The notes beneath the pieces are model-generated. The model ran no database searches and was not told where the DNA came from. It saw only the letters and a program-made list of their open reading frames with translations. The position numbers were made by a program, and so were the translations under genes. Positions 1 through 64,000 of a stretch of DNA of 64,000 nucleotides are shown here, piece after piece; within the stretch, counting starts at the first letter, position 1; every line of letters starts with the position of its first letter. Source of the stretch: Mytilus trossulus (lineage: Eukaryota); assembly GCF_036588685.1 (NCBI RefSeq), contig NC_086376.1:95335630-95399629 (forward strand). The letters are read 5' to 3'.

Positions 1-399
1 AGGTGTGTAACGTCATTTGTAGCTGTTTGTATATGTGCACAGCTAAGAAAGGTGCGGTTTTGTTACGTTGTCCATAGAATAAAAAAAAATTGACTTGTTA
101 CAGTCTCCTTATTTTATTGCATTATGCATTTTGTCAGTATTTGTTTAGTATTCTACTGCTAATGCTACTTGTAACACTGCAAAAACCTATCACAGCGATT
201 TGAAATGCTTATTGATAATATTTATTATTTTTTTTTATTATTTAAGTTTTATTATCTTGACAGTACTTGTTAATTGTTTCCGTGGTTTTAATAGAAAACC
301 AAATATAGGAGGAAAAATTAATAGACTAATAATGTGATGTTTTTGTCAGTAATGATACGAGCATTTAACTCACCGCTAACACTATAAAAAAAAATACTT

Positions 400-660
400 A
401 CCTCCTAGAAAAATTCAAAACGGAAAGTTTGTAAACAAATTGCAAAGTCAAAATCTCAAACACATCAAACGAATGAATATCAACTGTCATTTACTGGATT
501 GGTACTGGCATTTTCTTATGACGAAAAAATGGGGATCAAACCTAGTATAATGGCTAGCTCAACCTCTCACTTGTATTCCAGTATACTGATAACGCTGTGT
601 AAACAAAACAAACAGACACGATAAATATAAATGCCAACAATAGGGGTACCGCAGTCAAGA
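400..660 (+). repeat. Dispersed repeat family 2 (abundant interspersed element, degenerate copy)
   Basis: Shares core 'aaacacatcaaacgaatg..caactgtcat..ctgacttggtacaggcatttt..acctctcacttgta' with copies at about 9885-10090, 12970-13190, 18678-18880, 22947-23065, 33005-33115 (-), 36550-36735 and 49688-49900. Confidence 0.75.
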
Positions 661-1164
661 AGCACAAAAAAAAGTATATAGACAAATTGCGTTATCATAA
701 AAGAAAGTCAAAAACGCAACACAGTGATGGTATGTATAAGTACCGAGCCACACGTTCAGTATTGCAGTCCTTCTGCTCTTATAAGACCTTTCAATTATTA
801 AAGGAAAACTCTTTAGTTTGAGTGACCTTTTGTGAAAGCTCCAAATAGCTGTAAATAACAAAATTCAGGAATTTAATGGTCCATTCGTTAATTTTGTTCC
901 CTTTACTTCTATGTAAGCCAGTATTCATTGTAATTAGGTCCATTAAAATATTTAGTGACTACTATCAATTGTTTCTGTCTGAATTATTTTAATGGTTTAC
1001 GTCATCAAGCAACACGTCTGTCGCATCTATCTACTGCAACGAGAATTTGCTTTATCTATTAAATTTAAATCTTATGAACATATATAAAAAAACAAAAACG
1101 AAATCCTTGGTCTTTTGAAACAAGTCAAAACAAACTGATAAAATCAAACGTAATTATGTATAAA

Positions 1165-1275
1165 AAGGAAGATGTGGTATGATTGCCAATGAAACAACTC
1201 ACTTCAAGAGATCAAAATGACACAGAAATAAACAACTATAGGTCACCGTATGGTCTTTAACAATGAGAAAATCCA
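1165..1275 (+). repeat. Dispersed repeat family 1 fragment
   Basis: 'gaagatgtggtatgattgccaatga..caact..aaatgacaca..tataggtcaccgta' recurs at about 16470-16775, 27755-27880 and 56370-56430, and in reverse at about 12740-12875, 29110-29290, 39410-39520, 40280, 41110, 41770, 42170 and 46905-47130. Confidence 0.8.
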
Positions 1276-1659
1276 CCAATGGAACGAATGGAATACAACA
1301 GTTATTTTCTAAACTTATAACAGGCCTTTTACAAAATAAATGGGGATTAAATTTGGTTTCGTAGTTGGCTATGCCTCACACTTGTTTGAATGAAAAGTGT
1401 GTGTATTTGAGCTTTAAAGAGAACATTGATTGAGCAGGCATTTAATATAATGGGTTAATGTGACAAAAAAATTCCAACGGACAAAATTGAGAGAACAAAC
1501 ATCTCTCACACAAACATTATAGAGATTTGACATTATCATTGTTTAAAGTACAAAAATTTTGTGGAAGCAAATAAAAAAAACTGTAAAATATTGTCGTACT
1601 TCAGTAACAAATATGATGATTTTTTATACTTTTTTTTTTTGCGTAAAGATAAATATTTA

Positions 1660-1812
1660 AGAATTGAATGCTTCTTTTTGTAAATTTATTGGGGGGTAAA
1701 AGCGTTAACCGAAGTAAAATTTGTATGAAGCGCGGAAGCGCTTCATTATAAAAATGTACGCACGGTCAACGCTTTTATAACCCTATAAAGTTACAAAAAG
1801 AAGCATTCAATA
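1660..1812. mobile_element. Palindromic (hairpin) non-autonomous element core
   Basis: Arms attgaatgcttctttttgtaa (1663) and ttacaaaaagaagcattcaat (ending 1811) are exact reverse complements. There is an inner tgaagcgc-gga-agcgcttca stem. Confidence 0.6.
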
Positions 1813-2571
1813 CCTATAATTACACTTTTCAGCTAGGATCAGATTTATTTAATTCACATGTGCATTTTATTTTGGGACCTCGTGTCATCATGAATGATAA
1901 ATGTTATTGTCTAATGCAATTGCTTACGGAATAACATGTGATGTGCAGTTAGCCAATCAGAATAACGTATTATAATGAAACATGCATCTAATGTAATTAT
2001 ATAGTTATAGAACTTTAAAACTTTCTTGGGTATATGATACGAAGCAAAAACAAATGGTGGAATATGTGAAGTAAATTTCTTGTTACATCTGTACATCGTT
2101 CTGACGATTGTCACCATTGTGTGGAACCCCAAATTTTGGTAGCAATAGAAATGAAATACAGGCCAGTGGTTTCAAATTTGAAATGTTTACTTCACTCCAA
2201 AATGTTTGTTAATAATAACTTGTCAAAATGGCAATCCATCACTAGCCTAAAATAAGAAACATAGCTTCAATGCAAACACTAAAATATTCTTCTTTGTGCC
2301 CGTTTTGGCCTTTATGTGTTCAAAATAATCCCGTTAACGTTCGTCGTAAAGTTAACATACATGTGACCAGTTACAAATATTTTACAAATTCTTGATACTC
2401 AGAAAGTTTGATTATCAGAATACGACTTCACACTTTTGTTGATATGAATCTTAACCATACACCATATTTTGCCTACTAAACCACCTGTCCAATTAATTTT
2501 CTGTTACATTTTATACGAAATATATAATGTATATGTAGACTGTAAGCTGTCAAATATCATCATAATTTAAG

Positions 2572-3175
2572 TAGAAATTGACAATGAGGGTACGGTTGAA
2601 AACAAAACTTTACGGCAAAAGAGATGATTTCAGCTTTCCAATTGTGAACTTTCCATTTATAAGTAGCAACATTCCAGCAGCACCTGCATACGGGGTTTAT
2701 ATCTTACAATCGATATTCCCGTGCTTGAATTTCCTATCATGATTTTCTTGATAGAGGGTTGTTGTTCACAAGGAAGCTATTAAACCAAGAGTTCCAAATT
2801 GTGAAGTTGAAATCATCTCGTCGTAAATTTTACGGTCGCCATCACTAGTTGGTTGACCGTTATGGAATAACCGTTTAACTTCAATCCCTTCCCTTTCATG
2901 AATTTTACCTACCGAATTAAACTATTTATCGGATTTGTTATCACATAAGTAACTTGACGGTGCCAGATGTGGAGCAGGATCTGCTTACCTTCCGGAGCAC
3001 CTGAGATCATCCTTACTTTTTGTTGGGGTTCGTGTTGTTTATTCTTTAGTTTTCTATGTTATGTCATATGTACTGTTGTTTGTCTGTTTGTCTTTTTCAT
3101 TTTTAGCCATGGCGTTGTCAGTTTATTATAGATTTATGATTTGACTGTTCCTTTGGTATCATTCGTCCCTCTTTT
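2572..3175 (+). mobile_element. Degenerate Penelope-like retroelement 3' fragment (C-terminal part of RT plus 3' region)
   Basis: Translates as RLKTKLYGKRDDFSFPIVNFPFISSNIPAAPAYGVYI..RYSRA*, matching the YDKRDDF..FPFLSSNIP..AYGVYISQL motif of Penelope-like RTs. Frameshifts and a stop are present. Confidence 0.7.
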
Positions 3176-4779
3176 AAAATAACAAAAATTGACTCCTTTT
3201 TTACCCTATAAAAATCGTTTTCAAATACATTATAGTTTTATTTGATGTTTTCATTACCAAAGTTATAGAAAGTCCCATTGGCAACAAGGAAATATGTAAT
3301 TCAATGTACACATTTACTACACATGATTAAGGACGGACGAAATTTATCATTTTAATGTATTTTTTGTAAGCAGACCAAAATCAGCATTATTAAAGAGATA
3401 AAAAAAAAGACATTTCGTCGTTTTTTATATGGATTAGACCGTTGGTTTTCTCGTTTGAATCGTTTCACACTAGTAATTTTGGGGCTCTTTATAGCTTGTT
3501 GTTTAGTTTGAGCCAAGGATCTGTGTTGAAGGCCGTACATTAACATATAATGAATATAATTGAGAATGGAAATGGGGAATGTGTCAAAGAGACAACAACC
3601 CGACCAAATAAAAAAACAACAGCTGAAGGTCACCAACAGGTCTTCAATGTAGCGAGAAATTCCCGCACCCGGAGGCGTCCTTCAGCTGGTTTACTTTTTA
3701 AATTGTTATTTGGATGGAGAGTTGTATTATTGGCACTCACACCACATCTTTCTATATCTACATTTGTATTAAAACAAATTATAACATACCTCAAATTTAT
3801 GAAATACAGATTCAAAACAAGGAAATGTGTAACTGCGAATGTAAGGCTATATCCGCATGTAGAACACACGAACAATGAATAAGGCAGTTAATTGTTATTT
3901 AATTGTAAGCAATGGGATCTACTAAAACAGGATGCAGTTTGCAACGAAATATTTTCAAGCAAACCAATAATAGCTTATAAAAAGCATAAAAATATTGCAG
4001 ATCTATTGACAACGACAAAATTAAAATAAATTGATATAGGTAAATCCCTGATGATGGCGGGCCTACAATGCTTAAACCCTTTCATAAATGTTATACATTT
4101 ATCATTAGCATATAATACAAAAACCGCCGAAACATTATATTAATGTCGGATTGATTAAAAGCAATTGAAAGTCTAGTAATACTAGCATCATGTGATCAAT
4201 ATTTTGTAATTTAATTACAATAAAGTACTTATAGTATGTATACGGAGTCTTCCGAATAAGATTTTTTGCTATCGGAATTCAGACTGATGTTGGAATACGT
4301 GGATGTTAGGTGTCACTTTTATTCAAAGACAGATTAACCAAATCATAATTAATAATCTTTTATTGATGATATTTAAAAAAAATATGAAATGATGCAGCTC
4401 TCAATACATTATGTAGATGTTTATAAATATTTGTATACAGGAAAACTGTATAACATTGAATGCACCATCTTGGTTTGGGGAGAGACTATTTAGAGGAGTT
4501 GATGATATCAACCTTTCGCCTCTCTTCACTGTTAACACATATACATCGCCTTCTCTGCGTCTTCTGCATCATACTCTCGAGACATATTTCTAAAAAGCAG
4601 AATGAAATAATGATATAACCCACTAGTTTTAAGCTACAAAACGCAAAGAGCGTGCGCATGATACCAGAGTGACATTCAAATTCATAGATCAAAAATAGTT
4701 GTATCACTTTCTTTCAGATTATGTAGCAGTTGTGTTAATCAATATCAACTAATGTCGATGTGGTGTGATCTTCTCGGTA

Positions 4780-7700
4780 TTACATATTTACAATTCCTGA
4801 CTGTGCAATAGAATCACTTTTTATCCCAAGAAATATATATGAACATCCTATAGCAAAGGAAATTAAAAAGACAAATAATCCAACTCGATCTAAAACTAAG
4901 GCAAACTGAATCCAGAATTCGGAATCATCATCTCCAGCAAACTGTACAGTCTCTTGACCTTTTGAACTGCCGTTACATTCTGCTTGGCATAACTGGCGTT
5001 TAGTATTATCCTTCAAAAATAAATTATAATTGATTATTATCTTATTTATAAATGTTGGTTTGTTACTTACAAACTTACATCCAAGAGTACTAGTCGATTA
5101 ATATAAAAAATGTTTGTTTATATATTGATTTTTTAATCAATTATAAAACTAATATGAATTCATAAGCAATTGTGCTTCCCTACAGCTCCTACTTAAACGG
5201 TTTATCTTTAAGTTATGAAAATTTACAGCATATATGGTAAAGGATTACATGTCATCAGATCAACATTAGTAAATTTAATTCTTTAAATCTTGATTAAGAA
5301 ATATCAAACTTTAATTGCATTTTAAAGGAATGAATATCTTTCTTCAACTTCAGTTAATAATAAAAAGAGTTTCTTTACATCAAAACAATCAACGACATCA
5401 ACTATTACCTGTTTGCTGGAATGTTGGTTTGGACTTACAATCTTTGGTAGCGTAACACATGTAACGTAGGCAAGTGGCTTCAATATGAATGATTTCAACC
5501 ATGGTGACATTTTCCTATGTCCCCGATGATGTATGTTCAGGACTATCACTTGCCATAATGATGATCCGCCACTCAATACCAATGTAAATGTAAAGAACAT
5601 TGCTGAAAAAATGAATAATTAAGTAGCCTCGGGCAAATCAAAATATAACCGTAAAGATTATTTTAATTAATCACATACGTGTTGTATGTGTCTGAAAAAA
5701 GAGGACGAAAAGATTAATTAGTACGAGTTGCTAAACTTTATATATAAACCTAAATACTTGTAATCTATTTTGTAAAGTATACTTTTATCTCACTGATATT
5801 CGGAAAATATTATTCTCCTTTTTAACTAGCAATATCTCTTACCAATCCACGGTGTGGAATCAGCTGATGGTGGCAACTGATCGGCGACCAATAGTTGGAA
5901 AACTGACATAGCTAACATGACTGTTAGTTCTAACCCAACCTTTTCTCCAGAGTCAACAGGAAGTAGAAACCCAAACGAGGCTACTACTGTTACCAATACT
6001 GATGGAATGATAATATTGGTTATGTAGTAATCAGGTTTTCTTGTTAAATGAATGTAAACGGTGACATCGGGAAATAGGTGAGCGCAACATCCATAATATA
6101 ATTCATGTCTCACTATTGGTGCATTGTCAATTATAAATTCAACGTTTTCTTTCACTGATGATAAATCAGCATTTGATTTCTTGGATGTAACATTTAATTC
6201 GAAACCATTATATACCCAAGATCCAAACATTAAGTCACAAACTTGACGATCAAATGGAAATCTCGACACATCTATTGGACACGAGGCTTCCACCTTTGTA
6301 GGAAAGTTATAGGTGATATTGCCATCAAAATGAATCAAAGCTCTGAAACTATCAAATCCAAAAAATTCTTCCGAAATGCTGAAGATATAAAAAAAATATT
6401 AATCACTTTCACTTTTCATTTTTTGTTAATACTTGTTAGTGATATTCTGTTATTAAAATCAGGATGCAAAATTATTTTTTCACTAAACACGATTTAACTA
6501 CCTTTGACATGTCATATTTTCGGAAAACGCACTTTACACATTAATTTCATTATGTAACTATTGTTTATGAATAGTGTGTATGTATGCTTTAATGATAAAA
6601 CAAAGTTTCAAAAAAGGAATAAGCTACAAATTCGACAGCAAAATATAATGACTTGCAATTCCATAATGTGTGTCAGCTTTGTAAAAAGAGAAACAACGTC
6701 GACACTAGGAATAACCGTTCTTTGACAGATCCGGCGTAAAAAATTCGTTAACATATAACATAATATCAAAGATTTAAACAAAATACGATTTCACATGATC
6801 GCTATTTATATTCATGTTATACATATATCAGATTACACTTTTTTACCGTTGAGTTTTCGTGGTCACCTTAAAAGATAATTATATAACTATATATATATAA
6901 CAGATTAACAGAATTGACTACTGACAATTTCGTGTTCACAACTGTTTCAAAATCGGACGAGAGTTTCTCAGATCTATTGCTTGTCAACCGTGAAGATCTC
7001 TGTGACACTTTAATACCAGAACATCGTTTGTAAGTCCTTAACATATGATATTTCTTCTTAAAACACTGTGAACTGTAAATACTTTTCTAACTTTATAATT
7101 GTACATAATAGTAATGAAAAGTACCAGGATTATAACATAATACGCCAGACGTGCGTTTCGTCTACATTAGACTCATCAGTGACGCCCATGTCAAATTATT
7201 TATAAAGCCAAACAAGTACAAAGTACATAATAAGTGCATTTTTTCTTATGTCATTCTCCTATAGGAGGAAATAAAGTATGTTGATGATGATGACCTTGTG
7301 TAAGTTGGATATACGTGTTAGTATGTTATTAATTAGATTGGATAATTTGAATCAAATCGGTGAATATGAATTTGACATTTAATAAATTAATTAATGCCCT
7401 TTTTAAAAGTTTTTACTTTTCATTTATATCATTACGGATACATAGCCTAAGATGTGAAAATATCCGTTCTATGTAATTCCCTATTCAAATCATTTGATTA
7501 CGTGAGTACTAATAACGATTGCAACATCGAGCGTTGCTCCTTTTATCTTTTGTGGTATACTTAATGGGACCAAACGTCAACCCAAAGTGAATAAATTAAA
7601 GGAGATGTTAAACAGTTGGCTTTTATATTATGTGGTGTAAATCGTTGATGGAATAAGTTCTTTGTAGTTATTTGGTTAACAGGATTTGCTAAATACTAGT

Positions 7701-10693
7701 ATTATATTATTTGTATATGCGTTTCTCTGTATTGGTGATCGTGCGTGTGTCTGTGTTGTATTTCAGGCTCGTAGTGTTTGGTGATATAGTTTAACATTGT
7801 CATAAAGCGGGAGGATTGGAATGGGAGTTCGTTTCTATGTGTGTTTGCGTTTGTTTTTCTTCCCATCTGTATACTCGTTTATCCATTGTTTCCTTTTATA
7901 GTTGATGTGTTTTATTTGTTTTTGTTTGTAATCCAGATTTGATTGGGTTTTTTTTCTCAGTCGATTTATGGTTATTGAACACCGGTATACTACTGTTGTC
8001 TACAATATACTTCCACGAGACAATAACAACAAAACTAAAAGGACACGTAAAAGCCGTCGAAGATACTATTAAAGTGCTATATTTACTTGCAAAAGTTTTT
8101 CCGACCTAAACAATATTAGAGAACAGAAATCTCTCAACCAATTGTAAACTAGGCCGTAGATTGATATATATGAAAACTGCTCACAAAAACTGATATGACT
8201 TTTATAAACTACGAAGATATTTCAAAATATTTTGTTAATAAATAACTGTTGTATAACGCAATTGTTAATACATACCTTTTGAGTAACGCTAATGTCAATT
8301 AATACCTGTTGTATAACGCAATTGCCAATAAATACCTGTTGTATAACGTAATGTCCGGTTTCCATATAAGAGATACCGGAAGTACTATAGACTTGATGCC
8401 GTCAAAAGCATCAGGATCCCAAACAAGGTGACAATCGTTCCATCCCTATGTATACGATAAAAATGTATTTGAACGAAAATGTCATCCAGAAGTTAGAAGA
8501 AAATTCATTACAACTCATAATTTTATTCAAGTAAACAAGGTTTTTGTTTGTTTTAAAGTGGAATACAAATTATAATGTTATTAGCCAAAGGGATGACCTA
8601 GTAACTCTTTTTGTTATTTTTTTCTTGTCTAGGAATATCAGTTATAACTACTCTAAATGGTCTTCGATATCGTACTGATGAGACGAAACGTGCGTCTGAC
8701 GTAAATACAAAATTGTAATCCTGGTTTCTGATGAGTTCATTTAATCGTCGATACTAATGTACATCCTAGAAGTCAGCAATTTTGTTCACATACACATCTC
8801 AGTGATGCAGTTGTCTCTGTATATCATGTATTAAGTTCATTGTGTGGGTACAAAATAGTAACATTTGTTCCTATTATTCCTAATAGTAATCTTTTCCTAT
8901 TCCAACGCACATATTTTGTAATGCAGCTTTGACAACTTTTTTTTAAACTTTTTATTTTTAAAGCCTTATTATTCGTAATAGATGTAGATTTCCAACAGTT
9001 TGATTTAAGCGCCCCTTATTACTCAAATATAGACAATTTCGAGTATGGTGAGCAAAAGTATGAGCCTAAATTCTTTAATGAGTATTTACCAAGGAAGTGT
9101 GTGTCAATTTAATAGACTCAGAGAAATGGTAATGAATGCACCCCTTTAATGTCAATCCGATTCAAGATTTAAATGAATGTTTCGTTAAACGAACCTTATG
9201 TTATTGTTTCGCGGGATTTGTTGTGCGTCCCTAGATTATGTTCCATATGCAGAATTTCAATTGTTTAATTTGCAGATGTCATTCACTCCGTTTTCACGTT
9301 TACCGTATTATTCATTTCACATTAAGTTTCCAATATTCTTAGATTGGATGTACAGTGAAAACTCACCAATCTCATCCATATGTTAAACAGTGCAACTTGC
9401 TCGGGTTCATTCTGAAAGAAATGGTTGAGAAGTAAAGAAAATTACAGAATTAAATACAATTATTTAATAAGTATGTACGATGGGAAGATGGAAACAATTC
9501 AAAAAATAGATTTCAGCAAGCAAGTTTGTTATGATGCTCAAGTGCCACAAGCCAGGGACTATAGTTCTTAAATATGTGTGTTTGCATTTGTTAACTTTTA
9601 ATTTGTAATCAAATTATATATAAGGTATGCTGGATCTAGTATCTATTCATGAAAAATATTTTGTTAACCTACTGCTGTATGAACATTACTGTACTAGAAC
9701 TAATTCGTGCAGACTGTACGAATACATACCAAAGATATTAACTGTCTAATGGCCATGTCAACTGTGACCTGAGTTGTCTCAAATCCAGGACACACTGGTC
9801 GTACACTTGGCTTATAATCGTTGATCAGTGCAGATGTCAGATAGTTCAAGGTTGATGAACATCCTATATTGATGCATAAACAAAAAATAAAATCACAAAA
9901 ATACTGAACTCAGAGGAAACTCAAAGAGGGAAGTTTCAAATCAAATGACAATATCACAAGCTCAAAAATGTCAAACGAATGGATAACAAATGTCATATTC
10001 CTGAATTGGCATGGACATTTTCTTATGTAGAATATGATGGAGTGAACCTGCAGTCTGGCTTCCTAAACCTCGCACTTGTATAACAGTCGGCAACGAAACA
10101 ACGGCAAAGAAAATGTAGAATTAATAACCTAATGTTGAATTTATTTGTTTATATTCTTCCTTTGGACTAAAGTAACATGCTCCAATGTTAACAACGATTC
10201 TCTGCTGATCATTTGAAATAAAAATAAAAAAACAGCTTGTGACTTTTGCAATTTGTTTGTGATGCAAATATAAATAAGGCAAAAAACAGTTTAATTTGTA
10301 ACTCAGTTTCAGAAGTTATATCTACGTACGGTAGGAAACCATATCAGTGATCTTAATACAAATGTATTACGGGTTCTTCATTTTATTTGTTAATGTAAAA
10401 AACTGAACGATAACGTTTAAAATTTAGAATGATAAAACAAAATCAAAACAATAGTTCACAGTTGCATTCAGATGTACACAAAAATATGAATATAAAACAA
10501 TAGAAAAGAACAGTTTTACAATACTAGCATACCACAACAGTTTAATAAAACTGATTAGAAAGGGGTGAAAACTCATATAACATTTACATTAAACTTATAT
10601 AATCGTTTTTCCTCAAATATAATTCTTATAGAACTAACCTAAACGACATATTCCAGTTATAACATAGAGTATTAATCCATGGCGTTTTGACAT
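4780..10693 (-). CDS. Nicotinic acetylcholine receptor alpha-type subunit, alpha9/alpha10-like, paralogue 1 (about 434-440 aa)
   Basis: Exons (GT-AG, phases consistent): 10693-10639 ([18 protein letters not shown]), optional 10550-10533 (VLLNCC), 9863-9730, 9411-9367, 8445-8336, 6378-5843, 5602-5409, 5010-4780 (stop). Cys-loop [15 protein letters not shown], loop [10 protein letters not shown], loop B GSW, vicinal CC (YYGCC), M2 [28 protein letters not shown]4 VLDRVGL. Confidence 0.93.
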
Positions 10694-13664
10694 TGTTTAT
10701 TTTTCTCCTCATATGATGCTCTATATGTCAACTTTCAGATACTATGCCAATCTTCTTACAACAACCAGAACAAAACTTAGGTGTCAATAACCAGGCGTAT
10801 ATAATCGACCTTATTATCATCTACTTATATTCAATATCCCATTAATTATTTCAAATCAAAGGTCAACATGTTTTAGGAGAATTATATAATACCTTTTAGG
10901 ATTTCATGACTCTTTATTAAAAAATCTATACTGTAATACCTTGTAACAACATTGTAATTGCCATTTATTTAAAAAGGAAATGAAGTTTGAAAAGCCCATT
11001 ACTGTGTTTTTCTATACGGCGACCGTCAATATGTTGCAGAACATATGGAGAAATAGATTGGGGTTTACGTGTGGGCTTTGGAAGTTTAGGAACTAACACA
11101 ATCACGTTAAATCCAAAGCAAATGAAACAATTACCGAATATTATATCCGTCTTGTTTCTCGTTACAACTATACAGAAGCGTAATGACTTTATATTTAATT
11201 ATCAGTTTCACAATTCTAATACAAACATAGGTTTCAAAATAAAACATATTTCTCGATTGATACAGTCGATTGTTTTGTTTTATCAGAATAAGGGCTTCTA
11301 CTTGGACTTATTTTTGTCAACATTTTTTTCCAACTCAAACGAACTCACACAAAATCTACCACACAAAAGATATCATCACATATATAGACATTAGTACACT
11401 GATATAATCATAATGGAAACTGAATTTTAGTAATACTAGAACAATAGGAACAGTGAGCTCCTGTAATACTTGCCCTTCTTAAACTATTCTTTGTCAGTTC
11501 TCAGAGATCCGTTAAATTGGGATTAACAATTGTAATTTGTCATAATTAACATTTGGCCTCATATTGACCTTCAGCACTCAATTTCAACTTCGTAGTAAAA
11601 AACCTCCATCAAAAACTTAACTTATCAAAAACTTAAAATTACAATTGGTCATATCAAAATAAAAAGTGTCATTGTTGCAAATCAACACTATTAATCAAAT
11701 GTGTATGTTCAGTAAACTATCAAATCAGTGTCAAAATCGATATTTGACATAATTTTAAAAAATTAATGCCTCACCTTACACATTAGTTTTCACTTTGATG
11801 TGACCACAACGTTTATTTCTGAATGAGGTTTTTTTTCAGACCAATACTAAACTTTGACCTGATATGAGACATGCTAAAGGAGAGATAGACGGACGGATGC
11901 AAATAGCGGTAAACATATTATCTTCTACTATAGAATACGTAGATATAAGCATTTAAAGAGATTGTACGTTGATTTGCATCATGCTATGTGATATGATGGG
12001 TCAATCAACACGGATGATACGTTGGCCTTTAGTAAAGGTGATGACATGTGGGCTTTATTATTGTTGGTAATAAGTTTACCTTAATAATAATGGAGATACT
12101 TTTTTCGATTTACACTAAACAAAAAAGACGGTCAATGAATAGATATCCATTGCCATAGTATAACATAAAGGAAGTAAAACGTGTCTCAAATTCTTGAAAA
12201 TCAACTTTTCTGTTTTCAAATATTTTAACACGAAAAGTTAAGGTTTTCTGTTTTACTATATTATAATTGATGTTAAATCAACCTTTATTCTGATACTATC
12301 TAAATAATTATAGTAAGATCATAGTAAAAGTGTGTTAGAAAATTTCATTAGTTGGTATTGGCTTTGAACTAGCTGACAGTAACTGCGAGTATTGTTAGAT
12401 CAGTACTTAGTGTCTTTTGTTTTATGTTTAAATATCCGTTCATGTCCACTTTGGGTTTTTTTGTTAGATGTATTTCAATATGTTCCCATCTAATGAGTTA
12501 CGCCTTTTTCAATAGATTTTATTAGTTTGTTCTTGTACTGTTACACCACTGTCCCAGGTTATTGTTTGAGCACTCACAAACATATTTAACATCGCCACAT
12601 TATTTATGTGCCGTCCCAAATTTGATACCTTTTGTTCATTGGTTAATGTTTGATATATTTGGGGTTTTTTGGTTAACTATTTATGCTACAAATTACGTCT
12701 AAAGTCTTCTTCGTTGCATTTTGTCATGTTTTTCATGTCGGGACTTTTATAACCGACAATATGGTATGGGTTTTTTTTATAGCTGAAGACCGTACGATTG
12801 CCTTTAATTGCTTACATCCACTTCGTTCGAATATCAATGGATAGTTGTCTCATTGACAATCATACCACATCTCCTTCTTGTTAAATGCAATAAAACTTAC
12901 AATGTTTGATATCTATAAGACCGCAACATGAAAAATAATTAAGAGGATCGAACAGTTCATCGACATGTAAAAAGTAAATTCACAAAAGTTCTGATCTCAG
13001 AGGAAAATCAAATCGGAACGTCCCTAATCACATGTCAAATCAAATGACAAAACACATCAAAAACGAATGGACAAGTGTCACATTCCTGACTTTGTACAGG
13101 CATTTTAAAATGTAGAAAATTGTGTTTTAAACCTGGTTTTATAGCGCTAAACCTCTCACTTTGTACAACAGTCTCGCCAAATTCCGTTATATACCTAACC
13201 GTTTATTTAGCACATACTTACAACTTCTCGTCCAATCAAATTGCTTGAATTTGCCTTCTAATTTTCATAGTACATACTTCTTCCGTGTACTAAGTTACTA
13301 CGCATGAATGACCACAAGGGTAAGATTTCATTGTATTGTAATCAAGATATTAGAACAAAAATTGCAGCTGGCTATTTTGAAATGAATTCTGTGTTCCAAA
13401 TTTAACTAAATAGTTTGTAATTAGTTTTCAGACAGATTTTTAACATCCTACTAATCAATCTAAATTTTGTTTTAAACATACTTTCACCAGCGGCTACCTT
13501 CTTTACATTCTAAAGACAAGGGCCTTTTGAAATCCCAAGTTTACAATGATATTATAGTGAGTAGATTTACAAAATTACGTAAATGAGCTACATCCAGTCA
13601 GTCAACACATATCTATAGACTAATTACAGGATTACTCAAGTTGTAAATATGTGCTAAATTGGAT

Positions 13665-13753
13665 ATTGTATAGAAAGGTATATACTATAAAAATAAGAGC
13701 TAGGGGCACAGCCCCTCGCTCTAATTTTCATAGTATATACCTTTCTATACAAT
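13665..13753. mobile_element. Hairpin core of a non-autonomous element (associated with about 13200-13400)
   Basis: Arms tattgtatagaaaggtatatactat and atagtatatacctttctatacaata are reverse complements, with inner stem agggg-cacag-cccct. The linked segment at 13205-13260 matches 43220-43275. Confidence 0.6.
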
Positions 13754-14722
13754 AACCGAGACTTATAACTGTATATTGTTCACAGTAAAGGCTGTTAAAA
13801 CGAAAATTTATCAATTTCTTTGAGGGTGCAACTATATTATGTACAACATTTGATAAACAAGTTATTTTTTTCTAAATATCCTATAATACGTTTATTTCTT
13901 TACAGGAAAGCTCCCGTGTGTAATCAAATGTGTATAGATCATAGAGGAGTATGTAGCAATACAGAGTGGAGAGTGTGGTCATACATCTTTTGTCTTTCTT
14001 GATTTTCCAAATTAAAAACTTATTGTGCAATAAAATTCATTTTTAACAGCCGACAACAATGTAATTTGTGTCTTGACTAATAAATTTCTTGATAGTGATC
14101 AGTACACAGTTTAAGAAAAGGTTTCACTAAAAGGTATCGAACTTCTACTTTTGGCCTAGCTTTGAGGAAATAAGCGGAAATTTTACAACTTTTTTGGCAT
14201 ATTTGAAAGCAAATAAATGCCGATAAGTGACACGGATACACCAAAAAGAAATCATATTTTACTAGTTTAACTAATGGAAGTCTTATCTTTGGAAGTTACT
14301 GATACATACATATGACAAACGCATACTTAAGCTTAACCTGAAGGAAATCAAGTAAAAAAGGTAGTACAATTTATTAGGCTAAAATTTAAGTAGTTTTCTT
14401 ATCTGTATATTGCTACGGTAGTAAAATCCAAACAAAGGATATTCGATCTTCAGCCTCATCCACAACGAACCTTACTAACCATCAATAGGTCTGTAGGAGA
14501 TCAATGGCACATATTACAATGTAACGTTATAATATTCGATTTAGTCAGTGTTTATGGACTTTTTAGACTCACATTGTTTGTGTTACATTTTAATGTTGTG
14601 TCGTTGTTCTCCTCTTATATTTAATGCGTTTCCCTCAATTTTAGTGTGTTACCCCGATTTTGTTTTTGTCCATGGATTTATGAGTTTTGAACAGCGGTAT
14701 ACTACTGTTGCCTTTATTTTAA

Positions 14723-14918
14723 TACTGTGGATTCATTTATTTTCGTGGGTATTAATGTTCGTGGATTTTCGTGGATCATTAGTTCAGTTGTTATGCTCAC
14801 GTCTGCATACAAACCCATAGAACATTTGTAATTCTTTGAACATTTAATTTCGTGGTTCACTTTGACCAATGAAATCCACGAAAATTGGTATCCAACGAAT
14901 AAAAATGAATCCACAGTA
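14723..14918. mobile_element. MITE with TA flanks (Tc1/mariner-like)
   Basis: TA-ctgtggattcattt..ttcgtggattt ... aaatccacgaa..aaatgaatccacag-TA. Imperfect TIRs of about 45 bp; 196 bp total; no coding capacity. Confidence 0.8.
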
Positions 14919-15249
14919 CTGTTTTCAAGAACTCTAGGGGAATCTTATGAGTAGGATCTTCGCATCCTTCCAAAACAAAATAATTTTTTGTTGTTTTTTA
15001 TAGTATTTTTGTTTTTTGTTTTGTTTTGTTTTTTTGTTTTCATTTTTTTAAATTGTGATGCTACATGTATCTTAGTTGTTTCCTGTGTAGTGTTTTTTGT
15101 ACTATCTCGTCTTTGTTGTTTTAGCCATCGTAGAGTGTATCGTTCTTTCTATATATTCGGATTTTTGTTTATTTCTCCGTTTGTAAATTTTCAAATAGCT
15201 AACTTACTTATAGAGAGCATCTTTCTGAAGCTTGATATAAGGGTTGAAA

Positions 15250-16890
15250 AAAAGTTATCAAAGATACCAGGATTATAATTTAGTACGCAAGACACGCGTT
15301 TCGTCTACATAAGATTCATTAGTGACGCTCATATCAAAGTATTATAAAGACAAAGTACAAAGTTGAATGCATTAAGGATCCAAAATTCCAAAAAGTTGTA
15401 CCAAATACGACAAAGGTAATCTATATAAAACTAGAGGCTCCAAAGAGCCTGTGTCGCTCACCTTGGTCTATGTGAATATTAAACAAAGGACACAGATGGA
15501 TTTATGACAAAATTGTGTTTTGGTGATTGGAACGTGTTTGTAGATCTTACTTTTCTAAACATTTTTGCTGCTTAAAGTTATCTCTATCTATAATGAACTT
15601 GGCCCAATAGATTCAGTGGAATATGTTAGTGAAAATTTACAAATTTTATGAAAATTGTTAAAAATGGACTAAAAAGGGCAATAACTCCCTAGAGGGTCAT
15701 TTTTAGGTCTTACTTTCCTGAATATCATTTATATGGTCATTTTTATAAATTTTCTGTTTACAAAACTTTGAATTTTTCGAAAAACTAAGGATTTTCTTAC
15801 CCCAGGAGTAGATAACCTTAGCCGTATTTGGCACAACTTTTTGGAATTTTGGATCCTCAATGCTCTTCAACTTTGTATTTATTCGGCTTTTTAACTATTT
15901 TGATCTGAGCGTCACTGATGAGTCTTATGTAGACGAAACGCGCGTCTGGCGTATAAAATTATAATCCTGGTACTTTTGATAACTATTTCCTGTACATTAT
16001 TGCTGTTTACAGTTTATCTCTATCTATAGTAATATTCAAGATAATAACCAAAAACAGCAAAGTTTCCTTAAAATTACAAATTCAGGGGCAGTAACCTAAC
16101 AACGGATTGTTTGATTCATCTGAAACTTTTAGGGCAGATAGATCTTGACCTGATAAACAATTTGCACCTGTCAGATTTGCTCTAAATGCTTTGCTTTTTG
16201 AGTAATAAGCCAAAAGCTGCATTTTACCTCTATGTTTTATTTTTAGCCATGGCGGCCATCTTGGTTGGTATACCGGGTCACCATACACAATTTTAAAACT
16301 AGATACCCCAATAATAATTGTGGATAAGTTGGGTTGAATTTGGCCCAGTAGTTTCAGAGGAGAAGATTTTTGTACAAGTTTACGGACGCCGGACGACGGA
16401 CGCAGGACGACGACGGACGCCAAGTGATGAGAAAAGCTCACTTGGCCCTTTGATCCAGGTGAGCTAAAACGAAGATGTGGTATGATTGCCAATGAGACAA
16501 CTATCCACAAAAGACCAAAATGACACAAAAATTAACAAATATAGGTCATCGTACGGCCTTCAACAATGAGCAAAACCCATACCGCATAGTCAGCTAAAAA
16601 AAGGCCCCGATAAGACAATGTAAAACAATTCAAACGAGAAAACTAACGGCCTTATTTATGTAAAAAAAATAACGAAAAACAAATATGTAACACATAAACA
16701 AACGACAACCACTGAATTACATGCTCCTGACTTGGGACAGGCACATACATTAATAATGTGGCGGGGTTAAACATTTATGCCTGAGATAAGAAAATCCTTA
16801 GTGTTTCGAAAAATTCAAGATATTGTAAATGGGAAATTTATAAAAAAAAAATGACCACATAATTCATATTCATGTCAACACCGAAGTGAA
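15250..16890. mobile_element. Nested insertion cluster (outer dispersed element interrupted by a Helentron-like HINE, an inverted self-copy and a family-1 repeat)
   Basis: The outer element runs 15250-15425 and resumes at about 16776-16890. HINE-like element at 15431-16468 (gtcgctcacct ... aggtgagcta, gacg microsatellite). Inverted copy of the outer family at about 15730-15986. Family-1 repeat at about 16470-16775. Confidence 0.7.
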
Positions 16891-17504
16891 CATTAATAAA
16901 CTTGGTCCTTAAACAGAGGTGTCTGGATAATCTTATTAAAACTTTAATTTGATCCTGTAAACCTGCAAATGTTTTGGTAAATTTATATAAATTCAGATAA
17001 GCTTAGCGTAAGTTCATGAAAAAAATGAAGCATTAACATAAAATAACACACTCAGATACATCAACAAAAAAAACCATGTCTTAATTTAATGAATAGCATG
17101 GAAATGCTTAAAATGTATATAAAGGCAACAGTTATATACCGTTGTTCGAAATTCATAAATCGATAAAGAAAAAACAAATAATTGCCCATTAGTTGTTGCT
17201 TATAAATCATATGTATGTTATATCATTAATATAAGTCATCATTTGTACAGAAATCAGTTCATTTTGATGAAGGTTATATGAAAATCTTTCAATATATATA
17301 TTAAATTTTTGTTTATGTTATTTGATTATAGATATATACATCATGTCAACATCTTTAGTCATCGTAATGTTAGATTATTACAGTATAATGATTTAAGTTT
17401 TTTGTTTAAAATACAATTGCTCCTTAACACACAAAAAATGTCATAAAAACCAAAAAAGCCTTGTAAAGTAACATCATCTCTGTCATTTAATATAAGCATC
17501 AGTG

Positions 17505-20500
17505 TTAATTGTAAATAATTCCTATAAAAATATACGCGCATCCTGTGACCAATGAAAATAGGAATACCACAAATCCTACTCTGTCTAAAACTAAAGCATA
17601 GTGTATCCATAGCTCTGAATCGATCCTCTCTTTTTCACTTTCAGATGATGTTGAAATCTCTACTTCTTTCTCCTTTGACATTCTTTTTTCGTCCAAAGTG
17701 TTGAACAGCTTGGAAATGATTTTGTCCTTAAAAAATAAGATGATTAAATATTAGGGCGTTAACAGTTACAATTGGATAAATGTGTGTCCTTCAATCAATT
17801 TCTTAATGTAGGTCGCACTTTCACTTTATTTCCTAATGAAGGTCGCACTTTCACTTTATTCCCTAATGTAGGTCGCACTTTCACTTTATTCCCACATTTT
17901 CATTGTTTATAGTTCATGTATATTCTGTCAATACATACAGTTTGTTTCGCAAGTTATTCTTCTATGATATAACGTACTCATTTATAAGAAATTTTCAAAG
18001 GACACGAAAACAGTTCACCGTAAATATACCTCACATCTTTTGGGTATCGAAGCGATATAAAATTTGACAATCTGTATATACCCCTGTTCATTTTTTATAA
18101 CAGTAATTTGAACGTTCATGCCATATTTTTAACTATTTGTGCCCGGTTTATTGCTTTCTCGTTGGCGTTTTTTATATATCTTTTTTTTTATTTGTATTTA
18201 AGTACAAAAAAGACTTTCTCAAATCAGTGTTTGACTAATTTAAGATCAGAATCCTCATTACAAACAAAGTGAAATACTACAAAAGTAAAACAAGTACTAT
18301 ATTAAGACATAAATTATATTCATTATACGGTTGTATTACCTCATTCTGAGATGTTGTATATCTATTTTGTATTCTTGGTAGCTTTACGCACGTGATATGC
18401 GCAAGTGGTTTTAAAAGATAACATTTTGTAAATCGTGACATCGTTCTATCTCCCCTATGGTGAATATTCAAAACCATAACTTGCCATAATGATGATCCAC
18501 CACTTAAAATTAACGTAAAGCTAAAAAACATGGCTGAAATAAGAAAATATTTGACTATTATCACACTAATCATTTATATCAGAGGGATATTTTATGTATC
18601 ATCCAGCCTGTCAGCCCTTATGTCATAGGTTTGAACCCTGCACGCGGACGATTTGTTCGACTTAATCATAACTGAATAAAAAGTAAAATCACAAACATTT
18701 TGCAATTGAAGTCCCGAATAAAATGGCAATATCAAATGGTCAACAGATCAAACGAATGGACAACAACTGTCATATTCCTGACTTGGTACAGGCATTTTCA
18801 AATGTCGAAAATGGTGATTTGAACCTGTTTTTTTATCGCTTAACCTCTCACTTGTATGACAGTCGTGTCAAATTCCATTATTTCAGGTTTTTCTTTGCAG
18901 GTCGATGGTTCTCTCTGGACACTCTAGCTTCCTCCATCAATAACAAACTTGTTACAGGGATAGGCAAAATTTGTCTCTTCAATTTTTTTATTGGGTGTAT
19001 ATAGTCTTGGATTTTTGTGTCACGCAAATATCGATACTACTAAGTATTTATGGGTAAAGACAATCATATATGATTATGTTTTGTAGTTCTAATTGCATCC
19101 TTCAAATTGTCTTCTTTCGCTTTTCTCGTTTGTGCAAGTTAATGTGCTTTATTGTTATGTATTCAAGGTTATTTTTCGGCTATCAAGACTTCTAGCTAAA
19201 ATTACTTGAAATGATTTCCTACAAAAAAAAAGAAGAATAATGAAAATATATGTTCATCGACAACATGGAATAAAGTATACCAAATGTGGTTATTTTTATT
19301 TATATATTTCGGAGTCTTTCTGACATATTCCGTGTTTGGCACAACTTTTTCCTCATTTCCATGCTCAATTTTATTACAGCGGTCATTACTATTCTATATC
19401 GGTAAGACTGTCGGATTTTCAGTGATATAAATTTTATAATTACTAACCAATCCATGGAGTAGAATCAGCTGATGGTGGCAACTTGTCAGCAACAAGCAAT
19501 TGAAACACAGACATCGCCAACATAACTGTTAATTCTAATCCAACCTTCTCGCCGGAATCAACAGGAAGTAAAAACCCAAACGATGCCACCATTGTGATTA
19601 AAAATGATGGTACTATTATATTTGTTATGTAATAAGCTGGTTTTCGTTTTAAATAAATATAAAAAGTCACATCTACAAAGGGTTCCGGACAGCAACCGTA
19701 ATATACTTCGTGTCTTACGTTTGCTGCTTTTTCAACTATCCATTCAACATGTTCTTTCATGGAAGATAAATCGCCCTCAACGTTCTTAGATCGAATATCT
19801 AGTTGTAAACCATTATATGACCATGATCCAAACATTAACTCGCATACTTGACTGTCGAAAGGGAATTTTGCAACGTCAATAGGACACAACGCTTCGATTT
19901 TGGTTGGGAAGTTATAAGCGACATAACCATCTGAATAAATGAGAGCCCTGTAGTCTTTGAATCCATAAAATTCAGCCGAAATGCTACAAAACAATATACA
20001 TGTCAGTGCAAAAACAAATAAAAAATTCATGTTGATTTGATATTGGAATGTAGAGTTTTAGTAACCTTCATCTATAACCTTAAATTCTTTAAACCTTCAT
20101 ATAAGATGTAAAATTATAATGAGAAAAACAAACGGCTTAATTCATAACAATGCAATATCCGTTTTGAATTTTTCTTGGAGCTCAATACTTTTTTAATAAA
20201 ACCAAATATGACCAATATGAATAAACGGCAATCACGCAAATACAGGATCCTAACTTATGACAGACACATTTTGCGGAATCAAACATCTTTCCGAGCGCTC
20301 AATCCTCTCCTAACCTGGGTTAGTGGTGTAACATCATCCATATGAACAAAGTTTAAATATAATTTTCAAATTGCTAAAACATCGGTACAATGCACATAAA
20401 ACAACAAACTTAAAAACGATAACTACAAAGCACCGATATAAAAGTGAAACAGATACCAAAGGGAAAGTCAAACTAGAAAACAAACTGACGATGCCGTGGT

Positions 20501-23500
20501 AAAAAGAGAAAGAGATAAGCAACTCAATAACTAACAGTTATTGTAGAACACGACGTAAACACGAAACACGTATTTTCAAATTCATAAATGTATTTCATAT
20601 TAAGCACATTATAATAGATATAGAGCAAATGTGAGACAAAATTGCGATTATATGTCACGTTAGTTTTACATTGTTATTTGAAGTTAAATATCACACGCTG
20701 GATGATCCATGCATTATTACTTACACAGGCGATGTGTATAGTCTGCTTATGTCAATGTTTTCAATTTCATGATTGTTATTTTGTACCTATCACTCTGCCA
20801 CTTTTAATCTACATTAATTGACATTGGACATCAGTCACCCTTTTCTATACAAAACTACGAATAAAGAGATGTGCTAATTGATTCTTCTTTAGCTACAAAA
20901 TAATCTATTTTATGAACACCATAAACAATCACTCTTCCCTTAGTTTTAGTTTGTAACCCGGATTAGTTTTGTTTCTCAAACGATTTAAGAATTTCGAACA
21001 GCGGGATACTACACTTGCCTTTATTCTTCACATTTATCTTTATAAAAGGTAGCATGAAGTTTACAAATAAGTTCTACGAATAGCATAATGCATTTACATT
21101 ACATAAAGGTTAACATCAAATTTCCATATAAGGTCTGTGGGTTGTATTAAGTATTTACATAGCTATCATACACGGTAACGTCAGGTTTCCCTATAAGGCA
21201 TACGTGTATGTGTAGCACTATATATTTACCTTTCATACAGAGTAATATCCGGTTTCCATATAAGACCTATGGGTAGCACTATGGAATCTGTTCCGTTAAA
21301 ATCGTCAGGATTCCATCTGAGATTGCAGTCTATCCATCCCTAGTAACATGACACAAATACACAATAACAAGTACATTAAAAAAACATACACTAACGTTAT
21401 ACTTATGCATTCATTGTCATTTACATTAAACAACCCTTTTCAAAGATGTGTGTGATTCAAATAGAATTCAGTTTGTTGTTCGTTCATGGCATGTGTACTA
21501 TTTGTTTGCACTTATCCCGTACAGTCATCTTTCTTACCATCGACGCTCGCTTTAATCAAAAGAAGATGTATGTGTATTTAAGGACGATTTAATGTAAATT
21601 GGTATTTGTAATTATGATTACTTTATCGCTATTTTACAAAATTTTCCTTTGGTCTTGCTGACTGATAATCTCCTTTCTCAGAATAGTAGAGTGATATGGA
21701 AAATTATCACTAGAAACTAAGGGCGCACGTGCCCGTTGTCAGTGAAATTAATAATATCGTCATAGGTAAAATTGCGATAACCAGATTATCATTTGTCATC
21801 TTAACTCGATTGCTTTTCTCACTTTTGCCGTACCGGCTCAAACGAGAAAATCAATCTCTATGAGATAATCAACGATAATCTATAAATATTGCTATTTTTG
21901 TATTTAATACATAAGATATAGAATTAAAGGTTATTGCGAGCAGAACACCTACGTTGTTTGTTAAAGCCATACAATATAATGACTTTATATTCGGACGAAC
22001 GAAGTGGGGGGTATAACATCAATGAACTCACCAGTCGCATCCACATGTTGAAGTGAATAAGTTGTTCTGGTTCATCCTAAAACAACAAAGAAAATAATAA
22101 TTTATAGACAACGAACAACCGAAATAGCAAGTAAACGTTTTTATCTCGTTTAATGCTGGATACTTTATTTCAAACATTTCTATTATCTGTCCATTTGAGA
22201 ATCATTTGATGAATTGTTGATATGAATTTACTTTTCTGCCAACTGAATCACCAGTCGCAAGATCATTGGATTATATTCATGAAGCGATTGATTAGATGTA
22301 CAAAATAACCAATGTGCCTTGCTTGTCAATTTGGAAAAACAAAATTCAAGTTATCTCTGACAATGATTGAAACAATATTATAAGAATCGTTGATAACAAA
22401 AGAAAGACCTACAAGCGATATAAGTTGACGAATAGCAATATCCACAGTCGCGTTAACTCTCTCAAAGCCTGGACACAAAGGTCGGACTTCTGCTCTGTAA
22501 TTTGTCAGTAGCAAAGTTGAAAGGTTGTTAAGTACCGAGGATGAACCTAATAGAAAAAATAATGGTTGATATTAATTTTCTGTTTTTAAATTTTCAAAAA
22601 GTTTGACTATTTAGTTAATTTGACAAATTAAATTTGAAAAAATTCATATCTTTTGTTAAACATTTCTATTATTCTCAATCAAGTTATAACAGAAACAGTG
22701 TTGTGTGCATCGGACAAATGACCCTCATAGTCGACTTCTTTGTAAAAGTATGGCATATAGGATTGTATTATTTGTGAATGGAGTAGGTTCAGTAAGACCC
22801 CTTTTTGGTCCAAAAATATAGCAGTTTTACAAAAATTGTTAAAATTTAAACTTTAAGTTATTTATTGGAAAGTAGAATGCTTCTGCTTCATAAATATGGG
22901 CTGTTTTTGACAATACAGTGTACATATATCGGGAAGTAGCACCATTAAAAAGTAAAAACACAAAAATACCGAACTCCGAGGAAAATTCAAAAAGGAAAAT
23001 CCAAAATCAAAAGGCAAAATCAAAAGTCCAAACACATCAAACGAATGGATAACAACTGTCATATTAGTCATGCTAAATTACTGAAATCCTCACAATTCTA
23101 GCTTTTTAGTTAAATTTACGACGGTTTCCAGGTAAAACGAAAGTGGCCACATTCTTGTTCATCCTTAATATTGAAATGAAATTTGTATTTGATAATAATA
23201 CATAACATATATAAAGGTTTAGGATGAACACGGAACACTTTCATTTTTGACAAAAACCATCTGAAAAGTGACATTTTTCGGCATAATTGGTAGATTTTTC
23301 ATATTTGAGCTTGAGCTGGATCGTTTTTAATGACTAAATCAGTTAAAATATTTCACCTAAACTAATTGAATCAAATGAAATAGACACTTAAGTGTTTAAA
23401 AAGCGGTCAAAATCTTTCGTCAAATGAACCTGAAATTTTAGGCCAAAATCGGCCCTTACCGGACCTACTCCTTTAATGATAAAAATTATAAATGTATAAA

Positions 23501-26500
23501 ATTAATTTAACAGAGCTTCAAGAACCTCCTTGAACTAAGAGTAGGGAAAATCTATATGAAAATAGATAGAAACATACTTCTAATTCTACTACGAGCTTGT
23601 TCCGGACGTTACTTTGCATGTGCTTACCATAAGTAAAAGTTCCTTTAGAATCGTCGCCAGTGTTGTCCTTTATTATCTTGCCTGATCCTACAATATGTGA
23701 AGATCAACAGAAGATGTAATGCAATAAAATAAAGTGTTTCGAAAAAGGTAAACTATAGTTGATAAGTGCGACGATACCGATAGTACATTGTATACATTTA
23801 GTTTTAAAATTCTAGTTTTCAATAACTGTGTGAATTTTCTGGTCTGTACTTTGTGGGCTTTTTTTGTTTGTTATGACGGGTGTACATATTCCCTGCACTG
23901 GTTTTAACATAGTTGTATACACCACTGTTCCATTTTAAGGGAATTGTTGGCGCCTAAAACTCATGTTTCTAAGCCTAAAATATCGATCAGTTTGAATCAC
24001 AAATCCAATGAATTGCATGTAAAGACATAAATAACAGTCGGAGACAAACACGGTATTGTGCAATGATAAAATTATTGTATGCCTGTTCCAATTTAGGAGC
24101 CTGTAGTTAATTGGTTGTCGTTAGTTCGTGTCTGTCGTATTTGTTTATCGTAAATTGTTTTTCTATGCATTAGGTAGGTCGTTAATTTTCTCCATTGAAT
24201 TCTTTTTTGTTTCGTATTTTTTCATGTCAGGTTATTTTATAGCGGACTATGCGGTATGGGGTTTTCTCATTGTTGAAGGCATTACGGTAAGCTATCATTG
24301 CTTACATTTACTATATTTGAACTTGAAATTCTGATAATTCATAAATAGAAAAGTAATATTAAATGTTCATATTAAATAAGGTGATCGTGTAATTTAAAGT
24401 TTTCAGTCACATTCTTTATTTTTCGCATCTTTCAAGACCTATTTCTAAATCCAAGCATAAGCTACAAAAAACTACCCTTATTAATTATATCATACCAACT
24501 CGGTTTTATTGATGATGGAATGTCGGAGTAACCGGAGTAAACTACTGTCTTTCGGCATGAAAACTGGCGGTACTTTGTCAAAAACAAGGAGCAAAAGTGT
24601 GCCAATTATTTAAAACATAAAGTTTGTTTGGTATAACAATTAAGAAAACTTCTATAATGTTTAAAAATGCTTAAATTAACGCTGTTAGCTTTGGATCCGC
24701 GCCTATTTGTCAATTAATATTGGAGTCGAAGACAATTCGCCATGAGGATGGAAATGACAATGACAATTTAGAAATTATCACTGTAGATGATCTTTTTAGA
24801 CTAAGCGGCAACCAACCGTAAGTGTTAGTGTTATAAATGCAAATAAAGATGAACCTTTTCCTTTTATACACAATATGTAGTAACAATGAAGCACATTATA
24901 AATAGTTGAAAAATACTTGATAATGCTCATTCTGTCCTGTGGTTCAGTACAATCTATTAACTAGCTTCACCTTGAACGGCTTACAAAGTAAGCTACAAAC
25001 AACCTATTTACATTTAGTCATTCACTAGTGATAATGACCCAGTCTGTTTTAAACATGCTTAATTCTCTTACGAACTAGTAATAACAGGTTTATAACTTGA
25101 CAAAAAAATCAGCATTTGAATCATCACTTTCACTTAAGTCTAAATTACTACACTCGGCTAGAAAAAATAAATATTTTTTTGCTTTCAAAAATTCTCTCTA
25201 GGTTTTGACGACTCCAGCAAATATTCACATAAAACAGTTATTTACCAGATTTGTACTTTCATAATCAACACGATGGTTACCACATGTGGAGAAGGATCTA
25301 ATTACATTACTGGAGTACGTGAAAGTGAGCCCTGTTTTTGTGGAGTTCATGTTGGTCACTCTGATTTATAAACCGTTTTGCTGTCATCCTAATGTTGGAA
25401 ATTAGGCAAAGTCTCCTTATTCGAATTTCCTTTCCTTTTCCTTTTCGATTTTCATTTCCTTATTCGATTTTCATTTCCTTATTCGATTTTCATTTCCTTA
25501 TTCGGTTGTTATTTCCTTATTCGATTTTCATTTCATTATTCGGTTTCTATTTCCTTATTCGATTTTCATTGTCTTATTCGGTTTCTATTTCCTTATTCGA
25601 TTTTCATTGTCTTATTCGGTTTCTATTTCCTTATTCGATTTTCATTTCATTATTCAACTTTCATTTCCTTATTCGGTTTCTTTTTCCTAATTCGGTTTCT
25701 AAGTAAAAACAAATGTGTTTAGTTAAGTGATGTGTATTACTGGGCCTAATGACCAGTGCAGTTTTTAATTTTGTCCAAAGGAAGTAGAATGATTTACTGG
25801 ACCAATGTCCAGTTGCCTGAGATCTCAAAGCCTTCGGAACCTTTGTGTTTTGCCTTGGCATTGTTATGACTTAAACGAATGACCATTTTTATCTTACGTC
25901 TTTCTATCAAAGTCACGTGTGTTCAGTCAGAATGGAAACAAACATAATTAATCTGTGATGTTTACATTTTATCCCCATACATGTATAAATAAGTTGATAG
26001 TTAGAGTGGTTTACATTTCCTTCCATGAGGTATAAAGTGAGGAAGTTGGAAATAAAATTGGGAATGGAAAAAGGGAAATTGTCAGAGAGACAAAAACCCG
26101 ACCAAAAAGCAAAATATAAACCGAATGCAAACCAACAAGTCTTCAACACAGCGAGAAAATCTCGCACCCGAAGGCGTGCTTCAGCTGGCCCCTAATCAAA
26201 ATTGTGCACTTGTTCAGCGATAATTATAAATTTCACATTGTATTCGCCTTAAACTTTTCTTTACTCTTGTGGTGAGTATATATGGTATAGGTGTTGTCTT
26301 GTTGATGTAAACTTATATCTCCTTGCATGCGGGGGAAAGTATGGTAAAGGAAGTCGTACAGAAATACTTCTTATTTTACCTATTTAACTATTTTAGTTCC
26401 GACTACAAATTGGAAAACTAATCCGCTTTTCTGTTTCGAATTTTTAATTCCTACCAAAATCAGCTGATTAAAGTCTATTTTCGCATTTTCACGATAAAAT

Positions 26501-26645
26501 CATTTATTTAGAAAGCGCAAATCGTTAAGACAATGACTTTATAAACGGTAGAAAACATATAGTTAAAAAATCATTAACACTGTAATATCTTACCAAAAAT
26601 ATAGAATTCCATCAATAGAAATAGCACTGTTCCGTATTTCCCCAT
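17505..26645 (-). CDS. Nicotinic acetylcholine receptor alpha-type subunit, alpha9/alpha10-like, paralogue 2 (about 450 aa)
   Basis: Exons: 26645-26594 (MGKYGTVLFLLMEFYIF), 23687-23628, 22546-22413, 22076-22032, 21339-21230, 19983-19448, 18533-18340, 17726-17505 (stop); total 1353 nt in frame. Cys-loop CPIDVAKFPFDSQVC, loop C YYGCCPEPF, same M2 as paralogue 1. Confidence 0.93.
17803..17892. repeat. 30-bp tandem repeat, 3 copies
   Basis: taatgtaggtcgcactttcactttatt(t/c)cc repeated three times in the last intron of paralogue 2. Confidence 0.85.
21782..21881. mobile_element. Imperfect hairpin element core
   Basis: agattatc...gattgcttttctc / gagaaaatcaatc...gataatct inverted arms around gccgtaccggc. 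Confidence 0.5.
22780..23472. mobile_element. Non-autonomous TIR DNA transposon (Kolobok-like) with a nested family-2 fragment
   Basis: Imperfect TIRs ggagtaggttcagtaagaccc / ggcccttaccggacctactcc, followed by TTAA on the right. Nested family-2 repeat at about 22947-23065. Confidence 0.6.
25430..25705. repeat. 19-bp minisatellite (about 14 copies)
   Basis: Unit ttccttattcgattttcat, with ttcggtttcta variants, in intron 1 of paralogue 2. It explains ORF 25392-25706. Confidence 0.9.
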
Positions 26646-29600
26646 AATTCAAGGAATTGTTTTTTTCTATGCTTAATACTCCACCCTGTACCATCAGTGT
26701 TTTAGTGCATACTCAGAATATAGGTCTAACATAACTATATACGTATGAGAGACCTGTTATCCGGAGCATAAAAATCAAATTCTGCAATCGAGCCAATTAT
26801 CCAGGATTATTGTTGTCATAAAATAATTACAGATGTATTTTAAATGTATAATGCATTATTAACAGTAAACATGCAACTTTAAAGCATACTACATCTTTTC
26901 AATACATCATAGTAATTGATAGCTTTACAACCGCGGTTAATCAATCTATGGATTTTAAACCCGTATTTTTTACTCCTTTTTAAAAAAATTTCATACATAT
27001 TATTCACAGCTAAAAACATTCTACTTTTTATTGAGACATATAATCTAATTTCAATATATTTCTGATATTTTTAGTTAACCTTAAACAAATACGATAATTA
27101 GCTAAACGATCGAAAGTCTTATTGTATTGTATACTGTAAGAAATGTATGTATGTCATAGGTATGTCATAGGTATGTCATAGGTATTATACACTTGAGAGA
27201 AATATGCAGCAAAAAGTCTATGGACAGGTGCTTGATGAATTGATCTTGGTGCCTATACTGTTATAGGCTATAGATCGTTTACTACTGCCTGCTGTTGTCC
27301 ATGCAGAGGGATCTGTTCCGAACAAGAGACACAATTAAATCAGTATGTAGTATATTGATGTAGTAACTAGTAGATATATCTTGATAACTCCCATGTGCAA
27401 ATATAAGAATAAAACAAATACAGACCATCATATATACAGCAATATAGATATGGTTTATTTAATTAAAATTGCATTTTAACTCATGATTCATTCAACAATT
27501 TGTATATACCTATTAAATATTGATTTCAAACTATTTGTATGTTTCAGCAATTTATATAATTTTAAATAAAAAATGTCTCTTAACAAACGATTTCCAATCA
27601 TAACTTTTGATAGCATCAAATACTGTGGGATAATCAACTGTTTATAACCGTTAAATGTGGGACAACCAGAACTGTTTACATATAACATAATGTGGGACAA
27701 TCGGAACTTTTGATGCCAAAAAATAAATTAGGAAAATTAAATTACATAGATATAAGAAGATGTGGTACGAGTGCCAATGAGACCACTCTCCATCCAAGTC
27801 ACAATTCGTACAAGAAAAATCATTGTAGGTAAAAATACGGTATTCAACAGGCGCCTTTGCTCACAACGAACAGCAAGCTTTAAAGCCCCCCCCCCCCCCC
27901 CCCCCCCCCCACCAAAAAAAAAATACTAGTGTAAAACCATTCACACAGGAAAACATTTGTTTTTTTGTTTTTTTAACAACAAATATATACTTTATTCTAA
28001 AGATATCTTGTTACAATTATCTTGTTACAATTATACTTCACTGTCCAAGCATTTGTTCGTATTGTTTGCCAACTACTTCCTTCTGTCTTCCCTTAATTTG
28101 TTCCGTCTAGTGTTGGAGAACACACAATTAGCTGTGTTTTCAAAACACAAACGAAGAAAATAGCAACTTTCTTCGACGGGAAAGAATTTTTTGAAGTTAA
28201 AGAATTATTCAGATGATAGGTGACGACGGAGAGACATATTGACATCTATATAACCTTGTTGTGCAATGTAATGAACAATTAATTATTTGTTATAGACAGA
28301 CATTTCCATATAATAACCGTATTTTCTTTAGAAACTAAGGCGATAAAAAGTGGCAAATGTGCACAACAATAAAGCTAGACAAATCTATGCACTTTCTGCT
28401 CCACTCTGTCACCCGTTCAGCCGTTCACAATAAAAGTCATTCAATGCATTAACGGCGATACTATGGATTTATGATAACTAGCATTATCTGACACGTGATT
28501 TCCCATATATCGAAGTCTATTAACATTCATGTGGACTTTTATTAGACCTAGAAACCGCAAAAGCAGAAGTGACTTAGTCCGGTTTGTAAACCATGATACT
28601 GGATGTGTGATGTATGATATAGATACTGGATGTGTGATTTATGATGTAGTATGAAGATACCAAAAAGGTCACTCAGTTGATTAATAAAATTATGATCCTT
28701 CTCTTATACTTTAACCTTAAAAATAAAATGGATCTCAGTACAATCGTTTTTAAGGGACAAATGTACGTCAAGTTTTGATGTTTTGTTTAACCAATTATTT
28801 AACTATTTTTTTTCGTTTTTAGCTCAAATAATCATGCCCTTTGATATAATGTTCTTAAAGTGTATATTATTTCTTATTCCTTCCAATGCTTGTTGCGCAT
28901 CTCATTTGATAAAGTTGGATTTAAATCTAAATACTAGTAGTTGTATTAATTTACGTTTTTTTTTATTAAGTTAAGCCTTCCAATTGATATATATATAAAA
29001 CGTTAAATCCCGCTGCAAATGTTTGCACTTGTCCTAAGTCAGGAATCTGATGTATAATAGATGTCGTTGTTTATGGTATTTATACGTGTTTCTTGTTTCT
29101 GTTTTTTTATATAGATTAGACCGTTGATTTTCCCGTTTGAATGGTTTTGGGGCCCTTTATAGCTTTTTCTTCGGTGTGAGCCAAGGCTTCGTGTTGAAGA
29201 CCGTACAATGAGCTATAATGGTTTACTTTTATTAATTGTTATTTGGATGGAGAGTTGTCTCATTGGCAATCACACCACATCTGCCTATATCTATTTAAAA
29301 ACAGATTCGTGTTAGAAGCTATTTCGACGCGTCGAAATCTTCCGATGTTACCAGGTAAGTATACATCTTTTATCTTTTATAATTCATAGGTTTATGATAT
29401 TATTCAATTAAATGACGTAATCCTAATAATATGTGCGTGACTTAGCTTATGTAGCTTAATATGTGAATTAATCTTAATTAAGTTTGACTTCAGATGAGAA
29501 TATAATTAACAGTCGTAACAGTTCATGGATTGAACGATTTGGGAATTAATTTCATATAATCATGAAAATCAATATAAAAATGTTGATGTATTAAATAGAC

Positions 29601-29895
29601 AGCGAGACCTTTGAATCTTTGCATTTCAAATTACCTCTGATATGAAACAGCTGCCATCATTAAAAACAACAAAGTAAGTTAAAATATTTAATATAACAAT
29701 AAAAACACTACTTTAAAAGAATCAAACAAGAAAGACTATAGTACATCTTTTTAGTAACATCACAATAGCATATAAAGTACATTTATCCCCTCAGAAACAT
29801 CACAACAGTATTAAAGAAGGACAATGATGCATTCATATTCTGGCACAGTTTAAAATACAATTATTTCGCAAATAATCTATCACGTGACGTGATAA

Positions 29896-30151
29896 AGAAT
29901 CATTCAACCGACAGAATTTTATTCTATTCTATTCTACAGATATAACCAGATCCAATGCTTAAAGATAAAATATCATTCAACTGACTGAATTCTATTAAAT
30001 ATATAACCACATGCAATGCTTAAAGATAAAATATCATTTAACTGACTGAATTCTATTAAAGATATAACCACATCCAATGCTTAAAGATAAAGAATCATTC
30101 AACTGACTGAATTTGATGAAAGATATAACCACATCCAATGCTTAAAGATAA
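29896..30151 (-). repeat. 61-bp tandem repeat derived from the coding end and stop codon of paralogue 3
   Basis: atgcttaaagataa occurs at 29955, 30016, 30077 and 30138 (period 61). The last copy is the real M4/stop sequence. Confidence 0.9.
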
Positions 30152-33100
30152 AAAGAACACCATCATCCCGATTCTGTCTACCATTAAGGCGAGACTAATC
30201 CATAGTTCTGAGTTTTCTGCAATCTCTGCTTCCGGTTCCGATAGACTTATAGATGACGTGTTTCCCAGTTCTTCCTCCTTGTATTTTCTATTCCTGTCCA
30301 GGATGTTGAATATTTTGGCCAATGATTTATCCTTCAAAGAAAAAAAGGCAGATTTATATAATTTATCATTGCAAACTTTTGTAGCTTTGTCTAACGTGAA
30401 CGCAGATGTTTCTGTCGTATGCTAAGCTTAGTCCGGTTTGTATGTAGATTTGTCTGCCGTGTATGCAGCTTTGTTTGTCGTGTACACAGCTCGTCTGCCG
30501 TATGCTTAGGTCAGGCTGTCATTACGTGTTTTTGTTTTTTCGTATTCACAGATAAGTCTGCGATAGTAGTTTTGTCTGTTGTGTACGTTGCTTTGTATGC
30601 CGTGAAAACAGATTTGTCGTTTATGTTGCTTTGTCTGCATTTTAAGTTCTATTTACGCTTATTATAAATATGTATGTCGTATAAAATCTCTACAGAGCTT
30701 ATGTTGTATTGTCATATGCGTTGAATAAATATTTTCGACTTTATGTCTGCCGTGTAGGCAGTTTTGTGCTGTTTGTTCTGTATACAGTTTCGTCTGCAAT
30801 GTTCGCAGCTTGTCTGTCGCGTACTTGGTGTTGTCTGTCGTTTTCGCAGCGTTGTCTATCGTGCACGCAGCTTTGTCTTTCGTGTTCACAACTTTGCCTG
30901 CCTTGCTTGCAGTTTTGTTTGTCCTGTCCGAAGCTTTACCTACTATGTTCGTAGATTTTTTCTCTCGTATATGTAGCTTTGTCGGTCGTTATAGCGGTTT
31001 TGCATGTCGTGAACGTGGCTTTGTCTGCAGTGTTTGCTTATTTAAATACCAATTTGATTGTTTAACGCTTCATACGAACCATATGTTCCCTCGTCAATTT
31101 ATAGTGTACTATTCACTTTAAAATAATAGAAATACATTCTTGGCAACAGTTTTTTGTTTTTACTTTTTCTACTTGCCATTGGACTTTATTAGCTGATGAA
31201 GACAAGTTTAGAAATGGCTATGGACAAAATAGACTTATCGTTATTATTTTCTCGCAGTCGAGACAAATTTCGGATGAGAATATGTAAGAATATAGAAATA
31301 TGAAAGTAAAAACTTGTTTGAATCTTATATCAGTGTACAATATCATAATTCAATAGTTTCGCTTTCACGGAAATTGAATATAATCCTTTAATTTTTTTGT
31401 AATATTGGTCACTGAACATAAACAAACAATTATAGACTATAATGGATATACTTACACATTTCGGTGAAGATTGTTTTACGTAATCGGGTTTTACTCTCGG
31501 AACATCTATCCATGTAAGTCTACCAAGTAGTTTCAATACATAGAATTTTAACCAATGGGGCATGTGTCTATCACCTCGATGATGTAAGTTCAATACCAAC
31601 ACTTGCCAACACGACGATCCACCAGATAACATCATTGTAAAACTAAAAAAGGAGGCTGAAAAAAAACAACATGAAAAAATAAAAAAAAGTATGAAATGTT
31701 CATTGTTCTTATTTTAAATACAAAAGAAAAGAAATATATAAAAAAATTGTTTTGAACAGGATTAAAAAGCAAAAGAAGGTAACATCGCACAATTTAAAGT
31801 TAGTAGGGTCTATAAAGAGGCGTCTTTTAAACCTGTTTAAATTATTTGAATATTTGTGCTTGGTGCTTATACTATGTTTCGTTGGAATTGCATATATACT
31901 GATGTCTATATATTCTATTTTTTCAATTGATGTACTAGTAAATATGCCGATCTCTGAAATGCAATGTAATTTAATGGCAGTAGACAAGTCTTTTGAAAGT
32001 CAAAAGGATTTTAAGTTGTAAGATTGTAGCTTAAATACTTACATATCCACGGTGTTTCGTCAGCTGATGGTGGTAAATGGTCCGCTATCAATAACTGGAA
32101 TACAGACATTGCTAACATCACGGTCAATTCTAAACCAACTTTCTCTCCAGAGTCAGCTGGTAGGAAAAATCCTAGCCCTGCTACCAATGTAACCAGTAAG
32201 GAGGGTATCAGTATATTTGTGACGTAATAGTTTGGTTTCCTCTTTAGATTGATATAAAATGTAACATCCGGATACGGTTCCGGACAACAGCCGTAATAAA
32301 GTTCGTGTCTGATGGCTGGTATGCCTTCAATGATCCATTCTACGTTCTCCTTCACTGAGGAAAGATCTCCTGCACCAAGCTTTGTTGAGAGATCAAGTTC
32401 AAACCCGTTATATGACCATGAACCGAACATCAGAGAACATATTTGGCTATCGTAAGGAAATTTGGCCACCGAAACTGGACATAATGCTTCTATTTTGGAG
32501 GGAAAGTTGTAAGTAACATAACCATCGGGGTAGATATGAGCTCTAAACTTCTCAAAACCGTAGAATTCCTCCGCAATACTGCAAAACAAATTGATAACTT
32601 AGTCTATACCAATCACGTTACAATAAGTAGTTATTTCTACGCATTTCTACCATAAGATATCCATATCAATCAATTCACATAAACAGTATCTGTTTTTTAT
32701 AAAGCTCAATATTCAGGTATGTAGTCCTTTCTTTCTCACAGTGAATATGACTCGTTTCCGAACATTGTAACAAAAAATCCATGAGCATATGTAATAATGG
32801 TAAATTGTAATTATATTGTTTGTTTCAACTTTCTTTAGTGTTGTTATAAATAATTGTTAGTTGCTTGTTTCTTTCTTTTATGGATGTTTCTTTTGATTTA
32901 TATATCAGGAGAGTCGGGTATTGAGAACTTAGTCTTAGATAAAGTTTTCTCAAATATGCAATTTCCTGTACCTTATTTAGACTTATAAATAATAAGACAC
33001 TTATATGTTGTTGTCCATTCGTTTGATGTTTTTGAGATTTTTATTTTGCCATTTGATAAGAGACTTTCCGTTTTGAATTTTCCTCGGGGTTCAGTACTTT

Positions 33101-36100
33101 TATGATTTGATTTTTTTCCATAAGAATAGTACTGATTCCCTGTCTGCATGAGCTACGATGATTAGTTAATATTCCCACGAATTTGCATGCCAGTTTGTTT
33201 GGTTTGTTTGAATGGGTTATTTACATAGATTACATACGTACAATCCACAAACTCAACAAAAACCAGGAATTACATGATTATTGACCGAGATTGTCGAGAA
33301 AAATTACTTGTCTATATTTTTGTGTTCTTCGGTGAATGATGATTAAATTTTCATAGTCTGATTCACAGGCACTTGTCTCAAAAAAAAATTTCCTATATAT
33401 TAAGGTATATAGGAAATTATTTTTTTGAGACAAGTGCCTGTGCCATCTGATTATAGGAAAAAACATTTAGAGACTAAGATATTTCTGTTAACAAATATGT
33501 ATTACCTTTCATAAAGTGTAATATCCGGTTTCCAGATGAGATCTATGGGTAAAACTATAGACTTTGTTCCGTTATAATCGTCAGGGTTCCACTTCAGATG
33601 ACAGTCTACCCAGGCCTATAAAATAATACAAATCACCGTAAGTGTCTTACTCATATTATATTTGTTTAAAATACTTCTAAGACCATGTCAAAATAACAGT
33701 CTTGTGATGGTTCAACGACATGTCATAGACGAAACATAAGCAAAAGATACTGACTGTATTAATTCAGCTAAACCATATTACAAACATCATCGCTGGATTA
33801 TTCCTAAATGGTAATAGACAAACATTTAATCAAGTCACTTGTCAGTAGTCTAGAACATTTTTCAGGGTACCTTTCTTCGAACATTCCTTCGGACACTTTT
33901 ATCTGAGAACAGATCTTAGACCAAATCTTAAGAAACGTTCATCTCAGAACATATCTTATGACACTTTTGTCTTAGAACAGATCTCGGAATATATCTTAGG
34001 AAATGTATATTTTAAAACATATCCGAGGACATTAACTTATACCAGGTCTGAGGAAACCTTTATCTTAGGACACTTTAGCTTAGAACGTATCCTAGGAAAC
34101 TTTTATAATCATACTTTTACTTGTTGGTCTTGTACATCTAGCTACCAATTGTGTTATCATGGTTACTCTTAACTCGACATGTTTACTTACTGTTGATTAC
34201 TTACATCATCTTAGTTATTTAGACGGTGAAATAAAAGTAAATATTTCTATCCAATAAAGGATTGGTTTGGGTACGGAACGACCGGATACCACAACTACCC
34301 TCAAAACTGAATTACAATAGTAAAAAATAAAAAACGTAAAATCTACTAACCAATCGCATCCATACGTTAAACTGTACTGTCTGTTCTGGTTCGTTCTGCA
34401 AGATGAAAGGGAAACAATATGAATGAATGAATCTTTATTGCATTAGCAACAACATTGCTTTAGCATAAAACAAGGTATATACAAATATGACAAATATGAC
34501 AGAATACAGAGAACAATTAAATAGGTTAAATAATGCAGAGATAACTTATAATAATATAAATAATCATATATTAACTGATAATTTGCAATCTTAGTTTCCA
34601 TGCAGCTTTAAGATAATTACATAGATTTTTTGTTAAGCTTTTTGACCCAGCTTGTAACAGAAAAATTAGCTTTCGTGTATTTGGCCATGAACAATAATAC
34701 TTTGGCAAAAAATTACATCTTAGTGATCTATATGCAGGACAAATCAACACAAAATGATATTCATCTTCAATATTATTCATTTTACAACATTTACAAATAC
34801 GATTGACTCTAGGAATATTGTCATAGCGACCTGTTTCTATATATAATTTTAAGCTTCCACTACGTTGTTTTGTAAGTATATTGGTATTAAAATCATATTG
34901 TAAATAATTCTCCATACAAAAATCTAGTTTGAAACATTTATAGATAGACAGTTTTTCACAGGCATTAATACTAGCATACCAGCTTTGATAATATTGATCG
35001 TTGATACGTGATTTAATAAGGTCAAATGACACATTTATGTGATCCTGGTTAATCCATATATAATTCAAACCTAAACTAAACAAAAGGTCTCTTACATTGG
35101 ATGCCCAGTTTGTTTTGCCGTTAGTAGCATCAATACATAAAACTTTATATACATCATACACAATATTTGGTTGGTCCTTAATTAAATGCAACCAATATTT
35201 AACAATTCTATATTTTCTTGAAATACACATCGGAAAGTGTCCGAGTTCACCACATAAAAACAAGATTGGAACAGTTTTACCCAAGTTAAGTATATATCGA
35301 CAAAAACGATTATGAACATATTCTACTTCGTTGGCCCGATGAAATCCCCACACCTCGGACGCATAGTTCAGAACGGATCCAATCATACTATTGAATAAAA
35401 AACACTGTTGAATTGGACCAATGAATTCTCTTTTCATAGAGTTGATCAAAGATGATAGAGCTCTAGCTCCCTGTTGTGCCATTCTTTTTTGAGTTTGAAC
35501 AAATTTGCCATTGAAATGTAGCAGCATACCAAGGTATATATATGATTTGACGATTTCAAGTTCTTGGCCTTCGAAATAAAAATGGTCAGTTACGGGCTTC
35601 CAACCATTGCGAAAAACAACAATTTTTGTTTTGTCCGTATTTACAGTTATATTCCATCTCCTGCAGTAGAATGAAAGTTTATCTAACAAAATTTGCAATG
35701 CATCGGGAGACTTTGCTAGCAGAACTGTATCGTCAGCAAATAATATCAAATATATGAGGTAACCATTAAGTTCGAATATGTCACCATTGTTATCAACTTG
35801 TATATCACTGATTATATCATTTATGAAAAATAGGAACAAGAGAGGAGAGAGTGGTTCCCCTTGTTTCACTCCAAGAAAGTTTACAAACGCATCAGATAAG
35901 CCATCTTTCGTTCTAATTCGTAGACGCACGGTTTCATATACTGCTTTAATAATTGTTATAAATTTTCCACTAACTCCACTTTTTAATAACTTGTATGATA
36001 TGAGATAGCTTTAGATTCGGTTTCACTCTATTTAAAGTGTTTACTTTGACATACATATCAAAATTATAGTTTATTTCTTAACGTGCAACTAAATATTTAA

Positions 36101-38182
36101 ATGTTGAAGTGGGGGGGGGGGGGGTATATAATAAGAACTATTTGTCAAAATTTATAAAGTGCTAAATGAAGAACTATTATTTTTTATTGTATACATATTT
36201 TCTTGTCTTTATTTTGAATAGTGAGTTTAATTATTCTTTAACAAAGTTTTACAATTTAATCCGATTCCCGTGACAACAACAGTATTTGCATTATCGAAGG
36301 ATTTCACTATTTTATATAGTTTGGCCCGAGGACATTACAGTAACTACGATTAAAGTGTGATCAGATTAACCCACATAATTCAGTAATATTATATTCGCTG
36401 CATCACAATGTCTCAAGTGGCCTGCAAGTACATGTAAAAGGGGTCGCTTATACCAAGGATTATTTGTATATTTAAATATACAATTCCTTGCTTATACGGA
36501 GGGCTCAATTATTCGGGTTATTATAAGATTGTGGACAATGATAGAAGAAAAAAAGTAAAATCACAAAAATACTGAACTAATAGGAAAATCAATTCGGAAA
36601 ATCCATAATCAAATGGCAAAATAAAAAAACAAAACGCATCAAAAACGAATGGACAAGAACTGTCATATTCCTGACTTGGTACAGGCATTTTCAAATGTAG
36701 AAAATGGTGGATTAAACCTGGTTCTCTAGCGCTAACCCTAGAACACATTATAAAGAACATTTAATAGTTGTTTCATATTGTCAATTTTAAATAAATATAT
36801 AACTGTTGCTTGGACAGTTTTTCACAATATTTGGAACTGTAAACTGTAAAGCAATGTGTAAATAAATCTATATTTATCGAACATGGTATTGCGTTTAAAG
36901 CAGCCCCAGTGTCTGTTATAGACCACATCCATAAAGAACAATGATGTAAGTCCTTATCAGATTGACTTTTTTACCGTATTCCCAAGCATTTTTACCGTAT
37001 TCCCAAGCATTTTCAGAAAGAGGTACAGGATTTTAATTTCCACTACGCTTATCTTTACAATGTTTGGAACTAACCAATGTTATGAGCTGTCTGACTGCCA
37101 AATCAACAGTAACAGGAACTGTTTCTTTTCCAGGACAAACTGGTCGGACATTAGGTCCGTAATCAGCTAACATGTCCGCTGTTAAATTATCTAGCCTGGA
37201 TTGGGAACCTGTAAAGTACATGTGAATAAGTAATGTTATATATCTTCATCGCTGTTAAATCATCTAATGATAGGAAACCTGTACACATGAAGAAATAATG
37301 ATAAGAGGGACGTTCTTTGTAACGACTAATGAAATTATAAAGAAGCAAGACATAACTTATATAATGGCATTGTCAAATTGTGTTTGGTTTATTAGTTTAA
37401 ATATCCATATGATACCTTTGGCATCTGTTTCCCTCAACAGTTCTTCGTTTGAAAATACGAAATCACTAATACAAAAAACGCATTTGATTATTTATGAAAA
37501 TTCAAAACAATTCTCTGCATTTCCAACTCGACTAACAATTCTAAACAAATAGCCCCACTTTTCCATTGATCAACTTGTCAAAGAAATGTAATATTTTGTA
37601 TTTACTATACAATTATGATTTTTATCAAAATGTTTAACCTGTGCAAAAACATTTCTTTTCTTGGAAAATTAAATATGTCTGACTTACCGAAAGAATCTGA
37701 ACTGCCGGAATCATCAGTAGTTTTGTCATTAATAACTTTACAGAAACCTGTCAATATATTGTAACAAATCGTCAAATCAATAGGTACTTCACAAATATAT
37801 ACAGTAGATCATATCAGGGTGTAATACAGGCGATAGCTAAATACAAATAAATTATATAAAATTAACTCTTGAAAATAATATCTCTTGTGGAGAATAAAAG
37901 AAATTAACTAATGAATGAATGTTTGTTTGGTGTTGTGTTTTTTTGGTTTGTGTGTGGGGTTTTTAACATGAAAACAATCACTTTGACACATTCACCATTT
38001 CTTTCTCGATTTTACTCTCATACAATGTGCTAGGCTTATAAAATGTGTGTATGTTTAGTTTTTATGTGTTTTTGTTGATTTTCTTTTGTTTGTTCTTGTT
38101 AATTTTTACAAAATCACTTACCCAAGTTGCAAGTACAGAAATAAACACATAAAATAACGCTTCCAAATTTTACAACATCCAT
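30095..38182 (-). CDS. Nicotinic acetylcholine receptor alpha-type subunit, alpha9/alpha10-like, paralogue 3 (about 460 aa)
   Basis: Exons: 38182-38122 (MDVVKFGSVILCVYFCTCNL), 37747-37688, 37208-37075, 34395-34351, 33615-33506, 32578-32043, 31655-31456, 30331-30095 (stop); total 1383 nt in frame. Cys-loop CPVSVAKFPYDSQIC, loop C YYGCCPEPYPDVT. Confidence 0.93.
30370..31030. repeat. Degenerate low-complexity subrepeat tract (ttgtctg/gtcgt), probable old TE interior
   Basis: Many imperfect gctttgtc/ttgtctg/gtcgt motifs in the last intron of paralogue 3. They generate several overlapping spurious ORFs. Confidence 0.55.
33364..33442. repeat. Near-perfect 79-bp inverted repeat (hairpin)
   Basis: cacaggcacttgtctcaaaaaaaaatttcctatata-ttaagg-tatataggaaattatttttttgagacaagtgcctgtg. 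Confidence 0.85.
34417..36003 (-). mobile_element. 5'-truncated non-LTR retrotransposon (LINE; RTE-X/CR1-L2-like, clade uncertain) in the intron between the 134-nt and 45-nt exons of paralogue 3
   Basis: Uninterrupted RT frame from about 35995 to 34571. Motifs GVKQGEPLSPLLF and LFADD, plus a C-terminal IETGRY..CKCC..EDEYHFVLIC Zn-knuckle. About 130-nt 3' UTR, AATAAA at 34439-34434, (TTCA)n tail. Candidate 6-bp TSD atatga at 34417-34422 and 35998-36003. Confidence 0.92.
34571..35995 (-). CDS. LINE ORF2 fragment (reverse transcriptase plus C-terminal CCHC-type domain), 5'-truncated
   Basis: The 452-aa ORF 34571-35929 extends upstream in frame through YKLLKSGVSGKFITIIKAVYET. There is no endonuclease domain and no native start. 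Confidence 0.85.
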   Translation of the reverse strand, partial: YKLLKSGVSGKFITIIKAVYETVRLRIRTKDGLSDAFVNFLGVKQGEPLSPLLFLFFINDIISDIQVDNNGDIFELNGYLIYLILFADDTVLLAKSPDALQILLDKLSFYCRRWNITVNTDKTKIVVFRNGWKPVTDHFYFEGQELEIVKSYIYLGMLLHFNGKFVQTQKRMAQQGARALSSLINSMKREFIGPIQQCFLFNSMIGSVLNYASEVWGFHRANEVEYVHNRFCRYILNLGKTVPILFLCGELGHFPMCISRKYRIVKYWLHLIKDQPNIVYDVYKVLCIDATNGKTNWASNVRDLLFSLGLNYIWINQDHINVSFDLIKSRINDQYYQSWYASINACEKLSIYKCFKLDFCMENYLQYDFNTNILTKQRSGSLKLYIETGRYDNIPRVNRICKCCKMNNIEDEYHFVLICPAYRSLRCNFLPKYYCSWPNTRKLIFLLQAGSKSLTKNLCNYLKAAWKLRLQIIS

Positions 38183-38519
38183 TCTTATCCAGGCAAAACA
38201 CGAAAATAATCCTTCTCTAAATCTCTATTAAATTGGTTATTTGTAATGGTCAGACAAAACTGTTTAAATGTATAATCTTTGTGACGAAAGGTTATATAAC
38301 TATACTATTGTCAAGTAATCGTCAGGTATTCAAAGTGTTTTCGGTTTTATTGTATTTATATTTTAATTACAAGTGTCATTCTTTGAAGTTGAGCTGACGG
38401 TGTCCATGATTAAATAATGCCAAAAGTTAATTAGTGAAAAGTTGACGGTGTCCTTGATTAAATAATACCAACAATTAATTAGTGAAGACAATTACTTATT
38501 TTTATGTAATTAAAGTATC

Positions 38520-38570
38520 AAAATTAACAAATTAACAAATTAACAAATTAACAAATTAACAAATTAACAA
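38520..38570. repeat. (AAATTAAC)n 8-bp microsatellite
   Basis: About 6 perfect copies. Confidence 0.9.
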
Positions 38571-38984
38571 AGTAAAGTAAATATTGATCTTCATTGTTAA
38601 AGATATCAATACTTAAAAAAAAAAAAAACCATGAGCCTAAATTGAGTATATGAAATATGAAATAAGATAGTGAAAAGAAACTTAATTGACCATGATGAAT
38701 AGGTTTTGTTGGAATTTGTGAAATTTAAAGTATATATCACAACACAAAAATAACGGAAAAAAACACTAAAACGTTTACATTTCCAAGCGAACATTCCATC
38801 AAAGAATTGTCTTCAAACTTGAAATGACAAAAAAGATGTCGCAATTTTCATATATACAAAGACCATATGATGCTTAAGGAGGTTAGAGTGTACAAAAAAT
38901 CAGCAAACATTGTTTTTTTATTTTCATTACAATTTTTTTTTTCACTATTAGCTGTTACTATATGATATGGTACAAAAATCAACA

Positions 38985-39245
38985 AAACAAGAATGTGTCC
39001 CCAGTACACGGATGCCCCACTCGCACCATCATTTTCTATGTTCAGTGGACCGTGAAAATGGGGGTAAAACTCTAATTTGGCATTAAAATTACAAAAATCA
39101 TATATTACGGAAAATGTGTACTGAGTTTCAAGTTGACTACAGCTTCATCACAAACTAACATGACCAAAAACTTTAACTTGAAGCGGCCGGGATAGACGGA
39201 CGAACGGACGGACGAACGAACGAATCGTAGGTTGGGCATAAAAAT
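38985..39245 (+). mobile_element. Helentron-like non-autonomous element (HINE) fragment
   Basis: aacaagaatgtgtcc..gatgccccactcgcac ... gacggacgaacg microsatellite ... gggcataaaa. Reverse-complement homologue of 54838-55287. Confidence 0.65.
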
Positions 39246-40189
39246 GAACTCGTTATAGCCCAAAATGACTTTTAAAACATTTATATCATCGAAATAGCTC
39301 CAAATTATTTCCATTTGGTGAAAAATGCCATTTTTGGGGGCATTAAAACTGAAATAACTTTTTTTACTCATCGGTGACCTATATAATTATATTTGTTTTC
39401 AAATAAACATTTGCTCATTGTTGAAAGCCATACGGTGACCTATAATTGTTATTGTTTGTGTCATTTTGGTCTTTTGTGGATTGTTGTCTCATTGGCAATC
39501 ATACCACATCTTCTTTTTTATATTTACTTACACTAATCACTTAACCAGCGGTTTCTGTAATTTAGTTCTTTTCTATTTCGATATTACTTTTTTTTCTCCT
39601 GTTAATTCAACAGAAAAAAGTACCTTAACAAAAATGCATGCTTCAATCGAAGGCAGATTGTGAGCTTAAATGTCCACAAAAGATTCATGAGTGACGCTCG
39701 AAAAAATAAATAAAAAGGGGCTTCTATTATGAGGAAGTAGTTTGAATTTGACAGTCAAATATAGGGAATACAAATTTGTGATAGAATGAGGGATATAGGT
39801 ATCGAGCCAAGCTTTAGCTCAACGTATTTTCATTCATTCTAATTGATAAGCACTATAGGTTTATGTTATGGAAAATATCATTCTCATTATTTCATTGTTA
39901 GTTTCATTCATTCATTCATAGTTTCGGGCGATAAAATTTCTATAGTTGTCTGTTCATTTTAATTTTTACTTATGTTCAAATCTCGTAACAGGCGTGCTTT
40001 AGAAATACTTTGAATAGATACATAAACCTGTAACATTCAGATATATAAACCTCTATTATCTGGTGAATTTTGATAAAACACTTTAAAATGAAAAATAGAC
40101 ATTTTCTCTAGAATTTTTATTAAAAATATTTAAGCTTGCTGCTGTTGATTCGAATTAAAAGTCGACTTAGTTACGAGAAAATACCTAAA

Positions 40190-42720
40190 CTTATGACCAC
40201 TCAATCTTTCAATCACGCTATCACACTTGCTGTCGCTGATATAAAGACTCATAGAGTTACAAGTAAACCTCTAAGCTGCTTTGCTCATTGTTTAAGGCCG
40301 TACGGTGACCTAAAGTTGTTAATGTTTGTGTCATTTTAGTCTTTAGTGGATAGTTGTCTCATTGGCAATCATACCACATCTTCTTTTTTATATCATTGAG
40401 TTACAAGTAAACTTCTAAGCTATTGACCGCTCCAGCTTTCAATCACGCTATCACACTTGCTGTCACGGATATGAAGACTCATTGAGTTACAATAAGACTT
40501 CTAAGCTATTGACCGCTCCAGCTTTCAATCACGCTATCACACTTGCTGTCGCGGATATGAAGACTCATTGAGTTACAAGAAGACTTCTAAGCTATTGACC
40601 GCTCCAGCTTTCAATCACGCTATCACACTTGCTGTCACGGATATGAAGACTCAATGAGTTACAAGTAAACTTCTAAGCTATTGACCGCTCCAGCTTTCAA
40701 TCACGCTATCACACTTGCTGTCACGGATATGAAGACTCAATGAGTTACAAGTAAACTTCTAAGCTATTGACCGCTCCAGCTTTCAATCATGCTATCACAC
40801 TTGCTTTCACGGATATGAAGACTCAATGAGTTACAAGTAAACTTCTAAGCTATTGACCGCTCCAGCTTTCAATCACGCTATCACACTTGCTGTCACGGAT
40901 ATGAAGACTCAATGAGTTACAAGTAAACTTCTAAGCTATTGACCGCTCCAGCTTTCAATCACGCTATCACACTTGCTGTCAAGGATATGAAGACTCATTG
41001 AGTTACAAGAAGACTTCTAAGCTATTGACCGCTCCAGCTTTCAATCACGCTATCACACTTGCTGTCGCGGATATGAAGACTCATTGAGTTACAAGTAAAC
41101 CTCTAAGCTGTTTTGCTCATTGTTGAAGGCCGTACGGTGACCTAAAGTTGTTAATGTTTGTGTCATTTTAGTCTTTAGTGGATAGTTGTCTCATTGGCAA
41201 TCATACCACATCTTCTTTTTTATATCATTGAGTTACAAGTAAACTTCTAAGCTATTGACCGCTCCAGCTTTCAATCATGCTATCACACTTGCTGTCACGG
41301 ATATGAAGACTCATTGAGTTACAAGAAGACTTCTAAGCTATTGACCGCTCCAGCTTTCAATCACGCTATCACACTTGCTGTCGCGGATATGAAGACTCAT
41401 TGAGTTACAAGAAGACTTCTAAGCTATTGACCGCTCCAGCTTTCAATCATGCTATCACACTTGCTGTCACGGATATGAAGACTCATTGAGTTACAAGAAG
41501 ACTTCTAAGCTATTGACCGCTCCAGCTTTCAATCACGCTATCACACTTGCTGTCACGGATATGAAGACTCAATGAGTTACAAGTAAACTTCTAAGCTATT
41601 GACCGCTCCAGCTTTCAATCACGCTATTACACTTGCTGTCAAGGATATGAAGACTCATTGAGTTACAAGAAGACTTCTAAGCTATTGACCGCTCCAGCTT
41701 TCAATCACGCTATCACACTTGCTGTCGCGGATATGAAGACTCATTGAGTAACAAGTAAACCTCTAAGCTGTTTTGTTCATTGTTGAAGGCCGTACGGTGA
41801 CCTAAAGTTGTTAATGTTTGTGTCATTTTAGTCTTTAGTGGATAGTTGTCTCATTGGCAATCATACCACATCTTCTTTTTTATATCATTGAGTTACAAGT
41901 AAACTTCTAAGCTATTGACCGCTCCAGCTTTCAATCATGCTATCACACTTGCTGTCACGGATATGAAGACTCATTGAGTTACAAGAAGACTTCTAAGCTA
42001 TTGACCGCTCCAGCTTTCAATCACGCTATCACACTTGCTGTCGCGGATATGAAGACTCATTGAGTTACAAGTTAACCTAAAAGCTATTGACCGCTCCATC
42101 TTTCAATCACGCTATCACTCTTGCTGTCACGGATATATAGACTCATTGAGTTACAAGTAAACTTCTAAGCTGTTTTGTTCATTGTTGAAGGCCATACGGT
42201 GACCTAAAGTTGTTAATGTTTGTGTCATTTTAGTCTTTAGTGGATAGTTGTCTCATTGGCAATCATACCACATCTTCTTTTTTATATCATTGAGTTACAA
42301 GTAAACTTCTAAGCTATTGACCGCTCCAGCTTTCAATCATGCTATCACACTTGCTGTCACGGATATGAAGACTCATTGAGTTACAAGAAGACTTCTAAGC
42401 TATTGACCGCTCCAGCTTTCAATCACGCTATCACACTTGCTGTCGCGGATATGAAGACTCATTGAGTTACAAGTTAACCTAAAAGCTATTGGCCGCTCCA
42501 TCTTTCAATCACGCTATCCATCTTGCTGTCACGGATATATAGACTCATTGAGTTACAAGTAAACTTCTAAGCTATTGACCGCTCCAGCTTTCAATCAAAC
42601 TATCACTCGTGCTGTCGATGATGTGAAGACAAGTTGAGTTACAAGTAAACAGCTAAGCTATAGACCGATCCAGCTTTCAATCAAACTATCACACTTGCTG
42701 TCGCTGACGTGAAGACTGCT
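40190..42720. repeat. 86-bp minisatellite (about 24 copies) interspersed with 4 co-amplified family-1 repeat fragments
   Basis: gctatcacacttgctg occurs at 40447, 40533, 40619... (period 86). Family-1 fragments are anchored at 40283, 41115, 41775 and 42177. Confidence 0.95.
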
Positions 42721-43902
42721 GAGTCTCGATAATTTCATTCTTTTAAAAATTTGATATTATACATTTCGTCTAAAGCAAATAATTTGACATATAATAATTA
42801 ATGAATCTTAACATTGTAAAATGCTGTAAAACTTTATCGCAATCTTAAAATGACAAATGCCTCAGGACGCTAACATAAACCATAGATGTAATACCCATTA
42901 CATCTTTGCATAAACAAAGTATTACAATTCATTGTTGATCGGTTTATGTAAACACAGGGAATACAACTTGATTATTACACATGGGTTAGATTTCGTAACG
43001 TACATTATTCATACCCTGTTATTATTTCAGTTATTTATAATTCGCTTTTTCAAAACTAGTAGTAAAACTAAACAAAGAGAATAAATAGTACAAAACATTT
43101 TATAACCAGAGAATAAATAGTACAACATATTATATAAACTGGTAAATATAACAAAGCAGCTGTCAATATATCTTACTCGCCCGCCCGGAGACAAGTTTAC
43201 AACGGTTATGTGTAGTGGGTATTTAGCACATACTTACAACTTCTCGTCCAATCATATTGCTTGTAATTGCCTTCTCCGTTTCACAAGAATACCTTTCCAG
43301 TGTACTAAGGGACGGCATCAAAAGATCGATGTAGGATAAAAAACTTAAATCAAATCGTTTGGGGGTGGGGGTCAACATTGCTGTAAATTTTGTAAATCCA
43401 AAATCGATTTTACATATATCCATATAGGTAAATCAATTTTTCCCAAAGTAAGTTAAGAGGGGGTGTGGGGGTTCAGTGAAAAAACTATGTGAATTTATCC
43501 TACATTAAACTTTTGATGTTGTCCCTAAGTAACTATGCATGAAACGAAGGCTGAAATTTCTTTGTATATGAAAAAGAAAAAAAAATGCAAACGGCTATTT
43601 TTGAATAAAATTGGATGTCCAAAATAAAAAAAAAGTTTTTACCTTGATTTTTATTCATCGTGCCCACATATAGGCCTATATATATTTCTTATAGTTTTTT
43701 TAAGAGATAACCACTGAATTACAGGTTTCTAACTTGGAACAGACACATACATACAGAATGTGGCGCGGTTAAATATGTTAGCGATATCCCAACCCTCCAC
43801 TAACCTGGGATAGAGGTGTAACAGTACAACATAAGAACGACCTTAAAAATCAGTTGAACAAGTCTTATGTTGTACTGTAAAACCGCAGTCCCGGGTGCGG
43901 GA

Positions 43903-44546
43903 TACGGGGCGCCGAATGGGACTCTTGTGGTTTTGTACAAAATTCAATTCTGTCATAACAAAATCATGTTTGTTTTACAAAACTATGTGCTACAGACTTG
44001 TTTTGTGATACGGGGCGCCGAATGGGGGTCTTGTGGTTTTGTACAAAATTCAATTCTGTCATAACAAAATCATTTTTGTCTTTCAAAACTATGTGCTACA
44101 GACTTGTTTTGTGATACGGGGCGCCGAATGTGACTCTTGTGGTTTTGTACAAAATTCAATTCTGTCATAACAAAATCATTTTTGTCTTACAAAACTATGT
44201 GCTGCAGACTTGTTTTGTGATACGGGGCGCCGAATGGGACTCTTGTGGTTTTGTACAAAATTCAATTCTGTCATAACAAAATCATTTTTGTCTTACAAAA
44301 CTATGTGCTACAGACTTGTTTTGTGATACGGGGCGCCGAATGGGACTCTTGTGGTTTTGTACAAAATTCAATTCTGTCATAACAAAATCATTTTTGTCTT
44401 ACAAAACTATGTGCTGTAGACAAAATTCCCGGGTGCGGGATACGGGGCGCCGAATGGGACTCTTGTGGTTTTGTACAAAATTCAATTCTGTCATAACAAA
44501 ATCATGTTTGTTTTACAAAACTATGTGCTACAGACTTGTTTTGTGA
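43903..44546. repeat. Tandem array of the left terminus of the TIR element (106-bp unit)
   Basis: tacggggcgccgaatg starts at 43903, 44009, 44115, 44221, 44327, 44441 and 44547. Confidence 0.9.
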
Positions 44547-45617
44547 TACGGGGCGCCGAATGGGACTCTTGTGGTTTTGTACAAAATTCAATTCTGTCAT
44601 AACAAAATCATTTTTGTCTTACAAAACTATGTGCTGTAGACAAAATTCATTTTTGTCATGACAAAAGTCAATTTTGTCAAAAAGTTATGCAAATATAAAC
44701 TTATTTGCATACAAAATTGACTTTTGTTACCTGATAAGGAAATTAAAACACAAAAGTCAATTGTGTTAGACAAAATTGAGTTTTGTGAGACAAAATTGAG
44801 TTTTGTGAGACAAAATTGAGTTTTGTGCGACAAAATTGAGTTTTGTGAGACAAATTCAATTTTATTAATTTTGTCTCACAAAAGTCGATTTTGTGAAGAC
44901 AAAATTCAATTTTGTGCGACAAAATTCATTTTTGTGACAACAAATTCACTTTTGTGATACAAAATTGACAAAATTGAATTTTGTCTTAATTTTGTGAGAC
45001 AAAATTCAATTTTGTAAATTTTGTGACGACAAAAGTAAATTTTGTGACGACAAAAGTCAATTTTGTGACGACAAAAGTCAATTTTGTGACGACAAAAGTC
45101 AATTTTGTGACGACAAAATTCATTTTTGTGACGACAAAATTTACTTTTGTGAGACAAAATTGACTTTAATGAGACAAAATTGACTTTCGTGAGACAAAAT
45201 TGACAATATTGAATTTTGTCTCTCACAAAAGTCAATTTTTGTTTCTTTTGTTAAACAAAATTGACAAAATTGAATTTTGTCTCAATTTTGTAAGACAAAT
45301 TGAATTTTGTCAATTTTGTCTCACAAAAGTCGATTTTGTATGCAAATTAGTTTACAGAATCCAAACTAAACTAATTTGCATACAAAATTGACTTTTGTCG
45401 CCTTATTTTCAAATTAGACAAGTCTGTGTAACAAAAATGAATTTTGTCATAACGAAAGTGACTTTTGTCCACTGAAAGATAATTTTGTATGACAAAAATT
45501 TTAAATTTGTAGCACGTACAAATCTTGTTAAACTGAACTCATTTTTGTTGAACAAAAGTCACTTTTGTCCGTACAAAACTGAATTTCGAGCACAGGAGTC
45601 CCATTCGGCGCCCCGTA
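44547..45617 (+). mobile_element. Foldback-like non-autonomous TIR element, copy A
   Basis: TIRs TACGGGGCGCCGAATGGGAC / GTCCCATTCGGCGCCCCGTA. The interior is made of acaaaa/ttttgt subrepeats of about 20-30 bp. Confidence 0.85.
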
Positions 45618-45627
45618 GGGTAGGGTG

Positions 45628-46873
45628 TACGGGGCGTCGAATGGGACTCTTGTGGTTTTGTACTCAAAATTCAATTTTGTACGGACAAAAGTGACTTTTG
45701 TTCAACAAAAATGAGTTCAGTTTAACAAAATTTGTATCATACTACAAATTTAAAATTTTGTCATACAAAATTATCTATCAGCGGACAAAAGTCACGTTTG
45801 TCATGACAAAATTCACTTTTGTTACACAGACTTGACTTTTGTTACCTAATTTGAAAATTGGGCGACAAAAGTCAATTTTGTATTCAAATTAGTTTAGTTT
45901 GGTTTCTGTGAACTAATTTGCATACAAAATCGACTTTTGTTACACAAAATTGACTTTTGTGAGACAAAATTGACAAAATTGACTTTTGTGAGACAAAATT
46001 GACAAAATTGACTTTTGTGAGACAAAATTGACCAATTGTGAGACAAAATTGACTTTTGTCTCAACAAAATTGACAAAATTGAATTTTGTCTCAACACAGT
46101 TGATTTTTGACTCACGAAAGTCAATTTTGTCGTCACAAAAATGAATTTTGTCGTCACAAAAATGAATTTTGTCGTCACAAAATTGACTTTTGTCGTCACA
46201 AAATTGACAAAATTGACTTTTGTCTCAACAAAATTGACAAAATTGATTTTTGTCTCAACAAAATTGACAAAATTCACCTTTGTCTCAACAAAATTGACAA
46301 AATTGATTTTTGTCGCAACAAAATTGACAAAAATGACTTTTGTCTCAACAAAATTAAAAAAAATGACTTTTGTCTCAACAAAATTTACAAAATTGAATTT
46401 TGTCTCACAAAATTGAGTTTTGTCTCACAAAAGTCAATTTTGTCTCACAAAAGTTAATTTTGTCTCACAAAATTGAATCTTACCTCACACAATTGACGTT
46501 TGTGATTTAATTTCCATATCAGGTAACAAAAGTCAATTTTGTATGCAAATATGTTTATATTTGCATACCTTTAAGACAAAATTGACTTTTGTCATGACAA
46601 ATATGAATTTTGTCTACAAAAATGAAATTTGTCATGACACAAATGAATTTTGTCTACACAAATGAATTTTGTCTACACAAATGAATTTTGTCTACACAAA
46701 TGAATTTTGTCTACACAAATGAATTTTGTCTACACAAATGAATTTTGTCATCACAAAATTGAATTTCTCACAAAACAAGTCTGTAGCACATAGTTTTGTA
46801 AGACAAAAATGATTTTGTTATGACAGAATTGAATTTTGTACAAAACCACAAGCGTCCCATTCGGCGCCCCGTA
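45628..46873 (-). mobile_element. Foldback-like non-autonomous TIR element, copy B (inverted relative to A)
   Basis: Same TIRs. Its left interior is the reverse complement of A's right interior. It is flanked by GGGTG on both sides (candidate TSD). Confidence 0.85.
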
Positions 46874-47791
46874 GGGTGGGAATCCGGCTTACATGTTTAA
46901 TTTTATGTGTTACATATTTGTTTTTCATTTTTTGTACATAAATTAGGCAGTTATTTTTTTTTGTTTGAATTGTTTTAAATTGTCATTTCGGAGTCTTTTA
47001 AAACTGACGTTGCGGTATGTGCTTTGCTCATTGTTGAAGGCGGTATGGTGACCTTTAGTTGTTAATTTCTATGTCATTTGGTCTCATGTGGAGAGTTGTC
47101 TCATTGGCAATGATACCACAGCTTTTTTTATGTTAACTCTTCAGATGGATACAAATCGAAATACATCAAACAAAAACATAATGGACGTGACATGCAGGAT
47201 ACCTGTAAATTTCAACAACAAGACACTAAGTACAGATCTGAAAGTACTCGCAGTAACTCACAGCTAATTCAAAGCCAAAATTATAGACATATGAGCTGAG
47301 ATGAAATGACATCCGAAAGTTTTTGTGTGTTTTGTTTATGATTTTATTTGACTGGCACTTTATCTTTACCGGAAAGGCAATTTCGATGTACACAAAAGTC
47401 AAACAATGGTTTTAAAGGCAATCGAGAAAATACATTCTATTATACGAGGGTGTGATACACGTTAATACAAGACATAGTTTTATGTCGATAACTTTTTAAT
47501 ATTTAAAAAAGAGACATATTTCTAATGTGAACTAGAACCCACCCATAATATAGCAAACTAAAATATAAAAATCATGTAAAATAAATAAATGATAAAATCT
47601 GATTAAGTCATAGTAGGGTCATACTAATAAAACAAAGGATATATATTAACAAATTATATAGTGCCTTGGGACAAATGTGGCTGATTTGTAATGACATTAG
47701 AATTTTATCTAAAGTTTTGTCTATACTAAGCGTCCAGCCATCCACAAAGATCAGATAAGCAGCAAAGCCTGCAGAAATATTACAAGCGAGC

Positions 47792-47849
47792 ATGTCAGAA
47801 GAGTCAGTCCTGGTGGTGGTGAGCATCAACTTATATCACTGTACTGCAG
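47792..47849 (+). other. Probable upstream exon of the Ig/chitin-binding gene (uORF or alternative signal-peptide exon)
   Basis: ATG at 47792 with -3 A, reading MSEESVLVVVSINLYHCTA, ends at a strong phase-1 donor CAG|GTAAGA. Confidence 0.45.
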
Positions 47850-48269
47850 GTAAGATTGGAAAATTTGATTTAATGAACACTTTTATCCTTTAAAACTATT
47901 TTGAAAAATTATGCGGCTTTTGTGTTGTGAAATATTTAAAGTCAAAACGTACTAAGTTGCTGAAAGTTTTATTTATCTTGTGAAAATATGTTTTCCCTAT
48001 ATTATGTCAATTACATGGAGATTCAAAAGGAATAATATCATTGTAAGCTTAGTTGCGGGTGGTACCTCTTGTCTCAGTACGTGTATGTTCCATGTACAAA
48101 TAGTTTGACTAGTATCGAATATGTTTTTTATACAATACAATGGTGTTTATCACAAATCACATTTTAAATATAGTGACAAAACGCCAAATAAACAAAGTTC
48201 TGAAAATGTGAATACTGATTATACAGACAACAATTGCTCATCTGAATTTCACATTAATCTCGCATGCAA

Positions 48270-48570
48270 TTCATATGAAAAATTCATGTGATTCTCACCT
48301 GAGACGAACTTATGAATTTTACGTGCATTTTTCACATAAGTTTTACGTGAACGTTACAACCATTTAAATGATATTCGAAAATTATGATTTTTTTAAATTA
48401 ATTTATCTTAGAAATTCACGTGAATTCGACGTGAAATAAATTCACGTGAAATTCACTTGAGTTTCTCATTAGATTCACGTGAAACTCACATGCATTTGAT
48501 TTCACGTGAGTTTCACGAATACGCTCGTTTGAGGTGAAATTCACGTGTATTTCATGTGAGATTCACATAA
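48270..48570. repeat. Cluster of TTCACGTGAA-type palindromes (MITE-like interior; E-box rich)
   Basis: TCACGTG at about 48416, 48442, 48476, 48502 and 48541, plus many one-mismatch variants. Confidence 0.6.
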
Positions 48571-51163
48571 GTTAAATATGCCTGTGTATAACAGAATGGC
48601 CGGTGTGATAGAAGCTCGAACTGTTCAAAGCGTAAATGTTCGTGTTTACTGTTCGTATGTTGTTTTGTTTTGGTTCTTGCAGCTTTAGCTGTTTGTTTTT
48701 TAAAGGTATATTTCTTTGCTGTTGCATAAAATTACATTGGTTTCTTTCCTACCATTGTTTTTCTTTTCTAAAATTGTCCTTTTTATTTCTCTGAATTTTT
48801 ATTTAGTACTGACAATTTCATTATTTTCCTTAATATAGCAATTATATATTTTAGAAACAAAACAGTTAAAAATTATTAGTTGATAATTTATTCGTCAAGG
48901 CTTTATAAAAGTGTATTTTTAAGCAATAACAGATATTCAAGTCTATTTTTCTCGTAAATATGATGTATCAAGTTTAGCTTTAGGTTATTGTAGGACTATT
49001 ATCACAAGATAATCCGATTTATTTTAATACACCGTTTGAATATCATGTCAGAATTTATAATATACTTAACTAAATCCATCCATACAAACATACATTTGTA
49101 TACTACTTTGTATGTTTACGTATTAGGTTATGGTTTAATGATGTTTATTTTCTTGCTAATGATTAGAATTAAAATGATCTTTTAACAAATGTACTCTTAA
49201 ATTTGGTATTTTGGATAAAAGACGTTAAATATATAAAACGTTTTTGAGCATAACAAAATATAATTGTACACAGAACAGTCATACACATCCAATCTAGGTC
49301 TACTTTGCATGATCGAGCTGCAACCTTAACTTTAGCACAATCATAGTATACTTCTATGAACCCAGAACTTATATAATTAGTTATTAAAGGTAGCAGGATT
49401 ATAACACCGTCTGTAATATTTGAATCATTTCATTGCCGCAGCACTGGCACATGCTTGTTATTGTGTTCTTTTTAACTAAACATGTATGTGTGTGTGTGTG
49501 TCTGTCTCTGTGTAAGTCGGTGCACTACTTATTTATTTATTCATATAATTCTATCCAACCTTGCGTGCCTATGTTCGTACTTTTTGTGGCAATTTTATTT
49601 TTTTGTCGAGCCTCACTGGTGAGTCTTTTATATACGAAACGCGGATCTGGCGTACACATTTTTAACCTGGTACATAGGAAGGTTTATCAAAAAAGTAAAA
49701 TCACAAAAATACTGAACTCCGAGGAAAATTCAAAACTTAAGTCCCTAATCAAATGGCAAAACCAAAAGCTCAAACACATCAAACGAATGGATAACAACTG
49801 TCATATTCCTGACTAAGTACATGCATTTTCTCAGCGGTATATAATGGCGGATTAAACCTGGTTTCATAGCTAGCTAAACCTCTAACTTGTGTGACAGTCG
49901 CATAACACTGTTTATTTTAATATCCCAGAATGTTTTCTTCTTTTTTTGATCCCTTCTCTATGCAGAGATATGAATGTAACTAAAGTGTACAGTTTTGTAT
50001 ATCAAAATCTGTGAGTCTCAGAGTATCTGTTGATTAAACAATGTATGATGAAAAAAGTATTGCAAAATAACTCAAAATCAATATGGCAATTTGCTATATG
50101 GAATCTCAAAAACAATTCTAAATTTTCATGTTTGTGATATCTTGTTTTACTGCCTTTTTTAATTTTTAATGTGTAATTAAACATTTATTTTACTAAAATA
50201 TTTGCTTGATCATGTTGATAAAATGACACGAAGAGATTGTGTTGATAGGCGAATGGCCTGAGAGAATACATGACATACATGGTTTGACAATACTATTACA
50301 ACTCATACATATACATATGCATTAACGCAAAACTGAGGCCAACAAGAACATATCTAAGATTATTTAAGATAAACAAAATCACAACAAATTAGATTCCATT
50401 AAAAGCCCGACAAATGATTTATATAACATTTTACTACCTAATACTGGATGCTTGTGCATAAACATAAAAGTTAGAGGTCAACGAGTACATGTTTTAGATG
50501 TCTTATATCCATTTATTACACATTAAGTACCATCAAAAGCTCGACAAATATCATATTATTTTCAATAGTCCTTTTCAATTAAAAAAATATGTAAAACGTT
50601 GTTGATAATTACATCGCATTACAATATACTCCATTTTAAGATATCTATGGAGATGAATATACCTTACCCCTCAGTTCCTGAACAGTTTTGGAGAGAGTTG
50701 TTTCTCTTATCAGACAAATCATTTAAACAATATAAAGCCCAATAAGACAGACAGCTACTTTTAAAGTATTTGTCATGGGAATCCAGAATATACCTTTTTT
50801 TCAAGACTAAAACACACACAGAAGCAGTTAGGTATTGTGATCTCATATTCTTTTATAGTGCGGTATTTTAATTTATAAATTTGATAATAAAAATGATTTG
50901 ACTACAGTGAGTATGTTTCCCTCTCTGGTACTTCACTTAGTTCAAGTAAAAATTGAGAATAACATGTCATCATCCTCTCTAGTGCTTCACAAAGGTTCAA
51001 AATTACAATTAAAAGTATTTGAACAAAAGAATATAAATGCACGAAATATGTGTACTATTCCTTAATTTCTTAAAAGATTTTATTTTTTTAATATTTTCAA
51101 TCTGTTATTGTTTTTAGAACCCTAAAAAGAAGACTTTGTTACTGAAACATCTGAACGTATACC

Positions 51164-54100
51164 ATGGCTTCTAGCACATCCCTACAGGCACACAAATATA
51201 AGTATGGATTTCAAAGGTCCAAAGGAAATAAGTTTAAATGGTATCTGATCCTGGCTATCAGTATTGTGTTTGTTGTATTGGCGGTCACTGTCATAGGTCT
51301 GACGATTTACCTCACGAGCGAAAACAACAAAACAGGTACGTAGCATAGAGGTTACTCGGCTACCTTCTATCTCACAGCTTGGATTCGAGCATCATGGATA
51401 AAATATGTATAATGCTGTTTGTTTTTTTAATTTGCTAAAAGTTTTAAAGTTTTATAATGCACTAAATCACCGAAAGTTCAGTCTTTTCAATATTTCTTTG
51501 TGTGTGACTATCCCATATATAATCATACAGTCAAGTGATTTTAAATTGACTGATCTATTGGTGGTTTATATGAGTGGTATAACGTTTGCTTAACCGACAG
51601 ATGGTCATATAAATGGTTTAATATTTACTGTACGCAGAGAGGATCAATTTCTCTGAACATTAGCACCATTGCTATGTATAGAGCTTATGGCTCCTTTCAA
51701 AAAAAATATGTTAATGTACAATATATTTCTTCATAACTTGTCCTAACAACCACATTAGATAAACTATGAATTATTTGTTTTTTGCTTATGTTACTAGTTA
51801 CATGTACGTTATGACCTCTTGTTAAAACACCCATGTACTTTGAAATTCCAAGTAAAAACACCCATGTTTTATTTTTGTTAATTAACAGGTGACAAAGATG
51901 CGCAATATGATTCTGGAGATGAGGACACAGGTATGACAAATATATTATAATGTTTCTCATAAACGAAAAAAGTAACATTTTAATAGAAATTTTTAATGGA
52001 AATAATAGTTGCTATTTTTCTTGTTTGCAATCTTCACGTACGTACTAAGACAGTTGTTTCATGTTTAAATCGGAGTGGTTTTATTTATAATTGAGATATT
52101 CTCCATACCTTTTTACATGTAATGCAATTTTTCCTTCAGTTTCAACAGCACAAACGGTATCTACAACTTCCGCAACAACTAGCCGGAGTAGCGTCAGCCA
52201 AACAACGCAAACGATCACAAAGTCTTCAACAGAAAGTCCAACTACTATAAAAATGACTTCATCAACTCAAAAGACAACTCCCGATATGTTGACTACTCAT
52301 CAGTCAACAACTTTGATATCTTCTCAACAGACAACCACTGAACCGACTACCCAACAACCAACCTCAACCACACAACCGTCAACAACTGTAAACACACCTC
52401 TTTCTACCGAACAACAAACAGATAGAAAAAGTACTTTTTCAACTCAACAAAGTACCACAGAAGTGATTTCGTCGACTCAGAAAGCTACAATTTCAACAGA
52501 ACAAAGAACAACAGATAAAATGACGTCATCAAGTTCACAAACAACCGACGAATCATCAACAGTCCAATACTCTACGTCGAATGGTCCGGTAGTGTCAACC
52601 AGTGTGTCACCGTCATCAACAGTACAAGTCCCATCAACGGTGGATACAACAAGCACATGTAATACTATAGTTTTATAATTCTATCAAATAACATTCTTCA
52701 CAATTTTAAAGCTGGCTAAAAAGCCTAATTTTAAGAATATTTTAACTTGACAACTTTTACGTGTTGCAAAAAAAGACATTTTGTTACAAACATGTTAATG
52801 CCGATAAAAGATCTTTTAGCTTATAATTATAAATTATGATATACAACGTATGAAGCAATCTCATTTGACGTATTCATTTTTCATTACAATAGCACAAGCG
52901 ACTTATGTTGTTTAATTTTGTTTAAAAAGAAGCGTTTACTTGTTAAAAATATTTTGTCACTTTCATAACCAAAATTGGTTCTGACATGATCATTAATTTA
53001 CTGCGGATTTCAAAACATTTCTTTCGTGTCATGAAGTATTAGTAAATAACTTGTAACATAAATGTGATAATGATATGCTTTTGATATTTTTGCAGCAATT
53101 GAATTATCTGGATATAATATCAGTAGCTCATCCCCATTTTTACTAACTTGCGAGGTAAAAAATATTCCTGGATGGATTGATCTTTTGATTTATCGTCACT
53201 ATGGCAACAACCAATCAGGTCTGTTGGCTCAGATGACAGCAGGACCAATAGTTCCAACGGTTATTGTAGTCGATGATTCGCTAACTTTTTCAGCCAACCA
53301 TCACAGCGATGCCATAACCATGGTATTGATGGCTCAAAGTTTCGAATGCAACCATGCAGGGACGTACAGTTGTTCGGTATCGTCTGCAACTGTTGTCGTG
53401 TCAGATGAAACAGAAATTAAAGGTACAGTTTTACGAACTCTCAAGTCGCAGCTAAAACTTAAAAAAAAAAAACACCTCTGAGACTTTATGAATAAAGAAC
53501 AGTCAAATCCCAGCTAATCCATATAGAATGCTATAATCTTGAAATGTACAAATAAAGAACAGTCTCAAATCTCAGCTAATCCGTATATAATGTTATAATC
53601 TTGAACCATGAAGGGACGTACAATTGTTCGGTATCTTCTGCAACTATTGTCGTATCAGATGAAACAGAAATCAAAGGTACAGTTTTATTATGTCTTTAAT
53701 TTCAACTTATATGTAAAGAATGCTGAAATCTTGAACTTTATGAGTAAAGAACAATCTCAAATGGCAGCTAATCCATACATGGTTCTTTTTTACAATTTCT
53801 TGTCTTCCATTTGAATAAAGATGATTAATAACTGTTTTATCTGATAAACAAAGAAAATCAAACGGGTGATCTGAGCCGGATAGAACAAAGGAGCTGGTAT
53901 GTAAGCACGAAAATACACCACTTAATGGTGTTATTTGTCTTTTATAATTGGATTGTCTCCTTTGTATCGATTCTCCTTATTTACAAGAACTAAAGCATTT
54001 ATGTAAAAGGAAGACCGTGCATGGGCGACAACAACCTGTATCTTATTATGAAAAAGATTTCTTATTTTAAAAACGTTGGAATATTTTTTTTAAAAACGCA

Positions 54101-55625
54101 TCAAAAACAATTTAGATAATAGCAAAATGTAAACTCATTCTCTTTTTTATTAGTCGTTTCAGGACCACCGGAGATCTATTTTCCTATTGGGGTTGTTGAA
54201 GATAGAACAATGTCGTTGGACTGTATAGTAGAATTTGAGGGTACTTCCGGAGATATCAAATGGACATTTAGTCCGCCTGGATTAGGCAATATGTTTTACG
54301 ACTTGAGTATAGATCCAGACACAAAAAATAGTTCTATGAGTTGTACGACTAAACTGGAGAGCAAATTAACTTTTACCCCAGGGATGTACGACAATGGCTC
54401 AAGCTTTCGATGTGAAGTTGTGAATGCGGAGGGTTACAATGGTGCAACAGTTTTACAAAAGACGGTTCCATTTTATGTGTTACATAGTAAGTTAAAAAAA
54501 TAAAAACTTTGTAACTTTAGCCTATTTCATGCTATTACCCCTTTCACAGATATTATATTATTCTAATATGTTGTTTACCAATACTCTGTTATACTTTTTA
54601 GATTTGTAACAGCTAATTTTATTTTGTTATTTTGTTAAAACATCTACCGTTTTCTTTGAACGATGTAATTGACAAATTTAGAAATGATGTTGGATTACTT
54701 GAAAGTTAGTTCCGTTTTTTTTTAACAATGTGGTTATTCGATATGATCTTATTTCGTTTTTGAACAAATATAGGATAAAATTATTCTACGTTTACTTTGT
54801 TTTTGATAATTGCTTTTCATGTATCTTAGTTTGTATCGTTATGCCCCACCTACGATAGTAGAGGGGCATTATGTTTTCTGGTCTGTGCCTCCGTTCGTCC
54901 GTTCGTTCGTCCCGCTTCAGGTTAAAGTTTTTGGTCGAGGTAGTTTTTGATGAAGTTGAAGTCCAATCAATTTGAAACTTAGTACACATGTTTCCTATGA
55001 TATGATCTTTCTAATTTTAATGTCAAATTAAAGTATTGACCCCAATTTCATGGTCCACTGAACAAAGAAAAAGATAGTGTGAAGCTCAGGTTAAAGTTTT
55101 TGGTTAAGGTAGTTTTCTGATGAAGTTGAAGTCCAATCAACTTGAAACTTAGTACACATGTTAATTATGATATGATCTTTCTAATTTTAATGCCAAATTA
55201 AAGTATTGACCCCAATTTCACGGTCCAGTGAACATGTAAAATGATAGTGCGAGTGGGGCATCCATGTACTATGGACAGATTCTTGTTATTTATTTTTTCA
55301 TGAACATGCAATTTTATGTAAATTTGTCTTTTTATTTAGTTTTTCATGTATTTTTTTTTTGTAATTTTGTGTTTTATTTTGTTTTTCAGATTCAATCTGC
55401 ACAAATCGTATTTTCGAGATTTTTAATCATCCTTATCAACCATGTGGGAAAATAATATATTGTTCGGAAAATGGAATACTTGTTTTTGAAATTCCGTGTC
55501 CAACACCTGGTTACTGCTATGATGCATTGCTTACTGACTGTGTTCTGGAAAAAGACCTCAGTATTTATAATGAAACCAATACAACGATTGGACCAAGCTC
55601 AACTGGTGCGCCACCTATCTCTTAA
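51164..55625 (+). CDS. Type II membrane protein with mucin-like stalk, two Ig-like domains and a C-terminal chitin-binding type-2 (CBM14/peritrophin-A-like) domain (about 542 aa)
   Basis: Kozak accATGg at 51164. Exons, all joined by phase-1 introns: 51164-51335 (basic N-tail plus TM WYLILAISIVFVVLAVTVIGLTIYL), 51889-51930 (DKDAQYDSGDEDT), 52140-52658 (S/T-rich), 53096-53422 (LTC..W..AGTYSC), 54154-54486 (LDC..IKW..DNGSSFRC), 55390-55625 (C-x14-C-x5-C-x11-C-x5-C-x7-C, stop). Total 1629 nt in frame. Confidence 0.85.
54838..55287 (-). mobile_element. Helentron-like non-autonomous element (HINE) with two internal repeats of about 169 bp
   Basis: Hairpin atgcccc-acctacgatagtaga-ggggcat, (cgtt/cgtc) microsatellite, aggttaaagtttttggt at 54919 and 55088, terminal ggggcatcc..ttcttgtt. 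Confidence 0.7.
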
Positions 55626-56489
55626 CACTGGAGAGATGACATTCCAAGATAATGGAGAGTATGATATCATCATACCGGGATAACAGTCTGGACCTACCAA
55701 TTTTATGGAAAAAAAACGAATTCAATTTTGTATGTTGATATAGCTATTTTGTTTTGTTTGTTTGTTATTAATTTTTTGTGGTTTTACTTTGCTTTCTATG
55801 TGATTTGTAAATGTTTTTGTGACATAAAGAGTACCTGTATTTAAAATGAATATTTCAAAGTAAATGTTTGAAAGGAGCTAGTAACTGATATATTAGTGCC
55901 TATAAAAAACATAAACCACGTAATTAAAGTATAAAACAACCAAGAATGAATCCAAAATCAAAAATAAAAGATAGAAACTGGCCTGATATTTATACTTTCA
56001 ATTTAAGATATCATAAGGCCAGTTACTAAATTAATGCAAAACGACCTACCAGTGGTTTAGAGCTATAATGAAGTTAGTAACCATTTAGTTGTTAATCATA
56101 CCATCGAGAAGTAAAGGACCTACTGTAAATCATAAGAGTGACTCTTTTACGTGAAGAAATTAGAGTCTGGAACTGTTAACCAAGTTTCTTTCGTAAAGTC
56201 CCCAATAAGTATTTTTTATACGTATTGCTAAGTTCCTCTCTTTCTCACAACTGACTTGTTAGCAATATATGGTAGACAACTCAGATGTACCTTATATTTT
56301 CAAATATTTCGTGCTAAAGTGTTTCATTCTTGGTTTGGTCGACTTAGTATAAAAAAGAAGTTGTTTTGTGATCGCCAATGAGACAACTCTCCACAAGAGA
56401 CAAAAATGACACAGATATAGGTCACCGTAAGGGTTACGTTTGAAGACAAAAAAATAAATAAAAGGGTTTGGTATCTATTGCTGTTGTTA

Positions 56490-59400
56490 ACTATTTGGAA
56501 ATAGTAAATCCAGACAATTCCCACAAACATAGAGATTAAAATAAGATTATCGAGTTTATCAAACAATTATTGTCAAAAGACAATTCCAACATACATGGAG
56601 ATCAAGATACCATTATCGGTTGTATCAAGGCAATTTTTATGTCAAAAGACTATTCCCACATACATGGAGATCAAGATAACATTATCGATTTTATCAAGAC
56701 GATTTTTATATCAACAGACAATTCCCACACACATAGAGATCACGATAACATTATCGATTTTATTAAGACGATGTTTATATCAATAGGAAATTCCCACACA
56801 CATTGAGATCAAAATAACATTATCTATTATATCAAGACGATGTTTATATCAACAGACAAAATTCACACACAGAGACATCAAGATAAAATTATCGATTGTA
56901 TCAAGGCGATTTTTATATCAACAGGAAATTCCCACACACATAGAGATTAAGATAACATTATCGATTGTATCAAGGCGATTTTTATGTCAACAGGCGATTC
57001 CCACATACATAGAGATCAAGATAATATTATCGATTGTATCAAGGCGATTTTTATATCAACAGACAATGTCTATATACATAATGATCAAGATAGCAGTATC
57101 GATAGTATCAAGGCGATTTTTATGTCAAAAGACACTTTTAACATACATGGACATCAAGATAATATTATCGATTGTATCAAGGCGATTTAAATGTCAGCAG
57201 ACAATTCCCTTATACATAGAGATCAAGATAACCTTATCGATTTTATCAAGACGATTTTTATATCAACAGACAATTTCCACACACATAGAGATCATGATAA
57301 CATTATCGATTTTATCAAGGCGATGTTTATATCAACAGGAGATTCCCACACACATAGAGATCAAGATAACATTATCCATTTTATCAAGACGATGTTTATA
57401 TCAATAGGAAATTCCCACACACATAGAGATCAAAATGACATTATCGATTATATCAAGACGATGTTTATATTAACAGACAAAATTCACACACAGAGACATC
57501 ACGATAACATTATCGATTTTATCAAGGCGATGTTTATATCAACAGGAGATTCCCACACACATAGAGATCAAGATAACATTATTCATTTCAGCAAGACGAT
57601 GTTTATATCAATAGGAAAATCCCACACACATAGAGATCAAAATAACATTATCGATTATATCAAGACGATGTTTATATCAACAGACAAAATTCACACACAG
57701 AGACATCAAGATAATATTATCTATTGTATCAAGGCGATTTTTATATCAACAGGAAATTCCCACACACATAGAGATCAAGATAACATTATCGATTGTATCA
57801 AGGCGATTTTTATGTCAAAAGGCGATTCCCACATACATAGAGATCAAGTTAATATTATCGATTGTATCAAGGCGATTTTTATATTAACAGACAATGTCTA
57901 TATACATAAAGATCAAGATAGCAGTATCGATAGTATCAAGCAATTTTTATGTCAAAAGACAGTTTTAACATACATGGACATCAAGATAATATTATCGATT
58001 GTATCAAGGCGATTTAAATGTCAGCAGACAATTCCCTTATACATAGAAATCAAGATAACTTTTTCGATTTTATCAAGACGATTTTTATATCAACAGACAA
58101 TTCCGACACACATAGAGATCAAAATACCATTATCGATTTAATCAAGACGATGTTTATATCAATAGGAAATTCCCACACACATACGGATCAAAATAACATT
58201 ATCGATTATATCAAGACGATGTTTATATCAACAGACAAAGTCCACATACATGGAGATCAAGATAACATTATCGATTGTATCAATACGATTTTTATATCAA
58301 CAGACAATGTCCACACACATAGAGATTACGATAACATTATCGATTTCATCAAGGCGACTTTTATATCAACAGACAATGTCCACATACATATAGATCAAGA
58401 TAATATCATCGATTGTATCAAGGCGATTTTTATGTCAAAAGACAATTCGCACACACAAACAGAGACATCACGATAACATTATCGATTTTATCAAGGCGGT
58501 GTTTATATCAACAGGAGATTCCCACACACATAGAGATCAAGATAACATTATTCATTTTATCAAGACGATATTTATATCAATAGGAAATTCCCACACACAT
58601 AGAGATCAAAATAACATTACCGATTATATCAAGACGATGTTTATATCAACAGACAAAATTCACACACAGAGACATCAAGATAATATTATCGATTGTATCA
58701 AGGCGATTTTTATATCAACAGGAAATTCCCACACACATAGAGATCAAGATAACATTATCGATTGTATCAAGGCGATTTTTATGTCAAAAGGCGATTCCCA
58801 CATACATAGAGATCAAGTTAATATTATCGATTGTATCAAGGCGATTTTTATATCAACAGACAATGTCTATATACATAAAGATCAAGATAGCAGTATCGAT
58901 AGTATCAAGACGATTTTTATGTCAAAAGACAGTTTTAACATACATGGACATCAAGATAATATTATCGATTGTATCAAGGCGATTTAAATGTCAGCAGACA
59001 ATTCCCTTATACATAGAGATCAAGATAACATTTTCGATTTTATCAAGACGATTTTTATATCAACAGACAATTCCGACACACATAGAGATCAAAATACCAT
59101 TATCGATTTAATCAAGACGATGTTTATATCAATAGGAAATTCCCACACACATAGGGATCAAAATCATATTATCGATTATATCAACAGACAAAGTCCACAT
59201 ACATGGAGATCAAGATAACATTATCGATTGTATCAATACGATTTTTATATCAACAGGCAATGTCCACACACATAGAGATTACGATAACATTATCGATTTC
59301 ATCAAGGCGACTTTTATATCAACAGACAATGTCCACATACATATAGATCAAGATAATATCATCGATTGTATCAAGGCGATTTTTATGTCAAAGACAATTC

Positions 59401-62400
59401 GCACACACACATAGAGATCAAAATAACATCATCGATTTTATCATGGCGATTTTTATATCAACAGACAATGTCCACATTCATGGAGATCAAGATAGCATTA
59501 TCGATTGTATCAAGGCGATTTTTATATCAACAGGAAATTCCCACACACATAGAGATCAAGAAAACATTATCGATTGTATTAAGGCGATTTTTATGTCAAC
59601 AGGCGATTCCCACATACATAGAGATCAAGATAATATTATCGATTGTATCAAGGCGATTTTTATATCAACAGACAATGTCTATATACATAAAGATCAAGAT
59701 AGCAGTATCGATAGTATCAAGGCGATTTTTATGTCAAAAGACACTTTTAACATACATGGCCATCAAGATAATATTATCGATTGTATCAAGGCGATTTAAA
59801 TGTCAGCAGACAATTCCCTTATACATAGAGATCAAGATAACATTATCGATTTTATCAAGACGATTTTTATATCAACAGACAATTCCCACACACATAGAGA
59901 TCATGATAACATTATCGATTTTATCAAGGCGATGTTTATATCAACAGGAGATTCCCACACACATAGAGATCAAGATAACATTATCCATTTTATCAAGACG
60001 ATGTTTATATCAATAGGAAATTCCCACACACATAGAGATCAAAATAACATTATCGATTATATCAAGACGATGTTTATATCAACAGACAAAATTCACACAC
60101 AGAGACATCACGATAACATTATCGATTTTATCAAGGCGATGTTTATATCAACAGGAGATTCCCACACACATAGATATCAAGATAACATTATTCATTTCAT
60201 CAAGACGATGTTTATATCAACAGGAAATTCCCACACACATAGAGATCAAAATAACATTATCGATTATATCAAGACGATGTTTATATCAACAGACAAAATT
60301 CACACACAGAGACATCAAGATAATATTATCGATTGTATCAAGGCGATTTTTATATCAACAGGAAATTCCCACACACATAGAGATCAAGATAACATTATCG
60401 ATTGTATCAAGGCGATTTTTATGTCAAAAGGCGATTCCCACATACATAGAGATCAAGTTAATATTATCGATTGTATCAAGGCGATTTTTATATCAACAGA
60501 CAATGTCTATATACATAAAGATCAAGATAGCAGTATCGATAGTATCAAGCAATTTTTATGTCAAAAGACAGTTTTAACATACATGGACATCAAGATAATA
60601 TTATCGATTGTATCAAGGCGATTTAAATGTCAGCAGACAATTCCCTTATACATAGAGATCAAGATAAACATTTTCGATTTTATCAAGACGATTTTTATAT
60701 CAACAGACAATTCCGACACACATAGAGAGCAAAATACCATTATCGATTTAATCAAGACGATGTTTATATCAACAGGAAATTCCCACACACATAGGGATCA
60801 AAATAACATTATCGATTATATCAAGACGATGTTTATATCAACAGACAAAGTCCACATACATGGAGATCAAGTTAATATTATCGATTGTATCAAGGCGATT
60901 TTTATATCAACAGACAATGTCTATATACATAAAGATCAGGATAGCAGTATCGATAGTATCAAGCAATTTTTATGTCAAAAGACAGTTTTAACATACATGG
61001 ACATCAAGATAATATTATCGATTGTATCAAGGCGATTTAAATGTCAGCAGACAATTCCCTTATACATAGAAATCAAGATAACTTTTTCGATTTTATCAAG
61101 ACGATTTTTATATCAACAGACAATTCCGACACACATAGAGATCAAAATACCATTATCGATTTAATCAAGACGATGTTTATATCAATAGGAAATTCCCACA
61201 CACATAGGGATCAAAATAACATTATCGATTATATCAAGACGATGTTTATATCAACAGACAAAGTCCACATACATGGAGATCAAGATAACATTATCGATTG
61301 TATCAATACGATTTTTATATCAACAGACAATGTCCACACACATAGAGATTACGATAACATTATCGATTTCATCAAGGCGACTTTTATATCAACAGACAAT
61401 GTCCACATACCTATAGATCAAGATAAAATCATCGATTGTATCAAGGCGATTTTTATGTCAAAAGACAATTCGCACACACACACAGAGACATCACGATAAC
61501 ATTATCGATTTTATCAAGGCGGTGTTTATATCAACAGGAGATTCCTACACACATAGAGATCAAAATAACATTATCGATTATATCAAGACGATGTTTATAT
61601 CAACAGACAATTCCCACACACATAGAGATCATGATAACATTATCGATTTTATCAAGGCGATGTTTATATCAACAGGAGATTCCCACACACATAGAGATCA
61701 AGATAACATTATCCATTTTATCAAGACGATGTTTATATCAATAGGAAATTTCCACACACATAGAGATCAAAATAACATTATCGATTATATCAAGACGATG
61801 TTTATATCAACAGACAAAATTCACACACAGAGACATCACGATAACATTATCGATTTTATCAAGGCGATGTTTATATCAACAGGAGATTCCCACACACATA
61901 GATATCAAGATAACATTATTCATTTCATCAAGACGATGTTTATATCAATAGGAAATTCCCACACACATAGAGATCAAAATAACATTATCGATTATATCAA
62001 GACGATGTTTATATCAACAGACAAAATTCACACACAGAGACATCAAGATAATATTATCGATTGTATCAAGGCGATTTTTATATCAACAGGAAATTCCCAC
62101 ACACATAGAGATCAAGATAACATTATCGATTGTATCAAGGCGATTTTTATGTCAAAAGGCGATTCCCACATACATAGAGATCAAGTTAATATTATCGATT
62201 GTATCAAGGCGATTTTTATATCAACAGACAATGTCTATATTCATAAAGATCAAGATAGCAGTATCGATAGTATCAAGCAATTTTTATGTCAAAAGACAGT
62301 TTTAACATACATGGACATCAAGATAATATTATCGATTGTATCAAGGCGATTTAAATGTCAGCAGACAATTCCCTTATACATAGAGATCAAGATAAACATT

Positions 62401-64000
62401 TTCGATTTTATCAAGACGATTTTTATATCAACAGACAATTCCGACACACATAGAGATCAAAATACCATTATCGATTTAATCAAGACGATGTTTATATCAA
62501 CAGGAAATTCCCACACACATAGGGATCAAAATAACATTATCGATTATATCAAGACGATGTTTATATCAACAGACAAAGTCCACATACATGGAGATCAAGT
62601 TAATATTATCGATTGTATCAAGGCGATTTTTATATCAACAGACAATGTCTATATACATAAAGATCAAGATAGCAGTATCGATAGTATCAAGCAATTTTTA
62701 TGTCAAAAGACAGTTTTAACATACATGGACATCAAGATAATATTATCGATTGTATCAAGGCGATTTAAATGTCAGCAGACAATTCCCTTATACATAGAAA
62801 TCAAGATAACTTTTTCGATTTTATCAAGACGATTTTTATATCAACAGACAATTCCGACACACATAGAGATCAAAATACCATTATCGATTTAATCAAGACG
62901 ATGTTTATATCAATAGGAAATTCCCACACACATAGGGATCAAAATAACATTATCGATTATATCAAGACGATGTTTATATCAACAGACAAAGTCCACATAC
63001 ATGGAGATCAAGATAACATTATCGATTCTATCAATACGATTTTTATATCAACAGACAATGTCCACACACATAGAGATTACGATAACATTATCGATTTCAT
63101 CAAGGCGACATTTATATCAACAGACAATGTCCACATACATATAGATCAAGATAATATCATCGATTGTATCAAGGCGATTTTTATGTCAAAAGACAATTCG
63201 CACACACACACAGAGACATCACGATAACATTATCGATTTTATCAAGGCGGTGTTTATATCAACAGGAGATTCCTACACACATAGAGATCAAAATAACATT
63301 ATCGATTATATCAAGACGATGTTTATATCAACAGACAAAATTCACACACAGAGACATCAAGATAATATTATCGATTGTATCAAGGCGATTTTTATGTCAA
63401 AAGGCGATTCCCACATACATAGAGATCAAGTTAATATTATCGATTGTATCAAGGCGATTTTTATATCAACAGACAATGTCTATATACATAAAGATCAAGA
63501 TAGCAGTATCGATAGTATCAAGACGATTTTTATGTCCAAAGACAGTTTCAACATACATGGACATCAAGATAATATTATCGATTGTATCAAGGCGATTTAA
63601 ATGTCAGCAGACAATTCCCTTATACATAGAGATCAAGATAACATTTTCGATTTTATCAAGACGATTTTTATATCAACAGACAATTCCGACACACATAGAG
63701 ATCCAAATACCATTATCGATTTAATCAAGACGATGTTTATATCAATAGGAAATTCCCACACACATAGGGATCAAAATAACATTATCGATTATATCAAGAC
63801 GATGTTTATATCAACAGACAAAGTCCACATACATGGAGATCAAGATAACATTATCGATTGTATCAATACGATTTTTATATCAACAGGCAATGTCCACACA
63901 CATAGAGATTACGATAACATTATCGATTTCATTAAGGCGACTTTTATATCAACAGACAATGTCCACATACATATAGATCAAGATAATATCATCGATTGTA
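56490..64000. repeat. 69-bp satellite array (about 109 monomers, continues past the window end) with higher-order structure
   Basis: attatcgatt at 56681, 56750... (period 69). Consensus tttatatcaacagacaattcccacacacatagagatcaagataacattatcgattttatcaagacgat. An ATCGAT palindrome is present in most monomers. Confidence 0.97.

What the first reader, a model, noticed from the sequence alone, without database searches (positions are those of the whole stretch)
4780..38182. Tandem trio of intact, divergent nAChR paralogues: conserved pore, varying ligand pocket
Seen: three head-to-tail genes about 13 kb apart (536-nt exons end at 5843, 19448 and 32043) have identical internal exon sizes and no disabling mutations. 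The M2 segment is essentially invariant, while the N-terminus, loop C and the intracellular loop diverge. I saw no obvious intron homology apart from mobile repeats, which suggests old duplications under selection. Known: bivalves have greatly expanded nAChR families, and cephalopod chemotactile receptors arose from tandemly duplicated nAChR-like genes. Inference: this is a candidate lineage-specific sensory or peripheral receptor module, possibly co-assembling as heteropentamers.
Basis: partly seen in the sequence, partly recalled or inferred. Interest (0 to 1): 0.7.

Follow-up and report, generated by a model that had tools for sequence, protein, structure and literature searches.

The report
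Mussel alpha9-like acetylcholine receptor quartet
Three intact, neighbouring mussel genes, plus a fourth just outside the window, encode nicotinic-receptor subunits that keep the acetylcholine-binding residues and likely form ordinary acetylcholine-gated cation channels; they are one more tandem array of an already published bivalve gene expansion, not octopus-type taste receptors.

Summary
The observation largely holds: three intact minus-strand genes (460, 450, 434 aa) share 134/45/110/536-nt exons, and non-coding similarity is dispersed repeats. But they are three of four: a non-alpha paralogue (no vicinal cysteines) starts 736 bp left of the window. The 536-nt exon is ancestral (15 of 21 other loci tested). 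The 'varying pocket' is overstated: W55, Y93, W149, Y188 and CC are kept in all three, Y195 is F in two, and loop C (67-80% identity) is no more variable than the rest of the ectodomain (66-71%). Two genes equal existing RefSeq 'alpha-10-like' models; orthologues exist in other Mytilus species; one gene is shown spliced in three studies. Trees place the trio in a Mytilus-only subclade (13 loci here) of a mollusc-wide alpha9/alpha10-like clade, so they are not 1:1 orthologues of conserved neuronal subunits. The predicted fold is nearer alpha7 (Z 32.9, 34%) than octopus CRT1 (Z 23.0, 23%). Verdict: lineage-specific, likely ACh-gated cation-channel subunits of the known bivalve expansion. Repeated rise of non-alpha neighbours makes heteromers plausible but untested. 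The scan earlier noted intronless mussel nAChR-like genes on other DNA.

The parts
30095..38182 (-). G3: alpha-type nAChR subunit gene, 8 exons (61/60/134/45/110/536/200/237 nt), 460 aa; full aromatic box incl. Y195, vicinal CC
   Evidence: identical to XP_063435459.1
17505..26645 (-). G2: alpha-type nAChR subunit gene, 8 exons (52/60/134/45/110/536/194/222 nt), 450 aa; Y195F
   Evidence: identical to XP_063431629.1; spliced contigs in runs X1, X3, X5
4780..10693 (-). G1: alpha-type nAChR subunit gene, 7 exons (55/134/45/110/536/194/231 nt), 434 aa; Y195F and an altered loop-C tip
   Evidence: 93-94% identical to M. edulis and M. galloprovincialis proteins
32043..32578 (-). G3 536-nt exon: loop E, Cys-loop, loops B, F, C, M1, M2
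19448..19983 (-). G2 536-nt exon
5843..6378 (-). G1 536-nt exon
1..4779 (.). Spacer towards the fourth array member G0 (non-alpha, 402 aa, 7 exons), whose ATG lies 736 bp left of window base 1 (G000:C4:95334894-95324134, minus strand)
34574..36010 (-). LINE-type reverse-transcriptase ORF (478 aa open frame, no complete 5' end) inside a G3 intron
   Evidence: Pfam RVT_1 E=3.2e-16

Best explanation
G1-G3 are intact, intron-rich alpha-type nicotinic receptor subunits from a Mytilus-specific branch of a mollusc-wide alpha9/alpha10-like clade, and they likely form acetylcholine- (or choline-) gated cation channels, as homopentamers or mixed with each other and with the adjacent non-alpha gene G0. 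Shown: gene structure, integrity, orthologues across Mytilus, purifying selection, clade, splicing of G2, retention of W55/Y93/W149/Y188/CC and of a cation-type M2 (E-1', no inserted proline, V13', acidic 20'). Inferred from established nAChR knowledge: a quaternary ammonium binds the aromatic cage at the subunit interface, loop C closes and the L9' gate opens to Na+/K+ and probably Ca2+. Inferred: the fixed paralogue differences (Y/F195, position 150, loop-C tip, loop E 109/111/117) tune affinity and kinetics without changing ligand class, and the divergent short intracellular loops give different trafficking or regulation. The shared M2 would let any mixture of the three keep the same pore.
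For: Models complete and in frame; G3 and G2 equal RefSeq alpha-10-like proteins. Box residues and CC present in all three. alpha9/10-like marks shared with fish alpha10: R57, YGCC, Q15', polar residue at 119 (numbering recalled). Best solved relatives by sequence and fold are alpha7 and muscle/neuronal alpha subunits. dN far below dS in the ectodomain (0.20-0.26 versus 1.5 to saturated) and pN 0.02-0.04 in M2. G3 pocket residues identical at 21 of 21 positions in three Mytilus species. Fused M. edulis gene models hold G3+G2 and G1+G0 loop-C motifs on one contig, so the linkage is conserved. Spliced G2 contigs in three studies. Tandem nAChR arrays are common in bivalves: 55% and 65% of genes in two species (PMC6896357). 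Vicinal CC changes state 3 times on the subclade tree, each non-alpha gene lying in or near an array of alpha genes.
Against: No ligand was tested. Keeping the aromatic residues does not guarantee ACh gating: Alpo4 keeps most of them and does not respond (PMC10338036 passages), although it lacks the CC that G1-G3 have. The subclade has long branches, G2' instead of S2', a charged 4' residue and short intracellular loops (82-95 residues versus about 120-160 in alpha7-like rows), so properties may be non-canonical. The link to vertebrate alpha9/alpha10 is unresolved at the base of the tree. Tissue unknown; co-expression and co-assembly not shown.
Confidence: 0.72

Rival explanations
1. The array is a peripheral chemosensory module: the channels sit in gill, palp, mantle or foot epithelium and read water-borne quaternary-ammonium or alkaloid cues (choline, betaine, algal products), working like nematode DEG-3/DES-2 more than like octopus CRs.
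For: Lineage-specific expansion to 13 loci in three arrays; repeated non-alpha partners; fixed pocket differences between paralogues; bivalve gill has the highest nAChR expression although ChAT is low there (PMC6896357). An aromatic cage suits choline/betaine as well as ACh (established knowledge).
Against: Pocket no more variable than the rest of the ectodomain; no sign of diversifying selection; the pediveliger-enriched 'Chrna10' of M. coruscus maps by its primers to another locus (L024) and the 'Chrna9' primers match none of G0-G3.
Confidence: 0.15
2. They are CR-like receptors that have left the ACh ligand class and detect hydrophobic surface molecules by contact.
For: Tandem duplication of nAChR-like genes in a mollusc; CR-like clades are reported in bivalves (PMC13174522 section 3.4).
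Against: Aromatic box and CC intact; 6-7 introns whereas CRs are described as intronless; CRT1 Z 23.0 (rmsd 2.9, 287 aligned, 23% identity) and CRB1 Z 22.8 (rmsd 3.2, 310 aligned, 20%) versus alpha7 Z 32.9 (rmsd 4.1, 380 aligned, 34%). Intronless genes of the same genome that lack W149/Y188/CC are the better analogues (4 of 4 such loci aligned).
Confidence: 0.04
3. They are functionally redundant dosage copies with canonical pharmacology, kept without specialisation.
For: Near-identical pore and core binding residues.
Against: 60-65% protein identity with saturated dS, yet each paralogue is kept and 89-97% identical across Mytilus species, with paralogue-specific residues fixed.
Confidence: 0.09

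Closest known systems
Bivalve nAChR expansion by tandem duplication (Jiao et al. 2019, PMC6896357; read parts 1-4 of 6 of the text)
   Same: Lineage-specific tandem array of intact LBD+TM genes in a bivalve; stepwise duplication; 151 matches to this exon in this genome, a lower bound.
   Different: This array belongs to the intron-rich, alpha-type part with conserved ACh sites (13 of 132 oyster genes in that paper), not the intronless majority of arrayed genes; Mytilus was not sampled there.
Vertebrate alpha9/alpha10 nAChR (CHRNA9/CHRNA10)
   Same: R57, YGCC loop C, Q15' in M2, polar loop-E 119, one long exon from loop A to the end of M2; same side of the tree as alpha9/10 against alpha7 and beta-type rows (99/94); an alpha + weakly active partner pairing is the textbook case (recalled).
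   Different: Not 1:1: mollusc clade does not group directly with fish alpha9/10; 6-7 introns versus 4 (PMC6354393 section on exon-intron organisation); E4' and G2' in M2; N instead of D at 119; much shorter intracellular loop.
Mollusc-wide 'alpha-10-like' clade incl. a cDNA-cloned Aplysia subunit (AGI03854.1) and single or few-copy oyster, scallop and pearl-oyster genes
   Same: One clade at 100/100 with the YNFP loop E and mostly E/Q at M2 4'.
   Different: Mytilus subclade expanded to 13 loci with 3 changes of the vicinal CC; abalones expanded a different branch. Which Lymnaea/Aplysia letter name or MolluscaGenes clade (Alpha-A10a/b, nAChR-L) applies could not be determined.
Cephalopod chemotactile receptors CRT1/CRB1
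   Same: Pentameric nAChR fold; tandem, lineage-specific origin in a mollusc.
   Different: CRs do not bind ACh, have a remodelled hydrophobic pocket under positive selection and are described as intronless (PMC11526382 and PMC13174522 passages); here the pocket is intact and identity is 20-23%.
C. elegans DEG-3/DES-2
   Same: Neighbouring nAChR genes that co-assemble and sense choline/betaine (function recalled); a model for the rival reading.
   Different: Distant in sequence (180 and 169 bits versus 253 for alpha7); no evidence of orthology.

Membership tests
alpha-type nicotinic acetylcholine receptor subunit | Signal peptide, Neur_chan_LBD with C-x13-C Cys-loop, four TM helices | tested here: met
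   (pLDDT 86 for the G3 orthologue P0006)
alpha-type nicotinic acetylcholine receptor subunit | Vicinal cysteines in loop C | tested here: met
   G1-G3 YGCC; absent in G0, which is therefore non-alpha
alpha-type nicotinic acetylcholine receptor subunit | Aromatic box W55, Y93, W149, Y188, Y195 (alpha7 numbering, recalled) | tested here: met
   All five in G3; Y195F in G1, G2 and G0; F at this site also in crab, shrimp, Mercenaria and other Mytilus rows
alpha-type nicotinic acetylcholine receptor subunit | Cation-type M2: E-1', no -2' proline insertion, hydrophobic 13', L9' | tested here: met
alpha-type nicotinic acetylcholine receptor subunit | Gated by acetylcholine | not testable with these tools
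   needs electrophysiology
Vertebrate alpha9/alpha10 orthology group | Clade with CHRNA9/10 to the exclusion of other subfamilies | tested here: inconclusive
   Same side as alpha9/10 against alpha7 and beta-type rows (99/94) but base unresolved; no 5-HT3 root
Vertebrate alpha9/alpha10 orthology group | Four-intron gene; 1:1 orthology | tested here: not met
   6-7 introns versus four (PMC6354393); many-to-few relation
Cephalopod chemotactile receptors | Loss or remodelling of ACh-binding residues | tested here: not met
   CR feature from PMC13174522 and PMC11526382 passages
Cephalopod chemotactile receptors | Intronless coding sequence | tested here: not met
   7-8 exons; G2 spliced
Cephalopod chemotactile receptors | Placement in the CR or CR-like clade | not tested
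   No CR sequence was available for the trees; structure alignment gives 23% (CRT1) and 20% (CRB1) identity versus 34% to alpha7
Cephalopod chemotactile receptors | Positive selection concentrated in the pocket | tested here: inconclusive
   Per-domain dN well below dS and pocket not hypervariable, but dS is near saturation and no site model could be run
Cephalopod chemotactile receptors | Expression in sensory epithelium; gating by hydrophobic ligands | not testable with these tools
   run tissues are coded
Bivalve tandem nAChR expansion (Jiao 2019) | Lineage-specific paralogues in tandem arrays | tested here: met
Molluscan anion-selective nAChRs | PAR-type motif replacing GEK before M2 | tested here: not met
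   GEK in G0-G3; motif rule from PMC13174522

The most novel reading that the evidence does not exclude
Mussels built a combinatorial receptor kit of about 13 alpha9-like subunits in three arrays, evolving non-alpha partner subunits three separate times; mixed pentamers from this quartet sit in surface epithelia and sense water-borne cholinergic-type cues, a second, pocket-conserving route from nAChR to sensory receptor in molluscs.
Probability: 0.12. Interest if true: 0.65.

Novelty: new member of a known kind. Interest (0 to 1): 0.22.

Why it matters
As it stands it is one more array of a published expansion, with two genes already in RefSeq. Its use is practical: a small, intact, intron-rich set (three alpha genes and one non-alpha gene with a near-identical pore) is a tractable place to start de-orphaning bivalve nAChRs, to ask how non-alpha subunits arise, and to test sensitivity to neonicotinoids or algal nAChR antagonists. 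It would matter more if the channels proved epithelial and gated by environmental amines.

Tried and rejected
Run search: 24 runs listed, none on record as RNA and tissues coded, so no tissue evidence. Second lay: the last three G3 exons had no real cover in the 4 runs laid, which were chosen by G2; no evidence either way. Small-RNA run X23 gave no depth on exons. G1 had one 240-nt contig piece over its last exon among the pieces shown; splicing not shown. CRT1/CRB1 were not among the 60 rows shown in the sequence searches of solved structures for G3 or for an intronless Mytilus protein, so that control did not discriminate. Gene conversion as cause of M2 identity rejected (synonymous sites saturated). 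Pseudogene or assembly-duplication readings rejected (open frames, 60-65% identity, orthologues in other species). More array members: none found in window 38301-64000, 30 kb to the right or about 38 kb left of G0. Link to larval settlement: M. coruscus Chrna10 primers hit L024 (2-3 mismatches), Chrna9 primers hit none of G0-G3 or the 60 loci. LG07.g1055 of that paper carries the same NR name as OPL33219.1 in G0's cluster (TPM 40.9 trochophore, 3.3 pediveliger, 19.7 juvenile) but identity with G0 could not be established. Letter name of the Aplysia relative not found. Complex prediction was not run: nAChR subunit pairs would pass by likeness to solved pentamers and a pentamer exceeds the size limit. 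Allard 2023, Kang 2023, van Giesen 2020 and van Nierop 2005 were not held; the MolluscaGenes supplement was unreadable and may hold the clade name and CR-like members. No paper on this array was found in searches; subscription journals are not covered.
Full report
Observation. Six-frame translation shows three sets of nAChR exons on the minus strand. Splice-exact models give G3 (38182-30095; 8 exons 61/60/134/45/110/536/200/237; 460 aa), G2 (26645-17505; 52/60/134/45/110/536/194/222; 450 aa) and G1 (10693-4780; 55/134/45/110/536/194/231; 434 aa), all in frame with GT-AG introns. Self-comparison of bases 1-40000 finds collinear similarity at exons and their immediate flanks only; the rest is dispersed repeats. 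G3 and G2 are letter-for-letter identical to proteins that NCBI labels 'alpha-10-like [Mytilus trossulus]'. Paralogues are 60-65% identical; orthologues in M. edulis, M. galloprovincialis and (G2, G3) M. californianus are 89-97% identical. No M. californianus orthologue of G1 was among the hits.

Surroundings. The genome search with the G3 exon returned 151 matches (276 candidates, 150 scored; lower bound) and showed a fourth gene immediately left of the window. G0 has 7 exons (46/146/45/110/536/173/153), 402 aa, is intact, 46-48% identical to the trio, and lacks the vicinal cysteines. No further member was found to the right or beyond G0. Fused M. edulis models carry G3+G2 and G1+G0 loop-C motifs on one contig, so the linkage is conserved. 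Nine close relatives lie at C4:2.15-2.48 Mb (7) and C3:70.4 Mb (2). Of 40 match loci fetched, 21 with this exon type were tested and 15 have a 536-nt AG/GT candidate (not checked against transcripts), so shared exon size is ancestral.

Divergence pattern. Among G1-G3, identity is 95-100% in M2, 66-71% in the ectodomain core, 67-80% in loop C, 25-42% in the intracellular loop and 29-36% at the N-terminus. A fish/newt alpha7-like pair gives 100, 76, 60, 43 and 53%, so the profile is generic and loop C is, if anything, better kept here. Nei-Gojobori estimates: whole CDS dN 0.28-0.37, dS 1.9 to saturated; ectodomain dN 0.20-0.26; M2 pN 0.02-0.04 at pS about 1.0. These ratios are rough because dS is near saturation. 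W55, Y93, W149, Y188, C190/C191, R57, N119 and D164 are invariant (alpha7 numbering recalled, anchored on an alpha7-like row). 13 of 21 pocket positions are identical in all three versus 108 of 188 ectodomain columns; the eight differences are 150, 192-194, Y/F195, 109, 111 and 117. M2 reads E-1', G2', E4', L9', V13', Q15', D20', a cation-type pore by established rules. Four intronless or long-ORF Mytilus loci used as outgroup lack W149, Y188 and CC.

Phylogeny. A quick tree of 117 rows (four partial or aberrant rows, three fused models and many near-identical fish rows left out), a careful tree of 63 and a mixture-model tree of 29 agree: the trio is a clade (100/98; 97/94) inside a clade whose named rows are all Mytilus (100/99; some rows unnamed), sister to oyster, pearl-oyster and scallop genes, inside a mollusc-wide clade (100/100) that includes an Aplysia cDNA product (AGI03854.1). 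Against alpha7 and beta-type rows this clade falls on the alpha9/alpha10 side (99/94), but its nearest neighbours are unresolved. G0 is not the trio's sister; vicinal CC changes state 3 times in the 29-row tree, which with a CC-bearing outgroup means three losses. No CR or Lymnaea sequence was available for the trees.

Structure. The AlphaFold2 model of the 97-98% identical G3 orthologue P0006 has pLDDT 86. Against 48,161 representative chains the best match is alpha7 (Z 32.9, rmsd 4.1, 380 aligned, 34%); CRT1 scores Z 23.0 (rmsd 2.9, 287, 23%) and CRB1 Z 22.8 (rmsd 3.2, 310, 20%), below 5-HT3, GluCl and Alpo4. Foldseek and phmmer also rank alpha7 and muscle alpha first.

Expression. Contigs of runs X1, X3 and X5 (three coded studies) join G2 exons across introns exactly as modelled; the X1 contig of 1558 nt covers four listed exons with a 154-nt unlisted part matching the 45+110 exons. 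Tissue is not given. The pediveliger-enriched Chrna10 of M. coruscus (PMC9957406; passages and supplement rows seen) maps by primers to another locus.

Mechanism. Most likely (0.72) these are ACh/choline-gated cation-channel subunits, homomeric or mixed, with G0 as a possible structural partner; ligand, partner and tissue are inferred, not shown. A peripheral sensor of water-borne amines (0.15), plain redundancy (0.09) and a CR-like hydrophobic-ligand receptor (0.04) are the rivals. The caveat that an intact aromatic set need not mean ACh gating comes from Alpo4 (PMC10338036, passages), which however lacks CC.

Comparison with the literature. Jiao et al. 2019 (PMC6896357, parts 1-4 of 6 read) report 99-217 nAChRs in bivalves, 55-65% in tandem arrays including three- and four-gene arrays, highest expression in gill. 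MolluscaGenes (PMC13174522, passages and section 3.4) finds bivalves enriched in Alpha-A10a/b clades and describes CRs as intronless with modified ACh sites; its supplement could not be read. Pedersen et al. 2019 (PMC6354393, passages and the exon-intron section) give four introns for CHRNA9/10. CR properties come from review passages (PMC11526382); the primary CR papers were not held. Searches found no paper on this array. Verdict: real, intact, lineage-specific, but a new member of a known kind; interest 0.22.

Noticed in passing
G000:C4:95334894-95324134 (L001/L002): Fourth array member G0: intact non-alpha subunit that lacks CC but keeps W55, Y93, W149, Y188 and F195; intracellular loop only about 61 residues; orthologues in three other Mytilus records sets.
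   Followed up: yes
G000:C4:2145582-2255558 (L045-L056), C4:2.479 Mb, C3:70.42-70.44 Mb: Sister arrays of the same subclade: six genes in 110 kb (one inverted; one non-alpha with a 3-residue loop-C deletion), another non-alpha gene 220 kb away, and a pair on C3. M2 4' varies E/Q/V/I among them.
   Followed up: partly
window 32043-32578, 19448-19983, 5843-6378 (M2): Glu at M2 4' is shared by most of the mollusc-wide clade and by some nematode rows, where alpha7 and alpha9/10 have Gly; role unknown (5-HT3A has Lys at 4', recalled).
   Followed up: partly
window 29938-30153: A 61-bp tandem repeat (3.5 copies) duplicates the last 18 codons of G3 into the 3' flank; the downstream copies match the orthologues' C-terminus slightly better than the used copy does.
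   Followed up: no
window 34574-36010: LINE-type reverse transcriptase open frame (478 aa, Pfam RVT_1) inside a G3 intron, same strand as the gene.
   Followed up: partly
window 52091-55622 (+): Exons of another gene: Thr/Ser-rich mucin-like stretch followed by Ig-like domains (weak Ig_2 hit, E=0.0014).
   Followed up: no
window 40393-42717, 43901-44635, 44750-46840, 56511-64000: Satellite arrays of 86 bp, 106 bp, about 20-40 bp and a 69-bp array of at least 7.5 kb that runs off the window end.
   Followed up: no
L004:1946, L002:1097 (+), L003:5623 (-): Three copies of a small predicted secreted protein with a signal peptide, short Asp-Gly-rich repeats and basic cleavage-like sites, left of G0.
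   Followed up: no
L024 (G000:C4:26.5 Mb): A non-alpha nAChR gene that the M. coruscus 'Chrna10' qPCR primers match; that transcript is pediveliger-enriched in PMC9957406.
   Followed up: partly

Follow-up and report, generated by a model that had tools for sequence, protein, structure and literature searches.

A single-copy mussel gene, conserved across bivalves, encodes a predicted stalked type II membrane protein with two immunoglobulin domains and a divergent CBM14 module

The window analysed here, a stretch of 64,000 nt of Mytilus trossulus DNA, carries a gene of six coding exons for a 542-aa protein, preceded by a probable leader exon and containing a partial duplicate within one of its introns. 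The features are as follows.

47792..47849, plus strand: leader exon, probably non-coding, that contains an upstream ATG; donor GCAG/gtaaga at 47849/47850
51118..51335, plus strand: exon with an inferred 5' UTR from 51118 and the start codon at 51164; tail and predicted signal-anchor helix
51164-51335, plus strand: exon 1 as coding sequence, the first coding segment, ending in phase 1
51889-51930, plus strand: exon 2, a 42-nt acidic linker, phase 1-1, residues 59-71 of database protein P0013
52140-52658, plus strand: exon 3, mucin-like stalk, 173 codons, 54% Ser+Thr, Cys-free
53096-53422, plus strand: exon 4, Ig domain 1 (Ig1; V/I-like)
53604..53720, plus strand: partial duplicate, lying in an intron, of exon 4's 3' end and the first part of intron 4; 82% identity to 53350-53466
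54154-54486, plus strand: exon 5, Ig domain 2 (Ig2; C-type-like)
55390-55625 including the stop codon, plus strand: exon 6, divergent CBM14 (peritrophin-A) module and Ser/Thr-rich tail

All five introns run from GT to AG with pyrimidine-rich acceptors, all five junctions are in phase 1, and the six exon frames are all open. The translation of each exon is an exact substring, in the same order, of P0013 (542 aa), which NCBI lists as "uncharacterized protein LOC134716403 [Mytilus trossulus]", and the residues encoded by split codons (G58, V72, S245, V354 and N465) agree with this protein in every case. The six exons, phase-1 junctions and 542-aa product proposed in a preliminary description of this DNA are thus matched letter for letter, and its symmetric exons are likewise confirmed by the phase-1 position of all exon ends. 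P0013, being identical to the spliced product, represented it in all whole-protein analyses. Two other Mytilus models of the gene are faulty, P0015 being truncated and P0016 chimeric. When the 1.30-Gb genome was searched with the three domain exons, each matched only itself. The locus is a genuine single-copy mussel gene that has been uncharacterised so far.

The N-terminal tail, predicted to be cytoplasmic, is 26 aa long and basic, with six K/R and no D/E. It is followed by a predicted signal-anchor helix of 24 residues, with a Kyte-Doolittle 19-residue maximum of 3.09 at residues 28-46, and by an acidic linker with 7 D/E versus 2 K/R. A single internal helix with its positive side at the N terminus is the pattern of a type II signal anchor, and from this agreement of hydropathy and charge asymmetry we infer an uncleaved anchor and type II topology, as had been suggested for a helix behind a short basic tail. 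The basic region before the hydrophobic segment is longer in other bivalves than the 26 aa found in Mytilus, and bivalve orders share 28-48% identity over the juxtamembrane and TM region. The tail has tyrosines at positions 12 and 14 without YxxL/I, and no obvious signalling motif was found in it. The Ser/Thr stalk, earlier put at about 170 aa, measures 172 aa, and its length differs between Mytilus species. The 12 cysteines of the whole protein are distributed 3 + 3 + 6 over Ig1, Ig2 and the last module.

In the family alignment, Ig1 has the invariant residues C263, W271 and C337 together with an extra invariant cysteine, C329. Similarly, Ig2 has invariant C377 and C440 and an extra invariant C417; its tryptophan at the usual strand-C place is variable within the family. 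Pfam matches to the single exons were weak and under the cut-off, to Ig_2 (E 8.6e-4) and V-set for Ig1 and to C2-set_2 and C1-set for Ig2, with C2-set_2 reaching the cut-off in the scallop proteins. Searches of the PDB with the single Ig exons by phmmer returned nothing better than E>0.03. A family Ig profile matched antibody light chains (best E 1.5e-8), JAM-1 and DSCAM. The cysteine pair, the strand-C tryptophan and the profile match place the pair in the immunoglobulin superfamily, and the two Ig domains of the preliminary description are upheld. The back of Ig1 plus Ig2 align with the V and C domains of antibody light chains, Ig2 being the counterpart of the constant domain, and the language-model neighbours of Ig1 include V-set plus C2-set families. 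By these comparisons Ig1 appears V-like, while Ig2 looks C-type and not V-type. Comparison of Mytilus species gave 93-97% identity for the Ig domains.

The extra cysteines C329 and C417 share columns with extra V- and C-domain cysteines of a rabbit kappa chain, which we take to be Cys80 and Cys171, respectively. In rabbit kappa chains, Cys80 and Cys171 form a disulfide between the V and C domains (PMC10038998). The mussel Ig pair is probably locked by an interdomain disulfide between C329 and C417.

Exon 6 encodes a six-Cys module of about 50 aa and then a Ser/Thr-rich tail of 25 aa, which carries two N-glycosylation sequons and is followed by the stop codon. A PF01607 match had been expected for this exon and did not materialise: Pfam gave no CBM_14 match even at E<10, and the exon is missing among the 138 canonical CBM14 exons listed by a genome-wide scan. 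Set against the curated PF01607 cut-off of 22.1 bits, related fragments scored 22.2 (P0003), 18.8 (P0005) and 15.5 bits (P0009). Homology was detected by direct comparison. With exon 6 alone as the query against 1.84 billion proteins, phmmer retrieved P0002, which has 13 Pfam CBM_14 repeats, at E 9e-12, and P0006, which has three, at E 1e-4. Furthermore, hhalign aligned the family module with the P0006 repeats at a probability of 91% (P 9e-7, score 32.6); column-shuffled controls scored 10.2 +/- 2.5, and 0 of 150 shuffles reached 32.6. The module profile found nothing among PDB sequences at E<=10.

AlphaFold produced an unusable model (pLDDT 49) from exon 6 without an alignment; given a 12-row alignment of the module, it reached block-mean pLDDT values of 71-91 over residues 1-60. 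The latter model has 3+2 strands (8-12, 19-24, 28-33, 41-44 and 49-52), the three-stranded and then two-stranded sheet that defines the CBM14 fold. In a Foldseek search with this model the top 9 of 350,542 chains were all CBM14, with weak scores (E 0.1-1), and Aplysia EHEP was among the best matches at 29-31% identity. In VIA-align, 9 of 48,161 chains had Z>=2 and the top 7 were all CBM14, again with weak scores (Z 2.2-3.4). CBM14 structures are the only solved folds that top both searches, as anticipated for the last exon, at these weak scores. Taken together, the sequence and model comparisons indicate that the module is a divergent CBM14 by fold and ancestry.

The module retains canonical cysteines C1-C5 at canonical spacing, while canonical C6 is absent and an extra invariant cysteine stands between C4 and C5 in the motif G-x-C-Y-D. 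The scallop proteins terminate one residue past canonical C5. In canonical CBM14 modules the disulfides are C1-C3, C2-C6 and C4-C5 (PMC10619976). The C2-C6 bond would be impossible in the bivalve module, and the new cysteine may supply a replacement pairing. The HP..C, Y-C and aromatic-Asp positions common to canonical CBM14 repeats are invariant between bivalve orders. The module resembles known CBM14/peritrophin-A modules (tachycitin, the CBM14 of chitotriosidase, Avr4, Blo t 12, Der p 23 and Aplysia EHEP) in its size of about 50 aa, its 3+2 strands, its C1-C5 spacing and its aromatic and Asp positions before C5; it departs from the canonical form in having lost the partner of C2, in its G-x-C-Y-D cysteine and in lacking a Pfam match. 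The earlier view of a CBM14-like last exon therefore holds for fold and homology, but not for a textbook CBM14. Chitin-contact residues vary across the CBM14 family, and chitin binding is lacking in at least two proteins with this fold, Der p 23 and the mollusc protein EHEP, whose ligand is phlorotannin (PMC10619976).

The same layout of tail, TM helix, stalk, two Ig domains and module is common to the Mytilus, scallop and oyster proteins and to P0012, a protein of 481 aa; a partial clam model (277 aa) covers the Ig-Ig-module part only. Four bivalve orders have this architecture and keep the Cys, Trp, HP and YD columns invariant. P0012 is encoded without interruption on a contig of 3758 bp, which suggests a spliced transcript. 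Identity between orders is 38-47% for the CBM14 module, 27-40% for Ig2 and 16-30% for Ig1, making the module the best-conserved of these domains. A search with the full-length family alignment returned only Mytilus proteins and was swamped by low-complexity stalk words. P0022-P0024 were excluded from the alignments because their substitutions (P->L, R->W, A->V, T->I) resemble bisulfite-converted reads of an oyster gene. Relatives of the gene in the database are all unnamed, and literature searches on the locus names, on VCBP-like proteins outside chordates and on mollusc proteins with Ig and chitin-binding domains found no description of a bivalve Ig-Ig-CBM14 family. A 'follistatin-related protein' of the shell matrix, which combines CBD, Ig-like and LamG domains (PMC5379566), differs from the family in architecture. 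As judged from these alignments and searches, the family is conserved across bivalves and so far uncharacterised.

One of the proteins retrieved with exon 6, P0006, is a hypothetical protein of Tegillarca granosa in which an Ig2-like domain and CBM14 are joined to a TM segment and a tyrosine phosphatase. Over its first 151 residues it is collinear with Ig2 and CBM14 of the oyster member (E 4e-8). P0006 differs from the family in that its CBM14 is of the canonical six-Cys form (Pfam 85.8 bits), its orientation is type I and its phosphatase domain is intracellular. P0006 is an ab initio model that starts within its Ig domain, and so it may be a fusion artefact.

The preliminary description had likened the protein to the VCBPs. 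These are secreted proteins of protochordates, expressed in the gut, with two V-type domains together with a chitin-binding domain, and they are polymorphic and encoded by several genes (PMC2632668, PMC4757023, PMC7947342). The bivalve protein shares with them two Ig-superfamily domains followed by a C-terminal module of chitin-binding type, here a CBM14-type module. In contrast to the secreted VCBPs, it is predicted to be held by a signal anchor at the N terminus and bears a long mucin-like stalk; in place of two V-type domains, its profiles point to a weak V-set or Ig_2 match for Ig1 and C2-set_2 or C1-set for Ig2; and its gene is single-copy and conserved rather than one of a polymorphic set. 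Thus the domain order was rightly compared, whereas the predicted anchor, the C-type-like Ig2 and the lack of a gene family do not fit, and the likeness to VCBPs, which are known here from published descriptions, is one of layout only.

A second comparison concerns topology. In type II C-type lectin receptors such as DC-SIGN, langerin and CD23, a short N-terminal cytoplasmic tail and a signal anchor are followed by an extended stalk, with the carbohydrate-recognition module at the distal C-terminal end. The bivalve protein is built in the same sequence of tail, anchor, stalk and distal recognition module, but a CBM14 replaces the C-type lectin domain, the stalk is Ser/Thr-rich and mucin-like instead of a coiled coil, and two Ig domains are inserted. 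We regard this as an analogy of design and not as homology.

Our preferred reading, to which we give about an even chance of being right, is that the protein is a stalked type II glycoprotein of the cell surface that acts as a lectin-type adhesin or receptor with putative chitin binding. The basic tail and signal-anchor helix would hold it in the membrane, and the stalk, roughly 170 aa long and presumably stiff and O-glycosylated, would raise the ectodomain above the cell coat. Beyond the stalk would sit the V-like and C-like Ig pair, probably disulfide-locked, and at the tip a derived CBM14 module that has kept five canonical cysteines and the aromatic and Asp positions while losing C6 and gaining a new cysteine. 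By analogy with type II C-type lectin receptors, this module would present a putative chitin-binding surface to chitin fibres, whether in the animal's own chitinous matrices or on chitin-bearing particles at an epithelial surface. Since the gene is single-copy and undiversified and the CBM14 module is its best-conserved part, such ligands are favoured over a VCBP-like role as a diversified effector of immunity.

The CBM14 fold could also have been retained without chitin binding, as is the case in Aplysia EHEP and Der p 23; the protein would then be an IgSF adhesion or recognition molecule with a protein, a polyphenol or a different glycan as the ligand of its tip. We consider this fairly unlikely: the loss of the sixth canonical cysteine, the displacement of one cysteine, the missing Pfam match and the place of phlorotannin-binding EHEP among the best structural matches (PMC10619976) speak for it, but the HP..C, Y-C and aromatic-Asp positions are invariant between bivalve orders in what is the best-conserved part of the protein. 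The protein might instead be a membrane-bound pattern-recognition receptor of the immune system, a protostome analogue of VCBPs on haemocytes or mucosal epithelium. Its Ig pair would bind microbes, and the ligand of its CBM14 would be chitin, either foreign (fungal or other) or that of the gut or mucus. This seems unlikely to us. The Ig-Ig-CBM14 order of VCBPs (PMC4757023, PMC2632668) and the V-like features of Ig1 agree with it, but the gene has no paralogues, the 93-97% identity of its Ig domains among Mytilus species is unlike diversified immune families, the protein is predicted to be anchored rather than secreted, Ig2 is C-type-like, and the two tail tyrosines lack YxxL/I or any obvious signalling motif. 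That the gene is non-functional or an annotation artefact, its exons joined only by prediction software, is extremely improbable; the visibly wrong models P0015 and P0016 show that such errors occur in Mytilus, but six open frames with canonical phase-1 junctions, the same architecture and invariant columns in four orders, and the uninterrupted 481-aa relative on a 3.8-kb contig all speak against it.

Both the bivalve shell and several internal structures have chitin as their scaffold; fungi and much planktonic food are likewise marked by it. Literature searches found no cell-surface chitin receptor of molluscs. The bivalve Ig-Ig-CBM14 family offers a concrete, conserved and single-copy candidate for one, which standard annotation misses because its CBM14 module scores under the Pfam threshold. 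The preferred reading of a chitin-binding surface receptor can be carried further to a scenario that we hold possible but not probable, in which a V-like/C-like Ig pair and a re-wired CBM14 were brought together independently in bivalves, giving an ancient single-copy type II stalked chitin receptor that would be the convergent protostome counterpart of chordate VCBPs. If true, this receptor would couple cells to chitin as the framework of shell and periostracum, as the gastric shield, or as part of chitin-bearing food and microbes. Ig domains combined with a CBM14 module have until now been described for protochordate VCBPs; a protostome has them too, in a different form that is predicted to be membrane-anchored, and this bears on how often exon shuffling has combined immune-type and matrix-type modules.

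Some further features of the locus were observed. There are no N letters within the window. The intronic duplicate at 53604..53720 is absent from every database protein. The leader exon was called from the sequence and from the M. coruscus model P0015, which aligns to 47731-47850 and continues into the leader of the next exon, and its 5' boundary is approximate. Joined to the acceptor at 51117/51118, it is predicted to open a uORF of 21 codons, closed by a TAA in the exon that follows.

The gene under study is encoded by six exons on the forward strand, whose coding parts, read from the sequence, are as follows.

51164-51335, forward strand, exon 1
51889-51930, forward strand, exon 2
52140-52658, forward strand, exon 3 (stalk)
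53096-53422, forward strand, exon 4 (Ig1)
54154-54486, forward strand, exon 5 (Ig2)
55390-55625, forward strand, exon 6 (six-Cys module)

All five introns (553, 209, 437, 731 and 903 bases) have GT..AG borders and pyrimidine-rich acceptors, and the exons always end one base into a codon (phase 1). The exons were queried singly and unjoined. Exon 6 alone retrieved a 543-aa Mytilus edulis protein, and a follow-up search retrieved P0013, a 542-aa NCBI entry named 'uncharacterized protein LOC134716403 [Mytilus trossulus]'. P0013 contains each of the six exon translations as an exact substring, in the same order, and agrees at all five split-codon residues; it is very probably the database entry of this very gene and was used for whole-protein analyses. 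The six-exon, all-phase-1 model of the preliminary description thus coincides with the annotated one, also in its predicted length of 542 aa.

The protein starts with a hydrophilic stretch (residues 1-26) that has six Lys/Arg and lacks acidic residues. The sole strongly hydrophobic stretch follows at residues 27-50 (Kyte-Doolittle 19-residue mean 3.09), and seven Asp/Glu lie in the next 22 residues. By the usual rule, the long n-region, the 24-residue h-region and the charge asymmetry point to a signal anchor that leaves the N-terminus on the inner side, so that hydropathy and charge support the single type II TM helix proposed earlier. Exon 3 encodes 172 residues, of which 54% are Ser or Thr, nine are Pro and none is Cys. 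This agrees with the predicted Ser/Thr stalk of about 170 aa, which is mucin-like and presumably O-glycosylated.

A probable upstream exon lies at 47792-47849, with an ATG at 47792 and a strong donor (GCAG/gtaaga). When this exon is joined to 51118, a uORF of 21 codons results. Since the exon ends in phase 1 and its peptide is hydrophobic, a transcript lacking the TM exon would remain in frame, and its product might start with a signal peptide. No such isoform was seen, and the TM helix is kept in scallop and oyster isoforms X1 and X2 alike.

Exons 4 and 5 encode three Cys each and exon 6 encodes six. Against Pfam, the window's own Ig exons gave sub-threshold matches, to Ig_2 for exon 4 (E 8.6e-4) and to C2-set_2 and C1-set for exon 5 (E 0.03-0.05), while the second Ig domain of the scallop proteins is at the C2-set_2 cut-off. 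An 8-member family profile yielded 511 matches among PDB sequences at E<=1 (best E 1.5e-8); the 60 of these 511 that were listed are antibody light chains, JAM-1 and DSCAM, with many rabbit kappa chains among the best. Language-model neighbours are Ig clusters (0.93). The two Ig-like domains are supported. Furthermore, the family has two extra invariant Cys, C329 in Ig1 (8 residues before the F-strand Cys) and C417 in Ig2, which share alignment columns with the extra Cys that a rabbit kappa chain has in its V and C domains. We read the latter as Cys80 and Cys171, whose disulfide joins the V and C domains (PMC10038998). Ig1 and Ig2 may therefore pair as a V-like and a C-like domain, held together by a C329-C417 bridge.

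The Ig1 exon has been partially duplicated in tandem (53350-53466 and 53604-53720, 82% identity, 254 bases apart). The unit comprises the last 24 codons of the exon, its splice donor and the beginning of the intron; the copy within intron 4 (53604-53720) is missing from all database proteins.

The preliminary description expected the last exon to match Pfam PF01607. Exon 6 gave no Pfam match at E<10 and is not among the 138 canonical CBM14 exons listed by a genome-wide PF01607 scan. Its CBM14-like nature is supported by other searches. A phmmer search of 1.84 billion proteins with the 77 exon-6 residues returned 12 matches, among them other members of this family as well as P0002 (from Mya arenaria, named 'chitin-binding domain protein cbd-1-like', 13 CBM_14 repeats by Pfam; E 9e-12) and P0006 (a Tegillarca granosa ab initio model with 3 CBM_14 repeats; E 1e-4). 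Short related fragments scored 22.2, 18.8 and 15.5 bits on PF01607 (cut-off 22.1). With hhalign, the family module matched the P0006 repeats with a probability of 91% (P 9e-7) and a score of 32.6, against 10.2 +/- 2.5 (maximum 17.0) for 150 column shuffles.

AlphaFold, given a 12-row alignment, predicted 3+2 strands; for residues 1-60 the block-mean pLDDT was 71-91. The top nine Foldseek matches among 350,542 chains were Blo t 12, chitotriosidase CBM14, Aplysia EHEP, Avr4 and tachycitin, with Der p 23 at rank 11; with VIA-align, just nine out of 48,161 chains reached Z>=2, the first seven all CBM14. Individual scores are weak (Foldseek E 0.1-1; VIA-align Z 2.2-3.4), which is no surprise at 50 residues, and the weight of these model-based searches lies in the exclusivity of the CBM14 matches. 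As a lead only, protein-atlas neighbours are CBM_14 clusters without exception (0.85). Together, five lines agree that the module is a divergent CBM14.

Canonical CBM14 domains pair C1-C3, C2-C6 and C4-C5 (PMC10619976). The module's C1 to C5 align with these, whereas C6 is absent (the scallop proteins stop one residue past C5) and an invariant Cys is gained in G-x-C-Y-D, between C4 and C5. The new Cys presumably pairs with C2.

The tail-TM-stalk-Ig-Ig-module layout also occurs in M. edulis, M. californianus, two scallops (Mizuhopecten, Ylistrum) and an oyster (Saccostrea). For the clam Ruditapes there is a partial model of 277 aa that covers just the Ig-Ig-module part, and a 481-aa family protein is encoded on a 3758-bp contig that is probably a transcript. 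Named entries are labelled uncharacterized, hypothetical or Ig-like domain-containing, and none has a functional name. No non-bivalve protein with this layout was among the 12 phmmer matches to exon 6, a slight indication that the family is restricted to bivalves. Conservation across orders is strongest in the module (38-47% identity), compared with 27-40% for Ig2, 28-48% for tail plus TM and 16-30% for Ig1; the stalk keeps its composition alone. Each domain exon matches itself only in the M. trossulus genome (1.30 Gb).

In M. coruscus and M. galloprovincialis the gene is present as truncated or chimeric models. Both are faulty: P0015 (M. coruscus) translates the 5' leader and ends inside Ig2, and P0016 (M. 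galloprovincialis) runs from Ig1 into unrelated sequence. Three further proteins, P0022, P0023 and P0024, match the oyster module except for systematic substitutions of four kinds (P to L, R to W, A to V and T to I), as expected from translating bisulfite-converted (C to T) reads; we rejected them as natural variants and regard them as artefacts in the public protein collection.

The first 151 residues of P0006 align with the oyster Ig2-CBM14 part (E 4e-8). Its order is an Ig2-like fragment, canonical CBM14, a Ser/Thr stretch, a TM helix and tyrosine phosphatase domains. Either it represents a receptor phosphatase whose ectodomain is of Ig-CBM14 type, or the model has fused neighbouring genes. 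If the model is real, the Ig2-CBM14 cassette is also used as a receptor ectodomain.

We judge the chances about even that the product is a chitin-binding adhesin or receptor of the cell surface, a putative role read from sequence. Its design is that of stalked type II lectin receptors, here with a CBM14 module at the tip. Anchored as a type II protein and borne on its stalk, it would present the module to a constant ligand, for instance chitin of the animal itself or particles that carry chitin. That the CBM14 fold serves to bind some ligand other than chitin is rather unlikely. The HP..C, Y-C and Tyr-Asp positions common to the module and canonical repeats are invariant in the family, which favours retained sugar binding, but two cautions apply: chitin-contact residues vary among CBM14 proteins, and neither EHEP nor Der p 23 binds chitin (PMC10619976).

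An immune receptor in the style of the VCBPs is unlikely. VCBPs are polymorphic, gut-expressed protochordate proteins encoded by several genes (PMC2632668, PMC4757023, PMC7947342). The VCBP-like architecture proposed earlier holds only for the order 'Ig, Ig, chitin-binding-type module', whereas anchoring, stalk and gene number differ, and probably the type of second Ig as well; set against these descriptions, we class the protein as a new architecture from known modules, not as a VCBP. The gene is single-copy and little diverged, and constraint is strongest on the module; this fits a constant ligand better than a diversified immune effector. That the gene model is an artefact we consider very improbable.

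Two direct repeat copies in intron 5 (54917-55252; about 170 bases apart, 91-94% identical) look like a small non-autonomous mobile element, which they resemble in having G+C-rich 'ggggcat' motifs on both sides. Other features, including tandem channel genes upstream of the Ig-Ig-CBM14 gene, are as follows.

5322-6338, 18277-20030 and 31330-32589, reverse strand, three tandem paralogous Cys-loop ligand-gated channel genes (ligand-binding and M1-M2 exons)
34571-35929, reverse strand, 452-aa ORF resembling the reverse-transcriptase region of a non-LTR retrotransposon
44900-46460, several frames, satellite-like array with long repetitive ORFs
57060-63730, several frames, satellite-like array with a higher-order repeat and long repetitive ORFs, occupying the window's last 7 kb
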